Part shown: one piece after another, positions 1 through 64,000 of the stretch
How the letters are laid out: the number at the start of each line of letters is the position of its first letter
Position numbering within the stretch: position 1 is the stretch's first letter
IMG/VR virus record: IMGVR_UViG_3300027985_000843
Coordinates: 186,001-250,000 of that record
DNA: 64,000 nt
Strand: one strand, 5' to 3'
Program-made: the position numbers and the translations under genes
The notes under the pieces: model-generated
Databases searched by the model: none
Seen by the model: the letters and a program-made list of their open reading frames with translations, nothing else
What the model was told of the DNA's origin: nothing

Positions 1-2090
1 ATGACTCCGAACCGGAAACCAGGAGAAGGCAACGTGAAATCGCCCTCAACGAGACCCCAATTCGTCGAGGTATAAGGCCAGCCCACCTCAGTGCCCGACC
101 CACCACCAGCACCAACAGTAACCCCCGATGATGCACGCATGGCTATACGTAAATAGTACCGATTCCCAGACGTGCCGAGCTTGTAGACATCGATCGCCCC
201 ACCTCCGTTGTCGGTCACGCGCATATTACGTATGCCCTCATAGGGAGACGCTGACTCCTTAGACAACGTGGCACCTGCTCCAGACAGATACGCAGAAGTA
301 TCAACCCCGTCCATGTTGAAGTCTGTGCTGTTTAATTGTGGCGCGTATGTGTAAGCCCCCTCGTACAACGGATCCACCCACGTCACGAGCCCAGCCCAAC
401 CCTCAAGCTCCGCGTCAGAAAGCTCGTCATAGGAGAGCGGGATGTTGTGCTTGTTCGACAACATCCTCTCGACGTTTGCACGCTCGGCATCCGTGAGAGC
501 GGTAGGACGAAACATGACATCGGCGTGCGAGCCCGTCATTGCGTACCCAACACCACCATATCCAAAGTTCATTGGGTAAGAGGGCAAGCCAGCAATAAAC
601 CCAGAAGTGGACGCTGTGTTGTGCACTAAAACGCCATCGATCCAGATCTTGAACGATCCTCCGAGACCTTCGTGAACCATCACCAGCTGGAACGGCTTGT
701 TTGCGATGATCGCACCCGTCGGCAAGCTGGTAGACCAAGCCGGAGCACCCGTACCATTCGCAATATAGATGGTGATCACACCAGTGGACGGCGACACGAG
801 CACGAGTATCCCAAACTGGGTGAACGTATTGAAGTTTCCAAAGATGGCACTTGAATCCGAAGTGACACTGAACACACCAGCTATCGAAAAAGGTCGGCCA
901 TCATGCAAGAAATCGAACGCGCCGTTGGGTAGGTTCGAGGCATTCCTGTCAGTCGAGCTTGTGTCGTACCTGACCCATCCCGTATTCGGATCGATCCACG
1001 ACATGGCCGTAGCACTCGCCTGAACGATGCTCCCGCACGGATCGTCAAGGTCTATCACTTCGATCTGGTCAAATTCAACCCATGATCCAACAATGGTGCC
1101 AATCGAGCCCACATACAGTGTTGTGTTTCCACCGCACAGAACCACGACATCAAAGTATTGCCAATCCGTGTTTGCCTCGCCGTCCCATCCTGCGTTCAGC
1201 CCGCACAGCACGCGTGGCGCTTGCGACGCCGTGGACGAACGCGCCCACCCACGCAACCTATAGGTGTGGCCTAGCGTAAGTATTCCGCTTTGGGTAGCGT
1301 AGAACGTGGCGGCCGTGCACGTCACGCGTAGGACTTGTGTTCCGTCTCCTGATGGCGAGCCACTTTCCTTGGTTAGTGTTGCATCGACTGCTGCCCACGA
1401 TGCAACCCCTACATATTCCATCCTCCCATCGTTGCAGCGATTGAGACCGGGGCCCCTCGCTTCAATGCCGACGACAGAGTGATTCGTGCCAGGGTTCACC
1501 TCGTCATACTCAGAATAAGTCGTTCCGACGGTCCACAACCGGGCGATGTTCACCGTTGCGGTGAATTCCCCCATGTCGAGCAGTGTCCAATCGGTGAGCG
1601 ACGTTTGTGCAAAGATGCTTCCGTCATGATACATGCGAGCATCGGAGGACCCGTCGCCTCTGCCATAAACCCCCACATCCGAGTAGCGATTGCCGACGGT
1701 TAGAAATGCAACAGGTATCGTGTACGGGTTGGCCGTGCCGTTGTAGGCTACGCGCATCCCGTTGCCAACCAGTCCAGTGACGGTCGTGAGCACTGCATCG
1801 TTGACAGGTGCCCAGCCAGTTGTGGTCTCCAGTGAAGTGTTCGGGAGACTCGGCGGTGGAGCATACGTCACGCTCAGCGGGTCCCCCACCGGATCGATCC
1901 ACCACGCATCCCCCAGGTCCGCGAAAGTGAAGGGGGTCGTTCCCCCGCGCACCACGCCGCAACCGACACCACAACCGATACCATCCGCCCCACGAGGAGT
2001 AGGGTAGCCTCCAATGAACTCGGCCGGGCTCAGGCCCATACTGAAGGCGAGTCCATACGCCCAGATTTTTGCCCACTGGAGGCTCTTCAC
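1..2090 (-). CDS. Fibre/receptor-binding-like protein with LamG (concanavalin-A-like) and CBM-like modules; partial, runs off the left edge
   Basis: Manual translation from GTG at 2090 (1 nt after the upstream TGA) stays open to the window edge, 696 codons. It contains KPFQLVMVHEGLGGSFKIWIDGVLV...DVMFRPTALTDAERANVERML (LamG-like) and two similar segments, DATLTKESGSPSGDGTQVLRVT and GATLSKESASPYEGIRNMRVT. It is absent from the ORF track because there is no stop in the window. Confidence 0.7.
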   Translation of the reverse strand, partial: MKSLQWAKIWAYGLAFSMGLSPAEFIGGYPTPRGADGIGCGVGCGVVRGGTTPFTFADLGDAWWIDPVGDPLSVTYAPPPSLPNTSLETTTGWAPVNDAVLTTVTGLVGNGMRVAYNGTANPYTIPVAFLTVGNRYSDVGVYGRGDGSSDARMYHDGSIFAQTSLTDWTLLDMGEFTATVNIARLWTVGTTYSEYDEVNPGTNHSVVGIEARGPGLNRCNDGRMEYVGVASWAAVDATLTKESGSPSGDGTQVLRVTCTAATFYATQSGILTLGHTYRLRGWARSSTASQAPRVLCGLNAGWDGEANTDWQYFDVVVLCGGNTTLYVGSIGTIVGSWVEFDQIEVIDLDDPCGSIVQASATAMSWIDPNTGWVRYDTSSTDRNASNLPNGAFDFLHDGRPFSIAGVFSVTSDSSAIFGNFNTFTQFGILVLVSPSTGVITIYIANGTGAPAWSTSLPTGAIIANKPFQLVMVHEGLGGSFKIWIDGVLVHNTASTSGFIAGLPSYPMNFGYGGVGYAMTGSHADVMFRPTALTDAERANVERMLSNKHNIPLSYDELSDAELEGWAGLVTWVDPLYEGAYTYAPQLNSTDFNMDGVDTSAYLSGAGATLSKESASPYEGIRNMRVTDNGGGAIDVYKLGTSGNRYYLRIAMRASSGVTVGAGGGSGTEVGWPYTSTNWGLVEGDFTLPSPGFRFGV

Positions 2091-2091
2091 G

Positions 2092-2349
2092 TCAGTACCC
2101 TCCCACCAGGTCCATGCCCGCACCGATGGCGGTGATCTCGATGATCTGCACCATCGCGACCTTCTCGTACTGTGCCAGGTACATGTCGACGGCCGCCGAG
2201 TCATCTGGCCCACGGAAAGAGAAGGTGCCCGCAGCACCGTTGTTCCAGACGGCCCGAATCGGCTCGGTGTACGTGGTGGCCGTCAAGGCCAGATGGTGAG
2301 TGGTGCCCCGCAGGGACGCAACCGCAGCTTGAATCGTCTGAGGCATCAC
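2092..2349 (-). CDS. Hypothetical protein (85 aa)
   Basis: Tightly packed minus-strand ORF overlapping the upstream stop codon. Confidence 0.6.
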   Translation of the reverse strand: MMPQTIQAAVASLRGTTHHLALTATTYTEPIRAVWNNGAAGTFSFRGPDDSAAVDMYLAQYEKVAMVQIIEITAIGAGMDLVGGY

Positions 2350-2975
2350 AGCTCCTCGTAAGTCACGATGGTGGAGTCAAGATTGTCGGCCTTCACCTTG
2401 ACGGTATCCCCAGCTTGAATCCCGCCCCCGGGAAGGTTGGCCGCGAGGATCACGATCTGTGTCGCCGAGACGGTACCCCCTGCCGCCGTGATCTGGGTGG
2501 CGGTACGTGTGAGGAAGGTCTCACCCCGGGCCAAGGTGACCGAGGTGACGTAAGGGTCGAAGGAATCGAAGGCTGTACCTGTGATGGTCAGGTCTCCGTT
2601 GACTTCTCGCACGACGGAGGTGATTACCGGTTGTACTGCGTCGGGCTTGAAAGCGTCGGCGGCCCGAGCGGCCTCACGGAACATACCGTCACGCTCGGAG
2701 AGAAGGTACATCACATGTTCGAGGCTCATCCCCATCTTGGCCGCCACCAAGACGGGTGGGTCATTGGCGATCTCGGGCAGCCCCGCCGGCTTCTTCTCGG
2801 CACCGTACCAGAGCAGCCACTTGATCACGTCGGCCTTCTGACCAGCGCCAAGTTCATCAAAGGTCTTGTAGGTGGGTGGTTCGTTGAGCCCAATCACTCG
2901 TGCAGCACCTGCAATGGCCTGCGACTCGGTCACGTACTGGCTCAGGATGGGAGCCACTTCAGCTAGGGATGCCAT
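2346..2975 (-). CDS. Virion-associated protein with C-terminal IPT/TIG (Ig-like) domain
   Basis: Start moved to MASLAEV (ATG 2975, AGGAG upstream). C-terminal QPVITSVV..LTITGTAF..TVSATQIVI pattern. Confidence 0.55.
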   Translation of the reverse strand: MASLAEVAPILSQYVTESQAIAGAARVIGLNEPPTYKTFDELGAGQKADVIKWLLWYGAEKKPAGLPEIANDPPVLVAAKMGMSLEHVMYLLSERDGMFREAARAADAFKPDAVQPVITSVVREVNGDLTITGTAFDSFDPYVTSVTLARGETFLTRTATQITAAGGTVSATQIVILAANLPGGGIQAGDTVKVKADNLDSTIVTYEEL

Positions 2976-2986
2976 ATTGGTTCTCC

Positions 2987-4093
2987 TTATGCCTGACCCA
3001 GCTTCTTGATCCGCAGCACCCAAGAAGATGTGCCCGCTGTCCACCCAGTGACCGTGGTCTGCACACGTAACCACTCGCAAGCCACAGGCGCGTCGGGAGC
3101 AATCCACGCAGAGCTGTCCACGATCTTGCTTACGTTGAAGCATTCCTTGGTCACGTCCTTGAACACGGCCGTCGTCGCATCCTCGACGTCATCATTGGAA
3201 TAGGCGACGGTGACCGCGATCTCTTCTGCTGCGGCCTTGGTCGATGCGAACAACAGACTCCACCGAAGGTACCCGCCCATCCGCACGTACTTGGTCACCG
3301 TGCCGTTTGCCCCAAGACTGCTGTCGAGAGGAGCCGCCGCGTAACCGTCGAGCTGAGACCAAACCGGCAAGACCTGGTTGGCAGCGGCGACGTCATTGTA
3401 CGCCTGGTCATGTGTGACCAGCTTGTGCTCGTCATCGATGAGCACCCTGCCGATGGCACCATCAGCAAGAAGGCTGGCAGAGGGGTCGGAGAGGTACTGC
3501 CCAGCCACCACCACAGGATTGGTCGTGGCTGCCGCCCCATCTGCATCCACGGCCAGCTTGGCGTCGAGGGAGGCCACCGACACTGCCGCTGCCGCCAATG
3601 TTACCTCCGTCGCCAGACCTGAGGCCGGAGAGATGTTGACGATGGCCTCAGCAGACGGATTCACATCCATGCCGATGTAGAACGAGTAGGTACCGGCCGG
3701 CTCACCACCAGCCGCAGCCACAACCAGTGCCAGCTCCAAGGACGTCGGCGTGCTGCTGTCGTCCAAGGCCACAGCTCTCAAGGCACCAATGAGATGCGGC
3801 AAGGGCTCGAATTGGATGTCCCCCGCTTCGAGGTCGAAGGTCACGGTGTCCAGCACGAACCACTGAGCACTCGTCCCGTCGTACACGTGAAGGGTGGCCG
3901 TGAGGGTCGGAGCTGGGCCAACGCCGTCGTACTTGTACCCCAGAGCGGCATTGTTGATCACCCGATGGGCGGGGACCTCCGTGATGTACACGTTGTCGTT
4001 GGTCAAGTAGGTGGCGTCAACGGGCACGACGTCAGCACCTAGGGCTGTACCTGCTCCACCGACGGTCCTGTCGAACTTGAATGGGAATCGCAT
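2987..4093 (-). CDS. Putative structural protein, beta-rich
   Basis: 368 aa Ala/Val/Thr-rich ORF within a packed minus-strand run. No family recognised. Confidence 0.55.
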   Translation of the reverse strand: MRFPFKFDRTVGGAGTALGADVVPVDATYLTNDNVYITEVPAHRVINNAALGYKYDGVGPAPTLTATLHVYDGTSAQWFVLDTVTFDLEAGDIQFEPLPHLIGALRAVALDDSSTPTSLELALVVAAAGGEPAGTYSFYIGMDVNPSAEAIVNISPASGLATEVTLAAAAVSVASLDAKLAVDADGAAATTNPVVVAGQYLSDPSASLLADGAIGRVLIDDEHKLVTHDQAYNDVAAANQVLPVWSQLDGYAAAPLDSSLGANGTVTKYVRMGGYLRWSLLFASTKAAAEEIAVTVAYSNDDVEDATTAVFKDVTKECFNVSKIVDSSAWIAPDAPVACEWLRVQTTVTGWTAGTSSWVLRIKKLGQA

Positions 4094-4120
4094 GCCTAAC
4101 CTCTCGACCGAGGGCCGTTG

Positions 4121-4528
4121 TCAGCCCCCTGCCCGTTCCTTCGCCACAAGATGATCATAGGAGATGGCCGCAGCTTCTCCCTTGGTCACCCGCACATGAT
4201 CCTGCACGTCCGCCCACTTGTCGGCCAACTGACCGCCGTGGTTGGGGACGAGCCTTGTCTTGGGAGCATGGTCCCTCTGACGACGGCCCATCTCCTCGTA
4301 GTGCTGGGCCCGGTAAGCCCTCTCCTTGCTCGTTCGAGAAGGCCAGCCGCCAGTCTCGCCATCCTTGAGGGTGAAGCTGACGCTGCCCGGGTCAAACACG
4401 AGCCTCAACTCGTTGTTGTCATCGTCGAGCAAGACCTTATCCCCATCTCGGATGGCCTTGTACTCGGTGATGGACAGTCTGTGTGAGAACCTCGTCCCGT
4501 CAGGGCACTCGAACGTGTAAACCGGCAT
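4121..4528 (-). CDS. FmdB-like small protein
   Basis: N-terminal MPVYTFECPDG resembles the FmdB family start, but the second Cys pair is not evident. Confidence 0.5.
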   Translation of the reverse strand: MPVYTFECPDGTRFSHRLSITEYKAIRDGDKVLLDDDNNELRLVFDPGSVSFTLKDGETGGWPSRTSKERAYRAQHYEEMGRRQRDHAPKTRLVPNHGGQLADKWADVQDHVRVTKGEAAAISYDHLVAKERAGG

Positions 4529-4542
4529 GTTTCATCTCCATT

Positions 4543-5361
4543 TCATTTGGTTGGGATCGTCCAGCCCCTCGTAATGAGGAGGGCTGCTGCGACGTGCTTG
4601 CAGACTTTGTTCACCCGATCGGGATCCCGGATGTCTGGAGTCGTCGCGGTGCCGCGAGGCTTACCAAGAAGGTAGCTCTGGCCTTTGGCGTGATACTCGG
4701 GCCCCAGCCACTGCCAAGCAGGGCAGGAACAGGTCAGCTCAAGACCGAGCTTCCCGAAGGCAGTCACGTTGCCCTTCGGTCGAATGGCCTTGATCTTCAC
4801 AGCCTTGGCCCCATGCCCGCAGTCGACGCTGAACACCCATCGCAGATTCTTGATGTCCGCCCGCTTGAGGGTCGCGGTGCACGCGGCCGCCTTCTGCTGT
4901 ACCTTGCCCGAGAGGCCCTCTAGGACCTCTTCCTGGGTCGCAGCGACCCGGAGGCCCTCCGACGACTGAAAGCACCGGGAAGGGGCCCTAGAGAGCAACC
5001 AGAGGGCCACAACGAAGTCTGCTGACGCATTGTGTCTGTTCGGGATGCCGTCCCGGTAGGGGTAGTCGGTTTTCGAGGTGTCCGACGGCCCCAACCCTCT
5101 GTAGCTCGTGTCGTAGTAGGTCTCGTTGGTGTCGTACTGGCTCCGCTCCTTGGGGATATCTCGGGGCCCACGAATCCTCGTGAGGGGTTCGTCGCGGTCC
5201 GGTTGCGAGGTCGAGTCATCAACCGGCTTGTTGAACGTGCTCGTTCCCGGGATGGAGGGGTCGACACCGACCCCCTTCCCAGCAGGAGGGCCCTCGGGGA
5301 GCTTTGATTCCGCGAGGGTGTTCTGTCCGTACGGCGGGCGGCTTACGAGGGGCTGGTTCAC
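4543..5361 (-). CDS. SWIM zinc-finger protein
   Basis: LTCSCPAWQW...VCKHVAAAL (CxC...CxH), preceded by a disordered Pro/Gly-rich N-terminus. Confidence 0.7.
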   Translation of the reverse strand: MNQPLVSRPPYGQNTLAESKLPEGPPAGKGVGVDPSIPGTSTFNKPVDDSTSQPDRDEPLTRIRGPRDIPKERSQYDTNETYYDTSYRGLGPSDTSKTDYPYRDGIPNRHNASADFVVALWLLSRAPSRCFQSSEGLRVAATQEEVLEGLSGKVQQKAAACTATLKRADIKNLRWVFSVDCGHGAKAVKIKAIRPKGNVTAFGKLGLELTCSCPAWQWLGPEYHAKGQSYLLGKPRGTATTPDIRDPDRVNKVCKHVAAALLITRGWTIPTK

Positions 5362-6452
5362 TTCGCGTCAGGCGCCTCCCACGGATCCACGCTGGCGGAT
5401 TTGAACTCGTCCTTGTGCTTCTCCTTCTCGGAGTGCCACTTCGCCTTGTCTTCGGGCGACATGTTCTTGGTGGGGTCGGCCGGCTTGCCTTCCTCGAAGC
5501 GGCTCTGCTTGTCCTCTTCGTCATCCGCGACGATGTCCAGCATGGAGGCCAGGCGCATCTTCTTGGCGATCTGGGCCGGCTTGGTGTTGTAGGCACCCCG
5601 TTGCAGGTCAATGGCAGCGGTGAAGCCATCGATCCACCAAGTCCCGTACTTGCTGCTCACACGCTTGTACGCCTTTTTCGCGTCATGGATGGAGATGCTG
5701 TCGTCAGCCTTGTACGCCTTCAGGCCCGCAGCGTAACCCGCCTTGAAGTGGTCATCGTATTTGGGCTTCCCGCCCTCTTCCTCGGAAGGAAGGTCCACGG
5801 CCACCTTGGCCGTCTTCTCGACGAAGGAGATACCGCCCCACCCGAACAGTTCCTTCCGAGCAAGGGTGGCCGCCCTCAAGAGGTTCTGCACACCGCGCTC
5901 GTCGATGTTCGAGACGACTTGGGACATGTCCGTGCCATGCATCTCCTTGAGGAGGGCTTCGCCATCCCTCTTGATGACGTCGAGGGCCCCTGCGATGTTC
6001 TGGGCGAGTTTGTTCATTTTCGGATACTCCCTCTCATGCGCGGCCGCGCGAGGAATGGGAGTGTCCACGTTCCAGATGTCATCGTTGGGATTGACCATGT
6101 TGGGCTCCGAGCGTCGTTGGACTTGGCGAATGCGAACGTCTTTCAAGACGTCGTCGAGTTGGTGCACCTTCTCGGGACGCAGGTCCGCTTTGATCTCCTC
6201 GGAGTCAAGCTTGTTCGTCGCGAGAGCTGCTGCTTGAAGGGCCTTTTGCAACCTGAAGAGAATGCGAGGGATCGTGAAGATCAGATGCCCAGCAGACTCG
6301 AAGACAGCCTCTCTATGAGGGCTGTCTTCGACCAGGCGTGTGGCTTGACCTACATACCGGATGAGCTGGTCACACCGCATACGGGCATCACTCAGCTCCT
6401 CGACCAGGTAGACGGTCGCTCCAGTTGCAGCCTTCTTGCTATCCTCGGACAT
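5358..6452 (-). CDS. Putative internal head protein
   Basis: 364 aa charged protein with several K/R-x-A motifs (KKAAT, KTAKV, RLASM, KSASV). Confidence 0.55.
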   Translation of the reverse strand: MSEDSKKAATGATVYLVEELSDARMRCDQLIRYVGQATRLVEDSPHREAVFESAGHLIFTIPRILFRLQKALQAAALATNKLDSEEIKADLRPEKVHQLDDVLKDVRIRQVQRRSEPNMVNPNDDIWNVDTPIPRAAAHEREYPKMNKLAQNIAGALDVIKRDGEALLKEMHGTDMSQVVSNIDERGVQNLLRAATLARKELFGWGGISFVEKTAKVAVDLPSEEEGGKPKYDDHFKAGYAAGLKAYKADDSISIHDAKKAYKRVSSKYGTWWIDGFTAAIDLQRGAYNTKPAQIAKKMRLASMLDIVADDEEDKQSRFEEGKPADPTKNMSPEDKAKWHSEKEKHKDEFKSASVDPWEAPDAK

Positions 6453-6517
6453 GCGGATTCCTCGGTTCTCACGTCTCCCCTCGGGGAGCTATCAACCAAG
6501 GGAGCCGCACAAGTAGA

Positions 6518-7150
6518 CTAAGGACGTCGAGCGGCTTCTTCCAACGCAGCCACTTCTTGCTGTCGTTGGGCGAATGTTTCGCGAGTCCCGGCACCTGATG
6601 GCAGAAGAGCCTCTCGCCGAGAAATGATCAGGCCCGTATCCGTGTCGTCACGGTCGAGGGTCGACTTGGTGCCGCCAGCATCGAGGGTGACCTTCCGCCG
6701 CAGCTTGGATATTCTCACCCGTCTTACCGTAGAGGTCCCCGCCTCCGGGTTGTAAGCCACGAAGCCGATCAGCAAGCGACGAGGATCGTCACATGTCTTG
6801 ACGTCCACATGTTCACGGAGGAAGTCGGCTACGACAGTCGGCTCAACGACCTGGTCGTCTGGAACCAACGGCTTGCCAAAGACAGGCCATTGGACACACG
6901 TAGCCTCGTCTTTGAGAACGCCTGCCTCCAGAAGGTCTCCCAGTTCCTCGGAAGGCTCCATCTGAACCGTTTCGCCCGTCTCGTTGTTGACAAACCGGTA
7001 GGCGACTACTCCTAGAAGAGCTTCTTCCGGCGAATCACAAGGGAGAAATCTCCCCCAGCCGTCCCCCACCATAGACTTGAGCTGACGCTCTGCCTCTTCT
7101 TGGCTTGAGACGACCCGAGGGGCACTACCTGAGGTGACTACGGTGCTCAT
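6518..7150 (-). CDS. Hypothetical protein (210 aa)
   Basis: Minus-strand ORF overlapping the upstream stop codon. Confidence 0.6.
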   Translation of the reverse strand: MSTVVTSGSAPRVVSSQEEAERQLKSMVGDGWGRFLPCDSPEEALLGVVAYRFVNNETGETVQMEPSEELGDLLEAGVLKDEATCVQWPVFGKPLVPDDQVVEPTVVADFLREHVDVKTCDDPRRLLIGFVAYNPEAGTSTVRRVRISKLRRKVTLDAGGTKSTLDRDDTDTGLIISRREALLPSGAGTRETFAQRQQEVAALEEAARRP

Positions 7151-8358
7151 CGCTCGAACGCCTCCGGGAACTCCTCGATGAGGCGTCGTTTGACCTCGCC
7201 GTCCGTCTCAGCAGCGGCGACGGCTCGGATGACGTCCGGACGGTCATCGTAATCCGCCTGGAGGCGAGCGATCTTCTTGCGAATGGGGTCGCCGAAACGG
7301 TAGTTGTCCGGGAAGTCGGGGCAGATAGCCACAGCGATGGTGCGGCACACGGCATCGTCCGCCGCATCCACGTTCCTGGTGGCCGGGGCGGGGGGAGGAG
7401 CCTCTTGAGCCTCTTGAGCCTGGGCATTCTTGTCGACGAGGCGAACCCCTCTGCGAGGTCCGTTGGTGGTCGTGAATCGGATGCCGCCTTCTTCGATGAC
7501 CTCGGTACGGTTCTGGCCGCCCGTCCCACCAAGGTCGGCGATCTCGGTGCCGCCACCCACCTCTGGAGTGAGCTGGAAGCCTTCAGTGGTACGTGCCTGA
7601 GGGGCTCGAACGCGACCCACCACCTGACGCTGAGGCTCTGCGTCCACAGGCTTCGTGGCCCGAGCAGCAGCCAACTCCATCTCGTATTCCATCAGCTCCT
7701 CGTCGGTGGCACCATTCCTGCGGGCTTCCTCAAGCAACTCCTCTCGCGTGCGACCCACACCCGGCCGGACACGCACCTTCTGCGCTTGCGAGATGACCGC
7801 ACCTGCCTTCATGGTGTCCACAGAGGAGCGCTTGGCTCTTTCACCTGCGATGGTCTGGAACTCGATGCCTGGGACCGGCACACCGTCCTGGGGCTCGACC
7901 GATACACCGAGATACCGCTGACCCGCAGTGGACTCCGAACGAGCCGTACGCTGCCGGCGATAATTGTCCTGATTCCGCTGACGAGTTGCAGCGGCGTGGT
8001 CGTTGACGTTCCCGACCTCTCGCTCTTCGTGGTCGATGTCCATGTTGACTGGTCGACGGGGAGCGGGGTCCATGGGGTTGCCACCATCAGCGGCACGCAT
8101 CGTCATACCGGCGGGCTGCGGACGCTCTTCGGGGGCATCAGGATCGTACCTGTTGGAAGGCACAAGCCATCCCGTTCGGAGGGCGCCTCTGAGCTGAGGC
8201 ATCATGATAGGTGCCATCCCCGCATAGGAGACGCTGGTGCCATCAAACTCGACCTCAGCACCCTTCGGCACGGTGATGCCACTTGAGCCCAACGCGAACG
8301 ACCGCGTTGCAACGAAGACCTGTACATGCCCCGACCGGAATTGGATCTGCTGATTCAT
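7147..8358 (-). CDS. Hypothetical protein (403 aa)
   Basis: Long ORF with GGAG upstream of the ATG and GC3-rich codon usage. Confidence 0.65.
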   Translation of the reverse strand: MNQQIQFRSGHVQVFVATRSFALGSSGITVPKGAEVEFDGTSVSYAGMAPIMMPQLRGALRTGWLVPSNRYDPDAPEERPQPAGMTMRAADGGNPMDPAPRRPVNMDIDHEEREVGNVNDHAAATRQRNQDNYRRQRTARSESTAGQRYLGVSVEPQDGVPVPGIEFQTIAGERAKRSSVDTMKAGAVISQAQKVRVRPGVGRTREELLEEARRNGATDEELMEYEMELAAARATKPVDAEPQRQVVGRVRAPQARTTEGFQLTPEVGGGTEIADLGGTGGQNRTEVIEEGGIRFTTTNGPRRGVRLVDKNAQAQEAQEAPPPAPATRNVDAADDAVCRTIAVAICPDFPDNYRFGDPIRKKIARLQADYDDRPDVIRAVAAAETDGEVKRRLIEEFPEAFER

Positions 8359-8443
8359 TTCAATTTGTCTCCCTGTAACGAGGTTGAAGAACCCCTTACA
8401 GAGTACAAACCAACAAATGAATCACCGAACGGGACGGTTGACC

Positions 8444-8956
8444 CTACAGGGAGGGCGGGTCAACCGTATCGTCCAGTGCATCCAACTCAACCAACTCGTC
8501 TTCGTCTTCTTGCTCGGCATCAATGCCGTGAATCTCGTCCAGAACGTCGAACAAGGTGCGCTCTGCCCCCTCGTCGATGATGACACAGGTCTCCAGGAAC
8601 TCATCGATCTCGTAGGTCCGAAGGTCCCCTTCCACGAAGGTGTCGATGAACGTCCCGTCAATGGCAACGGACCTTACCTGACCAGGGATGTCCTTGCGAG
8701 TGTCCCAGAAGTGAACGGGAAGTAAGGCAGCTGGGTCAAAGAGGAGTTCAGCAGACCGCCGACGCAGCTCATGCAGGTGGGGGTTCATGTCCCGCTTCTG
8801 GCGGTACATTTCCACTTGCTGACGGTGCTTCATCCGCCAGTGCTGGTTCTGTTGCTTGCTCTTGAGCTTGTTTCGACGGTACTGCCGGACCCTCTGTTTG
8901 CGGGCCCTGCCTCTTTGCTTGTACCGGATAGCTACTCTGCGTGCGAGGTCGTCCAT
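8444..8956 (-). CDS. Hypothetical protein with basic N-terminus and acidic C-terminus
   Basis: Start moved to MDDLARRVAIRY (ATG 8956, GAGGG upstream). Arg/Lys/Gln-rich helix, then an acidic tail. Confidence 0.55.
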   Translation of the reverse strand: MDDLARRVAIRYKQRGRARKQRVRQYRRNKLKSKQQNQHWRMKHRQQVEMYRQKRDMNPHLHELRRRSAELLFDPAALLPVHFWDTRKDIPGQVRSVAIDGTFIDTFVEGDLRTYEIDEFLETCVIIDEGAERTLFDVLDEIHGIDAEQEDEDELVELDALDDTVDPPSL

Positions 8957-8981
8957 CACCCTCACAGCAGCCAAAAGAAGA

Positions 8982-9653
8982 TCAGGGGACCCACCACCGG
9001 ACTGGAGATTGACCCATCTTCTCAAGGGCCTCGTTGGCACGAGAGAAAGGGCGGCTCCCAAAGAAACCCGTGTGAGCGGACATGGGGCTCGGGTGAGGAG
9101 AGGCAATTACGGCGTGCCTGGTGGTGTCTAAAAGAGCCCTCTTGCTCTGGGCATCCTTGCCCCACAGGATGAACACCATGGGCTCCTGGCGGGCGTCAAG
9201 AGCCCGTATGACGGCATCGGTAAACGCCTCCCACCCCATTCCCCGATGAGAGCCGGGTTCATGGGCCCGCACGGTCAGAACGGTGTTGAGCAGGAACACG
9301 CCTTGGCGCACCCATGCCTCAAGACAGCCATGGGCAGGAGGAGCTGCCCAGCCAAGGTCGTAACACGCTTCCTTGTAGATGTTCCGAAGACTCGGAGGGA
9401 TGGGCATGTCTGCCGGGACGCTGAAGCTCAGCCCGTGAGCTTGACCTGCATTGTGGTAGGGGTCCTGCCCGAGGATGACCACTCGAACATCCTCCAGGGG
9501 CAGGTCAAAGGCATGGAAGATCATGCCGGACGGAGGGAAGACCGTGTTGTCTCTCCGGTCCGACGTGATGTACTTCACAAGATCTGTAAAATAGGTCTTC
9601 TTGAATTCGTTGGCGAGGGCTTGTTTCCAGGACGCGTGCATGCCCTGGGACAT
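8982..9653 (-). CDS. ung: Uracil-DNA glycosylase, family 1
   Basis: GQDPYH, LLNTVLTV and HPSPMS motifs (canonical HPSPLS). The true start may be ATG 9641. Confidence 0.95.
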   Translation of the reverse strand: MSQGMHASWKQALANEFKKTYFTDLVKYITSDRRDNTVFPPSGMIFHAFDLPLEDVRVVILGQDPYHNAGQAHGLSFSVPADMPIPPSLRNIYKEACYDLGWAAPPAHGCLEAWVRQGVFLLNTVLTVRAHEPGSHRGMGWEAFTDAVIRALDARQEPMVFILWGKDAQSKRALLDTTRHAVIASPHPSPMSAHTGFFGSRPFSRANEALEKMGQSPVRWWVP

Positions 9654-9666
9654 ACACCAGGGAGGT

Positions 9667-12108
9667 CTAGATCTTGACCTCGATCTCCTTCATCTCGATC
9701 GTGCAGGAGACCTTCTTGCCAGCGACATCGATCTCGATGGTGTTCTCGTCGAGGCTGGCGAACTCCGAGAACCACACCTGCCCCACCACGACGGAGAACT
9801 TGATCTGGGCCAGCTCGAACATGAGACGTCGAGCTTCGGTTCGAGAGGCGTCGAGCTTGCCCTTGAGCCATGTGGCGAACATGTCGTCCTGGTTGGCCGC
9901 GCTCTTGTACGCGTCGGAGGCCAGGAACGCGTCGACTTCAGCAATCGCTGTTGCCATGAGGGCGACGGACGGCGTCAAGAGATCCACAACCGAGGCCGTC
10001 TTGTCCTTGCTCTTCTTGAGCTTCTCGGCGGCCTTGGTGATGCCTTCCTGGGCCTTCGCCAATGTGGGCAGGCTCGACAGCCCCTTGAGCTTCACATTCA
10101 GTTCCTTGCCCATGTACACGTCGGAGGCGTCAGCTTGCACAGTCTTGGGCCCGAAGCCATTGTAGTCCGTGATGCCTTCCTCCTGAAGCCACGCGGCGGC
10201 GACGTCTCCGTAGACGACCTTGAAGCCCTCCGACTTCTTGGGGAACTTCTCCTTCAGGATGCTGTTGAAGACCTTCTGGTCGGCCTTAGCTTGAAGCATC
10301 TCGTACGTCTTGCGGGCCACGACGGCAGCGCTCACGGAGTTGACCATCTTGCGGTTGATCACGGGGATCTTGAGAAGGTCCACCACGAAGGACACGGGGC
10401 GCCCCGTGCCTGCCTTCTTGATGCGGGTACGTGCCTGCTCCACCGTCTCTCCGTCGATGTTGAGAATGGCTTCCATCGGCATGCCCGCCTCCCGCATCTG
10501 ACGCACGGTGCCCGCCGTCATGCGTACTGGGAGACGCGTGACGTTGACGATGCCGTCCTTGACGATCGTGTAGTTCCGATGGATGTATGTCGGGAACTTC
10601 ATGGGCAGCTTCTTCGCCATCTCGGCCGGCACTCGCTTCGAGATGTCCACCACGCCTTCCTTGCGAATGAGAATGCTGATGTTGGGACGGGTCTCGTTGA
10701 ACGTGAGGTTGCTGACCGGGTAGCCATTGGGCTCGTCCTCGAAGTCGAACGACAGCGGAGGCAGGCGATCGAGTTGCTTCTCCAGGGCGGAAATCTCCTT
10801 CTTCAGCTCCTTGCACTTGGCCTTGTCGTTCTCGGAGGCGAGCTGCTCCTTGAGGTCCTCCAGTCTCTTGACGTCGGGATCGAGCTGCGGTCGACCGATA
10901 CGCTTGTACTCGAAGTCCTTGCTGTCGAGCAGCACACGGTTGTCGTCATCCGAGGCGAGGATTCGAAGGAAGTCGAACACAGTGAAGGCGTCCTCGGACG
11001 GCACCTTGTTCGGGTCCCACCCATTCTCGAACCGGCCCTCGCCATACGCAGCGGTCTGCGTGGCCGCCATGAACTCGTTGTACTTCTGCTTGCCGAAGCA
11101 CCCGCTGAACTGCTCGATGAACCGGACATCGCCAAGAGCCCCGAGAAGGGGTAGGACGATATTGGACTTCATGCGAAGAGCGAACAGAGTGGTGGCCGCG
11201 TACGCTGTAGCAACGCAGGCAGGATCGGAGGTCTTCGGATTCTTGGCAGCGATTTTCGAGACGTCCACCAGATTACCGTCATCCTTGCCCACAGAGGACG
11301 AAGAGAGATAGGCGATCCACTGGAGGTCCTTGGGGGCCGAGATCTTGCCACCGGTCACCTCGTAGCTGATGAGATCCTTGTCGGTGGTCGCCGTGAAGAC
11401 GAAGCCCTCGATGGGATCGCCCTCCACCTTGACCTCGACCCGAGGGGCGGTCGACACCGTCTGGGTAAGCTTGCCCTCGAAGACGGGGGCGTACTTGTTG
11501 AAGTCCTCAGCGAAGATGAGGGTGCCGCCGGCCTTCTGAGCCATGGCCGTGAGCAGCTGACGATCCGCGTAATGGCCGTATTCGACGATGGTGATCGATC
11601 CGAGCTTGCCCGAGAGCGACTCCATCGTGCTGAGGATCTCGGCTCGACCCCACTGGTTGTCGTAACCGTCGCTCATGAAGAAGAGACTGAACGCACTCCC
11701 GGGACGCTTCTTGGATACGCGATCCACGAGCTTGGCGGCCTCTTCCAGGGGCTCTTTGAACCCAGTGAGGCCGATGGGCCTCAGCCACCGATCGATGGCC
11801 GCATTGACGTCCTGGAGGTCCGTGAGGGTGGCAACCGGTTCGGCTTCCAACAGAACACCGAACTGACGCCGACCCGAGAACCAGATGACACTGATGGTGT
11901 CTTCCTGGGCGAGCAGCTTGGGGAGCTTCTTCTTGAGCTGTTCTCTGATTCGAGGGAGGTCGTAGTACATCGACCCCGAACAATCGATGACCACCAGGTG
12001 ATTCGTGGGGGTCTTGACGGGCTTGGCTACCTTCTTGGGTTCCGACCCAAGGGTCTGTCTGACGAGATAGAGGTTGGGTGCAATCTTGTACGACTTGGTT
12101 GAATCCAT
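9667..12108 (-). CDS. Large vWA-domain protein
   Basis: MIDAS motif VVIDCSGSMY and FFMSDGYD. Start moved to MDSTKS (GGAG upstream). Confidence 0.85.
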   Translation of the reverse strand: MDSTKSYKIAPNLYLVRQTLGSEPKKVAKPVKTPTNHLVVIDCSGSMYYDLPRIREQLKKKLPKLLAQEDTISVIWFSGRRQFGVLLEAEPVATLTDLQDVNAAIDRWLRPIGLTGFKEPLEEAAKLVDRVSKKRPGSAFSLFFMSDGYDNQWGRAEILSTMESLSGKLGSITIVEYGHYADRQLLTAMAQKAGGTLIFAEDFNKYAPVFEGKLTQTVSTAPRVEVKVEGDPIEGFVFTATTDKDLISYEVTGGKISAPKDLQWIAYLSSSSVGKDDGNLVDVSKIAAKNPKTSDPACVATAYAATTLFALRMKSNIVLPLLGALGDVRFIEQFSGCFGKQKYNEFMAATQTAAYGEGRFENGWDPNKVPSEDAFTVFDFLRILASDDDNRVLLDSKDFEYKRIGRPQLDPDVKRLEDLKEQLASENDKAKCKELKKEISALEKQLDRLPPLSFDFEDEPNGYPVSNLTFNETRPNISILIRKEGVVDISKRVPAEMAKKLPMKFPTYIHRNYTIVKDGIVNVTRLPVRMTAGTVRQMREAGMPMEAILNIDGETVEQARTRIKKAGTGRPVSFVVDLLKIPVINRKMVNSVSAAVVARKTYEMLQAKADQKVFNSILKEKFPKKSEGFKVVYGDVAAAWLQEEGITDYNGFGPKTVQADASDVYMGKELNVKLKGLSSLPTLAKAQEGITKAAEKLKKSKDKTASVVDLLTPSVALMATAIAEVDAFLASDAYKSAANQDDMFATWLKGKLDASRTEARRLMFELAQIKFSVVVGQVWFSEFASLDENTIEIDVAGKKVSCTIEMKEIEVKI

Positions 12109-12145
12109 GATGCTGTCTCCGAGGGTAAAATTCCCACGAAGAACA

Positions 12146-12152
12146 TACACCG
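12146..12152 (-). promoter_or_regulatory. CGGTGTA element upstream of the vWA gene
   Basis: Intergenic copy, 37 nt before ATG 12108. Confidence 0.55.
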
Positions 12153-12169
12153 GGGACCACCCCGAGCCA

Positions 12170-12364
12170 TCAGATTTTTCGCGTAACCACCACGCCTCTG
12201 AACTCGAAATCGTTCCGCTTGCAATCGGGATTCATGCAGGCCGCCCCGGACACAACAGAGTCACACACGAGGCACCTGTTCTGGAGCTTTTGCCTCTCGA
12301 AGCACTCGTCACAGATGTCGCCCCCCTGAGGGATTTCTTGCTCTTTGCAGCTCAGACACTTCAT
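12170..12364 (-). CDS. Small double zinc-ribbon protein
   Basis: CLSC..CDEC..CLVC..CMNPDC in 64 aa. Confidence 0.55.
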   Translation of the reverse strand: MKCLSCKEQEIPQGGDICDECFERQKLQNRCLVCDSVVSGAACMNPDCKRNDFEFRGVVVTRKI

Positions 12365-12425
12365 GAGCCACGAGGATACACCAATCAGGAACAGCTCTCA
12401 AACCCAACCTGCCGTGAAATGGGGA

Positions 12426-12454
12426 AGGCCGCCTCAGGTTTCCCTGGGCGGCCT
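12426..12454 (-). terminator. Hairpin after the major capsid gene, probable intrinsic terminator
   Basis: Minus strand AGGCCGCC-CAGG-GAAA-CCTG-A-GGCGGCCT, followed by TCCCCATTTC (weak U tract). Confidence 0.55.
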
Positions 12455-12483
12455 AGAAGGCGAGGTTGTCGAAGGACCGGCTA

Positions 12484-13365
12484 CTAGAACCGGGTGATGA
12501 CCATGCGGGTGAGACCGCGCGGGTTGAAGGCACCGATGCCCACGTTTTCGAAGCAGGAGAAGCCGATCGTGCGGGCCTTCGGGTCGTCCGCCGACAGCAC
12601 GGTCAGTTCCGTACGGACGGGGAAGCGGCCGAAGTTCTCGGGCTCTGCGCAGATGTACACGTAGCCGGCCGGAACCAGACGCGACGTGATGATCTGGGCA
12701 CCCCACAGGGTGGCCTGGAGGCCAGTCTTGAGCAGGGTCGCCTGCGACTCGATGTCGAGGATGTCACGGCCGAACTTGCGGATGTCCGCGTAGTCCACCG
12801 CGTTCATGTAGATGCGGGCGACGCGCAGGTCGTGACGCTCCACCTCGGCGAAGGCATCTGCGAGGACGCTCGGGGAGATGGGGGCGACGACGGCGACGTC
12901 CGGGTTGGTCTGGCCCGGCAGGGTGTCGAAGCCGGACACTGCGATGGAGTCCAGAACCGCGAAGACACGCTCGTCCTCCGCCGCCTGGATCTGCGCCTTG
13001 GCGAGGTCCTGGCTGCGTTCGATCAGGTCGAAGCGACGCTCCTTGATCTGGGTCAGGGGGATCTCGGGGTTCGAAGCGATCTCGAACAACGGGAAGATGA
13101 CTCGACGCGGCTTCTGCACCGCGAGGATGTTCTCACCCTCTTCGCCGACGACGAACGCCGTGACCTCGGGGTCCTTATCGTAGATGGGGAGGGCCCCATC
13201 AGGCAACCCCTCGACGGCGAAGGTCTTGCGGCCCACTGCCGTGTAGTCTCTGCGGAGACGGAGGGGCTGAATCATCGAAGCGGCAAGCTTCGCACGACCG
13301 GCGGCCGTCTTGATGTACTCCGAGATGACCTTTTGCTTTTGCTCGTTGCTGATTTGCTGGTCCAT
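12484..13365 (-). CDS. Major capsid protein, HK97 fold (Bxz1-like by recalled similarity)
   Basis: KLAASMIQPLRLRRDY..LPIYDKD..FEIASNPEI..AQIQAAEDERVF pattern. It sits downstream of protease, scaffold and decoration genes and is followed by a hairpin. Confidence 0.85.
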   Translation of the reverse strand: MDQQISNEQKQKVISEYIKTAAGRAKLAASMIQPLRLRRDYTAVGRKTFAVEGLPDGALPIYDKDPEVTAFVVGEEGENILAVQKPRRVIFPLFEIASNPEIPLTQIKERRFDLIERSQDLAKAQIQAAEDERVFAVLDSIAVSGFDTLPGQTNPDVAVVAPISPSVLADAFAEVERHDLRVARIYMNAVDYADIRKFGRDILDIESQATLLKTGLQATLWGAQIITSRLVPAGYVYICAEPENFGRFPVRTELTVLSADDPKARTIGFSCFENVGIGAFNPRGLTRMVITRF

Positions 13366-13411
13366 GTCTTTTCTCCTAGCGGATGATCCTTTTGGTTACG
13401 GGTTTCCTCCG

Positions 13412-14035
13412 CTAGATCCGGAGATCCAGCACCATCAGGGAGTTGTTGGCGTCCGGGGCGACCTTGAGGATGCCCACCAAGGTGACGAAGTCGGGGTCGT
13501 TCTGCCCCGCGACGTTGTATTGATACGCGTCTTGGATTCGGTTGGTCAGGAGACCATTGACCGAAGCGTAGAGTGCATCACCGGACGCGTAGGTCAGAGC
13601 GGTGCTGGCGCCGACCTGGATCTGCGTCTCCCAGAGGGTGACTCCGACGACGCCCTGACCGGAAGCGTAGGGCCCACGACCGGAGGCGACTCCGGGGGTG
13701 TTCTCGTACGCATTGCCGACCGCGTCGTTCAAGAAGAGGCCGAGCGGCTTCTGTCCGGCCTGGTAGGCAGCGGTCACGAGGACCGGGCCGCCGTGGTACC
13801 CGTTGCCCTGGTCCGGTCGCGTGAAGGCGATCGTGGCACCGAGGATACCGACCTTGGTGATACCCGAGAGGGTCGTCGAAACGTTTGCGGTGGTCGTGAC
13901 GACCGGCGGATTGGCCTGCGTGAACGCATCTGCCGTAAGGATTCCCATCGAATTGCGAATCCCCATGTGGAACAGATGAATTCTGGAGCTGGTTTCCGCG
14001 AAGTCGCCCGAGCCCTGTCCTTGCGCTAGAGGCAT
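13412..14035 (-). CDS. Capsid decoration/cement protein
   Basis: Directly upstream of the MCP gene. PLGLFLND..LTYASGDALYASVNGLLT..VGILKVAP is a beta-tulip-like pattern. Confidence 0.65.
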   Translation of the reverse strand: MPLAQGQGSGDFAETSSRIHLFHMGIRNSMGILTADAFTQANPPVVTTTANVSTTLSGITKVGILGATIAFTRPDQGNGYHGGPVLVTAAYQAGQKPLGLFLNDAVGNAYENTPGVASGRGPYASGQGVVGVTLWETQIQVGASTALTYASGDALYASVNGLLTNRIQDAYQYNVAGQNDPDFVTLVGILKVAPDANNSLMVLDLRI

Positions 14036-14114
14036 GTTGTTCTCTCCTTACGAAACTCTTGACTTTGGCTGGGGTTGACTCATCTACATTTTCATCTGGG
14101 GGTTCGCTGGGGTC

Positions 14115-15350
14115 CTACCCTTCCGGGTTGAAGACGCCAGACACGTCGGGAGCCGACCGCCACAGTCCGGAGAGCGAGTCGACTTCAGAAGAAGTCGTCG
14201 ATCCCTCGGAGTGGGCACCTGCTCCACCAATCTGCGAGACACCACCGGACGGGCGGGTTCCCACCGTCCGCACGGATGCGTTTCTGACGTTGGGCGGCGG
14301 GGCCATGGGAGCCACCGGCATGCCGCTCTGGATGGCCTGGGCCTGTCGGGCTTGACGGACCTCGGGGTTGCTGGCGAACAGCGCGGAGAGGGTGTCACCC
14401 TCTTCCTGCGAGAGCATCACCTCGCCGATGTCCATCGGGGCACCTTCGAGTTGGACGTCCATCTCGGGGACCTGCTGCTGCATCGGACTGTCGTCCTGAA
14501 GCATCTGGTCGAGGATCTGGTCATCGCTCTGTTGCTGCATCTGCTGTTGCTGACCCGGCTGTTGCTGACCCAGCTGTTGCTGCACTTGCTGTTGCGGGCC
14601 CTGGCCCATCTGCTGAATGGCCTGTTGTACGGCCTGTTGCACCATCTGCTGGACCTGGTCCGCCGAGATCATCTGGTTGCCGCAGGCTTGCTTCTGGCCC
14701 TGCTGCTGACCCTGGTCGGAGTCGCCGCCCTGGTCATCCTGGTCCTGATCGTCGTTGGCTTGCTTGGCCTGTTGACCTTGCTGCTGACCCTGGTCGGAGT
14801 CGCCGCCCTGGTCATCCTGGTCCTGGTCCTGGGACGCCTTCTTGTCGCCCTTGTCGTCGCCCTTGTCGTCGCCCTTGTCGTCGCCCTTGTTCTTCTTCTG
14901 TTGCTCCAAGAACTCGGGCGGGAGCTGACCGGCGGTCTGGATGCGCTCACTCGTCTCGACAAGGTCCTTGTCGGGGAGGTGCATCAGGGCGGCGGCCTGG
15001 AATTCGAGCATCGATTCATCCGCAGAGGGGAGCATGTGACGTGCGACGCGAAGGCAGATCTCGCCCTTCTTGTGCAGGGTCTCCATGTCGACACCGGCGG
15101 TCTTGAAGGTGTCATTGCGGAAGTCGGGCATCCCGATCTCGTTCCGCCTCGTCTCGCCGCCGGACTGTTCTGCTTCCCAAGTGTCCGTCGAAGGGTGGAC
15201 GTCTTCGGCGAACTCGGAAGGACCACCGGTCGTGTACTTGTCAGCGGCCGGCTGCTGTTGCAGGTGGTCCTGGTTCATGGCTCGGGGGTCTTCTGCGACC
15301 TTACCGTTACCGGCTCCCGTAGTCCTTGCCCAAGTGGTGCGCTTACGCAT
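14115..15350 (-). CDS. Probable scaffolding protein
   Basis: Lies between the protease and the decoration/MCP genes. Gln/Asp-rich low complexity. Start moved to MRKRTTW (AGGAG upstream). Confidence 0.55.
   Translation of the reverse strand: MRKRTTWARTTGAGNGKVAEDPRAMNQDHLQQQPAADKYTTGGPSEFAEDVHPSTDTWEAEQSGGETRRNEIGMPDFRNDTFKTAGVDMETLHKKGEICLRVARHMLPSADESMLEFQAAALMHLPDKDLVETSERIQTAGQLPPEFLEQQKKNKGDDKGDDKGDDKGDKKASQDQDQDDQGGDSDQGQQQGQQAKQANDDQDQDDQGGDSDQGQQQGQKQACGNQMISADQVQQMVQQAVQQAIQQMGQGPQQQVQQQLGQQQPGQQQQMQQQSDDQILDQMLQDDSPMQQQVPEMDVQLEGAPMDIGEVMLSQEEGDTLSALFASNPEVRQARQAQAIQSGMPVAPMAPPPNVRNASVRTVGTRPSGGVSQIGGAGAHSEGSTTSSEVDSLSGLWRSAPDVSGVFNPEG
14701..14890. repeat. Intragenic repeats in the scaffold gene
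   Basis: 47-bp direct repeat at 14701-14747 and 14779-14825 (encoding QDQDDQGGDSDQGQQQ), plus about four 12-bp units encoding GDDK. Confidence 0.85.
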
Positions 15351-15393
15351 GATGTCACTTCTCCTGCCCATGGAGGGCGTATAAAGAGAATCA

Positions 15394-16884
15394 CTACGCC
15401 CGGGAGCCCAGGTCGTACAATCTTCCCTTTGCCAACAGAGTGTCCTCTTCAGACCTCATCAATTCCCTACCCAATACCCGACGGCACGCTGCCAGGTAGC
15501 TCTTTTCATTTTCATAGGGGGCGAAGCCTCCGACAGCGACAATTGCACGATACAGGCGAGATTCGCCTGCTACCTTTGGAGTACCTTGGAACGTGTCGAG
15601 GAACCGAGACATTGCCAGGAAGTCCACACCCTTCAAACGGTCTGATGCTTGAACACACTTCCAGCCACCCCTGCGGTATAGAAGGAATCCAAACAAGACG
15701 CGGCGGGCAGTGTCACTACTACCCAACTTCGCAACGACCGCTCTGGAGATGCCTACCCATTGAGGGCTGGACATTGCTTCCTTCCTCAAGGTCTCATTGA
15801 GGTTTTCCTGAAGGTCAGCGTCAGGAGTCTCTCCGTCGCCCATCTCGTTGCGGACCTTTTTCAAGGCTTTTTCACGAAGGTACTCGGCGACGTCATTGAC
15901 TGCATCTTGCAGTGGGTCCTTCTGAGGTGCAGGTGTGGAAGAACCACCCTGACCTTGACCTTGACCCTGACTGTCATCACCGAAGTCAAAAGCTGCACGA
16001 AGGCTTGCAGCCCTCTGCATGACGCCTTTGTCGGCCATCCTCGTGGGTTGAGAAAAGGCAACCTGAATACGTGACCCGAGTGCCTTGACTTGGTCAGGGG
16101 TCAGGATGTTTCGAAGCACCGCACCGGTAAAGGCGGGGTTGGCTACCCATGACGCCTCGATGAACTTGACACTTCCAGGCTCGGCGTTGATGTGACCACA
16201 GATCTCAGCGATCCGACGATTCTTGCCAAGCTCGTCGGTGAAGGAGTTGCCCTTCTGGTACCGAATGTGTGAGCACAGCTGCGTCTCGTCCTCGGCCTTG
16301 TTTCCACACTTGGAGCAGAGGGTGAAGGCGACTTGACAACCCATGGACAGGGTTTGAAGTTCACCTGACTCAACTGCCGCAATGAGCGGCCTGTGCTTGC
16401 GGTCGGTAGCAACGAGGATATCGACATAGATCGAGTCCCCGATGTCCCTCGCAGCTGCGTCGAGGATCTTGCCCTTGGACAGCTCGGGGATCTGCAAGTG
16501 CTCGACGTAGTTCTCACCACCAGTGAAGGTGCGATAGGTCGCGAGCAGAAGCTTTCGCTCCCAGCTGTCATGGTTGTTGTTGACGTACTGACTCGTCTCG
16601 GGCTTGATCAGAAAGTCAGCGTACTGACGATTGATCTGGAAGCCGTCCACCATCTGTGTGCCCAACTTGACATTGGGTGGCGCCTCCGTGTCCACGGAAG
16701 CAATGATGGTGCAATGACTCAGCATGTACTGGTCAGGATGGAACTGCTGAAGCACGACCTCCGACGCCTGTCGAGTGCCGAAGGCCGAGCCGAGTTGCAT
16801 CGCTGTGGCCCGGACCGAGTCCCACACATCCATGGTGATGGAGGGCTTGATGACGGCCGCGTTGGCGTACTTCAGGAATGCCAT
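15394..16884 (-). CDS. Prohead (capsid maturation) protease with Zn-ribbon insert
   Basis: NNNHDSW..FTGGENYVEH (His) and LSMGC (Ser), then CSKCGN..CSHI. Located upstream of scaffold and MCP. Confidence 0.75.
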   Translation of the reverse strand: MAFLKYANAAVIKPSITMDVWDSVRATAMQLGSAFGTRQASEVVLQQFHPDQYMLSHCTIIASVDTEAPPNVKLGTQMVDGFQINRQYADFLIKPETSQYVNNNHDSWERKLLLATYRTFTGGENYVEHLQIPELSKGKILDAAARDIGDSIYVDILVATDRKHRPLIAAVESGELQTLSMGCQVAFTLCSKCGNKAEDETQLCSHIRYQKGNSFTDELGKNRRIAEICGHINAEPGSVKFIEASWVANPAFTGAVLRNILTPDQVKALGSRIQVAFSQPTRMADKGVMQRAASLRAAFDFGDDSQGQGQGQGGSSTPAPQKDPLQDAVNDVAEYLREKALKKVRNEMGDGETPDADLQENLNETLRKEAMSSPQWVGISRAVVAKLGSSDTARRVLFGFLLYRRGGWKCVQASDRLKGVDFLAMSRFLDTFQGTPKVAGESRLYRAIVAVGGFAPYENEKSYLAACRRVLGRELMRSEEDTLLAKGRLYDLGSRA

Positions 16885-17336
16885 CAGATGTCACCGTATT
16901 CGCCGTCTTTGATGGCCTTTTCGTATTCCTTCGCGAGCTTCTCTGCGAGGGCCATTCGCAACGACTTGGGGAAGAGATCCGGCATCCGAGTGCCCGGAGA
17001 CGCGTGTTGCTTGATGTACTCCTTGGCGCCGGACTCGACCCAGTACATCCACAGCTTCGGGGCGAGGTTGGGGTCGTACTGGCCCTTCTTCATCTTCCGC
17101 TTGATGTTGTCGATGATGCTCTTCTTCTGGTTGTGAATCTTGCCCTCGTTCTCCATGAATAGTTCAAGGTCATCGAGAGACGCCCGATCGAAGGCAGTCA
17201 CTTCACCAGCCACGCGGAAGGCCAGGTGACGAAGGATCGCAGCGATGGGGCCGCGAGCCATCTTCTGTCTGACCAAGAGGGCTTGAACGCGAACCAACTC
17301 GTCTTGAAGCTCTTGGGGGGATGCAATCTTGTCCAT
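16884..17336 (-). CDS. Hypothetical head-module protein (150 aa)
   Basis: Start moved to MDKIASPQ (ATG 17336, GGAG upstream). Confidence 0.55.
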   Translation of the reverse strand: MDKIASPQELQDELVRVQALLVRQKMARGPIAAILRHLAFRVAGEVTAFDRASLDDLELFMENEGKIHNQKKSIIDNIKRKMKKGQYDPNLAPKLWMYWVESGAKEYIKQHASPGTRMPDLFPKSLRMALAEKLAKEYEKAIKDGEYGDI

Positions 17337-17338
17337 TT

Positions 17339-18046
17339 TCACCACTCCACAGGGTTGCCGTCGGGCCCGAAGATGTCGTCTCGCTTGATGACGAACAGGT
17401 CGACCGGACACACAAACAGGTGCATCTTCTGGCCTTCCCGCATCTTGTAGGTAGTGCGACGCATAGCCGCCCCGCAACGAGGACAACTGGGGCACTTGGC
17501 CTCAAGCTCTCGGCGGGTGGCACGATGTTGACGGTTCTGGGCCATCCAGTAGGTAGCTGTCTTGGCGACGGCTGCCTGTAAGTAGAGGTTGAGTGTGTTG
17601 GATGCGAAACGGTAGAACTTGTCTACCTCGTCCCGGAGCGCCTCATCCTGCGAGTAAGAGGCATACCGATGCCACAGCTCGTTGTACGCCTGAATCTCGT
17701 TGGCTTTTCGATTGAAGAGTCGAGCGAGTTCCTTGTGAAACCCGTCCGGGACTTCTGTCGTCCTCCACTTGTTCATGGATGCCTGTTTGGCGACATCCAA
17801 TCCAGGGTGGTAGCCGAACGTGAGAGAGGGGGGCAGGTAGTACCCGAAACGAGGATCCACCTTCAGCAGCTCGTCGGGGAAGACACGCTCCGTCCCGAAA
17901 GGCCACTGCACATCCACGACGCCCAACCCCGGCAACGACGCAAGCACTCGACCGGAGTAGGGCGAGATGCCCTGACCCGCGAGCACTCGCTGGACGATGT
18001 CGCCAACGGCAAAGTCCTTTGCTAGCTGCCAGTAGTCGATCGTCAT
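17339..18046 (-). CDS. Head-module protein with C-terminal Zn ribbon
   Basis: SH3/KOW-like N-terminus (VGDIVQRV..GRVLA..VDVQWP) and C-terminal CPRC..CPVD. Confidence 0.6.
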   Translation of the reverse strand: MTIDYWQLAKDFAVGDIVQRVLAGQGISPYSGRVLASLPGLGVVDVQWPFGTERVFPDELLKVDPRFGYYLPPSLTFGYHPGLDVAKQASMNKWRTTEVPDGFHKELARLFNRKANEIQAYNELWHRYASYSQDEALRDEVDKFYRFASNTLNLYLQAAVAKTATYWMAQNRQHRATRRELEAKCPSCPRCGAAMRRTTYKMREGQKMHLFVCPVDLFVIKRDDIFGPDGNPVEW

Positions 18047-18055
18047 GGGGAAACC

Positions 18056-20953
18056 TCAGGGAGCGAGCGCTTCGCCGTTTTCTTCTCTGCCCGTCTCGAC
18101 GGCCGAGGACTGGTCATCGTTGTAGGCATTCATGAAGGGCTCGTCCGCGTCCGTCTGCACCGGCTGATGGGGGTTCCGGAACGTGTCCATGTAGGGCTCA
18201 TCCGAGTCGCGCTGATGCACGGCGCCCATGACCTCCCGGCGACGACGCTCCCACGACTCCCTGCCGAAGGCGTTGATCTCGAAGTTGTCCGCCATCCGGT
18301 CGAGGGCGTTGACCATCTTCTTGGCCTCTTCCATGGGGAGGCCCCACTGGTTGTAGCCCGCTTGAATCTCCCTTGCGGTCTCGTCGAGCTTGGTCAGAAC
18401 GCTGCTCGCCATCTTCTTCTGTTCGGCCGATAGCTTGGTCGTCATTGTGTCGGTCTCCCGTTGGTCGCTTGCATGGACCTCACATGGTGGTGAGGCACAA
18501 GTAGATTTCGCTTCCCGATTGAGGGTTTCTTCACCCGACAGACGGCCGAGAAGCATGTTGTACCGAGAAGGGTCGATGGCCCGGTTGTACGGGCTCGCCT
18601 GGATGGCGAGGTCCAGAGCCGCACGAAACCTTGCATCCGGAAGCATTCCGTCGATGTTCCGAGAGAGCATTGGCGTCTGGAGCCACTTCTTGGCGTTCGC
18701 CAAGATGATTCCGTAGTCCGTCTCCCCGATGTCCCGTTGGTGAGCGGGTTGCCACTCGGGGTACGGGCCTGGGTCCTGTTCGTACGGATCAACCCCGTGG
18801 TAGACGGCGGTCTTGTCGGATTGGTGTTCCATCGCCGATCCTCTTGAATAAATAGAATCTACGAACCGGGCCACTACGCGGGCAGTCTTCCCGGGCTCGG
18901 CACCCTTGTCAGACGGGGCTACGGTGGCTCGTTCGAGGGCCTTGTCCCGCTTGGCCTTGGACTCCTCCGGAGAAGCTAGACGTGCCGGGCGTAGGGGCTC
19001 TTGGGGCTCGGGCTCGTCGGAGGGCTTGTCTCGATAGGTCGTGACCTTGTCGAGCCATTCAGCGTGTTCCTTCTGCCACAGCTTGTAGTCCCGTTCGTAC
19101 TCCTGAACATCCATCTTGTCGACGATAGCCTGGACGTCTGGGTACTTGTCCGGGTTCAAGACCAGTAGGCGGTCAAGGATACGCTTACGAAATAGGGGGG
19201 CCGCCATAGGGGTTTTTCGAACCCCATACAAGCGAGCACGCTTCTCAAAGAAGTCGTTGGCCTTCTTGAGAGTGCTTGCGATCTTCGAGGGATTGTCCCA
19301 CTCAGACAGCTTCGAACCGAAACGTTCCTTCGCTACCTGGTAGTCATTGCCCATGAAGAAGGCTTGTGCGATCTCCTTGGTCGCAAGATCCAACTTCCCC
19401 AACAGCTTCTGAGCTGACTTCGGGGGAATGTCATGAGCCTGGCCTGACTCGATCATGGTATCGAAGGCCGTCTGAGCCATGCCCCGAGTGTCACCCTTGG
19501 GCGACAACATGGCACCGGCCACGAGGCTCAACATTTCCTCAGGAAACTCGCCCCGGCCCGTCGCAGAGTGCGTCTGCAAGGAAGCTGCGATCTGCTCTCT
19601 CGCAGCCAAGCTCATGGCAACGATCTGCGTCTGGTGTTTGACGTAGGCGTCAGCCTTCTCTTTCGGACTCAGATCGTCGAACGGGACTTCTTGACCGTCT
19701 TTCTCCCACGTCTTCGGGGGCTCAACCTCGTCCATGTCGGTCGTGTAGACCTTGGAGATGGACTCAGCGAACTTCTGAGGATCCTTGACAGGCTCGTTCT
19801 TCGCCAACAGATACTCGTTGATCAGGTTACGGGCGTCATGCGGGTGAAGGTTCATCGCAATGAAGCGATCGGCGATCTCTGGAGGGAAGGTCAGAGCAAG
19901 GTCGACCTCCATCTTGTTCTTCTCTGCGGGCGTAGGCTCCGGCCGAGAAGGCTTCGAGATGCCGTGTGCTTCGGCAATTGTCTCAGGCTCGGGCTCCTTC
20001 TTGCTCGGCTTTCCCTTGGCCGGCTTCTTGGGCTTTTTCTCAGCCGGCTTCTTGGGTTTTTTCTCAGCTGGCTTCTTGGGCCCTTCCTCGGCCGGTTTTG
20101 CCTCTTCCTCGGCTGGCTGCCCTTCCGCAGGGGCTTCGTCCTTCTTTGGGGGCTGGGCCTCTTCTGGGGGCTGTTCCGTCGGCTTGTCGGGTTCTTGTGA
20201 AGGGTCCTCGAACCTGGGCTCTTCCGGTTTGGACTCCTCAGGCTTGGGAGCTGGCGCGGGCTCAGGCTTGGGCTCCTCAGGCTTGGGCTCCTCAGGCTTG
20301 GGCTCCTCAGGCTTCGGTGGTTCGAACTGAAGAGCCTTTTGCAGGTCCCCGAGGGTCTTGATACCTGGGGGCATCTTGACGTCTTTGAAGTACCCGCCAA
20401 ACGTCAAGGGCAGATGAGGGTTGTACTTCACGTCCTGGCCTATGCCCGGACGTGAAGTGTTCATGAGATACCCGAACCCCTTTGCTACGTTGGGATTGCT
20501 CTTTGCCAACTCCTGCAAGGCGGCATGCGTCTCAGCGGGGTCTGGCTCGGGCTCAGGCTTCGGTTGAGAGTCTTCCTTTGGAGAGGGTTCTGGGGCTTCT
20601 GGAGTCTTCGGAGATTCCTTGTCCGGCTCAGCCTCGATCTTCTCGTACTTGCCAGGGTTCTCTTTGAGGGTCTTGGGAGACACGCCGCCGGGAACAGGCT
20701 TCCCTGTCTCTCGATTGACGACGGGGATGTTTTTGCGAGCAGCCCACAACGTGATCACTCGTTGAACGGAGCCGCCGACATTCTTGCGGTTGAGGCTCAG
20801 GTCCTTGTCCTGTTCCTCTTCCTCGGAAGTATCCATGCGCTCGCGACGACGATCCCGACGAGGAGGCTTGAGCTTCGGGCTCTCTCGAACCAGACGCTCC
20901 GCCTCTTCGTCCTCTCGCTCGGGCTCAGTCTTCTTGGACCAACGATCTGCCAT
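18056..20953 (-). CDS. Large multi-segment head-associated protein (965 aa) with Pro/Glu/Lys repeats
   Basis: Long ORF between portal and protease with PKPEE and KKPAE repeats. Confidence 0.7.
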   Translation of the reverse strand: MADRWSKKTEPEREDEEAERLVRESPKLKPPRRDRRRERMDTSEEEEQDKDLSLNRKNVGGSVQRVITLWAARKNIPVVNRETGKPVPGGVSPKTLKENPGKYEKIEAEPDKESPKTPEAPEPSPKEDSQPKPEPEPDPAETHAALQELAKSNPNVAKGFGYLMNTSRPGIGQDVKYNPHLPLTFGGYFKDVKMPPGIKTLGDLQKALQFEPPKPEEPKPEEPKPEEPKPEPAPAPKPEESKPEEPRFEDPSQEPDKPTEQPPEEAQPPKKDEAPAEGQPAEEEAKPAEEGPKKPAEKKPKKPAEKKPKKPAKGKPSKKEPEPETIAEAHGISKPSRPEPTPAEKNKMEVDLALTFPPEIADRFIAMNLHPHDARNLINEYLLAKNEPVKDPQKFAESISKVYTTDMDEVEPPKTWEKDGQEVPFDDLSPKEKADAYVKHQTQIVAMSLAAREQIAASLQTHSATGRGEFPEEMLSLVAGAMLSPKGDTRGMAQTAFDTMIESGQAHDIPPKSAQKLLGKLDLATKEIAQAFFMGNDYQVAKERFGSKLSEWDNPSKIASTLKKANDFFEKRARLYGVRKTPMAAPLFRKRILDRLLVLNPDKYPDVQAIVDKMDVQEYERDYKLWQKEHAEWLDKVTTYRDKPSDEPEPQEPLRPARLASPEESKAKRDKALERATVAPSDKGAEPGKTARVVARFVDSIYSRGSAMEHQSDKTAVYHGVDPYEQDPGPYPEWQPAHQRDIGETDYGIILANAKKWLQTPMLSRNIDGMLPDARFRAALDLAIQASPYNRAIDPSRYNMLLGRLSGEETLNREAKSTCASPPCEVHASDQRETDTMTTKLSAEQKKMASSVLTKLDETAREIQAGYNQWGLPMEEAKKMVNALDRMADNFEINAFGRESWERRRREVMGAVHQRDSDEPYMDTFRNPHQPVQTDADEPFMNAYNDDQSSAVETGREENGEALAP
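20261..20314. repeat. 15-bp tandem repeat encoding PKPEE
   Basis: ctcaggcttgggctc three times, plus a partial copy. Confidence 0.9.
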
Positions 20954-20974
20954 TGATCCTACGGGCGTATAGAA

Positions 20975-22807
20975 TCAGAACCGACCCCCGCCGCCCTCAT
21001 CGCCACCCGGGGCCTTCATTTTGAGGCTCATGTACTTGGCGACTCTCTCGACGATGTCCGTGTTTTCAGCAAGCATACGGCCGACCTCGGAGTAGACGCT
21101 TCGCAGGACCTCGTTGAAGGTGGCGTCATTCACGGTAAGCATATCGTCTTCGAGCTGGACTCTGGTGTCGTCCGGATCGATTCCGAGAGCTTCGAGAACG
21201 AGGCCCACGCCAATAGAGCCCTTCGTGTACATGTTGAAGATGGCATCGAAGTAGTCTTGGCTGTCCCGCAGCGGCTGACGCGTGAAGCTCAGTTTGGGAT
21301 ACAGCACGACTTCCTGGCCCCACTTGTCTGTCTCGACGAAGCCCATGCGGCGAGCCACCGGCTTGAACAAGAACTCCTCGACGTATTCCTGGAGGCGCTC
21401 TCGCAGGTGGATGTACCGCTGGTTGATGACTTCGAGCTTGAGACGATCCCCGCTGTAGAGCGACTCGCCACTCATGAGAGACTCAGTGACCCCCAACCCA
21501 GTGATGAGCCGGCGTTCCGCCTGTTCATACTCCACGCTGAGGTCCAGGAGACGATCACGCGCCCCCATTTCCTCCCAGTGAATCTCGTAGTTGGCAACGA
21601 TCGTGTAATCAGGGTCGACGAGAGACAGGTCCACCTGCTCACGAAGGTCCTCGACATCCACGTCACTCAGACCCTCAGCCCACACGATGCGCTTCGGCGT
21701 CATGGCTCTGGAAGCAATGCTTGTCTGAGCCTGACGGAGCTTGTCACGGTAGATCAACGTGTGCATGCATCGCCGTAGGATGCTCTGCCCTAGCTCTTCG
21801 TCGGCCCCCTTGCGGCCGGACAACAGATAGACGAAGCTGCCCTCATCAGGGTCTGTGCCGAGAGGGATCAGACGATTCTGCTCGATGTACAGCCGGACCT
21901 CTTCCGGAATCTCGTTCAGAATTTCCTCAGCCGTGGGATCCCCCGAGTGAGCTTGTTCTACCAGCCGGCGATCTCGGTCGGAAGGGATCAACTCGACCTT
22001 CGACTTGTTCGAGAACGGGTAGGCCGTGATTTTCACCTGGTCGATGGGCAGAACGATGAGCTTGTCCCAGCCCATGTAGTGCTTCTGGTAGTAGGCCAGC
22101 TCCTGGTCCTCGCGGTCGGTCTTCTCGACCCAGGTGTACTCTTCTTGCTCGACAGGAGTGCCATCGTCTCGCAAGACAGACGTGACTCCCTTGTGTACGT
22201 CATGCCCGATCTCTTGAGGCACGTCGACGGTACCATCCTCCGCGAAGATCGCGCACACACCGTCCAGCCAGTAGTGGTGCGTCATCGTGATGAGGCTGCT
22301 GAACATGCGGGTGTGATCACACATCCGCTGGAATCTGCTGAGGATGTACTTGCTGTAGTCGTGAGGGTCCTCGAAGCCAGCCGGACAGGTCCGGGGCTTC
22401 GGTGGTGTGAGTCTGACCTTCGACAAGGGCAGCTCGGTGTGCAGGTCGATGGCCTGACCGACGATCTCATCGTTGTTGTAGAAATGCCGGTAGATCTCCC
22501 TCCACTCACGGATGGATTGCGGCATCTCAAGGAAGTCAGTCGAGAGCTGGACCGAGAAGAAGTTGTCGTTCCCGCTCATGACGGTGTTCATGCCCATGCC
22601 GCCACCGGAGTAGCCGCCACCACCGCCACCGAAACAGCTGGCCTTCTTGGTCTCTTTCGCCTGTTGGCGAGCGAGCCTTTCCTTGGGGGTGAGCTGATTC
22701 GAAAACTTCTGAGCCACGTAGGGTTTCACCTGGGGTGTGGTTCTGACTCGGGTCTGAACCAGATACTGGGGGGCTCGACCCGCATTGGTGAATGGGCTGT
22801 CAGGCAT
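20975..22807 (-). CDS. Portal protein
   Basis: STDFLEMP..YRHFY..IVGQAIDLHTELPLSK..SILRRCMH..MTPKRIV pattern. 610 aa, between terminase and protease. Confidence 0.75.
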   Translation of the reverse strand: MPDSPFTNAGRAPQYLVQTRVRTTPQVKPYVAQKFSNQLTPKERLARQQAKETKKASCFGGGGGGYSGGGMGMNTVMSGNDNFFSVQLSTDFLEMPQSIREWREIYRHFYNNDEIVGQAIDLHTELPLSKVRLTPPKPRTCPAGFEDPHDYSKYILSRFQRMCDHTRMFSSLITMTHHYWLDGVCAIFAEDGTVDVPQEIGHDVHKGVTSVLRDDGTPVEQEEYTWVEKTDREDQELAYYQKHYMGWDKLIVLPIDQVKITAYPFSNKSKVELIPSDRDRRLVEQAHSGDPTAEEILNEIPEEVRLYIEQNRLIPLGTDPDEGSFVYLLSGRKGADEELGQSILRRCMHTLIYRDKLRQAQTSIASRAMTPKRIVWAEGLSDVDVEDLREQVDLSLVDPDYTIVANYEIHWEEMGARDRLLDLSVEYEQAERRLITGLGVTESLMSGESLYSGDRLKLEVINQRYIHLRERLQEYVEEFLFKPVARRMGFVETDKWGQEVVLYPKLSFTRQPLRDSQDYFDAIFNMYTKGSIGVGLVLEALGIDPDDTRVQLEDDMLTVNDATFNEVLRSVYSEVGRMLAENTDIVERVAKYMSLKMKAPGGDEGGGGRF

Positions 22808-23291
22808 TGGTCACGCCCTCCTGATCGTCATCGTCCTCGAAGCTGCCGAACAGTTCCTCGAAGTCGTTGTCCGACCCTTGCAATTCGAGCATCCTTCGCT
22901 GGTTCTCAGCTTCCTGCCGAGCCTTGTCTTCTCGTCGCTGCCTTTGCGCGGCAATCCTCTCCTGCTCCCTCTTCTCGGCCTCACCGATCTTGAGGACCTT
23001 GTCCAGAGAGGCGGTCCGCCTGGATACCTGTAGCACCACACCAGCCATCCGAAGGTTGGCATTCGTGTACATAACCACGGAGCTGGAACTCTCAGTAGGG
23101 CTCCGACGAACGCGGGTTCTGAGCTTGTCGCACATTTCCTGGAGTCTCGACGCGAGGACCTCCAGCTCGTCACGAATCTTCTGAATTTCAGCGATGTCTG
23201 CCTGGACTTCTTTCGCCTGACGACGCTCGGCCCCTTCCCTCTCCTGGAAAAGGCGCTCTCGGGCTTGTTGTAGGGGCGTTTCAGGCATCAC
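22800..23291 (-). CDS. Coiled-coil hypothetical protein
   Basis: Glu/Arg/Gln-rich heptads and a RRTASL motif. Confidence 0.55.
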   Translation of the reverse strand: MMPETPLQQARERLFQEREGAERRQAKEVQADIAEIQKIRDELEVLASRLQEMCDKLRTRVRRSPTESSSSVVMYTNANLRMAGVVLQVSRRTASLDKVLKIGEAEKREQERIAAQRQRREDKARQEAENQRRMLELQGSDNDFEELFGSFEDDDDQEGVTNA

Positions 23292-23800
23292 ATCACCGTC
23301 TGGATCCCTAGAAACCAGTTGTTCTGTGCCTTGGGCACCTGAGCAACAACCCCCGCAAGAGGTGCGGGAGCCTTCACGTGTCCAGACGCCGTAAGCTCGT
23401 CTTCAGGGGTCCAGTAGCCTCGAAGCGACAAGTAGAGTTTCTGGTTCGGGCTGAACGACAACGGTACCAGAGGGCCTGCTTGACGAGAAGCCCAGGTGTA
23501 TCGCTCGTAGGTCGACGTACTGAGTAGGGATGCTCCGGATAGCATCGTGGCGAACCGGTAGTGGGGCTGGTTTCGGGTCGTGGCCGTGTAGTCATCCGCC
23601 GATTCGTCGGAGCCCCATACGAGAAAGCCACCGAACAGACCATAGGAAAAGGTCACGGTGAACTCGTCGGGGGAAGCGGTCCATTGGACGCCCTGACCTC
23701 CGGCCCAGCCTTGTGCCACGAGCGCGTCGTCCACGGTCACAGTGTACGCGTCGTCCTTGAAAAAGACAATGCAATCACGAGAGCGAAGAATCTCTGCCAT
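23288..23800 (-). CDS. Decoration-protein paralogue 1
   Basis: Aligns by eye along its full length with 23800..24321 and in its C-terminal half with 13412..14035. Confidence 0.6.
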   Translation of the reverse strand: MAEILRSRDCIVFFKDDAYTVTVDDALVAQGWAGGQGVQWTASPDEFTVTFSYGLFGGFLVWGSDESADDYTATTRNQPHYRFATMLSGASLLSTSTYERYTWASRQAGPLVPLSFSPNQKLYLSLRGYWTPEDELTASGHVKAPAPLAGVVAQVPKAQNNWFLGIQTVM

Positions 23801-24321
23801 CAGATTCTCACCTGCAAAGTGATGTAGTTGTCGGTCAATGCCGAGGGAGGCTTGACCACGACCCCCACCACATTTTCATTTGGGGCCCGAGGGTCGCCCG
23901 ACAGGGTCCACTCATCCTCGTTGGTGAAGAGACCTCGCAGAGAAAACACGACGTCGTCCTGTTCCTGGTAGGTAATCTCCACGAGAGGGCCGCCAGCCAA
24001 CCGACTGGCGTAGGTGTAGCGCTCGAAAGAACGAGTGGCGAGAAGCCACCCGCCGAACCCGAAGACACAGAACCGGTAGTGTGGCTGGTTCCGCGTCATC
24101 GACGTGAAACGATCGCTGTCCTCGTCGGACCCCCACAGGAGAAAGCCTTGGGCCGCTCCGTCCGACAGCTCCACGGTGAACTCATCCCTCGTGGCATCGA
24201 ACCATTGACCGGCCTGGCCTCCGACCCAACCCTGCTGGGCCGTGCTCTCGCTCACGGCCACCGCATAGGTGTCGCCCTTCTTGAAAACAATCAGGTCCCG
24301 GCTGCGAATGACCTCCGGCAT
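23800..24321 (-). CDS. Decoration-protein paralogue 2
   Basis: MPEVIRSRDLIVFKKGD versus MAEILRSRDCIVFFKDD. Both share RNQPHYRF. Confidence 0.6.
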   Translation of the reverse strand: MPEVIRSRDLIVFKKGDTYAVAVSESTAQQGWVGGQAGQWFDATRDEFTVELSDGAAQGFLLWGSDEDSDRFTSMTRNQPHYRFCVFGFGGWLLATRSFERYTYASRLAGGPLVEITYQEQDDVVFSLRGLFTNEDEWTLSGDPRAPNENVVGVVVKPPSALTDNYITLQVRI

Positions 24322-24602
24322 CAGGTCACCTCGATCTCCCGCTGGTTCTTACGGTTGCTGCCCCAGGTCTGAACGATCTGGTTCAGAAGACCGATGTGCT
24401 TGGCGTCGCCTAGGGCCACGCTTTCCCACAAGCCCCCAAGGTGACGGAAGACCGTCCGCATCAGGAGGTAGTCAGCGGGCAGCACCATGAGTTCGCCGCC
24501 AAACAGGTTGTCAACGAACTGCCGGATCGAACGATCCGAGAAGGCGAGGGGAACCTTATCTTCCACGGAGCCTCCCAATAGACCGCGCACCAGGAACGAC
24601 AC
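24321..24602 (-). CDS. Hypothetical protein (93 aa)
   Basis: GTG start with AGGAG upstream. Overlaps the end of the terminase gene. Confidence 0.5.
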   Translation of the reverse strand: MSFLVRGLLGGSVEDKVPLAFSDRSIRQFVDNLFGGELMVLPADYLLMRTVFRHLGGLWESVALGDAKHIGLLNQIVQTWGSNRKNQREIEVT

Positions 24603-26562
24603 GGTCTCCTATGCCGCCGTGGCGTCTCGCTCGAACCATCTGGTAACGCTCTGGAGTCATGGTCGTAACTGCTCGTGGCCGGCCCGCATTGTATCGACCC
24701 GTGGCAGCGTGCTTGGTGTTGAGCATGGCATCCACGCTCAACCAGACGCTTCTCACCAAAGCATCACTCACGTCGTCATGAGCACCCCGCTTGGGAGGAG
24801 CCTCCACGAGGACGATATTCTTGCTGATTTGACGGGCCTGGAGAGAAAACAGCTCTCGAATGAGAGACGAGTGTCTTTCGTCCTCGGCCCCCATCTCCGG
24901 GAGGGGAAAGTCATACAGCTCCAACCGTTCGTCGAACATCATCAGCTTGGCCGTCTGGAAGAGCTTAGATGTTGCGTCTCGGGTGAAGAACTGCGCAGTG
25001 AACTGCTTGAGCCCTCGCTTGTGCAGTGTCTGCTCCAACGGGATGCCGTTCCACCGGTCGAATAGTCCAGCCGTGATGTGAAACCGCAAGCACAGGGTGG
25101 AGATCCAATCAGCAATGGCGTCGAAGTCCAACCGCTCGACGTCGCGAAGGATCTTGGCGTAGTCCGTGGTGAAGTCCGAGCCCAGATGCGGATTGGTCTC
25201 CCGCCAGTCTTTGCCCGCGTACCACACCTCGTGGTAGTCGAGGATGACCCTGTCCTCTTCGACGTGCGTGATGGCGATGGCCGTGCCGTCATCCACCAAG
25301 CCAACGTCGACGCCCATCTGGTGAGGGGCCTTCGGACGTCCTCGCGTGAGGGGCCGTCTGACCGGACTGACGCACGCTAGGAGGTCGTTCTTTCTCTCGA
25401 TCCACCCAACGGACTGGTCGCTGAACTCGGCCCCGTATTCGGTGGCGTACGAGCGAGGGTCTGCGTGGTACGCCTCGCGGAACGCACTCGACGGGACCGT
25501 CGGATTGATCTCCCAAGTGGGAGCCTGGATCGCCAAGATGTTCTCGGAACCCTCGCCCCCGCCCATGGCCTGCTCAAACTTCTCGTAGAACTTGCCCGAC
25601 TTGCCGAGAGGACTGGAGATCAGAATTATGCGTGACTCGACGGGGGATTCTTCCCCTGTGGTGGGATCAACCCACACGCGTTTGGTTAGGGGGTTCTTCC
25701 GAGAAAAGGCGTTCTTCGACGGAGCGACGGCCTCATAGATTTCCTTCGCAGAGCTGCTGCCCTTATCGATGAAGTGGGCCACCTCGTCGAGAATGATGAC
25801 GATGTTGCCAGCGCCTCGAAGGCCCTTAGCGATGCAGCTCTTGAACGTGGTGCGGAGGGTCGCCTTGCCATTGAGTGAAACGAACTTGCCGTCCTCTTGC
25901 CGGACGTTTGGTCCGAACTTCTCGATGTCATACGGCGTGCGGAAATCCACCCACCCCTTCGTGTTGCTGGCGATGTAGGGGGCGAAGTAGTCGCACTTTG
26001 CAAGGTGGCTTGTGACCTCGTTGAACAGCAGGCCCGCTTGTTCCTTGTCAGTCGCGACGCTGATGAGCTGGATGCGGTTGCCGTTGGGCAAACCGTAGTA
26101 TGCCTGCGGATTGTACAGGTTGAGGAGTCGGTAGATCTCGTAGCTGGCGAAGATGCCCGACAGGGTTGTCTTGCCGCTACGGCGACCAATCGCGAGGACC
26201 AGCTCACGTCGAATGTGGTCCTGCTCGCCGATGTTGCACCGGCCCTCGTTGTACAAGTACGAGAGGTACTCTCGCTCAGTGAAGGTGAAGCGCACCTTCT
26301 CACCAAACATGTCCCGCACTTGGATCTGAAGGTGCTCTTGTTCCGGCAGCGTCTCGTCAAGCGGGATGTTGTAGTACAGCTTGACGATGACTCTCTGTGC
26401 CGGATAGAGAACCATGTCGAGCCCCCAGGGGGACTCGATGTAGTCGAGGATGGAGAAGATTCTTGGGGCCCCATCGGAGCCGACCTCAGACTGATTACGC
26501 TTGGCGTCTCGGCCTACAGATCGAACCAGTGAGGCAAGTCCCGTCTTGCGTCTTTCTGCCAC
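24556..26562 (-). CDS. terL: Terminase large subunit
   Basis: Walker A GRRSGKTT, Walker B IILDE, ILISSP, and nuclease motifs MGVDVG and HDDVSDA. Confidence 0.9.
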   Translation of the reverse strand: MAERRKTGLASLVRSVGRDAKRNQSEVGSDGAPRIFSILDYIESPWGLDMVLYPAQRVIVKLYYNIPLDETLPEQEHLQIQVRDMFGEKVRFTFTEREYLSYLYNEGRCNIGEQDHIRRELVLAIGRRSGKTTLSGIFASYEIYRLLNLYNPQAYYGLPNGNRIQLISVATDKEQAGLLFNEVTSHLAKCDYFAPYIASNTKGWVDFRTPYDIEKFGPNVRQEDGKFVSLNGKATLRTTFKSCIAKGLRGAGNIVIILDEVAHFIDKGSSSAKEIYEAVAPSKNAFSRKNPLTKRVWVDPTTGEESPVESRIILISSPLGKSGKFYEKFEQAMGGGEGSENILAIQAPTWEINPTVPSSAFREAYHADPRSYATEYGAEFSDQSVGWIERKNDLLACVSPVRRPLTRGRPKAPHQMGVDVGLVDDGTAIAITHVEEDRVILDYHEVWYAGKDWRETNPHLGSDFTTDYAKILRDVERLDFDAIADWISTLCLRFHITAGLFDRWNGIPLEQTLHKRGLKQFTAQFFTRDATSKLFQTAKLMMFDERLELYDFPLPEMGAEDERHSSLIRELFSLQARQISKNIVLVEAPPKRGAHDDVSDALVRSVWLSVDAMLNTKHAATGRYNAGRPRAVTTMTPERYQMVRARRHGGIGDRVVPGARSIGRLRGR

Positions 26563-26565
26563 GGG

Positions 26566-27255
26566 TCACCTCACGATCTCGTTGGCCTTGTCCTCCCACC
26601 CTTCCAGCCTGGTCTCCAGTCTGTTCCAGATGAGGTCGAACTGTTCCTCGGGCAGCATGTCGTGCAGCACATCCCGGAACACTTCGAGGAACATGGCGAA
26701 GACTCGCTGAAGTCTCTCGTCTCGTAGGTTCAACGTCGAAGCGTTGAAGTGAGCGATCTCTTTCTCGATGCTCGCAACTTCCTTGAGGGCCGCGATACGT
26801 CGGGACGTGATCTGCGAGATCTCCTTGGCCGTGTTGCGACGCTTCTGTAGCTCCAGCTGTTGAAACTCCAGACTGGCGGCAGCCATTGCGATCTGCTCTT
26901 GAAGTGCCTTGAGCTTCAGCAGCGAGGGGGCATCCCCTCGGACAGACTTGACGACGTCGTTGTTGTCCATCATCTCGGCCTGACGCCGCATCATCTCTTC
27001 GTGATACTGGACGTCGTCCCAGTCCGGGCGACGGTCAGTCTTGAGGGGCGCACCCCTCCGACGCTTGGGAGCGGTTTGGATTGGGACCACGGCGGCGGTC
27101 TTCAAAACCTGCTGCGTGTGGCCGCTGGGTTCGACAGGGTCAGACGCTTCTGCCTCGGCTAGCTCCCCGAGGATCTCGTTGACCTTCTCGTCAGTGATGG
27201 CGGTGTTTCCGTCAACCATGACTCTACTTCCCTTCCGGTCCGCCTTCTCCTCCAC
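26566..27255 (-). CDS. Probable terminase small subunit
   Basis: Helical 229-aa ORF immediately upstream of terL. The call rests on position. Confidence 0.45.
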   Translation of the reverse strand: MEEKADRKGSRVMVDGNTAITDEKVNEILGELAEAEASDPVEPSGHTQQVLKTAAVVPIQTAPKRRRGAPLKTDRRPDWDDVQYHEEMMRRQAEMMDNNDVVKSVRGDAPSLLKLKALQEQIAMAAASLEFQQLELQKRRNTAKEISQITSRRIAALKEVASIEKEIAHFNASTLNLRDERLQRVFAMFLEVFRDVLHDMLPEEQFDLIWNRLETRLEGWEDKANEIVR

Positions 27256-27613
27256 CTTCCGTTCGGATCAGATACTGGCTGAGGTTGTCGACCGTCTCGT
27301 GGCCCTTGTCCTTCTGGATCTGTCGATCCACGGCATCCGAGAGGTCTTTGCCCGTCTCAGCAAATTCACGAACCCCCACGTTCTTTGGCAGTGGGGGGTA
27401 AAACACGTCTCGCGGGGTTACGTCATCCTTATCGGGTTTGGTGATGCCGTCTCCCTTGCTCTTGGACTTGCCCTCGTCTTCAATGGTCTTCCTACCAACA
27501 CCTTTCGGCTTGTTGATAGGTCTCACCATGTCACGCACGTGTTTGCGTTGTCCGGGCTGCTGGTCTGCCTGGAGAAGGTATCGGGCAACAACGCGAGCCG
27601 TGAGCTTGTTCAC
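27224..27613 (-). CDS. Small putative internal protein
   Basis: Begins MNKLTARVVARYL, followed by a disordered charged body. Confidence 0.55.
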   Translation of the reverse strand: MNKLTARVVARYLLQADQQPGQRKHVRDMVRPINKPKGVGRKTIEDEGKSKSKGDGITKPDKDDVTPRDVFYPPLPKNVGVREFAETGKDLSDAVDRQIQKDKGHETVDNLSQYLIRTEGGGEGGPEGK

Positions 27614-29595
27614 AGCCTGATCTCCTGACCACCGAACTCGATATCCAGATCCGGTGTGGTGTCGGCGGCATTCAGTTCGATGGAGGATGCCTGGTGTTGC
27701 AGCTCATACTCGTGCATCATGGCGAGGCCGTTGTGCATGAGCTGGTCGAACCGGACCTCAGTGCTGGCACCGGACTCCAGGACGGCTTTCTGCTCCGCTG
27801 CCTTGTCGATGTAGGGGGGCTCAACGACAAGTTGCTTGTTCAGCACGGAGCACACACCAGGCATCGACTGGTGTACACACGAGCCGCAAGCGGAGCCCAC
27901 CTTGGCAAACTTGACGGACGCTCGCGGACGAAGAAGTCTCGAAGCCGTCGCACAGCCGTGACCGTAGTCGTCGTAGACGGAGGGGTCGACGTACTTGATG
28001 CCCTGAAGCCCTTGCTCGGCGAGCACAGCGGCAAGCTCGTCCTTGGTCGCGACCAGGTCGCGCGTCTCAAACCTGCTCTTGAGGACGGTGCCGAGCTGCG
28101 AGCCGTACAGGCCCTCGTTCATGTACCGCTGGGCAGCGAGAACGATCTCTCGCTTGGTGAGATCACTCGTTCCCGCCTGGCGACTGGTGTTGCCATAGAA
28201 GCCCTTCTCGATGACGCCGCGAAGGCCAACGGAGAAGACTGGTGGCTGGATGTTCGTGGCCGCCCGATGAATGGCCTTGAGCTGTTCGGTGGGCGTGGAC
28301 CCCCACTTCTGACGACCAGCGACAGTAGGCAGGCGCCCGGCCATCTTGTGCTCGTCGATGACAGCTGCCACCGTCTCTTGCGTCAGGATGTCTTCCTTCG
28401 TGGCGACAAGCTTGCGGCCGTACATGAGGCACCGACCGACCTTGGCAAAGATGCAGCTCGTGCACTTCTCTCCGGCCACGATAGCTCGAACCTTTGATCC
28501 GTGCTTGTTGAGGAAGTCTGCACCAACCCGGCAATCGTCGAAGCTCGTCTGTGTACTGTAGACGGCCCCATACAGGCCCGCTTCCTTGAAGACGGGTTCC
28601 CATTGATGGCGAAGGGCCTGGAGGTCTTCCTTGCCAAAAGCGAGCTTCAGAGCATGCACCAGCTCGGCTTCGCCGCGACCCTTGAGCATCTCTCGACGGA
28701 GCAACGACACGATGGGCCGAGCCTTGGCAGCGGCGAGCTTCTGGGCAGCGTCCTCTTCCTTTTCCTTCGCCAACTGCGCGGCCGCAGCAAGTGTTTCCGT
28801 CGAAGCCATTTTGTCGAGAGGCTTCTTGGGCTGGGGCTGTGCTCGACCTGTGAAGGCTTCCCTGGCTTGTGCCTGCCCGAGGATGGCGAGCTGGATACGC
28901 CGCTTCGGATCGGTTGCCTTCTCGGAGGCTGTGAGCCCCTTGGCTGCCTGCGTTCTCTCGACCGCCTCGGCCAGCTCTTCGGTGTAGGGAACGTTGACCA
29001 GCACCTGCTTGTGGAAGATCCCGCAGTGGGAGGTGCCGCTCGGAAGCTTCTGTCTGTGCAGGCACTCGACACAGGCTTTCTTGGCGATGATATACTTGGC
29101 CTCGGGGGCATGCCTCCGCACGAACTCCGTCGACGTGCGACTGTTCACGTTGGCGCAGTCCGGGAAGTCGGAGGAGTAGACATACAATCCTCCAAGTAGC
29201 CCTCTCTCGGCCAAGACGGGCCTCAGAAGGTCCGCCGCCTGCTTGATGGTGTCCGCATCGTAGCGGCTCAGCAAAGACTCTCTGATGGCCTTTGCGTCGT
29301 ACGTACGCACCATGATGAGCCGGGCTGTCCGAAGAAGGTCTTCGGGAACTTTCCGAACGGGCCCTCGCGGACCGAGGTCCACCATCGTCTTCGGCGCCCC
29401 TGTGTTGGGAACGAGACGCGAGGCCGGTGTGTCGTCATGCCGCCACTGGGCTTCGAGGTCGGGCGCGATGTCGAGGTTCTGCTTCGGGAGCCGATCCAGC
29501 TTCCGGTATTCTTCCTCGTTCACATCCAACCAGTCCAGGTTGCTGACTCCGCCTTCCTTCAGGAGGTTGGAGATGTCGCCAAGTTCGCCTGCCAT
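27610..29595 (-). CDS. Protein with three Cys-rich repeats
   Basis: Start moved to MAGELG (overlaps the upstream TAA). Three copies of E-x-G-L-x-G-x2-Y...C...CxxC...C. Confidence 0.7.
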   Translation of the reverse strand: MAGELGDISNLLKEGGVSNLDWLDVNEEEYRKLDRLPKQNLDIAPDLEAQWRHDDTPASRLVPNTGAPKTMVDLGPRGPVRKVPEDLLRTARLIMVRTYDAKAIRESLLSRYDADTIKQAADLLRPVLAERGLLGGLYVYSSDFPDCANVNSRTSTEFVRRHAPEAKYIIAKKACVECLHRQKLPSGTSHCGIFHKQVLVNVPYTEELAEAVERTQAAKGLTASEKATDPKRRIQLAILGQAQAREAFTGRAQPQPKKPLDKMASTETLAAAAQLAKEKEEDAAQKLAAAKARPIVSLLRREMLKGRGEAELVHALKLAFGKEDLQALRHQWEPVFKEAGLYGAVYSTQTSFDDCRVGADFLNKHGSKVRAIVAGEKCTSCIFAKVGRCLMYGRKLVATKEDILTQETVAAVIDEHKMAGRLPTVAGRQKWGSTPTEQLKAIHRAATNIQPPVFSVGLRGVIEKGFYGNTSRQAGTSDLTKREIVLAAQRYMNEGLYGSQLGTVLKSRFETRDLVATKDELAAVLAEQGLQGIKYVDPSVYDDYGHGCATASRLLRPRASVKFAKVGSACGSCVHQSMPGVCSVLNKQLVVEPPYIDKAAEQKAVLESGASTEVRFDQLMHNGLAMMHEYELQHQASSIELNAADTTPDLDIEFGGQEIRL

Positions 29596-30818
29596 TACAC
29601 TGTCCTCGTTGTTCCCGGGGCCGTCAGCGGCAACCATGGGGTTGATAGGTCCTCGTGAACGTAGCCAGTATCGATATCAACACCTGTGTCCACCTCCCCG
29701 GGAGCGTTGTCCCCGTCCGGGAGGGTGTCGGCCCATGCTTCGGCCGTTTGCACCAGGTTGCCCTTGGCGCCTTCGTATTCGTCTCGACGGGCCACAGGGT
29801 CATCGTAGTCGCCCGGGAGGCCCGTTTCGGCGTGACGCTCGTTGATGCTCACATCCACGACGGGCGTATCACCAGAAGATTGTGGAGGTGCCCCCGGGAG
29901 ACCGCTGTGCGGGCCCCAGATGCCCTTTCCGTTGCCTTCGTCGGACGGGTTGGCGTAACCACCAGCCCCCTGCCCACGAGCCCCGTATCCGAGGCCCCAG
30001 TCCCAAGCATCGGTGGGCGTGTCGTCAGACGGCAGGGCTGTCTGGGCCCACTGCTGGGAAGACGCCTCCAGGTCACTGTAGTCGTACTGAGGCCCTTCAA
30101 GGCCCCAGTCGTCTTGGACAGCATCTTCCTGAGGATTGAACGATCCGTGAGGGCCGTCACCTCCCATGGGGTCGCGATTGTCCACGCGAGGGCCGCCCGT
30201 CTGAGCGTCAAGTCCTGCTAGAGCGTCGCCCTCACCAAGGAACCGGGCCACAACACTCGACGCAGAAGCTTGCTTCGTGGGATTGGGCCTCTCGGGTTCT
30301 TGGGGCGGGGCGTCCCCACCATCTGGCAGTTCCGACTTGGTGTCCTTCGGGCCGTCGTTTTCTTTCTCGATCTTTTCGATTTCGTCCTCGGCCTCTTCCT
30401 CGGGGTTGTCGAGAACGTGCTTGGACTCTTCCACGAACCTCTCGACGTCTTCCTGTTCGTTGTCGTCCAGGAGGGCCAGCTTCGGCTTCCAGTGGGGAGC
30501 GCTGATCTCGTCATAGAGCGTGTCAGAGATGGCACTGAGACGTTCACAGACGTCGTACAGGTCCTTACGAACCTGGGACACCTCGCGGATGTAGCCCCTA
30601 CCACCCAAACGGCCATCCGGACTGATGGTGGCGGACTTGAGTCGCGTGAAGTACCGGTAGGCTGTGAGGGCGTGCCCGAGGGCGACGCTGCAAGCCCACA
30701 GGGTCTGCGACATCGGCTTGAGCGCTTTCGGGTCGTACGAGTGATCTTTGGGGATCTCTCGCTTCTGAGCCGGCGGGGGTGGCTCCTCGAAGGCTGCTGT
30801 CTTGTCCCAGGTATCCAT
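29595..30818 (-). CDS. Acidic, partly disordered putative internal protein
   Basis: KTAAF and KQASASSVVARFL motifs. Asp/Gly/Pro-rich C-terminal half. Confidence 0.6.
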   Translation of the reverse strand: MDTWDKTAAFEEPPPPAQKREIPKDHSYDPKALKPMSQTLWACSVALGHALTAYRYFTRLKSATISPDGRLGGRGYIREVSQVRKDLYDVCERLSAISDTLYDEISAPHWKPKLALLDDNEQEDVERFVEESKHVLDNPEEEAEDEIEKIEKENDGPKDTKSELPDGGDAPPQEPERPNPTKQASASSVVARFLGEGDALAGLDAQTGGPRVDNRDPMGGDGPHGSFNPQEDAVQDDWGLEGPQYDYSDLEASSQQWAQTALPSDDTPTDAWDWGLGYGARGQGAGGYANPSDEGNGKGIWGPHSGLPGAPPQSSGDTPVVDVSINERHAETGLPGDYDDPVARRDEYEGAKGNLVQTAEAWADTLPDGDNAPGEVDTGVDIDTGYVHEDLSTPWLPLTAPGTTRTV

Positions 30819-30825
30819 GCTTGCC

Positions 30826-31110
30826 TCAGCCCTTCAACGGGTCCCCGTCTTGGAACAGGCGTTCGATGTAGAAAGCCCCACCTTCCTCACGAAGAGCCCA
30901 CAAGTCGTTCGTCGACTTGTGAATGAGGGCATCAGCAGCGGTTCGCTGGAAGCCCTTCAGATCGCTGAGTGCCGTGATCTTCACACGCTTCGGAGGGGCC
31001 ACAGGCTTCGCCTCACCCACCGGGCTGACGATCTGGGGCTCGCTCGCAAAGAAGGCATCCGTACCGGTTGCTCCGCCGGTCTCGATGCTGCTCAGTTTGA
31101 AGTTGCTCAT
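30826..31110 (-). CDS. Hypothetical protein (94 aa)
   Basis: AGGAG upstream and tight packing. Confidence 0.6.
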   Translation of the reverse strand: MSNFKLSSIETGGATGTDAFFASEPQIVSPVGEAKPVAPPKRVKITALSDLKGFQRTAADALIHKSTNDLWALREEGGAFYIERLFQDGDPLKG

Positions 31111-31118
31111 GTAGGCTC

Positions 31119-32018
31119 CTACGAGATCACTAGCTGAATGAGGATGTCGATATAGGAATTAGTGCTGTACCCGCTGACCCTGAGAGTCTCCTCGTAGGTA
31201 CCTCTCGCCATGCCTTCGATGGGTGCGCACGTAACGGTGGTCACCTGCATGCCTCCTGACGACAGGATCTCGGTCACAGGAGCGAAGCTCGACAACCAGT
31301 CGTCCGAAAGGCCAGTGAGCCTCTGGATCTGGTAGTCCAGCACGGAGCCGGCGGGACCGCTGTTTTCGATCGTGACCTGCTGACTCGGGATCGGCGGGAA
31401 CGCACCAGTAACCGGAGCCGTGACCGAGAAGGACATCACCAAGGTGGATGCCGAGACAGTGGCCTTGGGTCTGACCGTGATGGTCACAGGAAGGCTCTGT
31501 GGGTTGTTGGATGCGTTGGGGTCCTGAACCGTCACAGTCTCGCTGTAGGGGCTGCTAGCGCTCAGCAACAGTGTTGAATCGACGGACACCTCGAAGGTAC
31601 CGGACTCGTTCGCGGCGAGGCCGCCGACATTGGCAGGGCTGACCGAGACATAGCCCGCCGACGTCGAGAGGGTAGCCCCCAAAAGGGACCCAAACACACC
31701 ACTGTTGGTGAGCGTCACCTCTTGGGCGTCGCTGAAGCCTCGGCCCTCGTCCACCTCGATAGTGATAGACGAGGGAGGCCCAATGAGAATGCTCGGAAGG
31801 AAATTGGCTCGGATGTCAGTGATGGACTGAGCCATGGACTCGATCACTTCACCCGGAATGGGAATGCTATCCCGAAGGATGCCGTACGGGCTGACAACGT
31901 CCAGTACCTGGAAGGCAGGGGAGGCCCCAGACACATCCATCCGCGTCGTCCAGCGCCATGTTCCTGTGGCGACCTGGTACTGGAATTGATAGTCCTGAGT
32001 TCTGATGGCTGCTGACAT
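31119..32018 (-). CDS. Ig-like (BACON-type) repeat protein, probably virion surface
   Basis: Two similar modules (QEVTLTNSGVFGSLL..YVSVSP and QQVTIENSGPAGSVL..WLSSFAP). Start moved to MSAAIRT. Confidence 0.6.
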   Translation of the reverse strand: MSAAIRTQDYQFQYQVATGTWRWTTRMDVSGASPAFQVLDVVSPYGILRDSIPIPGEVIESMAQSITDIRANFLPSILIGPPSSITIEVDEGRGFSDAQEVTLTNSGVFGSLLGATLSTSAGYVSVSPANVGGLAANESGTFEVSVDSTLLLSASSPYSETVTVQDPNASNNPQSLPVTITVRPKATVSASTLVMSFSVTAPVTGAFPPIPSQQVTIENSGPAGSVLDYQIQRLTGLSDDWLSSFAPVTEILSSGGMQVTTVTCAPIEGMARGTYEETLRVSGYSTNSYIDILIQLVIS

Positions 32019-32067
32019 GGTCAAGACGGACCTCTCCACCCCTGAGAGAACATAAGTAGACTAGGGG

Positions 32068-32074
32068 CGGTGTA
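32068..32074 (+). promoter_or_regulatory. CGGTGTA element 10 nt before ATG 32085
   Basis: Same motif and spacing on the plus strand. Confidence 0.65.
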
Positions 32075-32084
32075 TGATCCGATC

Positions 32085-32309
32085 ATGACTTGGGATGTCG
32101 TTGTTTCGGTCGTCTTCCTCTTGGCCGTCCTGCTGACCATGGCTCGGTGCTTCTACTCGACCTACAAGCACCACCGACAGGTCGCGGACTGGTCCAGGGG
32201 AATGGATGCCGAAAGAGCGGAAATCGTGAGGCTGTCAAACGAGGGTCGGACGGATGAAGCGATCAAGTTGTGGGAAGCCCACCTCAAGAAACACCCACCC
32301 CTACCCTAG
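32085..32309 (+). CDS. Small membrane protein on the opposite strand
   Basis: N-terminal hydrophobic helix VVVSVVFLLAVLLTMA. CGGTGTA lies exactly 10 nt upstream of ATG 32085. Confidence 0.6.
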   Translation: MTWDVVVSVVFLLAVLLTMARCFYSTYKHHRQVADWSRGMDAERAEIVRLSNEGRTDEAIKLWEAHLKKHPPLP

Positions 32310-32983
32310 GTGCACTCATCTCCGCCCCGACCGGCCCACTGGGGCAACCGTACTTCTCGCAGGATATTGAACCGCTTACCATCCGAGATGGCCGAGAAGA
32401 TCCTGTAGTAGGGCTCGAAGGTTTCGTCTTCCTTGGCCGCTCTCTCCAGCACCTTGGCCGCCTTGAAGAAACGGTGTCTGACGCGACCCTGCGTCAGGTT
32501 GAGTCTGGATGCCACCTCGGACTGGCACGTGGTCTCCCACATGCCAACGAGGATGTCCACGTCGATGTTCCGCGTCTCCTTCGCCTTCATGGGGAAGATC
32601 TTCGGCAGGTCGCGTCGAAGATCTTCCTCGGTCACGTCGGGGATCGACAACAGGAACTTGATCCGTTGGATACCTCGGTCGAGGCGATAGCTCACGGCCG
32701 CCTGCGTGATGCCGAACATCGTGGCGATGTCAGCCTGACGCTTATTGCAGCAGAAATATAGGTGAATGAGGTCCGCTTCCCTTTCGGGAATACGATCCAG
32801 AAGGGGGGCTATGCGTTCCTCGAAGTCGTTGCCGTCTCCGAGGAACTCTTGCATGTCCTCAACAGAGACCTGGCACTCCTCGGCGTCGAGGTAGTCTTCC
32901 TCGTCATCGCATCTGGGATCGTATGACGGGAATCGGCTTGCCAACTCGTTGGGATCGATGGGGATGACGTACCCTGCTGCCAT
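32306..32983 (-). CDS. Tandem sigma70 region-4-like HTH protein
   Basis: LDRIPEREADLIHLYF..QADIATMFGITQAAVSYRLDRG and QSEVASRLNLTQGRVRHRFFKA. No region 2 is visible. Confidence 0.7.
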   Translation of the reverse strand: MAAGYVIPIDPNELASRFPSYDPRCDDEEDYLDAEECQVSVEDMQEFLGDGNDFEERIAPLLDRIPEREADLIHLYFCCNKRQADIATMFGITQAAVSYRLDRGIQRIKFLLSIPDVTEEDLRRDLPKIFPMKAKETRNIDVDILVGMWETTCQSEVASRLNLTQGRVRHRFFKAAKVLERAAKEDETFEPYYRIFSAISDGKRFNILREVRLPQWAGRGGDECT

Positions 32984-33026
32984 AAGAATCTCCGTGGACC
33001 CATCCCCGATCCCTACCGAACCCCTC

Positions 33027-34829
33027 TCACCCGAGAAGGATTCCGAGTAGCGGCGTCGGGTTCGTGTTTATCTCTCGCAGCCGGCTGGCTGCTGTTTCTA
33101 CATCCGGATTTGGGTCTGTCACGGAGACGTCGACGTCCGCGAGGGACATCAGCTCTCGATTTAGTCTGACCTGAGGTTCAGACGTGCGCAACCTTTCATA
33201 CTGTCCTTTGCTTACACCGGTCAAGCCCGACGAGTAGACACCATTGATCGTACCGTGAGCTTGGACCAGGGAGCACAGGACCTTCTTTGGGACACGCGGC
33301 ACCCCAGGCAGGTTGTCGGAACTGTCCCCGTAGAAGGCTCGCAAGTCCAGGAGTGTAGACGGGCCAACCCCAAAGGACTTCTTCACCGAGTCCGGGTCGT
33401 GCACCACATCTTTTCGACTCCCCACCCCTGGCACAAGCATGTAGGTTGTCTCCGTGACTAGAGACAGAAGATCACGATCCGTGGAAAAAATCAAGTTGTG
33501 TTGTTCCTTAAGTGAACCGCGCACGAGTGTCGCCAGGACGTCATCAGCCTCTTCACCCGTGTTTTCGGCCTGCCACACCCCACACAAGGGCAGGATCGAC
33601 CGAAGGTAATCCACCTGCGCAACGAAGCCCTCCGGGACCGGAGGCCGCTGAGCCTTGTACTCCCCGTAGACGGCCTTGCGTCGCCTTGAGCTACCATCCC
33701 ACGCCACATACAGTCGGGCTTCCGGATAACGCTTCTTGAGGGAACCGAGAGACCGGAGAAAGCCAAGGACAACACCTGTCGGTCGACCCTGGTCATCCTT
33801 GAGTTCGGACATGCCCGGAGCATGGAAGCATCGGCGAGCAAGGTTGTTTCCGTCCACCAAGACGTTCTGGATGACTTTCACGTTGTTGTCTTTCTTTCTC
33901 TTGGCGACGCGGTGCGCCAAAACTTCGATTTCCTTCTGTAGGAGGTTGATGCGTTCCAGGACGTCCTCGAACCAATACAGCTCCAAGAGCTTGCTCTCGA
34001 TGTGCTGTGTACGTCGATCGAAGTGCGTGTTGTAGAACGTCTTGACGAACGCCAACCTGGGACTGAACTGCGCGTTCCACTCGTCCAGCCATACGAATTG
34101 ATGGAGCTTGTCTTGAAGGTCGTCGGCACGGGACTTCTGATAGAAGGACCGGACGAAGGCGACTCGCTTGGACAACGAGCCGTCCCACGCAGATATGGAC
34201 TCAAGGTCCGACCACTTCCGACGAAGTTCGTCACCCCGAGACGCGTGCCACCGGAAGACCGGCCGTGCGAGACGTGTCCAGCCCCGCAGGGCCGTAAGTC
34301 GACTGAAGAACCCAGACAACGGAGTCCTCTTGACCACTTGTAGAAAGGGTCGAGGCAGCGTCACGATTGTCTGCTTGCTCCGTAGCTTGACGAACACCTG
34401 GACCATCCCCTGCTCGGGGATGTCCTCGACAACAGTGGCCTCGATGTTCTGGTAGGGGCCCGAACAGATCATCACTCGATCGCCCACTCCAATGCCCTGG
34501 TCGATCTCCTGATGAAGTTGCGACTGCATCCCAAGGATCTCTTCCTGGGAGATCAGAGACAGGCGCCCCTGCCCGTCTCTCAAGGCCGACTGCACGAAAC
34601 GGCTGTCCTCGATCCGTAGGTATGGGGCCGGATTCCCAGTGTACTCCACGAAGATGTAACCCTCGACAAGGTAATGGATGACCTTGTCCTCGCCTACCTG
34701 TGTCACAGCGGCAGGCACGAAAACGTTGGCCTTGGGGTCTTTCAAAGCACTCCGGAGGCCCCTCTTCAGGACCTCAGGGTCTTCCCCCTCGCTTCTGGGA
34801 GACAGCTCGAAAACAACCCAACCTGCCAT
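33027..34829 (-). CDS. NusG-like (NGN+KOW) domain fused to a Pol I-type 5'-3' exonuclease/flap nuclease
   Basis: N-terminus WVVFE..VFVP..LVEGYIFVE..GDRVMICSGPYQNIEATV. C-terminus LVDGNNL..WDG..YKAQR..EADD..STDRD..GDSSDNLPGV. Start moved to ATG 34829 (TGATG overlap with dnaX). Confidence 0.85.
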   Translation of the reverse strand: MAGWVVFELSPRSEGEDPEVLKRGLRSALKDPKANVFVPAAVTQVGEDKVIHYLVEGYIFVEYTGNPAPYLRIEDSRFVQSALRDGQGRLSLISQEEILGMQSQLHQEIDQGIGVGDRVMICSGPYQNIEATVVEDIPEQGMVQVFVKLRSKQTIVTLPRPFLQVVKRTPLSGFFSRLTALRGWTRLARPVFRWHASRGDELRRKWSDLESISAWDGSLSKRVAFVRSFYQKSRADDLQDKLHQFVWLDEWNAQFSPRLAFVKTFYNTHFDRRTQHIESKLLELYWFEDVLERINLLQKEIEVLAHRVAKRKKDNNVKVIQNVLVDGNNLARRCFHAPGMSELKDDQGRPTGVVLGFLRSLGSLKKRYPEARLYVAWDGSSRRRKAVYGEYKAQRPPVPEGFVAQVDYLRSILPLCGVWQAENTGEEADDVLATLVRGSLKEQHNLIFSTDRDLLSLVTETTYMLVPGVGSRKDVVHDPDSVKKSFGVGPSTLLDLRAFYGDSSDNLPGVPRVPKKVLCSLVQAHGTINGVYSSGLTGVSKGQYERLRTSEPQVRLNRELMSLADVDVSVTDPNPDVETAASRLREINTNPTPLLGILLG

Positions 34830-36337
34830 CAGACACCGTTTTGAGGAAAGAAGAACAGCCGGAACTCGCGAGACCACTGTTCAGTGGTCAGAATGTCGCC
34901 CTTGCTCAACCCGTTGGCGCCACGGAATTGGTGCGACCCGTTACTGGAGTTGCCGTTGAACCCTCGTGGCATCTTGTCCGGCCGAGCCTGACGATCGATC
35001 TCCGTGAGGGCACAAGGATCTCCCGACCCAAGATTGCCGATCTTGTCCGCTGGCTTCGAGGGCGGGGGAGCTGCAACTTTGGGTTCGGGAACCTTGGGTT
35101 CGGGCTTCGGTTCTGGGGCGGCCGCCACGGGCGCCTCAGGGGCCGCCACGGGCGCCTCTGCCTCCGGGACGGGCTCATGGGCCTCCGGCGCCTCCGAAGC
35201 TACCTGAGGCCGCTCTGAGGGCGGGGGAGGCGGGCTTACTGGGGCAGAGGTAAGTACAGGAGCCGAGACAACAACAGGCGGAGCCGCAGACTGCGCGGCC
35301 GAGGCCACAGGCAGACCGCTGGAACACCTGACCACGTCGCACACCAGACCGACCTTCGTGGGGCGAGACGACCGCAAGAAGTATTCTGCTAGTCGAACGA
35401 CGTCATCCCCGTAAACGGCGAACACTTGCTTCGCGAGGTCCTTGTCCATGTGACCGGACTCGGAGAAGATGCCGTGAGCCAGGCGATAAGAGTTCATGGC
35501 CGCCTCAGCTAGGCCGACGGTCACATCGTCTACGCCCACACGATCACAGGCTGCCTCTACCATGTCCACCGACTTCGAGGGATCCCCGAGCGAGAGCAAG
35601 ACCTCGTAATACCTCGAAACCAGAGCTAAGTCCAGATATTCCCGCACGGTGGGTAAATCTACCCGGCCAAGTTGGGCAATCATCTCCAGGCGATTGAGGA
35701 CGTCACGAACATGGCCGTCGCTGTAGTCGATGACCGTCATGACGGCATCGTCCTCAAAAGGTATCCCTTCGGCCGTGAGAACTTTCTGCATGCGTTCGAG
35801 AATCGCCTCGCGGGAGATGCGCCGAATCGGGTACTCCTCACACCGCGACCTGATGGTGCCCCGAATCTTCGAAGGCTCAGTAGTACAGAAGATGCCCACG
35901 AGCCGCTTGTCCTCCAGGGGCTTGAGCAGCACGTCCTGCGAGTCCCGGCTCATCCGGTGCATCTCGTCGAACAGATAGATCCGCTTGGGAGCCCCCACGA
36001 CAGAGAACGACAGATCCTCCACGATCTTTCGAACGCTGTCGATGGTGCCCCGGCTCGCGGCGTCTAGCTCATGGAACGCCTCGGCGGTCTCACTCAGGAT
36101 GGCCTGGCAATTGTCGCACTGATTGCAGGGGTCGCCACTGTCCTGGATGTTCTGACACAACAGGGCCCGACCAAGAATGCGTGCGAGAGTCGTCTTCCCC
36201 TGACCGTGACCGCCCGAGAATATGTAGCTTGTGTCCAGGGCAGTGCCCTTGCGAATACGCTCCCGGAGGACCTGGACCGAGCCGTCTTGGCCCAGGACAT
36301 CCCCGAACGTCATGGGTCTGTATTTGACATCCCACAC
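34829..36337 (-). CDS. dnaX: DNA polymerase III gamma/tau-like clamp loader ATPase
   Basis: KYRP..FGDVLGQ, GQGKTT, C..CNQCDNC, ELDAAS, DEMH, TIRSRC, and a Pro/Ala-rich linker. Confidence 0.92.
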   Translation of the reverse strand: MWDVKYRPMTFGDVLGQDGSVQVLRERIRKGTALDTSYIFSGGHGQGKTTLARILGRALLCQNIQDSGDPCNQCDNCQAILSETAEAFHELDAASRGTIDSVRKIVEDLSFSVVGAPKRIYLFDEMHRMSRDSQDVLLKPLEDKRLVGIFCTTEPSKIRGTIRSRCEEYPIRRISREAILERMQKVLTAEGIPFEDDAVMTVIDYSDGHVRDVLNRLEMIAQLGRVDLPTVREYLDLALVSRYYEVLLSLGDPSKSVDMVEAACDRVGVDDVTVGLAEAAMNSYRLAHGIFSESGHMDKDLAKQVFAVYGDDVVRLAEYFLRSSRPTKVGLVCDVVRCSSGLPVASAAQSAAPPVVVSAPVLTSAPVSPPPPPSERPQVASEAPEAHEPVPEAEAPVAAPEAPVAAAPEPKPEPKVPEPKVAAPPPSKPADKIGNLGSGDPCALTEIDRQARPDKMPRGFNGNSSNGSHQFRGANGLSKGDILTTEQWSREFRLFFFPQNGV

Positions 36338-36340
36338 GTG

Positions 36341-36856
36341 TCACTCCTCGTCTTCGCCCTCGCCCTGTGACAGCTCTTCTTCTCCCAGTTCTTCCTGCCC
36401 CTGCCCCTCCTCCGAGAGGATCTGTTCGAGGTCGACTTCCTTGGAGATGGACACGAAGGTGTGTAGGTCGGCGTTCCACGCACCGTAACGGTCCAGGATC
36501 GTACCGAACTCCTGCACATCGGGCTCTCGGATCTTCCAAGAGATCTCGCCGGTGTCTTCGTTCTCCTCGCCGTAGCAACGCTCCAATAAGTGGTCGATGA
36601 GGGCCGTGCGCTGCTGGTCGTCCAGCTCGTTCCACATGTCCGCTGCGACCTCGACCACGAAGTCCTTCCCGATGATCCATTCCAGGAAGCCGCTCAGCTT
36701 GCGCACCTTCCCAAGGATCTTTCTGCCACCCTTCGAGCTGGCTTCGCTCACGAAGCAATACAGCATTCTGGCAGTGGCGATCTCCGGATGGTAGTTGGGG
36801 ATGAGACCCGCAGCGATGTTTTCCAAGCTTTCGGCGTTTTCCCAAGTCTTAGGCAT
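36341..36856 (-). CDS. Phage metallopeptidase-like protein with degenerate HExxH motif
   Basis: DFVVEVAADMWNELDDQQRTALIDHLLERC..EPDVQEF matches the putative phage metallopeptidase pattern, but HLLER replaces HELxH. Confidence 0.6.
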   Translation of the reverse strand: MPKTWENAESLENIAAGLIPNYHPEIATARMLYCFVSEASSKGGRKILGKVRKLSGFLEWIIGKDFVVEVAADMWNELDDQQRTALIDHLLERCYGEENEDTGEISWKIREPDVQEFGTILDRYGAWNADLHTFVSISKEVDLEQILSEEGQGQEELGEEELSQGEGEDEE

Positions 36857-36857
36857 G

Positions 36858-37562
36858 TTACTCTCCTAGCTGTTCTCGGATGAAGTTCTGTAGCTTACGG
36901 TCACCCCAAGCGAGCCATAGTTCGTTGGGGTCTTTCACTCGACCCTTGCCGTCGAGCCTGGGGACTCGCGGGAAGACGACATCGTGTATTCGGTCGAACT
37001 TGTCGTGGTGTTCTCGAATGACACGAGCTGCCGCGTCTCGGCCCTTAGGGTCCATATCGTACGCCAACCACAACTCGTCGACAACCCTGCGAAGGCATCG
37101 AGCTGCCTCACTGGTCAGGTGGTTGGTCAGGGTAGACACAATGTTCGGGCGTGTCCTCTGAATGGGAAAAAGATCGAATGCACCTTCGGTAAGGACCACG
37201 TACTTGGTCTCCCAAGCACTTGCCATGGCCTGACCCAGGCCGAACAGGACGGGTTCCTCATCGTACACGGAGAAGTGCGAATAGCCCTTCTTGTTCACGT
37301 CCACGTGCCGGAGCTGGAACCCCTTGAACTGACACAGCGTGTTGGTCAGGGGCAAGACAAACACGTCCCGAAGCCAACCAGTGCTCTGGTACGTCTCGTA
37401 GAGAATGTCAGCCCCTTCGATGTCGGGCAACCCGTTCGAGATGTACCCGAGGCGGTACAGGCTGATCTGCTCATCGCTCACACCACGAGCCCACAAGGCT
37501 TCCCTCTCCCGGTCCGTCAGTTGACCGTGAGCGTAGTCGACAAGTGCCTCGATCCAACTCAT
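36858..37562 (-). CDS. DnaG-like TOPRIM primase core
   Basis: LFGL..VVLTEGAFD..LAYDMD..KDPNE. No N-terminal CHC2 zinc finger. Confidence 0.8.
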   Translation of the reverse strand: MSWIEALVDYAHGQLTDREREALWARGVSDEQISLYRLGYISNGLPDIEGADILYETYQSTGWLRDVFVLPLTNTLCQFKGFQLRHVDVNKKGYSHFSVYDEEPVLFGLGQAMASAWETKYVVLTEGAFDLFPIQRTRPNIVSTLTNHLTSEAARCLRRVVDELWLAYDMDPKGRDAAARVIREHHDKFDRIHDVVFPRVPRLDGKGRVKDPNELWLAWGDRKLQNFIREQLGE

Positions 37563-38164
37563 CCGACCATCACCAAAGAGCGGTCGGCCTTTCGAATCAG
37601 GACAGCCACGTGGTCATACGAACGAACGTAGGCCCCCACCGAGTCAGACGCCAGCAGGGACTTCCCCTCTGGAAGGTCGGATGCCAGGATCAGAAGTCCG
37701 TCGGAAGTACGGGAGACGTAGCCCTGCATCATCATCAGCCGTTCTGCTTGTTCGACGGGCATGGCTTCTCCGCAGGCTTCCTCAAGAGTTGACGGTGGGA
37801 CTACCAGGGCCCTCGGTGTTTCTCCAAGAGACCGCATGACGTCCTGGGCTTCGGTCAGATCCTTACACCGGTTGGACCAGCCCTCCCTCTCAGAAACCTC
37901 CGACAGGACACGAAACAGTTCCACCATGAGCGGACCTTCTTTCCCAGGAGGGCAGAAGGTCGGAGCGAACCGAACGATGCCGTCGCGGGATAGCCTCGTC
38001 TGAAGAAACGTGCCCCGCATGTTGCTCGACAGAAAGGGCGCATTGCAAAGCTCGTCCGAATACTCCATGAGGACGGGCACAGCGAAGCCTGCCCCCCTTG
38101 ACTGATCTGCCCTTCGGCGGATGCGATCAGTTTTCAGCAGGATCTCAAGAGCTGACGTCCTCAT
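37559..38164 (-). CDS. Hypothetical protein resembling the C-terminal half of the major capsid protein
   Basis: By-eye alignment to 12484..13365 (see findings). Start moved to MRTSAL. Confidence 0.5.
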   Translation of the reverse strand: MRTSALEILLKTDRIRRRADQSRGAGFAVPVLMEYSDELCNAPFLSSNMRGTFLQTRLSRDGIVRFAPTFCPPGKEGPLMVELFRVLSEVSEREGWSNRCKDLTEAQDVMRSLGETPRALVVPPSTLEEACGEAMPVEQAERLMMMQGYVSRTSDGLLILASDLPEGKSLLASDSVGAYVRSYDHVAVLIRKADRSLVMVG

Positions 38165-38768
38165 TCTTCGACCTCCGAATCTGGACCAGTCTGCCGTCCC
38201 CATCCTGCATCTCCAGCAAAGCGGGAGCGTCCGGGCCCGGTGGCAAGAGGTCGAAGTCGGTGACCGCCTGAATCGGAACGATCTGAATGCGCAACACCCA
38301 CCGGTACCACAGAGCTTTCCACCACGGCACGAGGGCGGGGAGGGACGGAGACTCGTCGAGGACCCACAGAAGTTCCCGAACTGCCGGCATGTTGCTAGCC
38401 ACCCAGGCCGGATCGGCTACATCCCTCAGGAATTCGTTCCACAGAGTCCGCTTCGATCGGGTGGGCTGGAAGTAGGGACACTTCATGGCATCGACGTCGT
38501 CCTCGCAGATGGCGCCTTTCCACTGCTCGATGTCTTCGGCACCCAGCATGCACAGACCGATCGTTTGATCCACGGGCTCACCGTTTACGGCGATCCGATT
38601 GTACTGGTCGTTCGTCTCGCCGTAGACTTCCTTGCGACTATCCAGCGGCTGCAACCAGTTGTGAGCACACAAGTGCGGCCGTCGCTGCTGTGCCTCGTGA
38701 ATGCGACGGTCCAACTCCTCACACAGAAGCTGCCGGATTCTGGACTTGATCTCTCCACGGTCGACCAT
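38145..38768 (-). CDS. Cys-containing hypothetical protein
   Basis: Start moved to MVDRGE (TGATG overlap). Contains CAHN..CML..C..CPYF. Confidence 0.55.
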   Translation of the reverse strand: MVDRGEIKSRIRQLLCEELDRRIHEAQQRRPHLCAHNWLQPLDSRKEVYGETNDQYNRIAVNGEPVDQTIGLCMLGAEDIEQWKGAICEDDVDAMKCPYFQPTRSKRTLWNEFLRDVADPAWVASNMPAVRELLWVLDESPSLPALVPWWKALWYRWVLRIQIVPIQAVTDFDLLPPGPDAPALLEMQDGDGRLVQIRRSKNEDVSS

Positions 38769-39442
38769 CAGAGCCTCTTCACCTTCAGGTGCTCCAGGCC
38801 GTCTTCCTCGACACAGGAGCACCGGTATGCCTGGTCTGCGTGTTCCGCAAAGGCCGGCTTGTGGGTCACGAGTACAACGTCCAGCCCCATCTTGGAGGAC
38901 AGCTCTCGTAGTAGTTGGCTCGTCGCCAGCACGTATTCGTCGGAGATAGCCAACAGAGTCTCATCCAGCAACAAGATGGGGTACCGCTTCAACCGAATGA
39001 TGGTCAGCAAGCGGATGACAAGGGAGGCCATGCTCGAAGGGCCGCCGCCAAAGGATTCCAGCGGCTTGCCCCGGTGTGATAGAGGGTCATCCTTCTTCTT
39101 GCTTCGGATGAAAAAGTCGATCGACACCTTGCCGTACTTCTGACTCACGTCCGCTTCGAACAGCAGATCCTGGTCATCGAAAATCGTCTGAAAGCTCTCT
39201 GAAACCAGGTCCTCCACAGAACGCACCTGATTGACAAGGAGCGCATCCATCAGGACTTGGTACAACTCCCCGACCTTCGACAACACGTCGATCTCGGTCG
39301 AAAGGTCTGCAACCTCTCGTTGCTTGGACTCCCTCTCGGATTGGAGACGATCTCGGAGCGTGGTCAGCCGGACTCCCTTGGCCGCCACGCTCCGGACACG
39401 CTGCCTCAACCCATCGAGGGAGCGTACCTCGTCACTCGACAC
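38768..39442 (-). CDS. SbcC/Rad50-like ATPase, C-terminal half
   Basis: Signature-like ESFGGG, Walker B ILLLDE and H-loop LVTH, after a short coiled coil. Confidence 0.85.
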   Translation of the reverse strand: MSSDEVRSLDGLRQRVRSVAAKGVRLTTLRDRLQSERESKQREVADLSTEIDVLSKVGELYQVLMDALLVNQVRSVEDLVSESFQTIFDDQDLLFEADVSQKYGKVSIDFFIRSKKKDDPLSHRGKPLESFGGGPSSMASLVIRLLTIIRLKRYPILLLDETLLAISDEYVLATSQLLRELSSKMGLDVVLVTHKPAFAEHADQAYRCSCVEEDGLEHLKVKRL

Positions 39443-40644
39443 AGGAATACCCCTTCCTTGTTGTCGTCGTCGGGAATGACGACCTTGCCATCTCGATTGA
39501 GGTGGTATTCCTCGACCGTGCGGAGAAGCGTCATCTCGCTGCGATTTGCCGTCGCCGGAATCACAGCCACTCGGAGGATGACAGCATTCCCTCGAACGGG
39601 TTCGATCAAGCCGCGAAGGTGCTCCGTGCCAATACTGGCTGCGAAGTCCTTGTCGCTGGCGTCTCCGCCGAAGTCATCGGTGTCTGAAACGACAGGATTG
39701 GCGCCGACAGGAGCAGATGTGACAGGCCCCGCCCGGCCGACAGCGTGTAGCTGCAACATCTTGTGCTCGGCGTCGTACTTGATTCGGATCTTGTCGGACC
39801 CGCTGGAACTGACGTGCTTGAAGGCACGTACCAAGGTCACCTTCGGAATCGCCAGCACGTAGCCGTCATTCTTGAGGGCGTAATACTTGAACTTCTTGTG
39901 CTCCTCGACCGTGCTGGACCAGCCTACAGCCGACCCGTTCGGAGCCACGATAAATCGAATGGGGCCCATGTGGACGGTGACGTCCTCGTTCCCGCACTTC
40001 GAAAGGAAGGATGTCACGAGACCGACATCCTTCGTGCTGATTGCGAAGGCTCGGCCGCACAGACCCTCGCTGAAGTAGTAGCAAGATCGGATGTTGTCCG
40101 CCCCGAACATCGTCCCGTCGCCGCCCTTCAGGGTCGAGTCGAAGAGCTGCAACGTCTTGTACACCTCGGGCACAGTGTCCTTCTTGGCGACGTGGGCGTT
40201 GACGCAGGCCAGGGCATCCTTGAGGATTGCCGGCGGAACCTTGTAGGTATCCTCGGAGATCTCGTCATCCACGGTCTTCATCAGACGAGGATCGAACGAG
40301 GACACGTTGGCGTTGGCGCCGCCCTCCGTCTCGTACTTGATCCAGAACCGATCTTCCTTCTCGTCATGACCGTATTCGATGTCGATCCAGCCGTCCAGGA
40401 ACTTGAGCCCTTCGGCGGCAAGCGACGGGTAGATGAACGAGCCGTCACCCTCCGACTCGATGACAGGGACATTGACTCTCACGCGGTGCGTGTCGTCTCT
40501 GCCATGGATAGAGCACACCCCGTCCTTGACCACGAACAGGTACCCCGTGCTGTTTTCCTTCTGGGGTGTCGCGGCCGACGGAGACACGATGCTGCTGACG
40601 CTGAGCGCCTCATTGAGGGCTTCTGTGCTGACCCGGATCTTCAT
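39406..40644 (-). CDS. dnaN: Probable DNA polymerase III beta sliding clamp (divergent)
   Basis: MKIRVSTEALNEAL start, alternating alpha/beta pattern and 412 aa length. DnaX, HolA and HolB are present in the same module. Confidence 0.6.
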   Translation of the reverse strand: MKIRVSTEALNEALSVSSIVSPSAATPQKENSTGYLFVVKDGVCSIHGRDDTHRVRVNVPVIESEGDGSFIYPSLAAEGLKFLDGWIDIEYGHDEKEDRFWIKYETEGGANANVSSFDPRLMKTVDDEISEDTYKVPPAILKDALACVNAHVAKKDTVPEVYKTLQLFDSTLKGGDGTMFGADNIRSCYYFSEGLCGRAFAISTKDVGLVTSFLSKCGNEDVTVHMGPIRFIVAPNGSAVGWSSTVEEHKKFKYYALKNDGYVLAIPKVTLVRAFKHVSSSGSDKIRIKYDAEHKMLQLHAVGRAGPVTSAPVGANPVVSDTDDFGGDASDKDFAASIGTEHLRGLIEPVRGNAVILRVAVIPATANRSEMTLLRTVEEYHLNRDGKVVIPDDDNKEGVFLCRVTRYAPSMG

Positions 40645-40922
40645 TTTTCCTCCTTGTCGAACTCTTCCAAAGCGCCCTCGACCTCTTGCAGATCTTGCTC
40701 GAACGAAGTGAGGAGAGTCTCCAGCTCCGCATGGGCCTGGTCTCTCTGCTCCTTGAGCCGACGAGGGTCGAAGCCGGCGTCTTCGATCTCCTTGCCGATG
40801 TCGGAAAGTTCCTGCATGCGAGCTTCGAGCTGGCCTCTGAGCTTGTCCCTCTTACGAGTGACGCTTGCGTGTCGGGTGAGAGCATTCTCTACCCGTTGTT
40901 TCAGTTGAGCGACTGTTGCCAT
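40641..40922 (-). CDS. Coiled-coil protein (93 aa)
   Basis: Continuous heptad pattern. CGGTGTA lies 10 nt upstream of the ATG. Confidence 0.7.
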   Translation of the reverse strand: MATVAQLKQRVENALTRHASVTRKRDKLRGQLEARMQELSDIGKEIEDAGFDPRRLKEQRDQAHAELETLLTSFEQDLQEVEGALEEFDKEEK

Positions 40923-40932
40923 CCTTCTCTCC

Positions 40933-40939
40933 TACACCG
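40933..40939 (-). promoter_or_regulatory. CGGTGTA element 10 nt before ATG 40922
   Basis: Recurring motif. An SD-like AGGAG is also present here. Confidence 0.55.
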
Positions 40940-41854
40940 CTACGACCGCTTCTTGGCTATCTTTTGGACGACCGACGCTCCCCAGGTACACCGGGAAGGG
41001 GTCGCGAACTCGCAGAATCGACAGTTGTCCTCATTCGCCTTGGGTTTGAACAGCCCTTTGGCGAGAGCCATCTTGTCGGTCTCGTCCAAGTCCGGAATCC
41101 TTGCCGACAGCTCTTCGATCGAGTCCAGGGCCGCGAGGACGTCCTCCAGCAACTGGTCCGTGTCGGCCTGCGAGAACTCCACCCAGTCGATACTACGAGG
41201 GGGAGTGAATCGCCAGTACAGAAACCCCAGCTTGTCGGGCAGCCGGCCATGCTGCAACTGGTACAGCATCCCGTACCAGTAGAGCTGCCGGGGGTCCACG
41301 TACTTGCCACCCCACTTCGAGCCCTTGCCGTCAAGGATGATCAGGTCCTTGTGGGGGGCAATTCGACGGATGATGAAGTCCGCCCGCCCCGCGATCTTGT
41401 GGCCCTTGACGACCTGGTCCAGCTTGACCTCTGCACGGGCGTACGGGCCGAGGAATCGACCGAACTTGATGCTGTCAATCCCACGAGCGATGGACTTTCG
41501 AACGTCATCGATCAGCTCTTCCTTGTCCGCGTACATCCCGCGAGGGTTCTGGCCCTTGCCTTCACCCTTCCACTTGATGATGCCGCATTTGCCGTCCCAT
41601 GACGGGGACGTCTGATCTCTGATGACCTTGTCCACCGTGGGGCGGACCTTCCGCAGGAGCTTGTCCCTCACAGACGCGGGATCTCGCCACAACTCCTCGT
41701 TGTAGAACTCCTCGAAGATGATCCCGATGACCGAACCGTACAGGGACCCGCCCTTGTCCTCAGGCTCGTCCATCTCCGTCTTGTTGATGTACTTGTGCCA
41801 GAACGCGTAAGCACACGAGCTGAACAGCTTGAATCCGGAATACGAGATGTACAT
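40940..41854 (-). CDS. PD-(D/E)XK nuclease, Cas4/AddB-like with four Cys
   Basis: SYS..SSCAY, GRADF, ILDGKGS, QLYWY and CRFCEF..C. Confidence 0.85.
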   Translation of the reverse strand: MYISYSGFKLFSSCAYAFWHKYINKTEMDEPEDKGGSLYGSVIGIIFEEFYNEELWRDPASVRDKLLRKVRPTVDKVIRDQTSPSWDGKCGIIKWKGEGKGQNPRGMYADKEELIDDVRKSIARGIDSIKFGRFLGPYARAEVKLDQVVKGHKIAGRADFIIRRIAPHKDLIILDGKGSKWGGKYVDPRQLYWYGMLYQLQHGRLPDKLGFLYWRFTPPRSIDWVEFSQADTDQLLEDVLAALDSIEELSARIPDLDETDKMALAKGLFKPKANEDNCRFCEFATPSRCTWGASVVQKIAKKRS

Positions 41855-42835
41855 CTACTTTGCCTCCCTCGCCCTCTCCAGGTAGCTTAGGGCGCGGTCC
41901 CGAACTTCCGGGGCGAAGCCCAGCCCCCGAATGGTCGTGGTCACGTCACCATCGGAAGACGCACCGACCTCTTTCTGGAGACGCTCTACGAACTGCGAGA
42001 TGATCGCACCCTCTTGCTCGCGTCTCTGTTTCCGGACTACGTCGAAGACCTCTTCGGCCGGCGGGACACGAAGGGGAATGGTCCCCACAGTCAGGGTCCC
42101 GTCGTCCACCTCAATAAGGGCCACCTGAGGAATCCGAGTCATGTTCTCGTTGTTCAGGGATCCTCGCGACACAGCCCCGGGGTTGACGAAGTACCGACCA
42201 TCGATCCGAACTATCCCCTGGTCCTTGTGCCAGTGGCCGAAACAGCAGACGTCGGGGCCGCCCTCGTAAACGAGGTCCTTGTAGGCGAACACCTCTTCCC
42301 CATAGAAGTCTCGCGTCTCTTCCTGGGGCGGGGGGTTCTCCGAGGCTAGGGCGTGGATGATGAAGATGAGAACATCCTCGTCCCCACGTTCGACAGCCTT
42401 GAAGTCATCGAGGGTCCGAACGAGGCTGTAGGGAAAGCCCACCACCCGGACCTTCATGCCGCCGTCCTCGAAGGTGGTGTCGGTCATACGTTGAATTACA
42501 CCGGCGGCGAACAACACTTGCAGAGGCTGTCGTTCAAGAGTGTCGAGGTTGTTGTAGGCGATGTCGTGGTTGCCGATGTTCAGGTAGACAGGACACGGGT
42601 ACGCGGCGTGGATCTCCGCCGCCCTTGCCACCAGGTAGTGACTGTTGCGGGTGGGCGCCTTGATGTGAAAGAAGTCCCCGCCGTCGAGAATCGCCTTCGC
42701 GCCGTACTTCCGGGCCAAGCTGCCGATCTGTTCCAAGCTGGCCCACACCTCCGACGGATAGTCCGCCTTCCAGGAGTCCGGGTTCTTGTCGGTGGCGTGG
42801 ACGTCCGTTCGGAAGATGAAAGCCAGGTGACCCAT
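41855..42835 (-). CDS. SbcD/Mre11-like metallophosphoesterase nuclease
   Basis: TDVH, GGDFFH, IGNHD and FGHWH motifs. Start moved to MGHLAF. Confidence 0.9.
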   Translation of the reverse strand: MGHLAFIFRTDVHATDKNPDSWKADYPSEVWASLEQIGSLARKYGAKAILDGGDFFHIKAPTRNSHYLVARAAEIHAAYPCPVYLNIGNHDIAYNNLDTLERQPLQVLFAAGVIQRMTDTTFEDGGMKVRVVGFPYSLVRTLDDFKAVERGDEDVLIFIIHALASENPPPQEETRDFYGEEVFAYKDLVYEGGPDVCCFGHWHKDQGIVRIDGRYFVNPGAVSRGSLNNENMTRIPQVALIEVDDGTLTVGTIPLRVPPAEEVFDVVRKQRREQEGAIISQFVERLQKEVGASSDGDVTTTIRGLGFAPEVRDRALSYLERAREAK

Positions 42836-44079
42836 TACTCTTCTCCCAGGTGCAAGCAGTGATCTGCCGTGATGTCTTGCGAGCAGGTCGGGCACATGCC
42901 CATCGCCCGAAACTCGTCGAGGACCGCCTTCTCCTGTTCGACTGTCTCCTGAAGCTCCGCGTCCAGCCTGGCTTGTTCCTCTTGGAGATGAGTTCGACGC
43001 GTCCAGAGCGAGTCCAGATGCTCGTAACGCCCACGCGCCTCCTCGACAGATGTCTTGTCAGGCACAGGCTTCGCCTGGGCGGCCTTGATGCGGGACATGC
43101 TATCCTTGAAGGTCCGCAGACGCTGAATCCACCCCTCGGCCGCCTTGGCCTTCGCGTATGCCGCCCGTAGAGGGTCGGAGTCCAGCTCCCGCACCGACTT
43201 GATGCCTCGGAGCTTTCGAATCTCCGGGGCCAAGGCACGGACACGCTGCAACAGGTCGTCCGCCTTAGCTGCCCGTACGTGCATCGCACGGACATCTGAG
43301 GTGTCCGGTACCGAGGGCTTCGTAGCGGCCTTCAGAGACTGGATAGAGAGCAGGACACGGCTCAAGGTCTTCCGGTACCTGTCCAGCCTCAAGACGCGTT
43401 CCTGGGCCGTCTCTATCGCTTCGTAGCGAGCTTCGATGTCGGACCCTCGACTCACCACGCCATCGAGGCCGGCGTACCGCTCCAAGTCCTTGTCGAGGCT
43501 GCTGATGTCCTTCTCTCGAATCTTCCGTGTGCTGGCCGCCGCCTTGCGGTCCTTCGAAGCTAGAGACACGGCCTTATTGATTTCGTCGAGGTTCGCGACG
43601 TCACTCAGAACATCAGCGATCGTGGTGCCACCCTGGTTCAGGAGAAAGATGGGCTCGAACTGTTCAGCCACCTGAATCAGATCTCGGTGGTCCCCGATCT
43701 TGACCGGCTCGAACAACGGCAAGAGAAAGTCAGGCGCCCCCCGATTCACGGCACTGTAGACGTCAGGATTCTCGGCCCCGTCCTTCCAAACCGTGTATTG
43801 GTTGACAGCGTCACCCTTCTCCCACAGCACACGCATGGCGGGAAAGTGAATGTCGACGGACGCGAAGCACTTGCACTTCTTTTTGCCCTGAGTGCGGCGA
43901 GGGCAGTCCGAAGCGTGACGAACGAAGTCGGTGCCGGAGGCCCCCGTCAGACAACATCGAAGTGCCCGCACGATGGCGCTCTTGCCGACGTTTGATCGCC
44001 CAACAAGTGCCGCGAATCCGTCGACCTTCAGCTTCGTCCGCTTGATCGACTGGAAGTTCTGGATCTCGAACTCAATCAT
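42835..44079 (-). CDS. SbcC/Rad50-like ATPase, N-terminal half ending in a zinc hook
   Basis: IQNFQSI, Walker A GRSNVGKS, QVAEQ (Q-loop) and a coiled coil ending in CPTC. Start moved to MIEFEI. Confidence 0.88.
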   Translation of the reverse strand: MIEFEIQNFQSIKRTKLKVDGFAALVGRSNVGKSAIVRALRCCLTGASGTDFVRHASDCPRRTQGKKKCKCFASVDIHFPAMRVLWEKGDAVNQYTVWKDGAENPDVYSAVNRGAPDFLLPLFEPVKIGDHRDLIQVAEQFEPIFLLNQGGTTIADVLSDVANLDEINKAVSLASKDRKAAASTRKIREKDISSLDKDLERYAGLDGVVSRGSDIEARYEAIETAQERVLRLDRYRKTLSRVLLSIQSLKAATKPSVPDTSDVRAMHVRAAKADDLLQRVRALAPEIRKLRGIKSVRELDSDPLRAAYAKAKAAEGWIQRLRTFKDSMSRIKAAQAKPVPDKTSVEEARGRYEHLDSLWTRRTHLQEEQARLDAELQETVEQEKAVLDEFRAMGMCPTCSQDITADHCLHLGEE

Positions 44080-45487
44080 CGCTGGGTTCGGCGGGAGCCT
44101 CTTCGCCACCGTCGCTCTCAGAGTCGCCGCCGCTCTCGGGGTCATCACCTTCGTCGGTGCCCTCTTCATCCTCGAAGCCGTCGGGGAGATCGATGGTCAT
44201 CTCCTCGGGGTCGACCTCCTCCTCATCGACCATGTTCGAATAGTCCTCCGAGTCTTCCTCTTCGCCGAACTCCTTGCGAGCCATGACGTCAAGGCTGTCC
44301 CCGTCCTCTTCTTCGTCCATGGGAACCTCACGGACTTCCGCGTCTAGGGCCTTGAGGACATCGTCCTTGATCTTCTGGAAGACAATCGGATTGCCCTTGA
44401 GCCACTGACGAAACGCCTCTCGCCCCCGCACCTCCGTGTCACCGTAGGAGTGGAAGCCGCCCGATCGCTTTTTGACAATCTTGGCCGACACGGCAGCGGC
44501 GATCACTGAGTAGAACTCGTCGATTCCGTAGCCGTACCGAATGAACAGCTCAGCCTCCTGGCCTTGACGCGAATCCATCTTGTTCTTGATGATCTTCGCG
44601 ACGGTGTGCGTGCCGAAGGGGATCTTCTTTCTCTTGCCTGTGAGGGGGTCGATCCTCTCGATGGACTCGACCGTCTTCTTGTACAGGTTGATGCGGACCG
44701 AGGCGTAGTATTTCAGGGCCTTGCCGCCGGCCGTATTGCTGCCGCCCTTGCCGCCGCCGATGGAACTACGCTCCTGGTTGATGCAGATCAGAGCCGTGCC
44801 CTTCGCGTTCCGCTTCTTGGCGTTCGGGTCATGCATCCACGAGTTGACGAGCCGCTTGAGCAAGGTGGAGAGACGCTTGGCCTGGATCCCCACGATGTCC
44901 TCATCGTCGATGTCTCGCTCCAGCTCCTTCTTCGGAGTCATGGCGGCCACGGAATCGACCACGATGAGATCAATGCCGCCCATGATGCCGAAGAACATCA
45001 TTTTGAAGCCCTCCTCAAGGGTTCGAGGACCGTAAAGCAGGAGCTTGGACGGGCTGAAGTCGACACCGATCGACTTCGCGTACTTGTGATCGATCGCCTG
45101 TTCGAAGTCCAAGAACATGGCGGTACCGCCTTGCTTCTGGACCTCGGCCACAGCTTGGAGTGCCGTAGTGGTCTTGCCCGACCCAGCAGCCCCAAAGATC
45201 TCAGTGACCCTACGTCTGGGGTAACCAGGGCACACCCTTCCCTTACCGTCGAGAGTGAGGGAGCCGCCGATGGTATGGTCGATGAAGATGTTGCCCGAAG
45301 GCACGCAGGGCGTCGGAGTGTTGTAGGACGCCTTGATAGGCTTTTCGCCGGTATCCTTGAGGATGGATGCCTGGATGACCGCCATCAGTCCCACGGGCTT
45401 GTCTCCCTTGGCAGACTTCTTCGTGGCTTTCTTGGCAGGTGCTTTTGCGGCCGCCTTCTTTGAAGGGGCCTTCTTGGTATCAGCCAT
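44072..45487 (-). CDS. recA: RecA-family recombinase
   Basis: VTEIFGAAGSGKTT, FLDFEQAID, VVDSVA, INQER and GGKALKYYASVR. Confidence 0.95.
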   Translation of the reverse strand: MADTKKAPSKKAAAKAPAKKATKKSAKGDKPVGLMAVIQASILKDTGEKPIKASYNTPTPCVPSGNIFIDHTIGGSLTLDGKGRVCPGYPRRRVTEIFGAAGSGKTTTALQAVAEVQKQGGTAMFLDFEQAIDHKYAKSIGVDFSPSKLLLYGPRTLEEGFKMMFFGIMGGIDLIVVDSVAAMTPKKELERDIDDEDIVGIQAKRLSTLLKRLVNSWMHDPNAKKRNAKGTALICINQERSSIGGGKGGSNTAGGKALKYYASVRINLYKKTVESIERIDPLTGKRKKIPFGTHTVAKIIKNKMDSRQGQEAELFIRYGYGIDEFYSVIAAAVSAKIVKKRSGGFHSYGDTEVRGREAFRQWLKGNPIVFQKIKDDVLKALDAEVREVPMDEEEDGDSLDVMARKEFGEEEDSEDYSNMVDEEEVDPEEMTIDLPDGFEDEEGTDEGDDPESGGDSESDGGEEAPAEPSDD

Positions 45488-45494
45488 ATGGACC

Positions 45495-46178
45495 TCACTC
45501 AGGACGTTCGAAGTGAACGCCCGTCAGGACATCATTCGAACCGAGGATTGAGAACCGGAAGAACCGGTCATCCTCCTTGAACAAGAGGCCCCTGTGCTCT
45601 TCGGTGCCTGCACGAGGCCCCTGCTTGAACACATGGATGCGGTGGAAGGTGATCACCTCAGAAGGTGTCAGCTCTTCCCGTTCGAGAAGCCCTTGCTGAT
45701 ACTCCCAAAAACGAGCAGCGGATCGGGCAATCAAGTACGCATCAGCCTCGTTGTGATTCCAGCGCTTGATCTTGGTCTCTGCCCGGGCCGCCCCAATCAT
45801 GTCCCGCTTGTCCATCGTTCCTTGACGAACACTGGGATCCATCTTGGCGAGCCGCTTGACGGTCATGGGGTCGAAGAACACCACGTCCTTCCTACGGGAG
45901 AACAGTGCCTCGACCACGTAAAGAAACAAGCCGTACAAGCCCTCGCTCCACAACTCCCCGAAGGGGGGCGACTCCACGCCGACACTTTCGATCTCCGGGT
46001 ACGCGTCCACGAGCTGCTGAACAGACTCTCTCAGGAACATGTACCGCCAGACGAACACGCGACTTGCAGGCGTCATCCACACACCTTTGGCGATGACCCG
46101 AGCCGGACCTACAACATCCGACCGGTGCACGCACCAGCCGAAGCCGGTCAGGCTCGGATCAAGACCTAGGGTGATCAC
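45495..46178 (-). CDS. RuvC-like Holliday junction resolvase
   Basis: LGLDPSLTGFGW, VGVESP, DKRDM and NEADA. Confidence 0.85.
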   Translation of the reverse strand: MITLGLDPSLTGFGWCVHRSDVVGPARVIAKGVWMTPASRVFVWRYMFLRESVQQLVDAYPEIESVGVESPPFGELWSEGLYGLFLYVVEALFSRRKDVVFFDPMTVKRLAKMDPSVRQGTMDKRDMIGAARAETKIKRWNHNEADAYLIARSAARFWEYQQGLLEREELTPSEVITFHRIHVFKQGPRAGTEEHRGLLFKEDDRFFRFSILGSNDVLTGVHFERPE

Positions 46179-46180
46179 GC

Positions 46181-47032
46181 CTACACGTTGTCGAGCATGT
46201 CCGAGAAGTCTTCGTCAGAGACGTCCTCCCCGGCCGGCTCGCTCACGCCCAACTTGATCTTCAGGTCGGCGGTCGACATCTCGCGGAACGGCTGAAGTTC
46301 CTTGTACACGCTGCACGCCGATTGCAGCACCATGTCACGGAACTTGTCGTTCTTGACCCACAGGGCCTTGCCGGCGCCATCGAGCTGGAAGTTCTGGTAC
46401 TCTGCGTTCTCGCAGGTCAGCAGAACGTCCTGCGTGGCGATGCTCAGATCGTTCGATCTGAGTCCGTCGGCGACCTTGTGCAGACGACCATAGATGCGGG
46501 GAGAGAAGCGCCAGGGCTTGACCTGCCAGCCGTCCTTGAGGAGGTTCTTGTTCAGCTCGCCGTCCTTGTTGGTCGGGTAGATCAGCAACACGGTGTTGAA
46601 GTACGTCTTGGCTTCTCCAAGCTGCTCCCACACCTTGTCGGCTTCCTTGCCATCCATGCCCAATCTGGAGACGACGTACCCGACGCCCTCCTTGTAGTGG
46701 GCGACGATGCGTCTGAACTGAATCTGGTTCGTGTCGAGCTTCTCCCACTCCTCCAGTTCGTCCACGGACTTGCCCAGTTTCTCGGCCTGTTCCTTGAGGG
46801 CGGCCGCGCCGACCTTCTTCAGTTCGGCACCGGAGATGGATGGGTTTTCCTTCTTGGCCGCTCGCATCGCAGTGATGTCGAGGGGGTGGAAGTAGACGAA
46901 GGCCACGCGGTACGTGAACCCCTTCTCGCCCTTGAATCTCTCCTTCTTGTCGGACTTGGCGTACTTCTTGTCCTCTTCGCCGAGACCAACGTCATCACCA
47001 TAATCGCCAAAGACATCTTCACTTCCAGCCAT
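46181..47032 (-). CDS. Probable single-stranded DNA-binding protein
   Basis: Aromatic-rich core with acidic C-terminus DVSDEDFSDMLDNV, located next to RecA and RuvC. Confidence 0.6.
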   Translation of the reverse strand: MAGSEDVFGDYGDDVGLGEEDKKYAKSDKKERFKGEKGFTYRVAFVYFHPLDITAMRAAKKENPSISGAELKKVGAAALKEQAEKLGKSVDELEEWEKLDTNQIQFRRIVAHYKEGVGYVVSRLGMDGKEADKVWEQLGEAKTYFNTVLLIYPTNKDGELNKNLLKDGWQVKPWRFSPRIYGRLHKVADGLRSNDLSIATQDVLLTCENAEYQNFQLDGAGKALWVKNDKFRDMVLQSACSVYKELQPFREMSTADLKIKLGVSEPAGEDVSDEDFSDMLDNV

Positions 47033-47112
47033 GATGCTTCTCCATGTTAAGGTTGCCCGGCCTAACAGGTACTGTACAGGATAGGTCAGGCGAACAGCTT
47101 ACCTTGCCTTTA

Positions 47113-47119
47113 TACACCG
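47113..47119 (-). promoter_or_regulatory. CGGTGTATAAA element upstream of the SSB gene
   Basis: Intergenic copy of the motif, 80 nt before the ATG. Confidence 0.6.
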
Positions 47120-47126
47120 GATACGG

Positions 47127-48320
47127 TCAAAGCTCGTCGAAAATGTTCGACAAGTCGTCCTCTTCTTCAGCGTCAGGACCATCCAAAAATTGCGTGATGG
47201 CAGGGTCGACGTCCGTGGACTCAGGGCTTGCGTCGGAATCAACGGGTGAATCACCTTCACCCATCGACAGCACGTACTCGCCCATCGACAACGTGGCATC
47301 GGAATCGAACTTGCGCAGGTCCTGTTCGACCACGGGAGCTTGCTCTGTCACGAGAGCAGGCTCGACTGACTTCTGGGCCTTCTTGCCCTTGCTCTTGGGT
47401 TCCGGTTCCAGGGGCGGATGGTCGTCCAAGTTGACGTCGTCGAAGTCCAGTTCGGCAAGCTTCAACAGAGCATCTGTTGTAGTTTCCGGTTCGGGCTCAT
47501 CTGCCGCCGGTTCTTCCTCGTCAACCTCAGAATCGGCTAGGGGCTCTTCTTCGTCGACCTCTGAGTCCGCCGCCGGTTCCACAGACTCCTCAACCGGTTC
47601 CACAGACTCCCCGGTCTCTTCGGAGTCCTCGGCACCTTCTTCGACCTCTTCAGAGTCCTCAGCACCTTCCTCGGTTCCATCCTCGACCTCTTCGGAATCC
47701 TCGGCACCCTCGGACAAGGCACCCTCTTCCGCCTCCATAGCCGAATTGAAGATGGCGTCCAGGGACCTTTCGTCGAGTTCAGGATCCTTGGGGGGCTGCT
47801 TGCTCCGTGGGTTGTGCCCGTCATCACCACCGAGGCTGGTCTCGTCCCCGTAGAAAGCTCCGGTTTTGATTTCGGTCTGGATGAGGCTGCGTTGCAGTCG
47901 AATGGCTGACATCGTGTGTTCCAGCTCTCGATGCCGGTGCCGAATGGCCTTCTCTATTGCCTGAGCCTCTCGAATCCTCTGCCCGAGCTTCAGAATCTCC
48001 GCCCGAGCCTCTCGCTCGATGACATTGATCATTGCTTCCCGGTCACGAACGGCCGGTAGGGCTTTGACCCGCTTGTCCGTCGCCATCAGGTCGTCGGACC
48101 GAATCTGAAACAACGTTTCCCTGGCATTCAGGTCACTCTCCAAGGTGCCCAGGTGTCGAAGGACTTCCTGGATCATGACGCCGGTCTCGTTGAGATACGA
48201 CCTCGTTGTGAAGATGGCCTTCTGTAGGTGGGCAGGACCTCTGGAGGTCGGGTCTGGATCTAGCTCGACTACGAGCTTTGGCAGACGATCCAGTATTTGT
48301 AAAACTCTTTGGGGATTCAT
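47127..48320 (-). CDS. Coiled-coil protein with a long acidic repeat tail
   Basis: Helical N-terminal half followed by EEGAEDSEEV-type repeats. Confidence 0.65.
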   Translation of the reverse strand: MNPQRVLQILDRLPKLVVELDPDPTSRGPAHLQKAIFTTRSYLNETGVMIQEVLRHLGTLESDLNARETLFQIRSDDLMATDKRVKALPAVRDREAMINVIEREARAEILKLGQRIREAQAIEKAIRHRHRELEHTMSAIRLQRSLIQTEIKTGAFYGDETSLGGDDGHNPRSKQPPKDPELDERSLDAIFNSAMEAEEGALSEGAEDSEEVEDGTEEGAEDSEEVEEGAEDSEETGESVEPVEESVEPAADSEVDEEEPLADSEVDEEEPAADEPEPETTTDALLKLAELDFDDVNLDDHPPLEPEPKSKGKKAQKSVEPALVTEQAPVVEQDLRKFDSDATLSMGEYVLSMGEGDSPVDSDASPESTDVDPAITQFLDGPDAEEEDDLSNIFDEL

Positions 48321-48679
48321 TGTTCGTCACCCTGAACCTTGCTGTTTCCAAGGAATCTCGCGATGTCCGCGTCGTACTTTCGGAAAGCCGACTCAAGTTC
48401 GGCCCGAGCCTCCACTTGATTCATGGCGCCCCGAGCCACAGCATCACGAAGGACCTCAGAAGTCACTCGCTTGCTCAGCACACAAGACACGATGCGAGAT
48501 TCTTCCGGCGTGAATTGCTTGCCTCGAAGGTCGACGGTTCGGGTGACCATACACCACTTCTTGGTGCCTGTAGGATCCCGGGTCTCGACCGAAAACCCTA
48601 CAGTCACCTTGTCCTCTTCGATGCTGTCACTGATTTCTCTGAGCCGGGCTTTCTGCTCAGACGATAGCTTGAGCGCCAT
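48317..48679 (-). CDS. Hypothetical protein (120 aa)
   Basis: Start moved to MALKLSS. CGGTGTA lies 9 nt upstream. Confidence 0.6.
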   Translation of the reverse strand: MALKLSSEQKARLREISDSIEEDKVTVGFSVETRDPTGTKKWCMVTRTVDLRGKQFTPEESRIVSCVLSKRVTSEVLRDAVARGAMNQVEARAELESAFRKYDADIARFLGNSKVQGDEQ

Positions 48680-48687
48680 GGGTGGAT

Positions 48688-50841
48688 CTACACCGTTACC
48701 AGCTGCCGAAGGACGGTATTTCGCTGAATGACTCGGTTGTTGTCGATGGCCTTTTGGATCGCTGTCGAGCTGCCGATCAACCACACAGACTTACGAGCAC
48801 GAGTCACGGCGGTGTACAGCAAGTTCCGCTGAAGCATCCGACCTTGGCTCATCGTCACCGGCAAGATGATGTGGTTGAACTCACTGCCCTGCGATTTGTG
48901 CACGCTGATGGCGTAGGCCAGGCGGAGCTTCTCTTCCGCAGCATGGTAAGTGAAAGACACCTCTGTGTCTAGGTCACCCTCGCCAATACCGTGAACGCGA
49001 ACGAACAGGTTCTCGCGATCGATCCCTACCAGCTTCCCCATGTCTCCGTTGTACACACCGAGTTCGTAGTCATTCTGTACAACCATCACACGGTCGCCCA
49101 CGCGAAAGTGCTGGTTTCCCTGCTTCCACTCCTTGGGGCCGCTTGGATTGAGCTTGTCTCGAAGATGGTCGTTGAGGGTGTTGACCCCCACCCGACCCTC
49201 GTACTTGGGACTGAGAACCTGGAAGTTGTCGTTGCGATCCTTGAGTTTCACCGCCATCGCGACGATCAAAGCAAGGATGCGATCCTCGTCGTCCATGGAC
49301 ACGAAGTGGAATTCTGTCTTCTCTTTTGGCCCCTGGAGGGTGGGCATCTCGCCCCGGTTGATCCGGTGAGAGTTGGCGACGATCTCTCCCTTCTCAGACT
49401 GCCTGAAAATCTGGGTCAGCCTCACGTGAGGAACGCCATCACAGGCGACCAGCTCCCGCAGGACATTCCCTGGCCCTACTGACGGAAGCTGGGCGTCGTC
49501 ACCGACGAAGACAAGGTAGGTGTCGGGCCGGAGTGCCGACAGGAGCCGATAGAACAGCTCTTGGTCCACCATGCTCATCTCGTCGATGATGACCGCATCG
49601 ACGACATACCGACTGTCTGCGTTGTACCCCCAGGAGTTCCCATCGTACCGAAGGGCGCGGTGGATGGTGGAAGCCGGATGGCCTGTCACGGACGATAGCC
49701 GCTTGGCTGCGATCCCTGTGGGGGCCATGAGAGTGAACGAAGCCCCGGTCGTCTCGAACAAGCGAACGATGGCCCTCACGGCAGTCGTCTTGCCTGTGCC
49801 GGGGAGACCCGTGAGCACAAGCACGCGGTTGTTGCTCAGCGTATCGACGGCCTGTCGCTGAGCCTCCGACAGGGTCATCCGGTTGGACTTCTCGTATTCA
49901 GCAATGAAGGTGCCGACATCGATGCGGAGGTCGTTGGCTTCTTCGGCCAGAGCCGCTCGAAGACAGGCCGCCGCCTCCCTCTCGTACATGTAGAGGTCGT
50001 CCAGATAAATCCCCACCTCGTCTTCCAGCTTCACGCTCTTGGACTCCACAAGGGTCTTGATGGCCTCGCGGTAGTCGCCTCGCGGGGGAATCAGGTTGTA
50101 GCTGGAGAAGACGGCCGGCACGACCTCTTTGAGTTCGCCTCTGCGCAGGAACAGGTGCCCCTGCTTGGAACTCTCGCGAAGAGCCAACAGAATCCCGCCC
50201 TGGACCCTCTCGGGTGACCCAAGGTTGAACCCTAGCTTCAATGCGAGCTTGTCGACCCTCGCGAAGTCGTTCATGACCTCCAGAAGACGGTAGGGGTTGT
50301 TCTTGAGGATGGTCGCTGCGTTCTCCCCGAACCGGCCCATGGCTAGCTGGATCTCAACACCATGGATGCCGCCCTCTTGAAGTAGCATCGACAGGTCCCT
50401 CGTAGACAGTGCCCGTTCCCACCCCAGAATGGCCTCTTGAACGGCCTCAGGGTCCCCAATGGGTGGTTGGGCCTCCAACAGCTCGTTCGGGCGTTCTGAG
50501 AGCGTACGGAAGACGCTGGGACCGTTCGCGCTGATGCCCCGAAGCACGTCGGAGTTGTTGAAGCCTGGGATGCAGTTCCACAAGAACTGTCGGACCTCTT
50601 GAGGGTAGCGGGCCCACGGCTCCCAGTTGCGGATGGCGAACTGCTTACCGTATTTGTTGTGCTTCGCCCATTTGCCGATAAACCTGATGGTCACGCCGGT
50701 CACGAGACGAGACAGCCCGAAGACATTGCCCTTCGCCGTGATGTTACCCATCTCTTCCGAAAACAAGGCGAGGATGTAGAAGTCGCCGCTCTGGAAGATG
50801 ACCTTGTCAACCTTCCCTTCGATCGTCACCAATTCTGCCAT
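48688..50841 (-). CDS. recD2: RecD2-type SF1B helicase
   Basis: N-terminal OB and HhH region, GLPGTGKTT, APTGIAA, DEMSM, GDDAQL, SVHKSQGSEF and LYTAVTR. Confidence 0.93.
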   Translation of the reverse strand: MAELVTIEGKVDKVIFQSGDFYILALFSEEMGNITAKGNVFGLSRLVTGVTIRFIGKWAKHNKYGKQFAIRNWEPWARYPQEVRQFLWNCIPGFNNSDVLRGISANGPSVFRTLSERPNELLEAQPPIGDPEAVQEAILGWERALSTRDLSMLLQEGGIHGVEIQLAMGRFGENAATILKNNPYRLLEVMNDFARVDKLALKLGFNLGSPERVQGGILLALRESSKQGHLFLRRGELKEVVPAVFSSYNLIPPRGDYREAIKTLVESKSVKLEDEVGIYLDDLYMYEREAAACLRAALAEEANDLRIDVGTFIAEYEKSNRMTLSEAQRQAVDTLSNNRVLVLTGLPGTGKTTAVRAIVRLFETTGASFTLMAPTGIAAKRLSSVTGHPASTIHRALRYDGNSWGYNADSRYVVDAVIIDEMSMVDQELFYRLLSALRPDTYLVFVGDDAQLPSVGPGNVLRELVACDGVPHVRLTQIFRQSEKGEIVANSHRINRGEMPTLQGPKEKTEFHFVSMDDEDRILALIVAMAVKLKDRNDNFQVLSPKYEGRVGVNTLNDHLRDKLNPSGPKEWKQGNQHFRVGDRVMVVQNDYELGVYNGDMGKLVGIDRENLFVRVHGIGEGDLDTEVSFTYHAAEEKLRLAYAISVHKSQGSEFNHIILPVTMSQGRMLQRNLLYTAVTRARKSVWLIGSSTAIQKAIDNNRVIQRNTVLRQLVTV

Positions 50842-52781
50842 CAGAGCTTCCCAACCATCCCCAGGAAGTTTTCCTCGGAGATGCATTCGGTGTTGTTCTT
50901 GCGGGCCGCCTTCGCCTTGGAGGACGTCGAGTCAGGGTCGGCCATGACGAGATAAGTCAGTCCTTTGACCACGCTCTTCTTCACAGTGCCGCCCGCCTCC
51001 TCCGCCAACCGGATGAGGTCTGTTCGTTTCATGTTTGAAGTCCCTGTGAAGCACACGGTCTTACCTGTGAGAGCCCCTACCGAGCGCTCCTTGACACCAA
51101 CCAGGCCAACAAGATCATCCAACATGTCCCCGTGACGAGCCAGCCACTTCGTGAGCGACTGGGCCCGCTTGGGACCTACTCCTGGGATGTTCGTCAGCTC
51201 TTGCAGGGTCGCAGCCTTGAACCTGCCCACGCTGTCGTAGCCTGCATCTACGAGCAGACGCATCGTGCTCGTGGCACACAACGGAACGGCCAGGGCACCC
51301 ATGAGCTGTTCCAAGGGCAACGGGGTCACAGCCCACAACTGGTCAACAGCCTTCTTTGCAGACGCAACGCCCATTCGATCCAAGTCCTGTACCTGCTCCA
51401 CCTTGAGTCGATACAGGTCTGGCACCGAGTTGACCAAGCCCTCAGCCACAACCTTCGAGACGAGGGTGGGGCCCCACTCCAGGATGCCCAGCTCGTGGAC
51501 CCACTGCCGGATACGGCCTTCTACCTGTGCCGGGCACTCGCCCGTGTTCGGGCAGATGACGAACTCCCCACTTCTTTCCGTGGGGGCGCCGCACTCAGGA
51601 CAGTGGGTGGGCGGCTGGGAGGTCTGGCCCGTCCCCTCGACCACGGAAGCCACACGGGGGATGACGTCGTTGGACCGGCCTACGAGCACGCGGCACCCGA
51701 CATCGAACCCGATCTGCTCGATATACCTCTGGTTGTAGAGCGACGCTCGACTCACCTCCGCCCCAAGAAGCCGCACCGGCTTGAATTCGGCCACGGGTGT
51801 GATGATGCCGGTACCACCCACCTGATCGATGCGAGCGGTGACGACCGTCTCCCTCGTGACCATGTTGAACTTGAATGCGATGGCACCAAGAGGACGGTCG
51901 TTCTTCTCCCCGAGACTTAGCTGGTGGGCCATGTCATTGATCCGGACCACAAGCCCGTCGATCTCATAGGGCAGGGTCTCACGGGTGTCCTTCTGGTACT
52001 GTTCCCAGATGTCTTGGGGCGCCATGACGCCAGGGACGGCAACCGACGGAGTGGTGATGCCAGAGGCGGCCGACAGGTAATACTTGGGCGTGCTGAGGCC
52101 CATCTCCTGGAGGAACTCGAACTGTTGTTTCTCCGTTTCGAAGTCGAGCCCATCGAGCACCTGGTACACCAAGACGGTGAGATGCTCAGAACCCACACCG
52201 TCGAGGCGTTTAGCAATGCCACTCGCGGCATTCCGGGGGTTCTGCATGGTCGGGAAGTGCTCGATCAGGTCGTCCTTGTACAGGAGAATCTCCCCCCGGA
52301 ATTCAGCCGTGATAGGGGCCTTCAGTGTGGGTAGCACGCACTTCATTCGAGCCACGTTCGGCGTGATGTCCTCCCCCAACTGGCCGTCACCTCTGGTGAG
52401 CCCCTGGGTAAACTTCCCGTTCTCGTACCGAAGGGAAACGCTGATGCCGTCCAGCTTCTCCGTCACCAGCAGCCACTCACACTTCTCGCTAGGGCGTGAG
52501 ACAGCCCGAACCCACGCCGCCATCTCGTCTGGGGTCTGTACCTTGGACAAGGACCCCATGGGGATGAGATGGCGGACCTTCGGCCAATCCGACACAGGAG
52601 GGGCGCCCACCGCAGTCACGACCGGATGGTCCTCTCTCAATTCGGCAAGCTCGTCCACCCACGCGTCGTAAACGTCGTCAGGAACACTCGGCTGATCGTT
52701 GTAGTAGTCGTGTCGAGCCTGAGCGACTTTGGCCTCAAGCTCCTCGACACGTTCTTGGTCAAGCTGGTCGAAGAGATCCAT
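50841..52781 (-). CDS. ligA: NAD-dependent DNA ligase
   Basis: KLDG, TRGDG, RGE, DGLV, C4 zinc finger and a C-terminal BRCT domain. Confidence 0.96.
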   Translation of the reverse strand: MDLFDQLDQERVEELEAKVAQARHDYYNDQPSVPDDVYDAWVDELAELREDHPVVTAVGAPPVSDWPKVRHLIPMGSLSKVQTPDEMAAWVRAVSRPSEKCEWLLVTEKLDGISVSLRYENGKFTQGLTRGDGQLGEDITPNVARMKCVLPTLKAPITAEFRGEILLYKDDLIEHFPTMQNPRNAASGIAKRLDGVGSEHLTVLVYQVLDGLDFETEKQQFEFLQEMGLSTPKYYLSAASGITTPSVAVPGVMAPQDIWEQYQKDTRETLPYEIDGLVVRINDMAHQLSLGEKNDRPLGAIAFKFNMVTRETVVTARIDQVGGTGIITPVAEFKPVRLLGAEVSRASLYNQRYIEQIGFDVGCRVLVGRSNDVIPRVASVVEGTGQTSQPPTHCPECGAPTERSGEFVICPNTGECPAQVEGRIRQWVHELGILEWGPTLVSKVVAEGLVNSVPDLYRLKVEQVQDLDRMGVASAKKAVDQLWAVTPLPLEQLMGALAVPLCATSTMRLLVDAGYDSVGRFKAATLQELTNIPGVGPKRAQSLTKWLARHGDMLDDLVGLVGVKERSVGALTGKTVCFTGTSNMKRTDLIRLAEEAGGTVKKSVVKGLTYLVMADPDSTSSKAKAARKNNTECISEENFLGMVGKL

Positions 52782-52791
52782 CCCCCCTATT

Positions 52792-52798
52792 TACACCG
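52792..52798 (-). promoter_or_regulatory. CGGTGTA element 10 nt before the ligA ATG
   Basis: Member of a recurring motif family (see findings). Confidence 0.65.
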
Positions 52799-52822
52799 GA
52801 GGGGGATGGAAAGTGGCGGATT

Positions 52823-54781
52823 TCAACGGATTGGACAGACTCCGCTAGAGCATTCTTCGATCTCCATGTCGCCGCCTCGGGTGAGTCGGCTTTCATGATT
52901 GATGGTGCGGGCCATCTCTTTGTAGGTGTTCTCGTCGATGGCCTCATAGGGAGGCTGTTGGTACCCGTGGGTTTTGGGCATCACCGACGTCGACTTGAGG
53001 CGAGGCACAAACTCCTTCAGGCAGGAAGCGAGTTCTTTCCGCTCCGTCTTGGCGTCGAAGTTGATGGTGCTCGACACGGCATTGTCAGCCCACCACTCCT
53101 GGATGGCCGCCTGACGCTCGAACTGGTCTCTGAGGGACTCCGTTTCCTTGGTGACGCGCGGGTCCACAGCCTTCATCGGGAACGAGAACACCCACGTGTT
53201 GCCGGTGCTGTCGTAGCTGTCATCCTCGTACGTCACCCCGGCCTCGGCCATGGCAACCGACATGGGGTCGTTCTTCGCGATGCGGATGCGACGAATGTAG
53301 TAGGGGGAATGGGAAGCGTGGACACCAGGACTGGACCCATTGAGAAGCGATATGGTGCCCGACGGCTTCACGGTCGTGACCGTGATCGGCTTGTTGACTC
53401 CCAACTCTTCGGCGTAGGCATCAGCCTCTCGACGACATGCACCAAACCACTTGGCGAGCAACTCGGGGGTCCACTCGAAGTCGCAGATCCCTCCCAGCCC
53501 GACACCAATCCGCATGTTGCGGCGACCCACTGCCTGGCTCTGAGGATCTGACAGCGGCGTGAGACGCTGACGCAGACAGTAGCGGGTCACGAGACGGAAC
53601 ACAGTGATAGGATCGGTACCCGCCTCGAACTTGGCCGGGAACACCTCCGCCAGATTGCATGCCTCACGGTCATGCAGGAGCTGCTCGCCGCAAGGATTGA
53701 CGCCCTGTGCATTCGGGTCGGTCTGCCGGCCAAGAGGGAGGTTCAGGATCCCAGGCTCGCCGTATTCGATGTTGTCGTCCACCAACTCGTCCCAGTCGAA
53801 GTTGTTCAGCTGGTCCCAGCTCTGAAAGGCGATCGAGTTGTTGGAAGTGTGGCGGTGGCTCATCACAGCGGCCGCGTCCTTCTTGGCATCGCGGAAACCG
53901 TGATCGGTAGCACGCCCCAACGCAATCAAGGCGGACCGTCGAACGTTGCCCGCCTTGATGCACAGACCGATGTGGTTCGTGATGTCGAGAGCTTCCACCG
54001 ACGTGAGCTGGCGACCACTCGCTTGGCGCACGAAGCCCCACGAGGATCTGAGGAGATGCGTGAGCGGGCCCGGACCACAAGCTGTGCCGCCGAACGTCTT
54101 GATGGGCTCGCCTCTGGCTCTGACCTTCGAGACGTCGATGATCAAGTCCTTGCCTGAAAAGGCGTATTCCAGCACGCTCCGGAGGGATGACACCCAGCCC
54201 TCGCGGGAGTCTTCGCAGACGTGTATGGGGGTCTGACCGTTCAGGAACTCGGGGCCGTTGGGCTTGACCTCACCGTGATTCGGGTGGTCACCCCGGCATC
54301 TGACTGCAAACCGGGCCGGGCGATCAGAGACATTCGGAAGATCGTTGATCTCCGTCAAGCCCACGCCCACACCGCCTCCGAGCATGAGCTGGTTTGCAGT
54401 CCAGCACCAGTCGTCGATCCCGTGCAGGGTCGTGTACCAGCAGTTGAATCGAGCATCGGAGGGGATGCCGTCAACACCGCCCGTCCAAAGACCACGGCCC
54501 GGGGGCAAAGCCTGCCCGGTCCAGAACAAGTGGAACAGGAGCTGCGCCTCGTCCATGCTCACGCCCGGAGCGAGGTTCGCGTTGCCCTCCACCACTCGCT
54601 TGATGGTGTCGGTCCAGCTCTCCCCGCCGCCGTCTCTGGAGTATTTGGTGAGGTACGTCGACCTCGCCAGAAGGGATCCAAAGACGTCGCCCTTTTCACG
54701 ATAAGGAGCGAGAAAGCTTTCACTGAGTCTAATTTGAGACAGGTGGCGTGTTTCGACGATCTCCATCAGGGGTTCCCTCAC
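52823..54781 (-). CDS. nrdJ: Class II (adenosylcobalamin) ribonucleotide reductase, monomeric type
   Basis: PPGRGLW, FNC, GNVRRSA, NPCGE, TTVKPSGT and C-terminal CSSGVCP. No nrdB is present. Confidence 0.92.
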   Translation of the reverse strand: MREPLMEIVETRHLSQIRLSESFLAPYREKGDVFGSLLARSTYLTKYSRDGGGESWTDTIKRVVEGNANLAPGVSMDEAQLLFHLFWTGQALPPGRGLWTGGVDGIPSDARFNCWYTTLHGIDDWCWTANQLMLGGGVGVGLTEINDLPNVSDRPARFAVRCRGDHPNHGEVKPNGPEFLNGQTPIHVCEDSREGWVSSLRSVLEYAFSGKDLIIDVSKVRARGEPIKTFGGTACGPGPLTHLLRSSWGFVRQASGRQLTSVEALDITNHIGLCIKAGNVRRSALIALGRATDHGFRDAKKDAAAVMSHRHTSNNSIAFQSWDQLNNFDWDELVDDNIEYGEPGILNLPLGRQTDPNAQGVNPCGEQLLHDREACNLAEVFPAKFEAGTDPITVFRLVTRYCLRQRLTPLSDPQSQAVGRRNMRIGVGLGGICDFEWTPELLAKWFGACRREADAYAEELGVNKPITVTTVKPSGTISLLNGSSPGVHASHSPYYIRRIRIAKNDPMSVAMAEAGVTYEDDSYDSTGNTWVFSFPMKAVDPRVTKETESLRDQFERQAAIQEWWADNAVSSTINFDAKTERKELASCLKEFVPRLKSTSVMPKTHGYQQPPYEAIDENTYKEMARTINHESRLTRGGDMEIEECSSGVCPIR

Positions 54782-55749
54782 GCGGCGATTGAGAATAGAG
54801 CTAGCTCGACGTGGGTTCGTTTGGATCGAGCTGAGCCCTTGACCAATGTGTCCAGTTTACATGCAATCTTCATTTTGGCTCTCAGCCGGTCAGCCTCGTG
54901 CAGTTGAGCCATCGGAAGGAGATTCTTCTTCAGAGCGAACTCGTGCATCCCCACCCTCTCCGCGATGATCCTTGTGGAGTCCCCACGGTCCAACATGTCC
55001 CGTACAACGAGGATCTTTTCCAACAGGCGCATCAGGGAGTAGGAAACAGGCACGTGCGCCCCGTCTCCGAGGTTGCGGTACACGAACCCCAACAAGGTCA
55101 TGGCCCTGTTGAGGTTCTTACTGAGAGCCGCTTCCGCAACCTGATACGGCTCCGCAGGAAAAATAAGAGGGGCGAGCTGCTTGACGTGCTCTCGCTGTGC
55201 CACCCCGCCGTCAACGAGGTAGTGGAGCTTGTGTAGCTCGTTGACAATCAAGCGCAGGTCGTAACCGAGGACCTTGATCAACAGCTCGGGCACATCGTCG
55301 GCAATCTTCACACCAACCTTGGCCGCCTGCTGCCGAACGCGAGCAACTCGATCCTCAGGCTTCCATGGCTTGGGTTGTTGGAAGTTCTTGACCACCCCGC
55401 GATCGGCCGCAACCTTGATCCACTCGCCGCTGAGATTCTCCGAACGAACGATGATGAGAAGGACCACTGAGTCGTCCTTCAGATCGCGGCTCCGAATGAA
55501 CTCAAGAAGGGGCTCGGGCTTCTTCAGCTTGTTGGCACTGTCGATGACGATGCCGCGATCGGACCCTAGGAAGTTGGGCGTCTCGCACAACGCAGCGATG
55601 TCCTTGCCCGTGATGCCCTTGTCGGCACAGTCGAAGACGGACACATCGCGGTCGCCCTGCCGCTTTGCCTTCTGCCGGACCTCGTCGAGAAGATAGGTCT
55701 CATCCCCAAAGAAGACACGGAAAGGACCAGGATTGGACTTGGGTGCCAT
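54778..55749 (-). CDS. holA: DNA polymerase III delta subunit
   Basis: FFGDETYLL..NFLGSDR..LGYDLRLIVNELHKL pattern, adjacent to holB. Confidence 0.8.
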   Translation of the reverse strand: MAPKSNPGPFRVFFGDETYLLDEVRQKAKRQGDRDVSVFDCADKGITGKDIAALCETPNFLGSDRGIVIDSANKLKKPEPLLEFIRSRDLKDDSVVLLIIVRSENLSGEWIKVAADRGVVKNFQQPKPWKPEDRVARVRQQAAKVGVKIADDVPELLIKVLGYDLRLIVNELHKLHYLVDGGVAQREHVKQLAPLIFPAEPYQVAEAALSKNLNRAMTLLGFVYRNLGDGAHVPVSYSLMRLLEKILVVRDMLDRGDSTRIIAERVGMHEFALKKNLLPMAQLHEADRLRAKMKIACKLDTLVKGSARSKRTHVELALFSIAA

Positions 55750-55753
55750 CCGA

Positions 55754-56695
55754 TCACGCTCCGAAGGATGTGGCTAGGTAGGTCTTGATGTGAAAGGGCA
55801 GGTGGATGCTTCCACGCATGCGGTTCCGAAGCTGAGCAAACCCAACGAGAAGGTTGTCCAGTCGCTTGGCCCCCAGCCTCTCGCGGAACAAGGCGAGCTG
55901 GTCCCGCATGTCAACGTTGGCAAGTCGTTCGGGAGCATACGGCAGAACAGTCAGGTCCCGAAGAAGGTACTCCATAAACCGGAGCCCTTGGGCCAAGTCG
56001 TCTTCCACGGCGTCAATAGTTGAGAACAAGGGCGACAGGTCTCCGACCAACCCCATCTCAAGGAGGTTGAACATCTTCGTTCGAAGCGACAATCGGCCGG
56101 ACGCGAGGATCTGATACGCTCGGCCTACGGAACCCTCTGAAAGACGTGTGCACACAAGTGCCTTAGTGGCGTCGTTCGTGTGCTGACTCAAAAAATTCAA
56201 GATGAACGATTCGGACAAGGGGCGATAACGCACAAGACCACACCGAGAACGGATAGTCGGTATGACCGCTTCCGACGAGGTGGCAAGCAAGAAGAATCTC
56301 GTGGTGGGAGGAGGTTCCTCCAACGTCTTGAGCAGTGCGTCGGACGCTGAGACGGTCATAGTATCCGCCCCGTCAATGATAACGTAACGCACAGGAACCA
56401 TCGACGGGTATGAGGACACCAGTCGGGTAATGTCACGCACGGCATCCACTCCGATGTCCTTCTTGTCGTCAGGACGCAGAGTGATCAGATCGGGATGCAC
56501 CTCTTTGGAGATCCGGAAGCAGTTGTCGTCCTCCGGGTTACCTTTGGAGAAGGCTTCCTTTGCCGCCTCTACTACAGAGTACCGGCGACCCACCCCCTCA
56601 TCACCAATCAGCAACAGTGGCGTTGTCAACGCCCCGTCAACAACACGCCTCAGGAACCGAACACCCTCACTCTGTTCCTGGACATCGTTCAGCAT
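55754..56695 (-). CDS. holB: DNA polymerase III delta-prime subunit
   Basis: LLIGDEGVG, HPDL, IGVDAVR, LLKTLEEPP and TIRSRC. Start moved to MLNDVQ. Confidence 0.9.
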   Translation of the reverse strand: MLNDVQEQSEGVRFLRRVVDGALTTPLLLIGDEGVGRRYSVVEAAKEAFSKGNPEDDNCFRISKEVHPDLITLRPDDKKDIGVDAVRDITRLVSSYPSMVPVRYVIIDGADTMTVSASDALLKTLEEPPPTTRFFLLATSSEAVIPTIRSRCGLVRYRPLSESFILNFLSQHTNDATKALVCTRLSEGSVGRAYQILASGRLSLRTKMFNLLEMGLVGDLSPLFSTIDAVEDDLAQGLRFMEYLLRDLTVLPYAPERLANVDMRDQLALFRERLGAKRLDNLLVGFAQLRNRMRGSIHLPFHIKTYLATSFGA

Positions 56696-56867
56696 CGGCA
56701 CTCTCCAAAAGCGGGACTTGTGGCGGCGCCTCAACAGGCACCAATTGCATCACCAGCATGAAGTGCTGTCCGCAGTTTGGACAGACGAGCCGATGAGGTT
56801 CCTTGCCGCTTCTCTCCAGTGCTTCTTTACACCGAAGACACCGGACGAGGCCCAAAGAATCGGACAT
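56667..56867 (-). CDS. Small Zn-ribbon protein
   Basis: CLRC..CPNCG. Confidence 0.55.
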   Translation of the reverse strand: MSDSLGLVRCLRCKEALERSGKEPHRLVCPNCGQHFMLVMQLVPVEAPPQVPLLESADAERCPGTE

Positions 56868-56870
56868 CGA

Positions 56871-57668
56871 TCAGCTCTTGAGGAAAGTGTAGATGAGTTG
56901 GTATGGATCAGAGAGCGTGCCGTTCTTGGCACGCACGTTGTATTCCTTCATGGTCTCGACGACCTTCGACTTGGACCAGCACATGTAATAGTAGCTGGGG
57001 CCGACGAACTGGCTGAGAATGCTCTCAAGATGCCGCGTCGAGAAGGTGTTGTAAAGCCACTGGGCCAAGGCGATGTTCATGCCGTAGCCCCTAAGCTCCC
57101 ACTGGGTCCGCCATAGCGCCGGCCACGGGCACAAGCACAAGACAGCACCCAACGCCACGAGGAGGTGATACCACCCTCCGAAGTGCACGAGGAGCACACC
57201 CGTGGCGCCAAGGGCCACACCGAAGAAGGACCAGAACAGCGCGACGTGTGCCGGGCGCACAAGAGCGCCCAAGACGTAGCCGAGCAACAAGACCCCGAGG
57301 ATCCACGAGTTGATGCCCAGCATTGCGATGAGTACGCCAAGGGGTACGAGAACCAAGATCTGAGGGAACATGTACGAGAGCTTGAAGTACCAGTGCCGAT
57401 CGCTATCCCACAAGTGAACGAACTCATGGGCGAGGATGCTGAAGCTCTGGGAAGGGCTGTTCCGATAGAAGTCCCTGCTCGGAAAGTAGACCGTCTTGCC
57501 CCACGTGGTCGTGTACTTGGTGGAGAAGTCCTTGTTGAACGGAGAGGCGAGGGTGCCAAGGATCGCCATCACCTCGGATTCGTCCTTGTAGGCCACACGG
57601 AAGCCTGGGACATGGCTGGCGATGAGTGCCTCGAACTTCTCCAGCGTCTCTACGTTCAGGTTCCTCAT
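56871..57668 (-). CDS. Membrane-embedded zinc metallopeptidase-like protein
   Basis: ILAHEFVH (HExxH) followed by about four hydrophobic segments and a later ELRGY. Start moved to MRNLNV. Confidence 0.7.
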   Translation of the reverse strand: MRNLNVETLEKFEALIASHVPGFRVAYKDESEVMAILGTLASPFNKDFSTKYTTTWGKTVYFPSRDFYRNSPSQSFSILAHEFVHLWDSDRHWYFKLSYMFPQILVLVPLGVLIAMLGINSWILGVLLLGYVLGALVRPAHVALFWSFFGVALGATGVLLVHFGGWYHLLVALGAVLCLCPWPALWRTQWELRGYGMNIALAQWLYNTFSTRHLESILSQFVGPSYYYMCWSKSKVVETMKEYNVRAKNGTLSDPYQLIYTFLKS

Positions 57669-57889
57669 CCGAAGTTGACTCCTCCACCGACATTGATCGT
57701 GATGGGGTGCCCACACTCAGTACACCGGTAGAGCCGCTGGTGAGTGTTGCCAGGGATCTCAAGAATCTCGACGGTCATCGATTCACACTTCGGGTTGCGG
57801 CATTTCATGTTGGCGATCTTCTTGCCGTCGCTCCTCGGAGGGGACTGGGGAATCTTCATGCCGGGAACGAGGCCGTTGTTGTCTGACAT
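57665..57889 (-). CDS. Small Zn-ribbon protein
   Basis: CRNPKC..CTECGH, with AGGAG upstream. Confidence 0.6.
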   Translation of the reverse strand: MSDNNGLVPGMKIPQSPPRSDGKKIANMKCRNPKCESMTVEILEIPGNTHQRLYRCTECGHPITINVGGGVNFG

Positions 57890-57898
57890 TGGGTTCTC

Positions 57899-58294
57899 CT
57901 ACACATTTGACGTGGGGTAACTCTCGGTGAACAGCTGTTGAAGGACACCAAGGATCCGCTGGTAGAAGTACCAGTCCCTGCTATCCAACGTCGACCCATC
58001 AAACTGAACCTTCGGATCGAGGTATCTGAAACCAGCTGACACCGGAAACATGATGGGACTGAACGAGCCGTCTTCGACATACGGCAGGATGCGATCCCAT
58101 TCCGACGATAAGAGGACCTCGTCCACGTTGGAACCCACCAGGCGAACGTATCCAACGTTCTGGTACTTTCCCCTGGTGGCCTTCGCTTGTTTGCGAGCTA
58201 CGGCCACAATGGCCCTCGCCACCGAGGGAAGGTCCTGGTGACGAAGGCCATGCATCCGCTGGCCGAAGACTTCGAAGAGACGAGTGTCCACCAA
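57899..58294 (-). CDS. Hypothetical protein (131 aa)
   Basis: Fills the gap between groEL and the next gene. Confidence 0.5.
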   Translation of the reverse strand: MVDTRLFEVFGQRMHGLRHQDLPSVARAIVAVARKQAKATRGKYQNVGYVRLVGSNVDEVLLSSEWDRILPYVEDGSFSPIMFPVSAGFRYLDPKVQFDGSTLDSRDWYFYQRILGVLQQLFTESYPTSNV

Positions 58295-58319
58295 CCGAGC
58301 GTTCCAACAAGAAGGTCCG

Positions 58320-60397
<2,078 letters not shown>

Positions 60398-60398
60398 G

Positions 60399-60830
60399 CT
60401 ACTCCTCATCCTCCGAATCGTTCCAACCAGGGTCATCGAGCAGACGTGACCAACAAGTCGGGGACTCGGGCTGTGGGTCCAGACCAAAGATCCCCTGAAG
60501 CTCTGACTGGACCCGGCTCTCCGAAGTGTTCTGACGAAGGCCCAGACAGGATCGGATCACTTCCCCCAACGGACGAGAAGTCAGCTTGATGCGCCTGTAT
60601 GTACCATCAGGCAGAACCTCGATGATGTTGTGAGCCTTGAAGTTCAGGGCCTTGGGGAGGCTGGTAACCCTGTCCACCACGCGAGCCGATGGGCATAGGA
60701 TCGACAACCGGCCATCAAAGTGGAAACGACAGTCAGGGTACAGCTCTTGAATGCGGATGAGGGCCTCACGTCGGCGCTCCAGCTGTGACAGCAAGACGGT
60801 GACTTCACGAGCTTTGGAGGCTAAAGGCAT
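60399..60830 (-). CDS. Hypothetical protein (143 aa)
   Basis: CGGTGTA lies exactly 10 nt upstream of the ATG. Confidence 0.6.
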   Translation of the reverse strand: MPLASKAREVTVLLSQLERRREALIRIQELYPDCRFHFDGRLSILCPSARVVDRVTSLPKALNFKAHNIIEVLPDGTYRRIKLTSRPLGEVIRSCLGLRQNTSESRVQSELQGIFGLDPQPESPTCWSRLLDDPGWNDSEDEE

Positions 60831-60840
60831 GAGGGATCTC

Positions 60841-60847
60841 TACACCG
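60841..60847 (-). promoter_or_regulatory. CGGTGTA element 10 nt before ATG 60830
   Basis: Recurring motif with the same spacing. Confidence 0.65.
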
Positions 60848-60873
60848 ACAGGCAGCCTGGCTTGTTCGTTACG

Positions 60874-61461
60874 TCACGCGACGCGGAGGAAGGGAGCCCA
60901 CTCTTCGGGGGCCTGACGGGGATCGATTCTCGGACCGCACATGGGCAGAGTCTTCGGTTGTACCGGGACAGACAGCAGCTGCATCCCAGCCTCTTCCGGC
61001 GTGCGGTTCGCCTTATGGCTGTTGCAAGCAGTACAGGCCATCACAATGTTGTCCCACACAGTCTTGCCGCCCTTGCCACGAGGTACGACGTGTTCGTACT
61101 CCAGCTGGCTCATGGGCAGCACCGTGCCGCAATACTGACACGAGAAGTTGTCGCGCAGGCAGACGTTGAGCTTGCTGAACTTCACCCCGGACTTGACGGA
61201 TCGCACCTTCCGACGAAGGACGGCCACAGCCGGCACCTTGATCGTCAGGGACTCGGTGTCCGTTCCGATGACCTGCCGAAGAGCCCGACGCAACTCGGGG
61301 AACTCTCGGAGGTGATTGGGTCCGACGACGGTCACGATCTCGTCGTACTGAACGAGAACCTCGACCGTGCCACGGAACATTCGGGTGATGGCATCTTTCC
61401 AGTCCACAATCTCGTGGGGGATGTATGCCTTCGTAAGGATCAAAGTCTGCGTGAACGACAT
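60874..61461 (-). CDS. HNH endonuclease (McrA-like)
   Basis: RDNFSCQYCG..EYEHVVPRGKGG..NIVMACTACNSHK. Start moved to MSFTQT. Confidence 0.9.
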   Translation of the reverse strand: MSFTQTLILTKAYIPHEIVDWKDAITRMFRGTVEVLVQYDEIVTVVGPNHLREFPELRRALRQVIGTDTESLTIKVPAVAVLRRKVRSVKSGVKFSKLNVCLRDNFSCQYCGTVLPMSQLEYEHVVPRGKGGKTVWDNIVMACTACNSHKANRTPEEAGMQLLSVPVQPKTLPMCGPRIDPRQAPEEWAPFLRVA

Positions 61462-61524
61462 GGTAGTTACCGTTTCTTTCTCACGACTGTCTCCATAGAC
61501 GCAAGAGCTTCTCGCGTCTGACCT

Positions 61525-61553
61525 ATGAAAAAGCCCCCGACTCTCGGAGGCTT
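61525..61553 (-). terminator. Intrinsic terminator directly after the tmRNA
   Basis: Minus strand AAGCCTCCGA-GAG-TCGGGGGCTT, then TTT. Confidence 0.8.
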
Positions 61554-61919
61554 TGGTGGAGATGTGGGGAATCGAACCCCAGTCCAAGACAGCTTCAAAG
61601 TCGTCTCGCTCGCGTGCGTAGCTGGTCTACCCTTCCAGCAGGGTCACTGGCCTTTCAACCAGCATGCGGGTATTCACATTAATCTCATCCGGTGGGCATC
61701 GGACCCCTTGCAGTTTTTCACCGGACCAGCTCGTGTGGTTTACACCTCGGGGGTACTCGAACTCCTCCCCCTTCGATGGCCTGTCTCTACCTAAGCAGCG
61801 ACGGGCATTGCAGAATTGTCATTCGCAATTGTGTTCTGTCTGGTTCTTCAAGGGGGGCCTGACAAACCCCCTGCACGATCAACGTCCTCTCCACTACCCT
61901 GTCGAAACCGATCATCCCC
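61554..61919 (-). ncRNA. ssrA: tmRNA, 366 nt, tag (A)ANDNSAMPVAA
   Basis: 5' GGGGATGATCGGTTTCGAC and 3' GGGGTTCGATTCCCCACATCTCCACCA. The tag frame 61826-61791 reads gcg aat gac aat tct gca atg ccc gtc gct gct tag. Confidence 0.95.
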
Positions 61920-61964
61920 AGAGGATACGGCCATTGTAGACCCCCGAAGGGGGCGGACCGTACC

Positions 61965-62051
61965 TGGTGCTCAGGGAGGGACTTGAACCCTCACGTCCAC
62001 AAGGGACAACAGTTTTTGAAACTGCCGCGTCTGCCATTTCGCCACCTGAGC
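61965..62051 (-). tRNA. tRNA-Leu(CAA)
   Basis: Cloverleaf with anticodon loop TTCAAAA, long variable arm and encoded CCA. Confidence 0.93.
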
Positions 62052-62139
62052 AAATGTCCGCCGACCGAAGTGCCGGCAGACTGGGGGCCAAGTTTCCCTG
62101 GCACCTTCCACCACTTCCTGACCCGAGGGTCGGGGAAGA

Positions 62140-62370
62140 TCAGAACCTTATATCATGAACCCTACACCACTCGGCATAGTTGACCCACACAAATCGGTCA
62201 TGCTTGCAGTTCGGGCATGGCCTCTTGCTGGGCCTGGACCGCCATGTGTGGCCGCAGCTACAGCACTTGTAGACAGCACAACCACTGCACTGACATTCCG
62301 TACGCCACGAGCCGGACCCGGGGAACCCTTCCTCGACGGTCGTTCTCGTGATTGTCCTGCGCTTATTCAC
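62140..62370 (-). CDS. Small Zn-finger protein starting at tRNA position 76
   Basis: CCSCGH..CPNC..VWVNY. The GTG start follows the CC of the tRNA 3' end. Confidence 0.55.
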   Translation of the reverse strand: MNKRRTITRTTVEEGFPGSGSWRTECQCSGCAVYKCCSCGHTWRSRPSKRPCPNCKHDRFVWVNYAEWCRVHDIRF

Positions 62371-62446
62371 GGTGCGTCCCCCCGGATTTGAACCGAGACA
62401 CGCCCAGTTATGAGCTGGGGGCTCTGACCTATTGAGCTAGGGACGC
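62371..62446 (-). tRNA. tRNA with CAT anticodon (elongator Met or Ile2)
   Basis: Cloverleaf with loop CTCATAA and G1:C72. It lacks the three consecutive G:C anticodon-stem pairs of an initiator. The 3' end reads ACCG rather than ACCA. Confidence 0.88.
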
Positions 62447-62628
62447 GCACACTCCGCACACCGAGCCTTCTCTTTGGGCGCTTCTCCACGATACACCTTC
62501 TGGTGGCCGCATTCCAGCGTCACCGTGATGATGTCGATCCCTCGACGCCAGCTGAACGCGCCACCCCGAACCGACGTGCGATCCGGTTCCTTCTCGACCT
62601 TGCGGCCTACAATCGCTCGGTATGTCAT
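62437..62628 (-). CDS. Small Zn-binding protein with its stop codon inside the tRNA
   Basis: LECGH..RCAEC. CGGTGTA lies 10 nt upstream of the ATG. The TAG is at tRNA nt 8-10. Confidence 0.65.
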   Translation of the reverse strand: MTYRAIVGRKVEKEPDRTSVRGGAFSWRRGIDIITVTLECGHQKVYRGEAPKEKARCAECARP

Positions 62629-62638
62629 GGGAGGACCA

Positions 62639-62645
62639 TACACCG
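62639..62645 (-). promoter_or_regulatory. CGGTGTA element 10 nt before ATG 62628
   Basis: Recurring motif with the same spacing. Confidence 0.65.
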
Positions 62646-62646
62646 C

Positions 62647-62865
62647 TCAGTCGAGCGGTACCCCCTCCAGCGTCCTGTGGATGGTCCGTATGGCCCACCC
62701 CACCGCATCTTTCAAGGGGACTCGATGGAACTCCTTGCCACACTCCGTACACTGACGGAAAAACTCTCTCGTCTTGAGGTCGACATGATTCCACAAGACG
62801 CCCTTACATCCCGGGTCCTCACAAGGAGGGCCTACGGGCTCGAACTGGGGGATATTTGTTGTCAT
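62647..62865 (-). CDS. Small Zn-ribbon protein whose ATG shares the A of the tRNA CCA
   Basis: MTTNIP..CEDPGC..CTECG. Confidence 0.6.
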   Translation of the reverse strand: MTTNIPQFEPVGPPCEDPGCKGVLWNHVDLKTREFFRQCTECGKEFHRVPLKDAVGWAIRTIHRTLEGVPLD

Positions 62866-62951
62866 GGTGGCCCTCCCGGGACTCGAACCCGGACACCCAC
62901 GAGGGGTAGCGGGGTTTAAGCCCGCCGCGTCTGCCATTTCACCAGAGAGCC
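62865..62951 (-). tRNA. tRNA-Leu(TAA)
   Basis: Cloverleaf with loop CTTAAAC, long variable arm and CCA. Confidence 0.93.
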
Positions 62952-62952
62952 G

Positions 62953-63028
62953 TGGTAGCCGGTGCGAGGATCGAACTCGCCTAGAACTGCTTGTAAAACA
63001 GCCACCGTCGCCAGACGGTTCACCGGCC
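62953..63028 (-). tRNA. tRNA-Val(TAC) with atypical D arm
   Basis: 7-bp acceptor stem, 5-bp T stem, loop TTTACAA, A73 and CCA. D arm is ACCGTC-TGGC-GACGGT. Confidence 0.8.
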
Positions 63029-63550
63029 GTGAAGCACCTCCTGCACCCACAAGGTGTTGAGGCGGAGAATCTCCTCCCCGATGCGACGATTGATCTCTCG
63101 GTGGGCCTCGTACATACGGGGCGTAAACTTCCTGTATCGCAAGTGATCCATAGCGGTGCAATCATTCTTGACCCTAGCCCACCCCCACTTGGCGTCAACC
63201 TTCTGACCCCACAACAGAAGAGGCACCGCTTCATACCCGTCGTAGACGTAGTACGGGACGGGTTCGGGGATGCCCTTGAACGCCCGTCGACGGCCAATTT
63301 TACGGGCGATCCACCGAACGACGCAGAAGCCATACTCGCGATCCCGGCCACCAGCTCCATACTCGAAGCCGATACGGCACTTCCCACGGTCGTACACCAG
63401 CTCCTTCTCGGTGAGAGGGCCGTGGATGCCGGAGGTCTCCCAGCTCAAGCCCATGAAGGTGTGAAAGGGTCGGTAGTTCAGGCTCAAGAACTCGACCATC
63501 CTGGCCTGAGCCTTGCGACTCCGGCAGGGCACTGCGATGGCGTAGCCCAT
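63020..63550 (-). CDS. Hypothetical protein (176 aa) with its stop codon inside tRNA-Val
   Basis: Starts 1 nt after the upstream stop. The TGA is at tRNA nt 7-9. Confidence 0.65.
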   Translation of the reverse strand: MGYAIAVPCRSRKAQARMVEFLSLNYRPFHTFMGLSWETSGIHGPLTEKELVYDRGKCRIGFEYGAGGRDREYGFCVVRWIARKIGRRRAFKGIPEPVPYYVYDGYEAVPLLLWGQKVDAKWGWARVKNDCTAMDHLRYRKFTPRMYEAHREINRRIGEEILRLNTLWVQEVLHGR

Positions 63551-63551
63551 G

Positions 63552-63830
63552 CTAGTCCTCGTTCAAGGTGCCCTTGTTGAGGATCAAAAGGCTCATAATC
63601 ACGAACCCCTCTTCAAGACCAGGGAACTCCCCGTGCTTCAAGAGGTGCGTCACCTTCGCGACCACATGTCGACCGGTGAACTTCTTCGTGATGGGGTTCC
63701 ATTCATGCAGGTCCAACAGAGACCCGACCTCGAAGCCACGGTCATCCTTCCGCAGCTCGTAGGTCTTGATACCGTCCCAGACAGCCATGAAAGCCGAGGG
63801 CCATGTCTTGAGCCTATGTAGCTTCTGCAT
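63552..63830 (-). CDS. DUF3850/ASCH-like (PUA-fold) protein
   Basis: HRLKTWP..F..V..G.KTYELRKDDRGFEVG..L.L.EW..TGR. TGGTGTA lies 10 nt upstream of the ATG. Confidence 0.8.
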   Translation of the reverse strand: MQKLHRLKTWPSAFMAVWDGIKTYELRKDDRGFEVGSLLDLHEWNPITKKFTGRHVVAKVTHLLKHGEFPGLEEGFVIMSLLILNKGTLNED

Positions 63831-63840
63831 GACCCTAAGA

Positions 63841-63847
63841 TACACCA
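63841..63847 (-). promoter_or_regulatory. TGGTGTA element 10 nt before ATG 63830
   Basis: Recurring motif with the same spacing. Confidence 0.6.
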
Positions 63848-63848
63848 C

Positions 63849-63935
63849 TGGTCGGCACGGGGGGAATTGAACCCCCACGGTCGCGAGGACCACCAGGGCC
63901 TAAACCTGGCGCGGCTGCCATTACGCCACGTGCCG
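63849..63935 (-). tRNA. tRNA-Leu(TAG)
   Basis: Cloverleaf with loop TTTAGGC, long variable arm and CCA. Confidence 0.92.
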
Positions 63936-64000
63936 GTGCACGGCGCGGGAATCGAACCCGCCTATGCCATCGCGTGAAGATGGTGCCCTCCCAGAGTGCT
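63936..64000 (-). tRNA. tRNA-Val(CAC), partial (5' end beyond the window), atypical D arm
   Basis: Anticodon arm CCATC-TTCACGC-GATGG, T arm GCGGG-TTCGATT-CCCGC and A73. Confidence 0.75.

What the first reader, a model, noticed from the sequence alone, without database searches (positions are those of the whole stretch)
4543..30818. K/R-x-A-(S/A/G/T) motif repeated across head-module proteins: candidate protease code
Seen: RQASE and RAASL flank the protease domain itself. The scaffold has KTAG, KKASQ, KQAN, KQAC and RNASV. Other examples are portal KKASC, MCP KTAAG, 17339 KQASM/KTATY, 16884 KIASP, 18056 KTARV/KMASS, 22800 RTASL, 27610 KMAST/RQAGT, 29595 KTAAF/KQASA and 5358 KKAAT/RLASM/KSASV. 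They fall mainly in linkers or near termini. Established: HK97/assemblin-fold Ser-His proteases process many head proteins, and herpesvirus assemblin cuts Ala-Ser bonds. Inference: the protease at 15394..16884 cuts after K/R-x-A, and the motif marks which unknown ORFs are head-internal cargo.
Basis: partly seen in the sequence, partly recalled or inferred. Interest (0 to 1): 0.6.

Follow-up and report, generated by a model that had tools for sequence, protein, structure and literature searches.

The report
Lys/Arg-x-Ala head-protease cleavage code
In this 372-kb phage and its distant relatives (including cultivated phage G), the short motif Lys/Arg-x-Ala-(Ser/Ala) is specifically over-represented in head-assembly proteins and brackets the head protease domain. 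It is therefore most likely that protease's cutting signal, a different "code" from the Glu-based one known in T4 and phiKZ-type giant phages, but no cleavage has been observed.

Summary
The motif is real and non-random, and the cleavage reading is supported only in part.

**Enrichment in the window**
- [KR]-x-A-[SAGT] occurs 50 times in ORFs of 4543-30818 against about 27 expected.
- The replication block has 25 against 27.

**Relatives**
- In 46 non-redundant scaffold orthologues, K-x-A is the single most over-represented residue pair. [KR]xA is 2.6x and [KR]xA[SAGT] 4.3x expectation; reversed or shifted controls are at most 1.07x.
- [KR]-x-A is near-invariant at both edges of the protease domain: R38-Q-A and R291-A-A. 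The second is followed by a hypervariable linker.
- The same edge sites occur in Tunturi_5 gp331 and phage G gp19.
- Unbiased scans of the phage G and Tunturi_5 genomes put K-x-A / K-x-x-S at rank 1-2 only in their head modules.
- The same scan recovers T4's known I/L-x-E code.

**Limits**
- P1' small is a preference, not a rule.
- Single hits (portal, 18056, 27610) are at chance density and not conserved.
- The 17339 hits lie in a HAT-like repeat.
- The scissile bond is inferred.

It is a new variant of a known kind. Phage G virion mass spectrometry could test it.

The parts
15394..16884 (-). Prohead protease ORF (496 aa): protease domain about residues 41-290, then linker and a C-terminal domain (about 330-496).
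   Evidence: phrog_18299 'head maturation protease' 1.6e-13 and phrog_2774 1e-24. tblastn to annotated proteases of Tunturi_5, Rhodococcus E3 and Gordonia phages. Best structural matches of 48,161 chains are T4 gp21 (Z 6.8) and VZV protease (Z 5.9), on a low-confidence model.
16498..16500 (-). His129, candidate catalytic His.
   Evidence: Invariant in 27 orthologues. Lies 5 residues before the segment that hhalign aligns to HK97 gp4, whose His65 lies 4 residues before the aligned segment. The alignment probability is low.
16345..16347 (-). Ser180 (TLSMGC), candidate catalytic Ser.
   Evidence: Invariant. Aligned by hhalign to Ser114 of HK97 gp4 (GMSVGF).
16267..16317 (-). CxxC...CxH zinc-ribbon-like insert inside the protease domain (C190, C193, C204, H206).
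   Evidence: Near-invariant columns. Sub-threshold Zn_ribbon Pfam hits in 13/27 members.
16762..16773 (-). R38-Q-A40|S41, candidate N-terminal autoprocessing site just before the conserved fold start (VVLQxFxPxxYxLSHCTI).
   Evidence: [KR]xA kept in 21/27 nr orthologues with flank identity 0.33. Equivalent GKTA|A in Tunturi_5 gp331 and VKTA|A in phage G gp19. Falls in the pLDDT<50 segment 33-45.
16864..16872 (-). K5-Y-A7, a second conserved N-terminal [KR]xA.
   Evidence: Kept in 24/27. LKTA|N in Tunturi_5 and VKIA|G in phage G.
16003..16014 (-). R291-A-A293|S294, candidate C-terminal autocleavage site at the end of the protease domain.
   Evidence: [KR]AA kept in 27/27 nr orthologues with variable P1' (R16, S3, K2, F2, Y1). 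It is followed directly by a hypervariable, indel-rich linker (57 inserted alignment columns). KKVA|S in Tunturi_5, whose protease ORF ends 20 aa later. EKVA|S / LKIA|S in phage G and RKQA|Y in E3.
14115..15371 (-). Scaffold-like protein (418 aa, Q/D/G-rich, no family hit) with 10 [KR]xA sites: KVA24, KTA90, RVA108, KKA177, KQA203, KQA227, RQA339, RQA342, RNA363, RSA405.
   Evidence: Lies between the protease and the MCP. It is the genome's most enriched protein (10 vs 2.9). Family of 47: 554 vs 213 (2.6x), [KR]xA[SAGT] 4.3x, 46/47 above expectation, controls at most 1.07x, 542/554 unique contexts.
14274..14285 (-). R363-N-A365|S366, conserved site at the junction of the hypervariable spacer and the conserved C-terminal tail.
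   Evidence: R-T-A-S-T-R-T-V-G-T-R-P consensus in 31 sequences; Ala at P1 is at least 90% conserved. Often preceded by a second K-Q-A a few residues upstream.
14118..14276 (-). Conserved scaffold C-terminal tail (S366-G418: STRTVGTRP...LWxSAPDVxxxF), presumed shell-binding end.
   Evidence: Invariant T46, G48, T49, P51, G54, V55, W81, P85, F91 in alignment A2. The function is inferred.
5358..6452 (-). Unknown 364-aa protein, candidate processed head-internal protein. Has an N-terminal K-x-A-[SAG] leader site and a C-terminal module RFEEGKPADPT...F-K-S-A|S.
   Evidence: 14 vs 7.1 [KR]xA. Family [KR]xA[SAGT] is 2.7x. The leader site is conserved just before the domain start VYLVEEL. The module is present 1-4 times per orthologue, and 41/44 copies end in F-K-x-A.
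6423..6437 (-). K6-K-A-A-T10 N-terminal leader site of ORF 5358-6452.
5391..5501 (-). Module RFEEGKPADPTKNMSPEDKAKWHSEKEKHKDEF-KSA|S (residues 318-354).
4939..4950 (-). R138-V-A|A141 in ORF 4543-5361 (weak SWIM zinc-finger hit), a possible site.
   Evidence: [KR]xA kept in 23/24 with flank identity 0.29. The family as a whole is not enriched (1.06x).
12484..13365 (-). Major capsid protein (293 aa); KTA19 and KLA26 lie in the N-arm and are probably not cut.
   Evidence: Sites kept in Tunturi_5 but not in phage G gp27 (ETEEG, VALAQA). The PDB 6WKK chain sequence starts at the equivalent N-terminus.
17339..18046 (-). Conserved 235-aa protein with RKA113, RYA127, RFA146, KTA162 and a C-terminal Cys-rich ribbon. 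The motif hits are probably structural.
   Evidence: Sites are positionally conserved inside a helical repeat. Sub-threshold HAT-repeat match over residues 94-176.
20975..22807 (-). Portal protein; KKAS54 is not conserved.
   Evidence: phrog_16240 4.7e-24. Motif kept in 2/12.

Best explanation
The window carries the head-assembly module of a 372-kb phage of the phage-G-like lineage.

**The enzyme.** The product of 15394-16884 is an HK97/assemblin-fold Ser-His prohead protease, with probable catalytic residues His129 and Ser180.

**The signal.** Its recognition signal is Lys/Arg at P3, any residue at P2 (Thr, Gln, Lys and Leu preferred) and Ala at P1. Ser, then Ala, is preferred at P1'.

**What it does inside the prohead (all inferred).**
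- It trims itself at R38-Q-A| and R291-A-A|, freeing the catalytic domain from its C-terminal targeting domain.
- It chops the Q/D/G-rich scaffold (14115-15371) at about 10 sites into peptides with a median of about 20-35 aa. This includes a conserved cut, R-N/T-A|S, that detaches the conserved C-terminal tail.
- It processes at least one internal protein family (5358-6452) at a short N-terminal leader and after each 'EEGKPADPT...F-K-x-A' module.

**Shown.** Motif enrichment, its positional conservation, its head-module specificity in three to four divergent lineages, and the protease fold and invariant residues.

**Inferred.** That the motif is cut at all, that the bond is Ala|P1', and the fates of the fragments.
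For: 1. **Window statistics.** 50 vs about 27 in the finding region; 25 vs about 27 in the replication block. The scaffold is the top-enriched protein of 417 called genes.
2. **Scaffold orthologues, window sequence excluded.** 544 vs 211. A de novo scan of all residue pairs at gaps 1-4 puts K.A first (400 vs 131, z 27). The logo gives P2 T/Q/K/L and P1' S 4.0x.
3. **Controls on the same set.** A.[KR] 0.81, [KR]A 0.93, [KR]..A 0.95, [DE].A 0.77, [AGS].E 0.96, [LIV].E 0.86. 46/47 sequences exceed expectation. 542/554 sites have unique contexts, and 32% of all K/R carry Ala at +2 against 12.6% Ala overall.
4. **Both protease-domain boundaries carry the motif.** 21/27 and 27/27 nr orthologues. The second sits at the start of a hypervariable linker. 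The same three sites occur in Tunturi_5 gp331 and phage G gp19, and RKQA|Y follows the E3 protease domain.
5. **Independent genomes.**
   - Phage G head module 40/17.3 against 149/141 outside. The first 20-kb bin is 33/11 and most other bins are near expectation (380-400 kb: 14/7).
   - Tunturi_5 71/38.7 against 1.25x outside.
   - De novo, K.A is rank 1 of 911 (phage G, 1-22 kb). K..S and K.A are ranks 1 and 2 of 1177 (Tunturi_5 module). Elsewhere in those genomes K.A ranks 141 and 445.
   - The scaffold and ejection proteins of these phages are not BLAST-detectable homologues of the window's, so the signal is not simple inheritance.
6. **Method validated.** The same scan on T4 gp20-24 ranks I.E first of 660. 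[LI].E is 2.35x in core proteins against 1.10x in controls. This matches the published gp21 motif (PMC5694885).
7. **Fold and residues.** T4 gp21 and VZV protease are the two best of 48,161 chains. H129 and S180 are invariant. S180 aligns to HK97 gp4 Ser114.
8. **Depletion where it would be expected.** The motif is depleted in the probable decoration protein family (0.39x) and in UDG (0.28x).
Against: - No cleavage product has been observed. I found no mass-spectrometry or N-terminal data for any member of this lineage.
- The protease model is poor (pLDDT 54.6). Pfam and PDB sequence searches do not find a peptidase family. The hhalign match to HK97 gp4 has negligible probability.
- The protease-scaffold complex prediction gave no verdict.
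- Orthologues are related, so z-scores across a family are inflated.
- Module boundaries in phage G and Tunturi_5 were chosen after looking, although the 20-kb bins show the same thing.
- Gene calls are my own crude ones.
- HK97 gp4 itself cuts after Lys (FNK|S), so the scissile bond could lie elsewhere in the motif.
- Some conserved [KR]xA sites are clearly structural: RIAE in the protease core 27/27, and the 17339 family.
Confidence: 0.62

Rival explanations
1. K/R-x-A-(S) is a non-proteolytic assembly signal. It would be a short linear docking motif by which scaffold, protease and internal proteins bind the inner shell surface, the portal or one another, and it is not cut.
For: The same statistics fit any head-specific linear motif. 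The motif is part of a longer conserved module in the 5358 family (EEGKPADPT...FKxA) and abuts the conserved scaffold tail. Both could be binding elements.
Against: Ten or more copies scattered through low-complexity spacers at non-conserved positions look like degradation sites rather than docking sites. The placement exactly at both boundaries of the protease domain, followed by a hypervariable linker, parallels the known C-terminal autocleavage of the phiKZ and SPN3US proteases (PMC5694885). The T4 cleavage motif leaves the same statistical footprint.
Confidence: 0.15
2. The motif is a cleavage signal, but either the bond or the enzyme differs from the reader's model. The cut could come after the Lys/Arg, as in HK97 gp4 (K|S), or a host protease could be responsible.
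For: HK97 gp5 is cut at FNK|SLG (the mature N-terminus is from my own knowledge). Sequence statistics cannot place the scissile bond.
Against: The hosts span Bacillota (phage G), Acidobacteriota (Tunturi_5) and Actinomycetota (Myrna, E3), whereas the protease is the shared element. Fixed Ala two residues after K/R with a Ser preference next to it resembles the assemblin (V/L/I)-x-A|S site, and the fold matches assemblin.
Confidence: 0.13
3. The pattern is a by-product of composition, low-complexity repeats, helical sequence periodicity or post-hoc motif picking, with no specific function.
For: The scaffolds are low-complexity and contain tandem units. The 17339 family shows that conserved R-[YF]-A-S can be structural. 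In the window alone K.A ranks only 19th of 1001 pair patterns.
Against: The block-shuffle expectation keeps local composition. Reversed and shifted controls are flat. 542/554 contexts are unique. De novo scans that exclude the window sequence, and scans in two other genomes, put the same pair first. There is no enrichment outside head modules.
Confidence: 0.07

Closest known systems
T4 gp21 prohead protease and its (L/I)-x-E cleavage motif
   Same: A prohead serine protease of the assemblin fold, and the best structural match (5jbl, Z 6.8). It uses a three-residue motif with fixed P3 and P1, present many times in scaffold and core proteins and in the protease itself. My scan recovers that motif with the same effect size (2.35x).
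   Different: P1 is Glu and P3 is aliphatic in T4. Here [LIV].E is 0.86x in scaffolds, and the motif is basic P3 with Ala P1. There is no detectable sequence similarity to Pfam peptidase families.
phiKZ gp175 / 201phi2-1 / SPN3US gp245 giant-phage proteases, motif (A/S/G)-x-E with P1' Ser preference
   Same: The idea of a 'protease code' that identifies processed head and ejection proteins in jumbo phages. They also show C-terminal autocleavage of the protease at its own motif and extra sites inside propeptides (PMC5694885, PMC10052503).
   Different: A different motif: [AGS].E is 0.96x here. It is also a different phage lineage, and in those phages the sites were mapped by mass spectrometry, whereas none are here.
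Herpesvirus assemblin (maturational protease), sites (V/L/I)-x-A|S
   Same: The fold: VZV protease Z 5.9 and HCMV protease Z 4.2. Ala at P1 and Ser preferred at P1'. Self-release from a protease-scaffold precursor. The site consensus is from my own knowledge.
   Different: P3 is hydrophobic in herpesviruses and Lys/Arg here. The catalytic triad composition was not established here. The homology is very distant.
HK97 gp4 (MEROPS S78) prohead protease
   Same: Gene order is portal-protease-(scaffold)-MCP. A local alignment places S180 on Ser114 (GMSVGF) and H129 near His65.
   Different: The alignment is statistically insignificant. HK97 cuts its MCP delta domain after Lys103 (FNK|S). Here there is a separate scaffold and a short MCP without a delta domain.
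Bacillus phage G gp19 / Tunturiibacter phage Tunturi_5 gp331 / cluster C mycobacteriophage (Myrna gp97) and Rhodococcus E3 gp77 proteases
   Same: True homologues of the window protease, with homologous MCPs. Phage G and Tunturi_5 have the same K-x-A sites at the protease-domain edges and head-module enrichment of K-x-A-S; E3 has them too, and Myrna only at the N-terminal edge.
   Different: The protease is a stand-alone 287-300 aa ORF in Tunturi_5 and phage G. It is fused to a roughly 600-900 aa scaffold-like region in E3 and Myrna. The signal is weaker in the actinophages. No cleavage data were found for any of them.

Membership tests
Assemblin-fold (clan SH) prohead serine proteases (HK97 gp4 / T4 gp21 / herpes assemblin) | Characteristic beta-barrel protease fold | tested here: inconclusive
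   The AF2 model has only pLDDT 54.6. Foldseek gives no significant hit, with T4 gp21 at rank 4. An exhaustive VIA-align search ranks T4 gp21 (Z 6.8, 124 aa) and VZV protease (Z 5.9) first and second of 48,161 chains. Z<8 is not decisive by the tool's own note.
Assemblin-fold (clan SH) prohead serine proteases (HK97 gp4 / T4 gp21 / herpes assemblin) | Invariant catalytic Ser and His | tested here: met
   S180 and H129 (also H57 and H164) are invariant in 27 orthologues. S180 aligns with HK97 Ser114, and H129 lies one residue off the His65 register. The catalytic role itself was not tested.
Assemblin-fold (clan SH) prohead serine proteases (HK97 gp4 / T4 gp21 / herpes assemblin) | Profile match to a curated protease family | tested here: inconclusive
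   PHROG phrog_18299 'head maturation protease' 1.6e-13. There is no Pfam peptidase hit even at E<=1 and no PDB sequence hit.
Assemblin-fold (clan SH) prohead serine proteases (HK97 gp4 / T4 gp21 / herpes assemblin) | Gene sits between the portal and the scaffold/MCP genes of a head module | tested here: met
   The order is portal 20975-22807, protease 15394-16884, scaffold-like 14115-15371, MCP 12484-13365, all on the minus strand. The same order is seen in Tunturi_5, phage G, Myrna and E3.
Giant-phage 'protease code' systems (T4, phiKZ, SPN3US) | Short motif enriched in head or core proteins relative to the rest of the proteome | tested here: met
   Positive control on T4.
Giant-phage 'protease code' systems (T4, phiKZ, SPN3US) | Motif present at the protease's own C-terminal processing site | tested here: met
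   [KR]AA is kept in 27/27 at the domain end before a hypervariable linker. Actual autocleavage was not tested.
Giant-phage 'protease code' systems (T4, phiKZ, SPN3US) | P1 = Glu (x-x-E motif) | tested here: not met
   [AGS].E is 0.96x and [LIV].E is 0.86x in scaffold orthologues. This works like those systems but uses another code.
Giant-phage 'protease code' systems (T4, phiKZ, SPN3US) | Mature protein termini mapped to the motif by MS or Edman | not testable with these tools
   No proteomic data are held. The literature searches found none for this lineage.
Herpesvirus assemblin-type site (V/L/I)-x-A|S | Ala at P1 and Ser at P1' | tested here: inconclusive
   Ala is fixed two residues after K/R, and Ser is 4.0x enriched at the next position. 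That the bond between them is the one cut is not shown.
Herpesvirus assemblin-type site (V/L/I)-x-A|S | Hydrophobic P3 | tested here: not met
   P3 is K (399) or R (146) by the definition of the enriched pattern. No hydrophobic-x-A pair appeared among the top de novo pairs listed.

The most novel reading that the evidence does not exclude
A whole, widespread lineage shares one previously undescribed maturation code, basic-x-Ala|Ser. The lineage includes soil 'huge phages' whose MCP is 91-97% identical across more than 500 contigs, cultivated phage G, Tunturi_5 and, more weakly, cluster C actinophages. The code would be an assemblin-like Ala|Ser specificity in bacteriophages. Some head-internal proteins of this lineage (the 5358-6452 family) would then be polyproteins, built from 1-4 cassettes each ending in a conserved 'EEGKPADPT...F-K-x-A' tag and released by the prohead protease. 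If so, the motif plus this tag would let packaged or ejected cargo be read directly from metagenomic huge-phage genomes.
Probability: 0.35. Interest if true: 0.75.

Novelty: new variant of a known kind. Interest (0 to 1): 0.6.

Why it matters
Most head and ejection proteins of huge phages have no recognisable function. In T4, phiKZ and SPN3US, the protease motif has been the key to finding which proteins are packaged, processed and injected.

A different code that can be read computationally, valid for the phage-G-like lineage, would give the same handle on hundreds of uncultivated 200-500 kb phage genomes. It would also add a phage counterpart to the herpesvirus Ala|Ser specificity, and so bear on how substrate specificity evolved within the assemblin fold.

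It can be tested now, because phage G and Tunturi_5 are in culture.

Tried and rejected
- **Nucleotide and protein searches of the phage collection.** Megablast of the protease-scaffold DNA and tblastn of the scaffold gave no match.
- **Family and sequence searches for the protease.** Pfam gave no peptidase family, only weak zinc-ribbon hits. A PDB profile search gave nothing relevant.
- **Protease structure.** AF2 with a 27-row alignment gave a poor model (pLDDT 54.6). Foldseek against PDB gave nothing significant.
- **hhalign against HK97 gp4.** Probability 0.6%, used only as a register hint.
- **Complex prediction of protease 41-293 with the scaffold tail.** Score 0.00, no verdict. This is not evidence either way.
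- **Atlas search for ORF 5358-6452.** No usable hit.
- **The search for related loci for ORF 27610-29637.** It returned a single orthologue, so ORFs 26566-30818 could not be tested for conservation beyond one pairwise comparison.
- **Literature.** Seven searches and several papers gave no cleavage-site data for phage G, Myrna, E3 or Tunturi_5. The phage G structure paper (JMB 2020) is not held, and no supplements are held for the 2025 phage G multi-omics paper.
- **Rejected: the T4/phiKZ-type x-x-E code operates here.** Ratios were 0.86-0.96.
- **Rejected: the MCP N-terminal KTAA/KLAA are cleavage sites.** They are not conserved in phage G, and they lie in the N-arm.
- **Rejected: the 17339-18046 hits mark cargo.** They lie in a HAT-like structural repeat.
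- **N-terminal leader scan.** A genome-wide scan for N-terminal [KR]xA leaders gave only 21 against about 14 expected, using unreliable start codons.
- **Not used.** No alternative genetic code and no read-mapping tools were used.

Full report
**Context**

The window is bases 186001-250000 of a single 371,739-bp contig with 59% G+C. It is a huge phage genome.

In the finding's range nearly all genes are on the minus strand. Family scans give:
- portal 20975-22807 (phrog_16240, 4.7e-24)
- large terminase 24556-26562
- head maturation protease 15394-16884 (phrog_2774 1e-24; phrog_18299 1.6e-13)
- major capsid protein 12484-13365 (phrog_2522 3e-53; PF05065)

A replication block starts near 32306 and includes a sigma factor, clamp loader and primase.

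ORF 14115-15371 lies between the protease and the capsid genes. It is Q/D/G-rich with no family hit.

The capsid protein is 39% identical to gp27 of Bacillus phage G (PDB 6WKK) and 49% identical to that of Tunturiibacter phage Tunturi_5. More distant homologues occur in cluster C mycobacteriophages and Rhodococcus phage E3. The protease has the same set of relatives.

| Region | [KR]-x-A-[SAGT] observed | Expected |
|---|---|---|
| Called genes of 4543-30818 | 50 | 26.4 (whole-protein shuffle, z 4.9); 27.3 (25-residue block shuffle, z 4.5) |
| Replication block | 25 | 25-27 |
| Rest of the genome | 1.10x | |

.

For the looser [KR]-x-A, the scaffold is the most enriched of all 417 called proteins (10 vs 2.9). 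ORF 5358-6452 is fourth (14 vs 7.1).

Within the window alone the signal is modest. The pairs K..S, AS and K.A rank 8, 10 and 19 of 1001. The motif was also picked after reading the region.

**Comparative test**

The capsid protein retrieved 531 related stretches in IMG/VR, and 80 loci with up to 10 kb of flank on each side were kept. The flanking genes are only 35-65% identical to the window's, which gives real power.

In 46 non-redundant scaffold orthologues, excluding the window's own:
- [KR]-x-A occurs 544 times against 211 expected.

On the 47-sequence set that also includes the window's scaffold:
- A scan of every residue pair at spacings 1-4 puts K-x-A first by a wide margin (400 vs 131). 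R-x-A is also enriched (154 vs 80).
- The site logo shows T/Q/K/L at the middle position and Ser (4.0x), then Ala, after the Ala.
- Controls are flat: A-x-[KR] 0.81, [KR]-A 0.93, [KR]-x-x-A 0.95, [DE]-x-A 0.77, [KR]-x-G 0.57. The T4/phiKZ-type [LIV]-x-E and [AGS]-x-E are 0.86 and 0.96.
- [KR]-x-A-[SAGT] is 4.3x and [KR]-x-A-[other] is 1.9x.
- 46 of 47 sequences exceed expectation.
- The sites are not copies of one repeat: 542 of 554 have unique contexts. All three thirds of the protein are enriched. 32% of all Lys/Arg are followed by x-Ala, against an Ala frequency of 12.6%.
- Positions turn over while density is kept. This is what is expected of degradative cleavage sites.

**Protease boundaries**

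[KR]-x-A is kept at three places in the alignment of protease orthologues:

| Site (window residues) | Kept in nr orthologues | Context |
|---|---|---|
| 5-7 | 24/27 | N-terminus |
| 38-40 (R-Q-A|S) | 21/27 | Just before the conserved start of the fold |
| 291-293 (R-A-A|S) | 27/27 | End of the protease domain |

At 291-293 the next residue varies (R, S, K, F, Y) and the alignment then collapses into a hypervariable, indel-rich linker. Sites 38-40 and 291-293 lie in low-confidence, presumably flexible, segments of the model.

The same three sites are present in Tunturi_5 gp331 (LKTA|N, GKTA|A, KKVA|S), whose ORF ends 20 residues after the last one. They are also present in phage G gp19 (VKIA|G, VKTA|A, EKVA|S, LKIA|S). 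E3 gp77 has RKQA|Y straight after its protease domain.

C-terminal self-cleavage at the enzyme's own motif is established for the phiKZ and SPN3US proteases (PMC5694885).

**Independent genomes**

I fetched Tunturi_5 whole and 400 kb of phage G, called genes crudely, and repeated the analysis.

| Genome | Head module | Outside the module | De novo rank in module | Rank elsewhere |
|---|---|---|---|---|
| Phage G | 33 vs 11 in the first 20 kb (terminase to scaffold); 1-40 kb is 2.31x | 1.06x; most other 20-kb bins near expectation (380-400 kb: 14 vs 7) | K.A rank 1 of 911, with K..S and AS also in the top eight | K.A rank 141 of 1404 |
| Tunturi_5 | 1.84x | 1.25x | K..S and K.A ranks 1 and 2 of 1177 | K.A rank 445 of 1325 |

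. In Tunturi_5 the most enriched protein of the genome is gp328, annotated as an ejection protein and lying three genes upstream of the protease (15 vs 4.1). The scaffold-position protein gp332 has 20 [KR]-x-A against 8.2.

These scaffold and ejection proteins are not BLAST-detectable homologues of the window's. The shared motif is therefore not simple inheritance of sequence.

Myrna's protease-scaffold fusion gp97 shows 31 vs 17.3.

**Positive control**

The same scan on T4 gp20-24 ranks I-x-E first of 660 pairs. [LI]-x-E is 2.35x in gp67/68/21/22 and 1.10x in control proteins. This recovers the experimentally known gp21 motif, with an effect size like the one seen here.

**The enzyme**

- Pfam and PDB sequence searches fail, and the AF2 model is poor.
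- Even so, an exhaustive structural comparison ranks T4 gp21 (Z 6.8) and varicella-zoster protease (Z 5.9) first and second of 48,161 chains, with HCMV protease fifth.
- H129 and S180 are invariant.
- A statistically weak local hhalign alignment places S180 on the catalytic Ser114 of HK97 gp4, and H129 within one residue of the His65 register.
- A near-invariant CxxC...CxH insert suggests a zinc ribbon inside the domain.

**Other proteins**

*ORF 5358-6452.* This family is the most interesting of the rest.
- A K-x-A-[SAG] site sits just before the conserved start of the domain, behind a variable short leader.
- A conserved module 'RFEEGKPADPTxNMSxEDAxxW...KDxF-K-x-A' occurs one to four times per orthologue. 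Each copy is followed by another segment, which gives a polyprotein-like layout.
- 41 of 44 copies end in F-K-x-A.

*Scaffold.* R-[TN]-A-S marks the junction between the hypervariable spacer and the conserved tail STRTVGTRP...LWxSAPDVxxxF.

*Other reader examples do not hold up.*
- Portal KKAS is kept in 2/12.
- The three 18056 sites are kept in 0/12.
- The 27610 sites are lost in the only orthologue found.
- The MCP sites are absent from phage G and lie in the N-arm.
- The 17339-18046 sites (RYAS, RFAS, KTAT) are positionally conserved inside a helical repeat with sub-threshold HAT similarity, and so are probably structural.
- The probable decoration protein family and UDG are depleted in the motif (0.39x and 0.28x).

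**Mechanism and limits**

The best reading is a prohead protease that recognises basic-x-Ala. It would trim itself, fragment the scaffold (median predicted fragments of 18-35 residues) and process some internal proteins. This parallels T4 and phiKZ-type phages, but with a different code that resembles the herpesvirus (V/L/I)-x-A|S site.

Not shown: that any site is cut, which bond is cut, and which enzyme cuts. HK97 gp4 cuts after Lys, FNK|S.

Further limits:
- The complex prediction gave no verdict.
- No proteomic evidence exists in the literature I could reach.
- Z-scores across orthologues are inflated by relatedness.
- Gene calls in the three genomes are my own simple ones.
- Module limits in the two outside genomes were set after inspection of the annotation.

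**Verdict**

It is a new variant of a known kind of system, and is directly testable in phage G or Tunturi_5.

Noticed in passing
window 12484-13365 (-): The 293-aa major capsid protein is 91-97% identical in the 80 loci kept, out of 531 IMG/VR stretches that encode a relative. These come from contigs up to 529 kb. The adjacent protease, scaffold and other head genes in the same loci are only about 35-65% identical. This is an unusually frozen capsid protein in an otherwise fast-evolving module.
   Followed up: partly
window 16267-16317 (-), protease residues 190-206: A near-invariant CxxC...CxH zinc-ribbon-like insert sits inside the prohead protease domain. It is also visible in Tunturi_5, phage G, Myrna and E3 (ICSxCGN motif). 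I do not know of this in HK97 or T4 proteases.
   Followed up: partly
window 5391-5501 (-) and loci L016, L018, L021, L028, L082: The conserved module 'RFEEGKPADPTxNMSxEDAxxW...KDxF-K-x-A' is repeated 1-4 times in orthologues of ORF 5358-6452, giving a polyprotein-like architecture. It has no family hit in Pfam, PHROGs or the Atlas.
   Followed up: partly
window 29595-30818 (-); genome C1:257344-258021 (+) and C1:288555-289778 (-), outside the window: Three proteins begin with a similar leader: D-[YW]-D-[KR]-T-A-[AS] (MDTWDKTAAF, MNIYDYDRTAAA, MADYDRTASV). This may be a shared N-terminal targeting and cleavage leader. The one in the window is kept as KTAS in its single orthologue (L125).
   Followed up: no
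window 8982-9653 (-) and 9667-12150 (-): A uracil-DNA glycosylase superfamily protein (PF03167, 1.5e-19) and an 827-aa protein lie in the structural gene block just downstream of the capsid gene. The 827-aa protein has a sub-threshold VWA match and a strong phrog_2426 match.
   Followed up: no
It overlaps the 3' end of 17339-18046 by 157 nt and has one orthologue among 83 loci. In most relatives the 17339-type gene abuts the protease directly, so the roughly 450-nt stretch looks like a window-specific insert.
   Followed up: partly
locus L123 (Mycobacterium phage Myrna gp97) and L124 (Rhodococcus phage E3 gp77): Myrna gp97 is annotated 'tape measure', but its N-terminus is the homologue of this prohead protease, fused to a long scaffold-like region. 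E3 gp77 has the same fusion. So the same parts occur as a stand-alone protease ORF (Tunturi_5, phage G), as a protease with a roughly 200-aa C-terminal domain and a separate scaffold ORF (this window), and as one fused protease-scaffold ORF (Myrna, E3).
   Followed up: partly
window 14529-14595, 14837-14890 (scaffold) and 20019-20095, 20261-20314 (ORF 18056-20953): Short in-frame tandem DNA repeats (periods 12, 15 and 24) encode DDKG, QQV-type and KPAEKKPKK peptide repeats in the scaffold and in the 965-aa protein downstream of the portal gene.
   Followed up: no
window 36341-36856 (-): A transposase-like ORF (phrog_513, 8e-11) is embedded between the clamp-loader and primase genes of the replication block.
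   Followed up: no

Follow-up and report, generated by a model that had tools for sequence, protein, structure and literature searches.

Most transcripts of the Thermus phages phiYS40 and Lalka27a are leaderless and arise from class-specific TANNNT promoters (bioRxiv 10.64898/2026.04.20.719267). The middle and late promoters of phiYS40 and the late promoters of Lalka27a consist of such a -10-type element, partly without a -35 element, and most transcripts begin with the start codon's A or G; the Lalka27a consensus, TAGGGT with a C at -25, suggests that a phage factor retunes the host polymerase (bioRxiv 10.64898/2026.04.20.719267). A -10 element adjoining the open reading frame is also common in Deinococcus-Thermus (PMC12340547).

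Gene-regulatory signals of huge phages recovered only from metagenomes have hardly been described so far. Our window, the whole stretch of 64,000 nucleotides that was analysed, is part of a 371,739-bp IMG/VR phage contig (completeness ~78%) from a vent metagenome. The original prediction took a recurring YGGTGTA element in this window for a phage promoter that makes leaderless mRNAs. In our best reading, the element would define a promoter class (class 1) that resembles the phiYS40 and Lalka27a type but has a new consensus. We estimate a probability of about three in four that YGGTGTA forms the core of a promoter class without a -35 element, from which this phage and its clade make leaderless mRNAs. 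Leaderless-mRNA expression would then extend from the Thermus phages to huge phages.

Several features set this element apart from known systems. Its class-specific part is a YGGTG block adjoining the TA, and, unlike phiYS40 and Lalka27a, some relatives can do without the T at -7. Moreover, these Thermus phages have a size of ~150 kb or less, whereas the clade studied here consists of huge phages of 320–530 kb (129 relatives in IMG/VR). As in Deinococcus-Thermus (PMC12340547), the start codon follows a TANNNT at a short, constant distance, and probably leaderless genes occur alongside SD-led genes. The TANNNT of that group is degenerate and host-wide, whereas here plain TANNNT without YGGTG was not enriched before starts. 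Extended -10 (TGn) promoters of the sigma-70 family likewise need no -35 element, because a short upstream extension compensates. They carry two fixed bases, TG at -15/-14, followed by a spacer base, whereas our element has five (YGGTG), with the TG at -14/-13, one base off and directly adjoining TA. T4 late promoters (TATAAATA), served by gp55, gp33 and the sliding clamp, also have a single short, near-invariant -10 element and no -35 element. In T4 they are read by a sigma-2-type factor of the phage together with the core polymerase of the host. The T4 late sequence is different, however, no class 1 site lies directly before the core head genes, and the sigma-2-like protein of our phage evolves fast while the motif does not vary within the clade.

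Occurrence and spacing of the YGGTGTA element

The window contains 27 copies of YGGTGTA, against 6.5 expected and a maximum of 13 in 100 shuffles, and the whole genome contains 190. The next ATG follows at a gap of 9–11 nt in 78 of these 190 copies (49 at 10, 21 at 11 and 8 at 9 nt), while any other gap occurs at most six times genome-wide. When GTG starts are included, the number of copies standing before ORFs of 40 aa or longer is 90. CGGTGTA ranks first of all 16,384 heptamers for an ATG at a gap of 10 or 11 nt (57 of 132 copies). When only ATGs that open an ORF of 50 aa or longer are counted, CGGTGTA scores 55 of 132 copies (baseline 0.011, p = 8e-71) and TGGTGTA 18 of 58 (p = 2e-21), so that the predicted spacing enrichment is significant genome-wide. 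The shuffles and the heptamer ranking rule out chance or base composition as the source of the motif. Single-base variants of GGTGTA, including changes of the T or A in TA, show almost no spacing signal. The distribution of ATG gaps in four genomes has a sharp cutoff below 9 nt and a tail to 12–14 nt. This fits a fixed transcription start, which the ATG cannot precede.

Within the window, the sites listed earlier were all recovered at the correct coordinates, with a gap of exactly 10 nt before the ATGs at 32085 (plus strand) and 40922, 52781, 60830, 62628 and 63830 (minus strand), 9 nt at 48679 and 11 nt at 9641. The plus-strand site, CGGTGTA at 32068–32074, precedes a 74-aa ORF (32085–32309). 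All other copies given here with coordinates are on the minus strand. Among those with a 10-nt gap, the motif at 40933–40939 precedes a 93-aa ORF, the first gene of a same-strand run whose last gene is sigma-4-like, and a second copy lies nearby at 40987–40993. The copy at 52792–52798 precedes the gene of an NAD-dependent DNA ligase (50841–52781), whose orthologues in the relatives G002 and G004 also carry the motif. The copies at 60841–60847 and 62639–62645 stand before ORFs of 143 aa (60399–60830) and 63 aa (62437–62628), and the copy at 63841–63847, which adjoins the 3' end of tRNA-Leu(tag), stands before a DUF3850 gene (63552–63830, minus strand) whose Pfam domain begins at residue 5. A gap of 9 nt separates the motif at 48689–48695 from a 120-aa ORF (48317–48679) and, at a site additional to the earlier list, the motif at 42497–42503 from a 210-aa metallophosphoesterase-like gene (41855–42487; ATG 42487). 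TGGTGTA at 9653–9659 (gap 11) precedes the uracil-DNA glycosylase gene (8982–9641), and TGGTGTA at 12377–12383 (gap 12) a 64-aa Cys-rich ORF (12170–12364; ATG 12364).

Other copies lie farther upstream. CGGTGTA at 12146–12152 is separated by 37 nt from the ATG (12108) of an 813-aa phrog_2426 gene (9667–12108), and the motif at 60018–60024 by 39 nt from the groEL ATG (59978). The leaders of both genes contain an SD of their own, with GGAG at 12117–12120 and 59987–59990 (minus strand), each 8 nt before the ATG. Upstream copies had been claimed for vWA, SSB and groEL genes. The groEL copy is indeed present, but the labels vWA and SSB lack Pfam support: the 283-aa gene (46181–47032) ~80 nt downstream of the motif at 47113–47119 has no Pfam match, and the gene (55754–56734) at most 93 nt downstream of the motif at 56828–56834 matches DNA_pol3_delta2 and is clamp-loader-like. 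The motif at 62163–62169 has no ORF behind it; tRNA-Leu(caa) (61965–62051) and the tmRNA gene (61554–61919) follow 111 and 243 nt downstream.

No copy precedes the capsid, portal, terminase and protease genes, and only to this extent is the claim about the core head genes correct; two copies (the TGGTGTA at 12377 and the CGGTGTA at 12146) lie directly downstream of the capsid gene. Motif genes include replication, repair and chaperone genes as well as small genes of unknown function, but none of the core head genes, which suggests that class 1 may be an early/middle class.

Geometry of the proposed promoter and competing explanations

When TA is placed at -12/-11, the A of the ATG falls at +1 for a gap of 10 nt, as predicted. 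The element in this genome reads TA-k-g-n-T, with the T at -7 in 59 of 90 sites and with YGGTG as an upstream extension that reaches -17. Less than 50% of the sites in G003 and G004, two of the relatives, have this T, and hence only TA matches the sigma-70 -10 element there. No -35 element was found at -50 to -2 relative to the motif, where the information content was below 0.12 bits, and class 1 sites do not have a TTGACA-like sequence 16–18 nt upstream of the hexamer. GGTGTA is nearly invariant, more strictly so than is usual for the -10 element of a housekeeping sigma factor, which counts against the promoter reading.

In agreement with the prediction that motif genes lack a properly spaced SD, GGAG or GAGG was found upstream of only 9 of 67 motif genes versus 154 of 347 other genes (Fisher p = 1e-6). 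In the other genes these sequences peak at -13 to -9, while the nine cases among the motif genes are mostly too near the ATG. Pfam domains of the ClpX zinc finger, ADP-ribosylglycohydrolase, DUF551, DUF3850 and DUF1848 families start at residues 2–13, which argues that the predicted starts of the motif genes are real. Of the 62 genes at the head of a same-strand run, 25 have the motif, versus 42 of 350 genes inside runs (p = 5e-7). A tRNA gene begins 11 nt past one copy, and copies before RNA genes and SD-bearing leaders indicate a transcriptional rather than a translational signal. A terminator detector based on hairpins followed by T-runs gave hits upstream of 41% of the motif sites but also at 34% of random positions, and was therefore uninformative.

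The arrangement is shared by related phages. Motif-N9–11-ATG occurred in 12 of 13 related huge-phage genomes tested, with 31–123 sites versus 0–6 in a reversed-pattern control, and the four motif-bearing relatives whose G+C content was measured span 52–64%. The motif was retained before 24 of 49 orthologues of motif genes, versus 17 of 336 for the comparison genes (p = 3e-14). Pooling 80 stretches of ~20 kb around the sigma-4 gene yielded just 13 sites versus 3 in the control, and de novo words in this pool were mostly conserved coding sequence. The sigma-4 gene module is poor in promoters, and whole genomes were therefore used for the conservation test. A TAAATA-N5-ATG motif in the distant relative G001 looks like a T4 late promoter.

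The promoter reading thus draws on the fixed spacing, the lack of SD sequences, the copies before leaders and RNA genes, the enrichment at run heads and the conservation among orthologues. Several independent computational lines therefore give partial support to a promoter with TA at -12/-11 whose transcripts would start at the A of the ATG. The predicted leaderless promoter is supported by spacing, SD absence and conservation, from which we infer the start at the ATG itself. A bacterial-type RNA polymerase would melt the DNA at the TA and initiate 10–11 nt past its A. At ~90 genes this point would coincide with the A of the start codon, yielding an mRNA without leader or SD that would undergo leaderless translation. 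At a smaller set of sites, including groEL, the phrog_2426 gene and the tRNA/tmRNA cluster, the same promoter would produce a leader of 25–110 nt, and genes inside operons would rely on an ordinary SD.

An alternative explanation might be that the motif serves an undetected phage RNA polymerase that starts in or just after it, leaving an SD-less leader of ~10 nt. Phage polymerase promoters are similarly constant, as GGTGTA is near-invariant among phages of 52–64% G+C; huge phages frequently encode their own polymerases, and with the contig only ~78% complete, a divergent polymerase could lie outside it or have escaped Pfam. Nevertheless, we consider this unlikely. Pfam domains Rpb2_6 and Rpb1_2 had no match in this genome, while both were detected in control genomes; a search for T7-type polymerases found none here and none in the controls either, and is uninformative. 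The sole ADFDGD motif lies in a 155-aa ORF without a family match. Furthermore, the TA/T pattern and the 9–11 nt spacing match bacterial -10 geometry, and the sigma-like genes of the phage imply use of the host core enzyme.

The motif might also be mainly an operator, placed over weak promoters and bound by a phage regulator such as a tandem helix-turn-helix protein. This would agree with the perfect TACACCG..CGGTGTA palindromes between divergent gene pairs (e.g., TACACCGGTGTA) and with a highly conserved tandem sigma-4 protein whose recognition helices are invariant. Yet, most sites are single and directional, always oriented like the downstream gene, and no further conserved element that could set the start is found within 50 nt, which makes an operator rather improbable. 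It is very improbable that the motif acts in RNA as a substitute for the SD, with GGUG pairing to CACC at the 3' end of 16S rRNA. GGTG does belong to the full SD complement, and the narrow spacing resembles that between SD and AUG. However, GGTG ends 12 nt before the ATG, whereas the usual SD spacing for this part is far shorter, and the TA and the T four bases on play no part in such pairing. Copies 37–39 nt before genes with their own GGAG, and the copy before a tRNA gene, also argue against a role in translation.

Candidate factors and a proposed second promoter class

If YGGTGTA is a promoter core, the polymerase would likely be the host core enzyme, because no phage RNA polymerase was detected. 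Candidate readers of YGGTG are a tandem sigma-4 protein conserved in the clade, another phage factor, or the primary sigma factor of the host. The first of these is a lead for which the evidence is mixed. This 225-aa protein (32306–32983, minus strand) carries two helix-turn-helix domains that resemble sigma-70 region 4 but lacks sigma region 2. Of the 13 related genomes, 12 have both the protein and the motif, but in a distant AT-rich branch the DNA-reading helices of the protein are the same and the motif is absent. In a fold search, the model of the protein (mean pLDDT 74) gave matches to single sigma region-4 domains only and to no analogue of the whole protein. If true, a sigma-4-only factor that reads DNA beside the -10 element would be a new mode of RNA polymerase redirection. 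A partial sigma region 2 is found in another phage protein, of 303 aa, which is only 31–42% identical in relatives whose class 1 motif is unchanged.

A Ros/MucR-like domain and the tmRNA tag ANDNSAMPVAA resemble those of Alphaproteobacteria and may be a lead to the host. The nearest relatives of the phage GroEL are 42–48% identical and scattered over unrelated phyla, and the CRISPR repeat of the phage had no exact match among GTDB species genomes. Megablast of the window against INPHARED phages gave 0 matches, the clade's marker protein is related to 982 protein clusters, and the sequencing runs with this stretch, from vent and other metagenomes, are DNA only. The promoter class hints that the hosts translate leaderless mRNAs efficiently. 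Moreover, the motif offers a means to locate transcription units, fix start codons and sort genes by regulatory class across this widespread clade directly from sequence. Automatic gene callers that expect an SD tend to misplace leaderless starts.

A second class, CCGAAC-N17-CGTAGTA-N5-ATG, has 43 sites, all outside the window. The looser pattern CGAAC-N17/18-GTAGTA occurs 52 times, 43 of them with N5 and ATG. Its sequence is unrelated to that of class 1, yet the ATG also falls at +1 under standard -10 geometry. Class 2 has the layout of ECF sigma promoters (GAAC-N16–17-CGT), with a GAAC-like -35, a spacer of 16–17 nt and a CGT-containing -10, and one copy lies upstream of the phage's own sigma-2-like gene, resembling ECF autoregulation. 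It differs from ECF promoters in its predicted leaderless starts at a fixed N5 and in a -35 word that varies by relative (CCTTAA, GATGGATC and TTGATTC). Class 2 probably depends on the fast-evolving sigma-2-like protein. A tentative and rather doubtful extension is that the clade, which would be cosmopolitan, expresses many of its genes via leaderless mRNAs, with the tandem sigma-4 protein retargeting the host polymerase to class 1 and with the -35 word of an ECF-like class co-evolving with a phage sigma factor. The two compact candidate pairs of promoter and factor are suited to in vitro testing.

Separate canonical -35/-10 sites elsewhere in the genome amount to a handful. Two perfect TTGACA-N17-TAGGCT-N6-ATG sites show that the leaderless geometry also occurs with canonical elements.

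Spacing and anatomy of the YGGTGTA motif

The window contains 27 copies of the heptamer YGGTGTA (class 1 motif), where 6.5 would be expected, and the whole contig 190. Among these 190 copies, the gap between the end of the motif and the next ATG was 10 nt in 49 cases, 11 nt in 21 and 9 nt in 8; all other gaps occurred in at most 6 copies each. If both ATG and GTG starts are counted, 90 copies are followed by an ORF of at least 40 aa at 9–11 nt. CGGTGTA ranked first among all heptamers for ATG spacing, which was present in 55 of its 132 copies versus a baseline of 1.1% (p = 8e-71). For TGGTGTA this was 18 of 58 copies against the same baseline (p = 2e-21), and single-base variants of GGTGTA were essentially without a spacing signal. 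The eight sites listed in the original prediction were exact in both position and gap, and its view that the fixed spacing is the real signal agrees with this significant genome-wide enrichment. It had also ascribed copies inside genes to chance, and the number of intragenic copies on either strand (about 60) is indeed close to chance level. About 40 further copies are intergenic or near gene starts. The sequence observation was confirmed.

Anchored on the motif, the profile reads y-C/T-GGTGTA, T/G, G, n, T, about six unconstrained bases and ATG. Nothing was conserved in this profile at -50 to -2 relative to the motif, and hence there is no -35 element. A gap of 10 nt makes the A of ATG +1 and puts TA at -12/-11 and the conserved T at -7, so that the register proposed originally for TA and ATG holds for this geometry. 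The YGGTG block spans -17 to -13; relative to a canonical extended -10 promoter, its TG is thus shifted by one base towards the hexamer. Divergent gene pairs have palindromes such as TACACCGGTGTA or TACACCG-N3-CGGTGTA.

Probable leaderless starts in this phage and its relatives

The sequence evidence gives good support to the proposal that YGGTGTA is a promoter for leaderless mRNAs. In a map of 414 genes made from codon usage, GGAG or GAGG lies upstream of 154 of the 347 genes without the motif, with a peak at -13 to -9, versus only 9 of the 67 motif genes, mostly too near the ATG (p = 1e-6 for the contrast). This bears out the prediction that most motif genes lack a well-spaced Shine-Dalgarno (SD) sequence. 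Their predicted start codons are real, judging from Pfam domains that begin 2–13 residues from the predicted N-terminus (ClpX, ADP-ribosylglycohydrolase, DUF551, DUF3850, DUF1848). Moreover, the DUF3850 start codon is only 18 nt past a tRNA gene, and therefore there is no room for a leader.

A role of the motif in translation was also considered. A tRNA gene begins (position 1355 of the contig) 11 nt after the end of one copy, and another copy lies 111 nt before tRNA-Leu(caa) and tmRNA; the presence of the motif ahead of RNA genes argues against a translational role. The predicted copy upstream of groEL is present at 39 nt, and another copy lies 37 nt before the phrog_2426 gene; both genes have their own GGAG 8 nt before the ATG. 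The motif is enriched before the first genes of same-strand runs (25 of 62, versus 42 of 350 other genes). Plain TANNNT without YGGTG was not enriched before starts. Two perfect TTGACA-N17-TAGGCT-N6-ATG sites (contig positions 162,234 and 268,297, both on the minus strand) reproduce the class 1 geometry from canonical elements, and would also be leaderless in layout. Behind them lie genes for a 430-aa protein, which has a match to the Ros/MucR zinc finger at its N-terminus, and for a LAGLIDADG endonuclease.

Searching IMG/VR with the divergent-pair palindrome yielded three huge contigs (G002–G004; 363–529 kb, 52–64% G+C), which have 164–187 proteins in common with our contig at a median identity of 45–48%. 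They contain 82, 99 and 48 motif-N9-11-ATG sites, versus 4, 4 and 1 in a reversed-pattern control. Orthologues of motif-led genes were preceded by the motif in 24 of 49 cases, versus 17 of 336 for other genes; this included the ClpX orthologue in all three contigs and the ligase orthologue in two. This phage and the three relatives all show a spacing that stops sharply below 9 nt and has a tail to 12–14 nt. Contigs of this clade also occur inside bacterial MAG assemblies at NCBI (L246 and L248, 421 kb and 324 kb; GCA_040961665.1 and GCA_040384165.1), where the genes surrounding the sigma-4 gene keep their order and inteins or LAGLIDADG insertions are present in some genes.

A distant relative (G001, IMGVR_UViG_3300020202_000061, loci L007–L024; 347 kb), with only 16 proteins in common, lacks the YGGTGTA motif. 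In its place it has TAAATA-N5-ATG and TTGACA-N29-ATG, and hence also a leaderless geometry. The form CTAAATA(T)-N5-ATG, found in 17 of the 108 TAAATA copies, is reminiscent of T4 late promoters.

Of the known systems, those of Thermus phages phiYS40 and Lalka27a come closest: their transcripts are mostly leaderless, and their late promoters contain a TANNNT variant specific to the class, for which a phage factor is presumed necessary. The -10 motif adjoining ORFs in Deinococcus-Thermus is also close to class 1. Class 1 differs from all of these in its consensus and in the register of the upstream extension; the phage clade differs too, in its size and spread, and so does the expression system, in having a second, ECF-like leaderless class. 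Full-text searches of the literature found no description of the class 1 motif.

Other promoter-like words and the sigma-like genes

When hexamers were scanned blind for a fixed distance to ORF-opening ATGs, the class 1 motif came up again, and in addition GTAGTA (gap 5) accompanied by TCCGAAC (gap 28–29). The full class 2 element consists of an A/T-rich stretch, TCCGAAC, N17, CGTAGTA, N5 and ATG, which is the layout of an ECF sigma promoter as read from the sequence. If CGTAGT is taken as the hexamer, the A of ATG is again +1. There are 52 class 2 sites, 43 with the exact N5-ATG, clustered at 0–20 kb, 300–345 kb and 360–372 kb of the contig and none of them within the window. They precede small ORFs (median 91 aa), and one lies about 35 nt upstream of the gene for a 303-aa sigma-2-like protein. 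At 362,881 (+), 364,819 (+) and 371,307 (-) the ATG is replaced by a conserved AGGGTGTGGCGGGTGGGAG, and these three sites may drive small non-coding RNAs. G002–G004 lack the exact pattern, and every one of them has a class 2 pair of its own, in which the word near gap 5 is similar (GTA-n-TA) and the -35 word is different (CCTTAA, GATGGATC, TTGATTC). Between the genes of the structural module, upstream of structural genes that are SD-led, there are recurring words such as GATGAAGATGAAAA and CAGATCCAGA (e.g., contig positions 152,424–152,550, 166,560–166,697, 176,041–176,117 and 200,036–200,114). These words may belong to late promoters, as a third class, or may be a repeat.

Pfam searches of the contig gave no match to the multisubunit polymerase domains Rpb2_6 and Rpb1_2, which were both matched in control genomes. 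T7-type polymerase was matched neither in the contig nor in any control, so that this result is uninformative. The sole ADFDGD string is in a 155-aa ORF without a family match. Two genes of the phage are sigma-like. One encodes the 303-aa protein, with a partial sigma-70 region 2, and the other the 225-aa sigma-4 protein (window 32306–32983, minus strand), with two sigma region-4-like helix-turn-helix domains. The model of the latter (mean pLDDT 74) resembles isolated sigma-4 domains of SigF, SigD and SigA, and has no sigma-2 domain. Its gene is the last of a same-strand run headed by a class 1 site at 40933–40939.

Does the sigma-4 protein read the class 1 motif? It is well conserved in G002–G004 (63–69% identity), where it ranks 5th of 134, 8th of 161 and 28th of 155 shared proteins by tblastn, and it is absent from G001, which lacks the motif. 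A word search gave relatives in 982 protein clusters, and IMG/VR contains 129 related stretches; both recognition helices are invariant across 39 sequences. In contrast, the sigma-2-like protein shows 31–42% identity over parts and only four relatives by word search. The motif is present in 12 of 13 genomes encoding the sigma-4 protein, down to 43% identity, a co-occurrence confounded by shared descent. The most distant branch (39–41% identity, 35–36% G+C) has unchanged helix residues, yet we found no motif sites in the 202-kb contig G015 or in the 20-kb neighbourhoods of this branch. Given the evidence on both sides, we consider this link rather unlikely, at about one in four.

Source and gene content of the contig

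The window comprises bases 186,001–250,000 of one 371,739-bp contig (59% G+C), a linear IMG/VR virus record with a CheckV completeness of 78%. The only runs with near-identical DNA were DNA runs, under the label hydrothermal vent metagenome or metagenome; no RNA run among those searched had a match. The head genes in the window comprise portal, terminase, a protease-like gene and an HK97-type capsid gene (12484–13365, minus strand; 293 aa). Conservation of this major capsid protein is unusually strong: 91–94% identity, in phages with a median of 45–48% over the proteins that they share. The replication and repair module comprises RecA, a RecD-like helicase, NAD ligase, clamp-loader subunits, a 5'-3' exonuclease, UDG and groEL.

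The window also contains five tRNA genes and a tmRNA gene (61554–61919; tag ANDNSAMPVAA), and the whole contig 47 tRNA calls plus the tmRNA. These 47 include two unusual ARAGORN calls. One is a tRNA-like gene (window 62953–63042, minus strand) that was oddly given an anticodon loop call of two bases (gg) and adjoins tRNA-Leu(taa); the other is a tRNA with anticodon tta (contig 1355–1430, plus strand), a possible UAA suppressor. Overall, the standard code gives a good reading of the contig.

The region at about 349,108–352,950 of the contig (L006:4109–7950) includes a 764-aa ORF that has Cas12m as its most similar solved structure (E = 4e-20). Next comes a CRISPR array in which a repeat of 36 nt (CTCAAAGGTGGCCCACGACCTATTGAATGGTGGGAC) occurs about 19 times, with a class 1 motif at the far end of the array, and a single copy of the repeat lies near contig position 6,000.

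What the first reader, a model, noticed from the sequence alone, without database searches (positions are those of the whole stretch)
33027..34829. NusG-family transcription factor fused to a Pol I-type 5'-3' (flap) nuclease
Seen: one uninterrupted 600-aa ORF carries an NGN domain (LVEGYIFVE), a KOW motif (GDRVMICSGPYQNIEATV), a linker of roughly 36-aa Trp/Phe-rich helical repeats (W..LS.R.AFV..FY....D.L..KL), and a complete 5' nuclease domain with acidic active-site motifs (DG, EADD, DRD, GDSSDN). Established: NusG paralogues bind the RNA polymerase clamp, and 5' nucleases remove RNA primers, flaps and R-loop RNA. I do not recognise this fusion. It sits between dnaX and the sigma-4 protein, at the replication/structural boundary. 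Inference: it may tether a nuclease to elongating RNAP (R-loop or replication-conflict removal, or torpedo-like termination), or couple late transcription to lagging-strand processing.
Basis: partly seen in the sequence, partly recalled or inferred. Interest (0 to 1): 0.8.

Follow-up and report, generated by a model that had tools for sequence, protein, structure and literature searches.

The report
NusG-like factor fused to flap nuclease
A clade of huge (300-450 kb) environmental phages encodes one protein that joins an RNA-polymerase-binding NusG-type module to the phage's only DNA flap/primer-removing nuclease, a conserved and so far undescribed fusion that may physically link transcription to DNA replication.

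Summary
Window 33027..34829 (-) is one intact 600-aa ORF with four parts: an NGN-KOW (NusG-type) module, a ~145-aa helical spacer containing a real internal ~37-aa duplication, a complete Pol I-type 5' nuclease (FEN), and a conserved hydrophobic C-terminal tail.

The window lies in a 371.7-kb phage contig from a hydrothermal-vent metagenome. More than 160 metagenomic homologues share the architecture, and 163 of 166 keep all nine catalytic acidic residues. The gene always sits between the clamp-loader gene and a sigma-region-4 gene.

Relatives show three other states at the same locus:
- NusG-like gene alone.
- NusG-like gene and a separate FEN gene.
- NusG-like+spacer gene and a separate FEN gene, cut exactly at the domain boundary.

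The NusG-like factor is therefore an old transcription gene of this clade that captured the FEN. One relative fuses the same NGN-KOW module to a sigma factor. The contig (estimated 78% complete) shows no phage RNA polymerase, no RNase H and no other 5' nuclease.

The most likely function is a host-RNAP-bound elongation factor that carries the phage's flap/primer nuclease. RNAP binding, the nuclease's substrate at RNAP and clamp binding are all inferred. I found no paper describing the fusion. I rate it a new variant of a known kind, interest 0.7.

The parts
33027..34829 (-). Whole gene: 600-aa NusG-like/spacer/FEN fusion protein. The ATG at 34829 overlaps the clamp-loader stop codon (TGATG); the stop is at 33027-33029.
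34548..34829 (-). NGN domain (aa 1-94). Invariant W4, L9, P18, P39, L54, G57, Y58, F60 (the GY.FV motif).
34326..34547 (-). Connecting helix (aa 95-110) and five-stranded KOW barrel (aa 111-168).
33882..34325 (-). Helical spacer (aa 169-316). It has four predicted long helices and is Trp/Leu/Arg-rich. Mean pairwise identity is 27% but length is kept at 142-185 aa. No fold or sequence match outside the family.
33975..34199 (-). Internal tandem duplication within the spacer: aa 211-246 and aa 247-285.
33879..33881 (-). In-frame GTG (V317) at the spacer/nuclease boundary. This is where the separate FEN genes of split relatives start. A candidate internal start, not shown to be used.
33117..33881 (-). 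Pol I-type 5' nuclease / flap endonuclease domain (aa 317-571). Contains PF02739 (33369-33863) and PF01367 (33126-33365), nine invariant acidic residues, the arch motif R384/Y391/K392/R395, and a variant H3TH loop PGVPRVPKK.
33030..33074 (-). C-terminal tail (aa 586-600). Family consensus is INPxPILxxFFG, which resembles a PIP or clamp-binding motif. The window's version is NPTPLLGILLG.
34829..36337 (-). Upstream gene: clamp loader (DnaX/DNA_pol3_delta2-like), translationally coupled to the fusion gene.
32306..32983 (-). Downstream gene: protein with two sigma-70 region-4 HTHs. It is the invariant neighbour of the NusG-like gene in all relatives, including those without a FEN.
36341..40644 (-). 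Rest of the conserved replication block: PhageMetallopep (36341-36856), Toprim primase (36858-37562), orf214 (37559-38203), sliding-clamp-like processivity factor (39406-40644).

Best explanation
The protein is a bifunctional phage factor.

N-terminal half: a divergent NusG/RfaH-type elongation factor (NGN + KOW). It most likely docks on the host RNA polymerase, as all NusG-family NGN domains do. The phage brings sigma-like proteins but no polymerase of its own.

C-terminal half: the phage's only Pol I-type flap endonuclease, with a full catalytic site. It ends in a conserved hydrophobic tail that resembles a sliding-clamp-binding peptide.

Between them: a ~145-aa four-helix spacer.

The fusion therefore places the enzyme that removes RNA primers, 5' flaps and RNA:DNA hybrid ends on transcribing RNAP, and possibly links it to the phage clamp. 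This would matter in a very large genome with long co-directional operons that is replicated and transcribed at once. The most likely job is co-transcriptional removal of RNA:DNA hybrids and flaps where transcription and replication meet, with the NGN also acting as a processivity and anti-termination factor.

Shown: domain identities, intact catalytic residues, conservation, synteny, fusion and fission states, absence of another 5' nuclease or an RNAP on the contig.

Inferred: RNAP binding, the substrate at RNAP, clamp binding.
For: (1) NGN-KOW identity comes from three independent routes: profiles, predicted structure, and a relative in which the same NGN-KOW module (37% identical, hhalign 99.9%) is fused to a sigma-70 r2+r4 factor. 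That fusion ties the module to RNAP.

(2) The NusG module is as constrained as the catalytic domain. Mean pairwise identity is NGN 54%, KOW 62%, FEN 62%, spacer 27%.

(3) The nuclease is Pol I-type (M. smegmatis Pol I 1.6e-31; FenA TM 0.78). All nine acidic residues are kept in 163 of 166 homologues.

(4) It is the only PF02739 hit in the 371.7-kb contig. The PolA gene lacks a 5' nuclease. No RNase H was found. No RNAP was found with PF00562, PF00623 or a DFDGD motif scan; the PF00940 (T7-type) search is uninformative because its controls did not respond. A sigma-70 r2 protein is present.

(5) The link is conserved:
- More than 120 full-length homologues at 45-70% identity on contigs up to 452 kb.
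- About 53 fused and about 17 split among the 75 closest 50%-identity representatives.
- Split genes stay adjacent, overlap by ATGA, and are cut exactly at the spacer/FEN boundary.
- The fused/split state changed at least twice on the NGN-KOW tree.

(6) Synteny from the clamp gene through the clamp loader, the fusion gene and the sigma-4 gene to terL holds in about 30 loci.

(7) The tail consensus INPxPILxxFFG is present in 99 of 120 homologues and is kept on the FEN of split forms. T4 uses comparable hydrophobic/acidic C-termini on gp43, gp55 and gp33 to bind its clamp (PMC2988020).
Against: - There is no direct evidence that the NGN binds RNAP. The single sequence falls below Pfam NusG and KOW thresholds and far below the NusG equivalog cut-off.
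- Deeper relatives have the NusG-like gene next to the sigma-4 gene with no FEN. The NusG-like factor therefore works without a nuclease.
- Split forms show that covalent linkage is dispensable.
- A start codon (M or V, M in 58 of 120 against a 1.7% background) is retained 2-3 residues before the nuclease. Free FEN may be made as well.
- The full-length model has pTM 0.51, so no fixed geometry between the domains is predicted.
- The clamp-motif reading is by resemblance only. A scan of the phage's other proteins for the same tail was inconclusive.
- The contig is estimated only 78% complete, so absences are provisional.
Confidence: 0.5

Rival explanations
1. Clamp-coupled late transcription, analogous to T4 and Mu. 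The NGN sits on the beta' clamp helices (the gp55/sigma-2 site) and the neighbouring sigma-4-like protein sits on the beta flap (the gp33 site). The FEN with its C-terminal tail holds the phage sliding clamp left at nicks and Okazaki junctions. Replication would then activate or sustain transcription of the structural genes that start just downstream.
For: - The gene sits directly after the clamp loader, before a sigma-4-like gene, at the boundary to the packaging and structural genes (terL) in all loci.
- The C-terminal tail is conserved and hydrophobic.
- In T4, gp55 docks on the beta' coiled-coil and gp33 mimics sigma-4, and both carry clamp-binding C-termini (PMC2988020, PMC7892883).
- Phage Mu also enlists the beta clamp for late transcription (PMC12867686).
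Against: - The ancestral stand-alone NusG-like proteins end at the KOW and have no tail.
- The sigma-4-like protein's conserved C-terminus does not resemble the FEN tail.
- The model gives no reason for all nine catalytic residues to be conserved.
- Clamp binding is untested.
Confidence: 0.15
2. Two independent activities in one reading frame. A NusG-like antiterminator for long phage operons and a replication FEN became joined by loss of a stop codon between overlapping neighbour genes. The fusion gives co-expression only, and free FEN is also made from the internal start.
For: - Relatives carry the NusG-like gene alone, or carry separate genes.
- ATGA-type overlaps make read-through fusion easy.
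- M or V is retained at the boundary, with purine-rich upstream sequence in many homologues.
- The spacer is poorly conserved in sequence (27%).
Against: - The fused state persists across lineages only about 45% identical and is the majority state.
- The spacer is a retained ~145-aa structured element with conserved Trp positions and constrained length, not a random read-through.
- The spacer also stays on the NusG side in split forms, next to the FEN gene.
- In one deeper branch the FEN gene sits exactly here as a separate gene.
Confidence: 0.25
3. Torpedo-like termination or transcript clearance. The RNAP-bound factor uses the 5'-3' nuclease on the nascent transcript or its hybrid to dislodge RNAP. 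This would be analogous to Spt5 with FttA in archaea or Spt5 with Xrn2 in eukaryotes.
For: - NusG-family factors recruit or stimulate 5'-3' RNA nucleases in the other two domains of life (PMC11616081, PMC11695829).
- The NGN-KOW model superposes on Spt5 of the FttA pre-termination complex (9bct_G, TM 0.65).
Against: - Pol I-type FENs are structure-specific DNA-flap and hybrid nucleases, not processive single-strand RNA exonucleases (established knowledge).
- The nuclease is the only candidate primer-removal enzyme on the contig and carries a clamp-like tail. Both point to replication.
Confidence: 0.07

Closest known systems
Bacterial NusG and its specialised paralogues (RfaH, LoaP, UpxY)
   Same: Two-domain NGN + KOW architecture. 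Full-length match to the NusG model and NusG/RfaH/Spt5 as the only structural matches. The conserved GY.FV strand motif is present. Like RfaH and LoaP, it belongs to a mobile or horizontally moving genome with long operons.
   Different: Phage-encoded and too divergent to pass the NusG, LoaP or RfaH family cut-offs. A helix joins NGN and KOW. The KOW is followed by a 145-aa helical spacer and an enzyme domain. To my knowledge no described bacterial NusG paralogue carries a catalytic domain, and no paper was found in the searches.
Pol I 5' nuclease domain and stand-alone bacterial or phage FENs (M. smegmatis FenA, E. coli ExoIX/Xni, T5 D15, T4 RNase H)
   Same: PF02739 + PF01367 are present, with nine acidic metal ligands and the arch motif. 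TM 0.78 to FenA; 1.6e-31 to M. smegmatis Pol I.
   Different: Fused downstream of a transcription-factor module rather than to a polymerase. The H3TH loop reads PGVPRVPKK instead of PGVxGIGxKTA and is invariant in the family. A conserved C-terminal hydrophobic tail is added.
Spt5-FttA (archaea) and Spt5-Xrn2 (eukaryotes) nuclease-elongation factor complexes
   Same: A NusG-family factor on the polymerase is coupled to a 5'-3' nuclease (PMC11616081, PMC11695829).
   Different: Those couplings are non-covalent. The nucleases are beta-CASP and XRN RNA exonucleases unrelated to FEN, and their role is termination. This is an analogy of logic only, not family membership.
T4 late-transcription machinery (gp45 clamp, gp44/62 loader, gp55, gp33)
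   Same: Clamp and clamp-loader genes sit next to RNAP-binding factors. One partner is expected on the beta' coiled-coil and a sigma-4-like partner on the flap. A hydrophobic C-terminal tail is present (PMC2988020, PMC7892883).
   Different: No sequence relation to gp55 or gp33. The beta'-side partner here is NusG-type and carries a nuclease. Clamp binding is untested.

Membership tests
NusG/Spt5 family | NGN domain fold | tested here: met
   AF2 pLDDT is about 90-97 over aa 1-110. RfaH NGN Z 9.8 (97 aa), E. coli NusG NGN Z 8.6; Foldseek 6gov_G 5.6e-9.
NusG/Spt5 family | KOW domain (five-stranded barrel with KOW motif) following the NGN | tested here: met
   Z 11.7, rmsd 1.1 A, 30% identity to the T. 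maritima NusG KOW. The family profile aligns through the KOW of 2lq8. Pfam KOW on the single sequence is 18.1 bits, below the 22.3 cut-off.
NusG/Spt5 family | Passes curated family thresholds (Pfam PF02357; NCBIfam NusG, RfaH, LoaP, UpxY) | tested here: not met
   PF02357 scores 15.9 bits against 22.2. TIGR00922 scores 34.5 against 135.7, LoaP 25 against 125, RfaH 16.4 against 144.5. It is a divergent paralogue, not an orthologue of any named subfamily.
NusG/Spt5 family | Binds the RNAP beta' clamp helices and bridges the cleft | not testable with these tools
   Indirect support only: a sigma r2+r4 fusion to the same module, sigma-4 gene adjacency, and no phage RNAP found.
Pol I-type 5' nuclease / FEN (PF02739 + PF01367) | Both Pfam domains above the gathering score | tested here: met
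   120.2 bits against 34.3 and 48.1 bits against 40.
Pol I-type 5' nuclease / FEN (PF02739 + PF01367) | Complete set of acidic metal-binding residues and arch basic/aromatic residues | tested here: met
   D326, D378, E427, D429, D430, D451, D453, D502, D505 and R384, Y391, K392, R395 are invariant. They align to Pol I and Taq. 163 of 166 homologues keep the acidic set.
Pol I-type 5' nuclease / FEN (PF02739 + PF01367) | Canonical H3TH glycine-rich loop (GVxGIGxKTA) | tested here: inconclusive
   The loop is replaced by the invariant PGVPRVPKK. The fold is predicted intact (pLDDT above 90). The effect on DNA or K+ binding is unknown.
Pol I-type 5' nuclease / FEN (PF02739 + PF01367) | Flap endonuclease / 5'-3' exonuclease activity | not testable with these tools
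   Requires an enzyme assay.
Sliding-clamp client proteins (PIP-box or clamp-binding-motif bearers) | Terminal peptide matching a clamp-binding consensus and binding the cognate clamp | tested here: inconclusive
   The conserved tail INPxPILxxFFG (99 of 120) resembles Qxx[LI]xxFF but lacks the Q. The window's own tail is LLGILLG. No matching tail was found on PolA or other ORFs. Binding is untested.
Spt5-FttA / Spt5-Xrn2 torpedo systems | beta-CASP or XRN-family 5'-3' exoribonuclease partner | tested here: not met
   The nuclease is PIN-like FEN/Pol I type. Only the logic is analogous.

The most novel reading that the evidence does not exclude
The protein is a physical bridge between the replisome and host RNA polymerase. 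It would be a NusG-type factor that rides on elongating RNAP while carrying an active flap endonuclease and a clamp-binding tail. Primer, flap and R-loop processing (and perhaps clamp-dependent activation of late genes) would then be done from the transcription complex itself. That would be a new class of NusG-tethered enzyme, specific to a large clade of huge phages. The sigma-NGN fusion in a relative would be a second member of the same design principle.
Probability: 0.3. Interest if true: 0.85.

Novelty: new variant of a known kind. Interest (0 to 1): 0.7.

Why it matters
NusG/Spt5 is the only transcription factor conserved in all domains of life. Its known bacterial paralogues act only by binding partners through the KOW domain. 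A NusG paralogue that covalently carries a DNA/RNA-hybrid nuclease would be a new way to put an enzyme on RNAP. It is conserved in hundreds of huge-phage genomes and sits between the clamp-loader gene and a sigma-like gene.

It would also give a concrete, expressible handle on how very large phage genomes reconcile simultaneous replication and transcription. The open questions it addresses are R-loop and primer removal, replication-transcription conflicts, and replication-coupled late transcription.

The natural fused, split and stand-alone series offers built-in controls for experiments.

Tried and rejected
- Frameshift or assembly artefact: rejected. An independent contig is identical, and more than 100 homologues are fused in the same frame.
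- Upstream GTG start at 34877 (616 aa): rejected in favour of the ATG at 34829. Homologues start there and it gives a TGATG overlap.
- Fold or family for the helical spacer: nothing credible. The PDB profile search gave only coiled-coil noise such as dynactin p50 at 0.003. Foldseek pdb, AFDB and BFVD, VIA wide, and ESM Atlas features (best 0.47) gave nothing for the spacer.
- Phage-encoded RNAP as the NGN target: none found with PF00562, PF00623 or a DFDGD motif scan. The PF00940 search returned nothing, but its controls were silent too, so it is uninformative. Divergent phiKZ-type enzymes cannot be excluded, and the contig is 78% complete.
- Same C-terminal tail on other replication proteins of this phage: inconclusive.
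- Cultured-phage relatives: tblastn against 50,697 phage records found only the nuclease part, at 36% identity or less.
- Bacterial or prophage relatives in GTDB genomes: none.
- Promoter and terminator scan of 30500-41500: nothing above shuffles. This is consistent with one long operon.
- Direction of evolution inside the fused clade (fusion or fission): the tree backbone is unresolved.
- P0155 (304 aa) as a spacer-bearing stand-alone form: rejected. Its extra 129 aa are N-terminal.
- Literature: seven searches found no description of the fusion.
Full report
**1. What is there**

Window 33027..34829 on the minus strand is one open frame. The ATG at 34829 overlaps the stop of the upstream clamp-loader gene as TGATG. 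Fifty homologues align from that ATG, so the product is 600 aa. The 616-aa version from the upstream GTG is not supported.

An independently built contig from the source sample, a hydrothermal-vent metagenome, is identical over 32900-35000. It has no indels and depth 13. The window belongs to a 371,739-bp IMG/VR virus record estimated 78% complete. A large terminase lies 7 kb downstream.

**2. Domains**

*C-terminal half.* It passes both Pfam 5' nuclease models (9e-35 and 1.7e-12). It matches Pol I equivalogs at 1.7e-51 and M. smegmatis Pol I at 1.6e-31. It superposes on FenA with TM 0.78. The nine acidic residues and the arch motif are invariant in 50 homologues. Of 166 long homologues, 163 keep the acidic set. 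The H3TH loop is a family-specific variant, PGVPRVPKK.

*N-terminal 170 aa.* It matches the full length of the NusG model (E 1.7e-8), then LoaP, UpxY and RfaH more weakly. It also matches phrog_6386, annotated 'transcription antiterminator'. A family profile hits Thermotoga NusG at 2e-9. The AF2 models have mean pLDDT 86 and 89. They match only NusG, RfaH and Spt5 in PDB, AFDB and BFVD. By VIA the KOW scores Z 11.7 and the NGN Z 9.8. The single sequence is below the curated NusG and KOW cut-offs. It is therefore a divergent paralogue, not an orthologue of any named subfamily.

*Spacer.* Residues 172-314 are predicted as four long helices. Residues 211-246 and 247-285 are a significant duplication (z 9.2; hhalign 98%). 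No sequence or fold relative of this spacer was found.

*Tail.* The last ~15 residues form a conserved tail, INPxPILxxFFG, found in 99 of 120 homologues.

**3. Distribution and constraint**

The word-index search returned more than 120 full-length homologues. They are 45-70% identical, 552-650 aa long, and sit on contigs up to 441 kb. IMG/VR gave 26 loci on contigs up to 452 kb.

An exhaustive profile search with the N half found 397 representatives at 50% clustering, 75 of them at E 1e-30 or better. Of those 75, about 53 are long (fused) and about 17 are 270-400 aa without a nuclease. The ESM Atlas cluster has 161 members, all viral.

No relative was found in cultured-phage records beyond the nuclease part, nor in GTDB genomes.

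Mean pairwise identity by region:
- NGN 54%
- KOW 62%
- spacer 27%, with length held at 142-185 aa
- FEN 62%
- tail 42%

The NusG module is under the same constraint as the enzyme.

**4. Context and evolutionary series**

About 30 loci share one gene order: clamp-like factor, orf214, Toprim primase, PhageMetallopep, clamp loader, [this gene], sigma-r4 protein, three unknown ORFs, terL.

Four states occur at the bracketed position:
- (a) A NusG-like gene of ~178 aa alone, directly followed by the sigma-4 gene (L036, L037, L039).
- (b) A NusG-like gene of 182 aa plus a separate 321-aa FEN gene (L005).
- (c) A NusG-like+spacer gene of ~300-320 aa plus a separate FEN gene. The two overlap by ATGA or lie close, and the cut is exactly at the spacer/FEN boundary. 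Two such forms (L001/L002 and L003/L004) each recur in a second data set (L001-L004, L035, L038).
- (d) The fusion.

On the NGN-KOW tree the stand-alone proteins form a separate clade. The fused and type-(c) proteins share another clade with an unresolved backbone and at least two fused/split changes.

The NusG-like factor is thus an old partner of the sigma-4 gene, and the FEN joined it later. One 50%-cluster representative, P0221, fuses sigma-70 regions 2 and 4 to the same NGN-KOW module (37% identity, hhalign 99.9%). It is a single contig, but it independently ties the module to RNAP.

**5. The phage's other equipment**

- The fusion is the only PF02739 hit on the contig.
- PolA is present without a 5' nuclease.
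- No Pol III alpha and no RNase H were found.
- No RNAP beta or beta' domains and no convincing catalytic motif were found. The PF00940 (T7-type RNAP) search is uninformative because its controls were also silent.
- A sigma-70 r2 protein exists elsewhere on the contig.

The phage therefore most likely redirects host RNAP, and this protein is its candidate primer/flap nuclease.

**6. Internal start**

Split FEN genes begin at the position of V317. In the fused genes an in-frame ATG, GTG or TTG lies 2-4 codons before the QN(V/I)xVDG strand in every locus examined, often after purine-rich sequence. Among 120 proteins, 118 have M or V in the three positions before that strand. M occurs in 58, against a 1.7% background. 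This may be a relic of the separate gene or a working internal start. Val could also be structural. In the window the codon is the GTG at 33879-33881.

**7. Mechanism**

The best-supported reading is an RNAP-bound NusG-type factor that carries the phage's flap/primer nuclease and possibly a clamp-binding tail (confidence 0.5). The NGN of NusG-family proteins binds the beta' clamp helices at the upstream edge of the transcription bubble (bioRxiv 10.1101/324400). A nuclease on a ~145-aa helical arm there would reach upstream DNA, where nascent RNA can re-anneal. It would also be positioned where replication forks meet RNAP.

Rivals:
- A T4-like clamp-activated late transcription device (0.15; PMC2988020, PMC7892883, PMC12867686).
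- Two independent activities merely co-expressed (0.25).
- A torpedo-like terminator analogous to Spt5-FttA or Spt5-Xrn2 (0.07; PMC11616081, PMC11695829).

RNAP binding, substrate choice and clamp binding are all inferred.

**8. Novelty**

Seven literature searches found no description of the fusion. JGI's pipeline labels some homologues with both names. Both domains are known kinds. The covalent NusG-enzyme design, its spacer, and its conserved place between the clamp loader and a sigma-4 protein in a huge-phage clade are new.

Verdict: new variant of a known kind, interest 0.7.

Noticed in passing
L040:3612-5237 (protein P0221): A 541-aa protein joins Sigma70_r2 (aa 51-113) and Sigma70_r4 (aa 215-263) to the same phage NGN-KOW module (aa 323-492, 37% identical to the family). 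It is a sigma factor fused to a NusG-like domain. It was seen on one 18-kb phage-like contig that also carries Ku and a helicase.
   Followed up: partly
L005:4152-6008; L019 and L020 about 5278-7593; L022 about 5225-7564: Clamp-loader genes of several relatives carry ~1.1-1.3 kb insertions near the P-loop. Pfam hits PT-HINT and Intein_splicing in L005, so these are probably inteins. The window's clamp loader has none.
   Followed up: no
window 32306-32983 (-): The sigma-4-like neighbour has two region-4 HTH matches and no region 2. Its C-terminus (FNILREVKLPQW..RGGDEC) is nearly invariant in all relatives. It may act as a flap-binding sigma-4 mimic. Its function is unknown.
   Followed up: partly
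G000 C1:87320-90265 (-), outside the window: The family A DNA polymerase (981-aa frame) lacks a 5' nuclease domain. The phage also encodes a clamp-like factor and a clamp loader, an unusual combination with a PolA-type replicase.
   Followed up: partly
window 36341-36856 (-): A PhageMetallopep (PF18894) gene sits between the primase and the clamp loader in every relative, inside the replication block. Its role there is unexplained.
   Followed up: no
window 34829-34900 (-), C-terminus of the clamp loader: The clamp loader ends in a conserved motif (LTPxxWRxxFE in relatives; EQWSREFRLFFF in the window). This could be another protein-docking peptide.
   Followed up: no
window 1-64000: Most of the larger called ORFs across the 64-kb window are on the minus strand. 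No sigma-70-type promoter or excess of terminators was found in 30500-41500. This suggests very long transcription units that would benefit from a processivity or anti-termination factor.
   Followed up: partly
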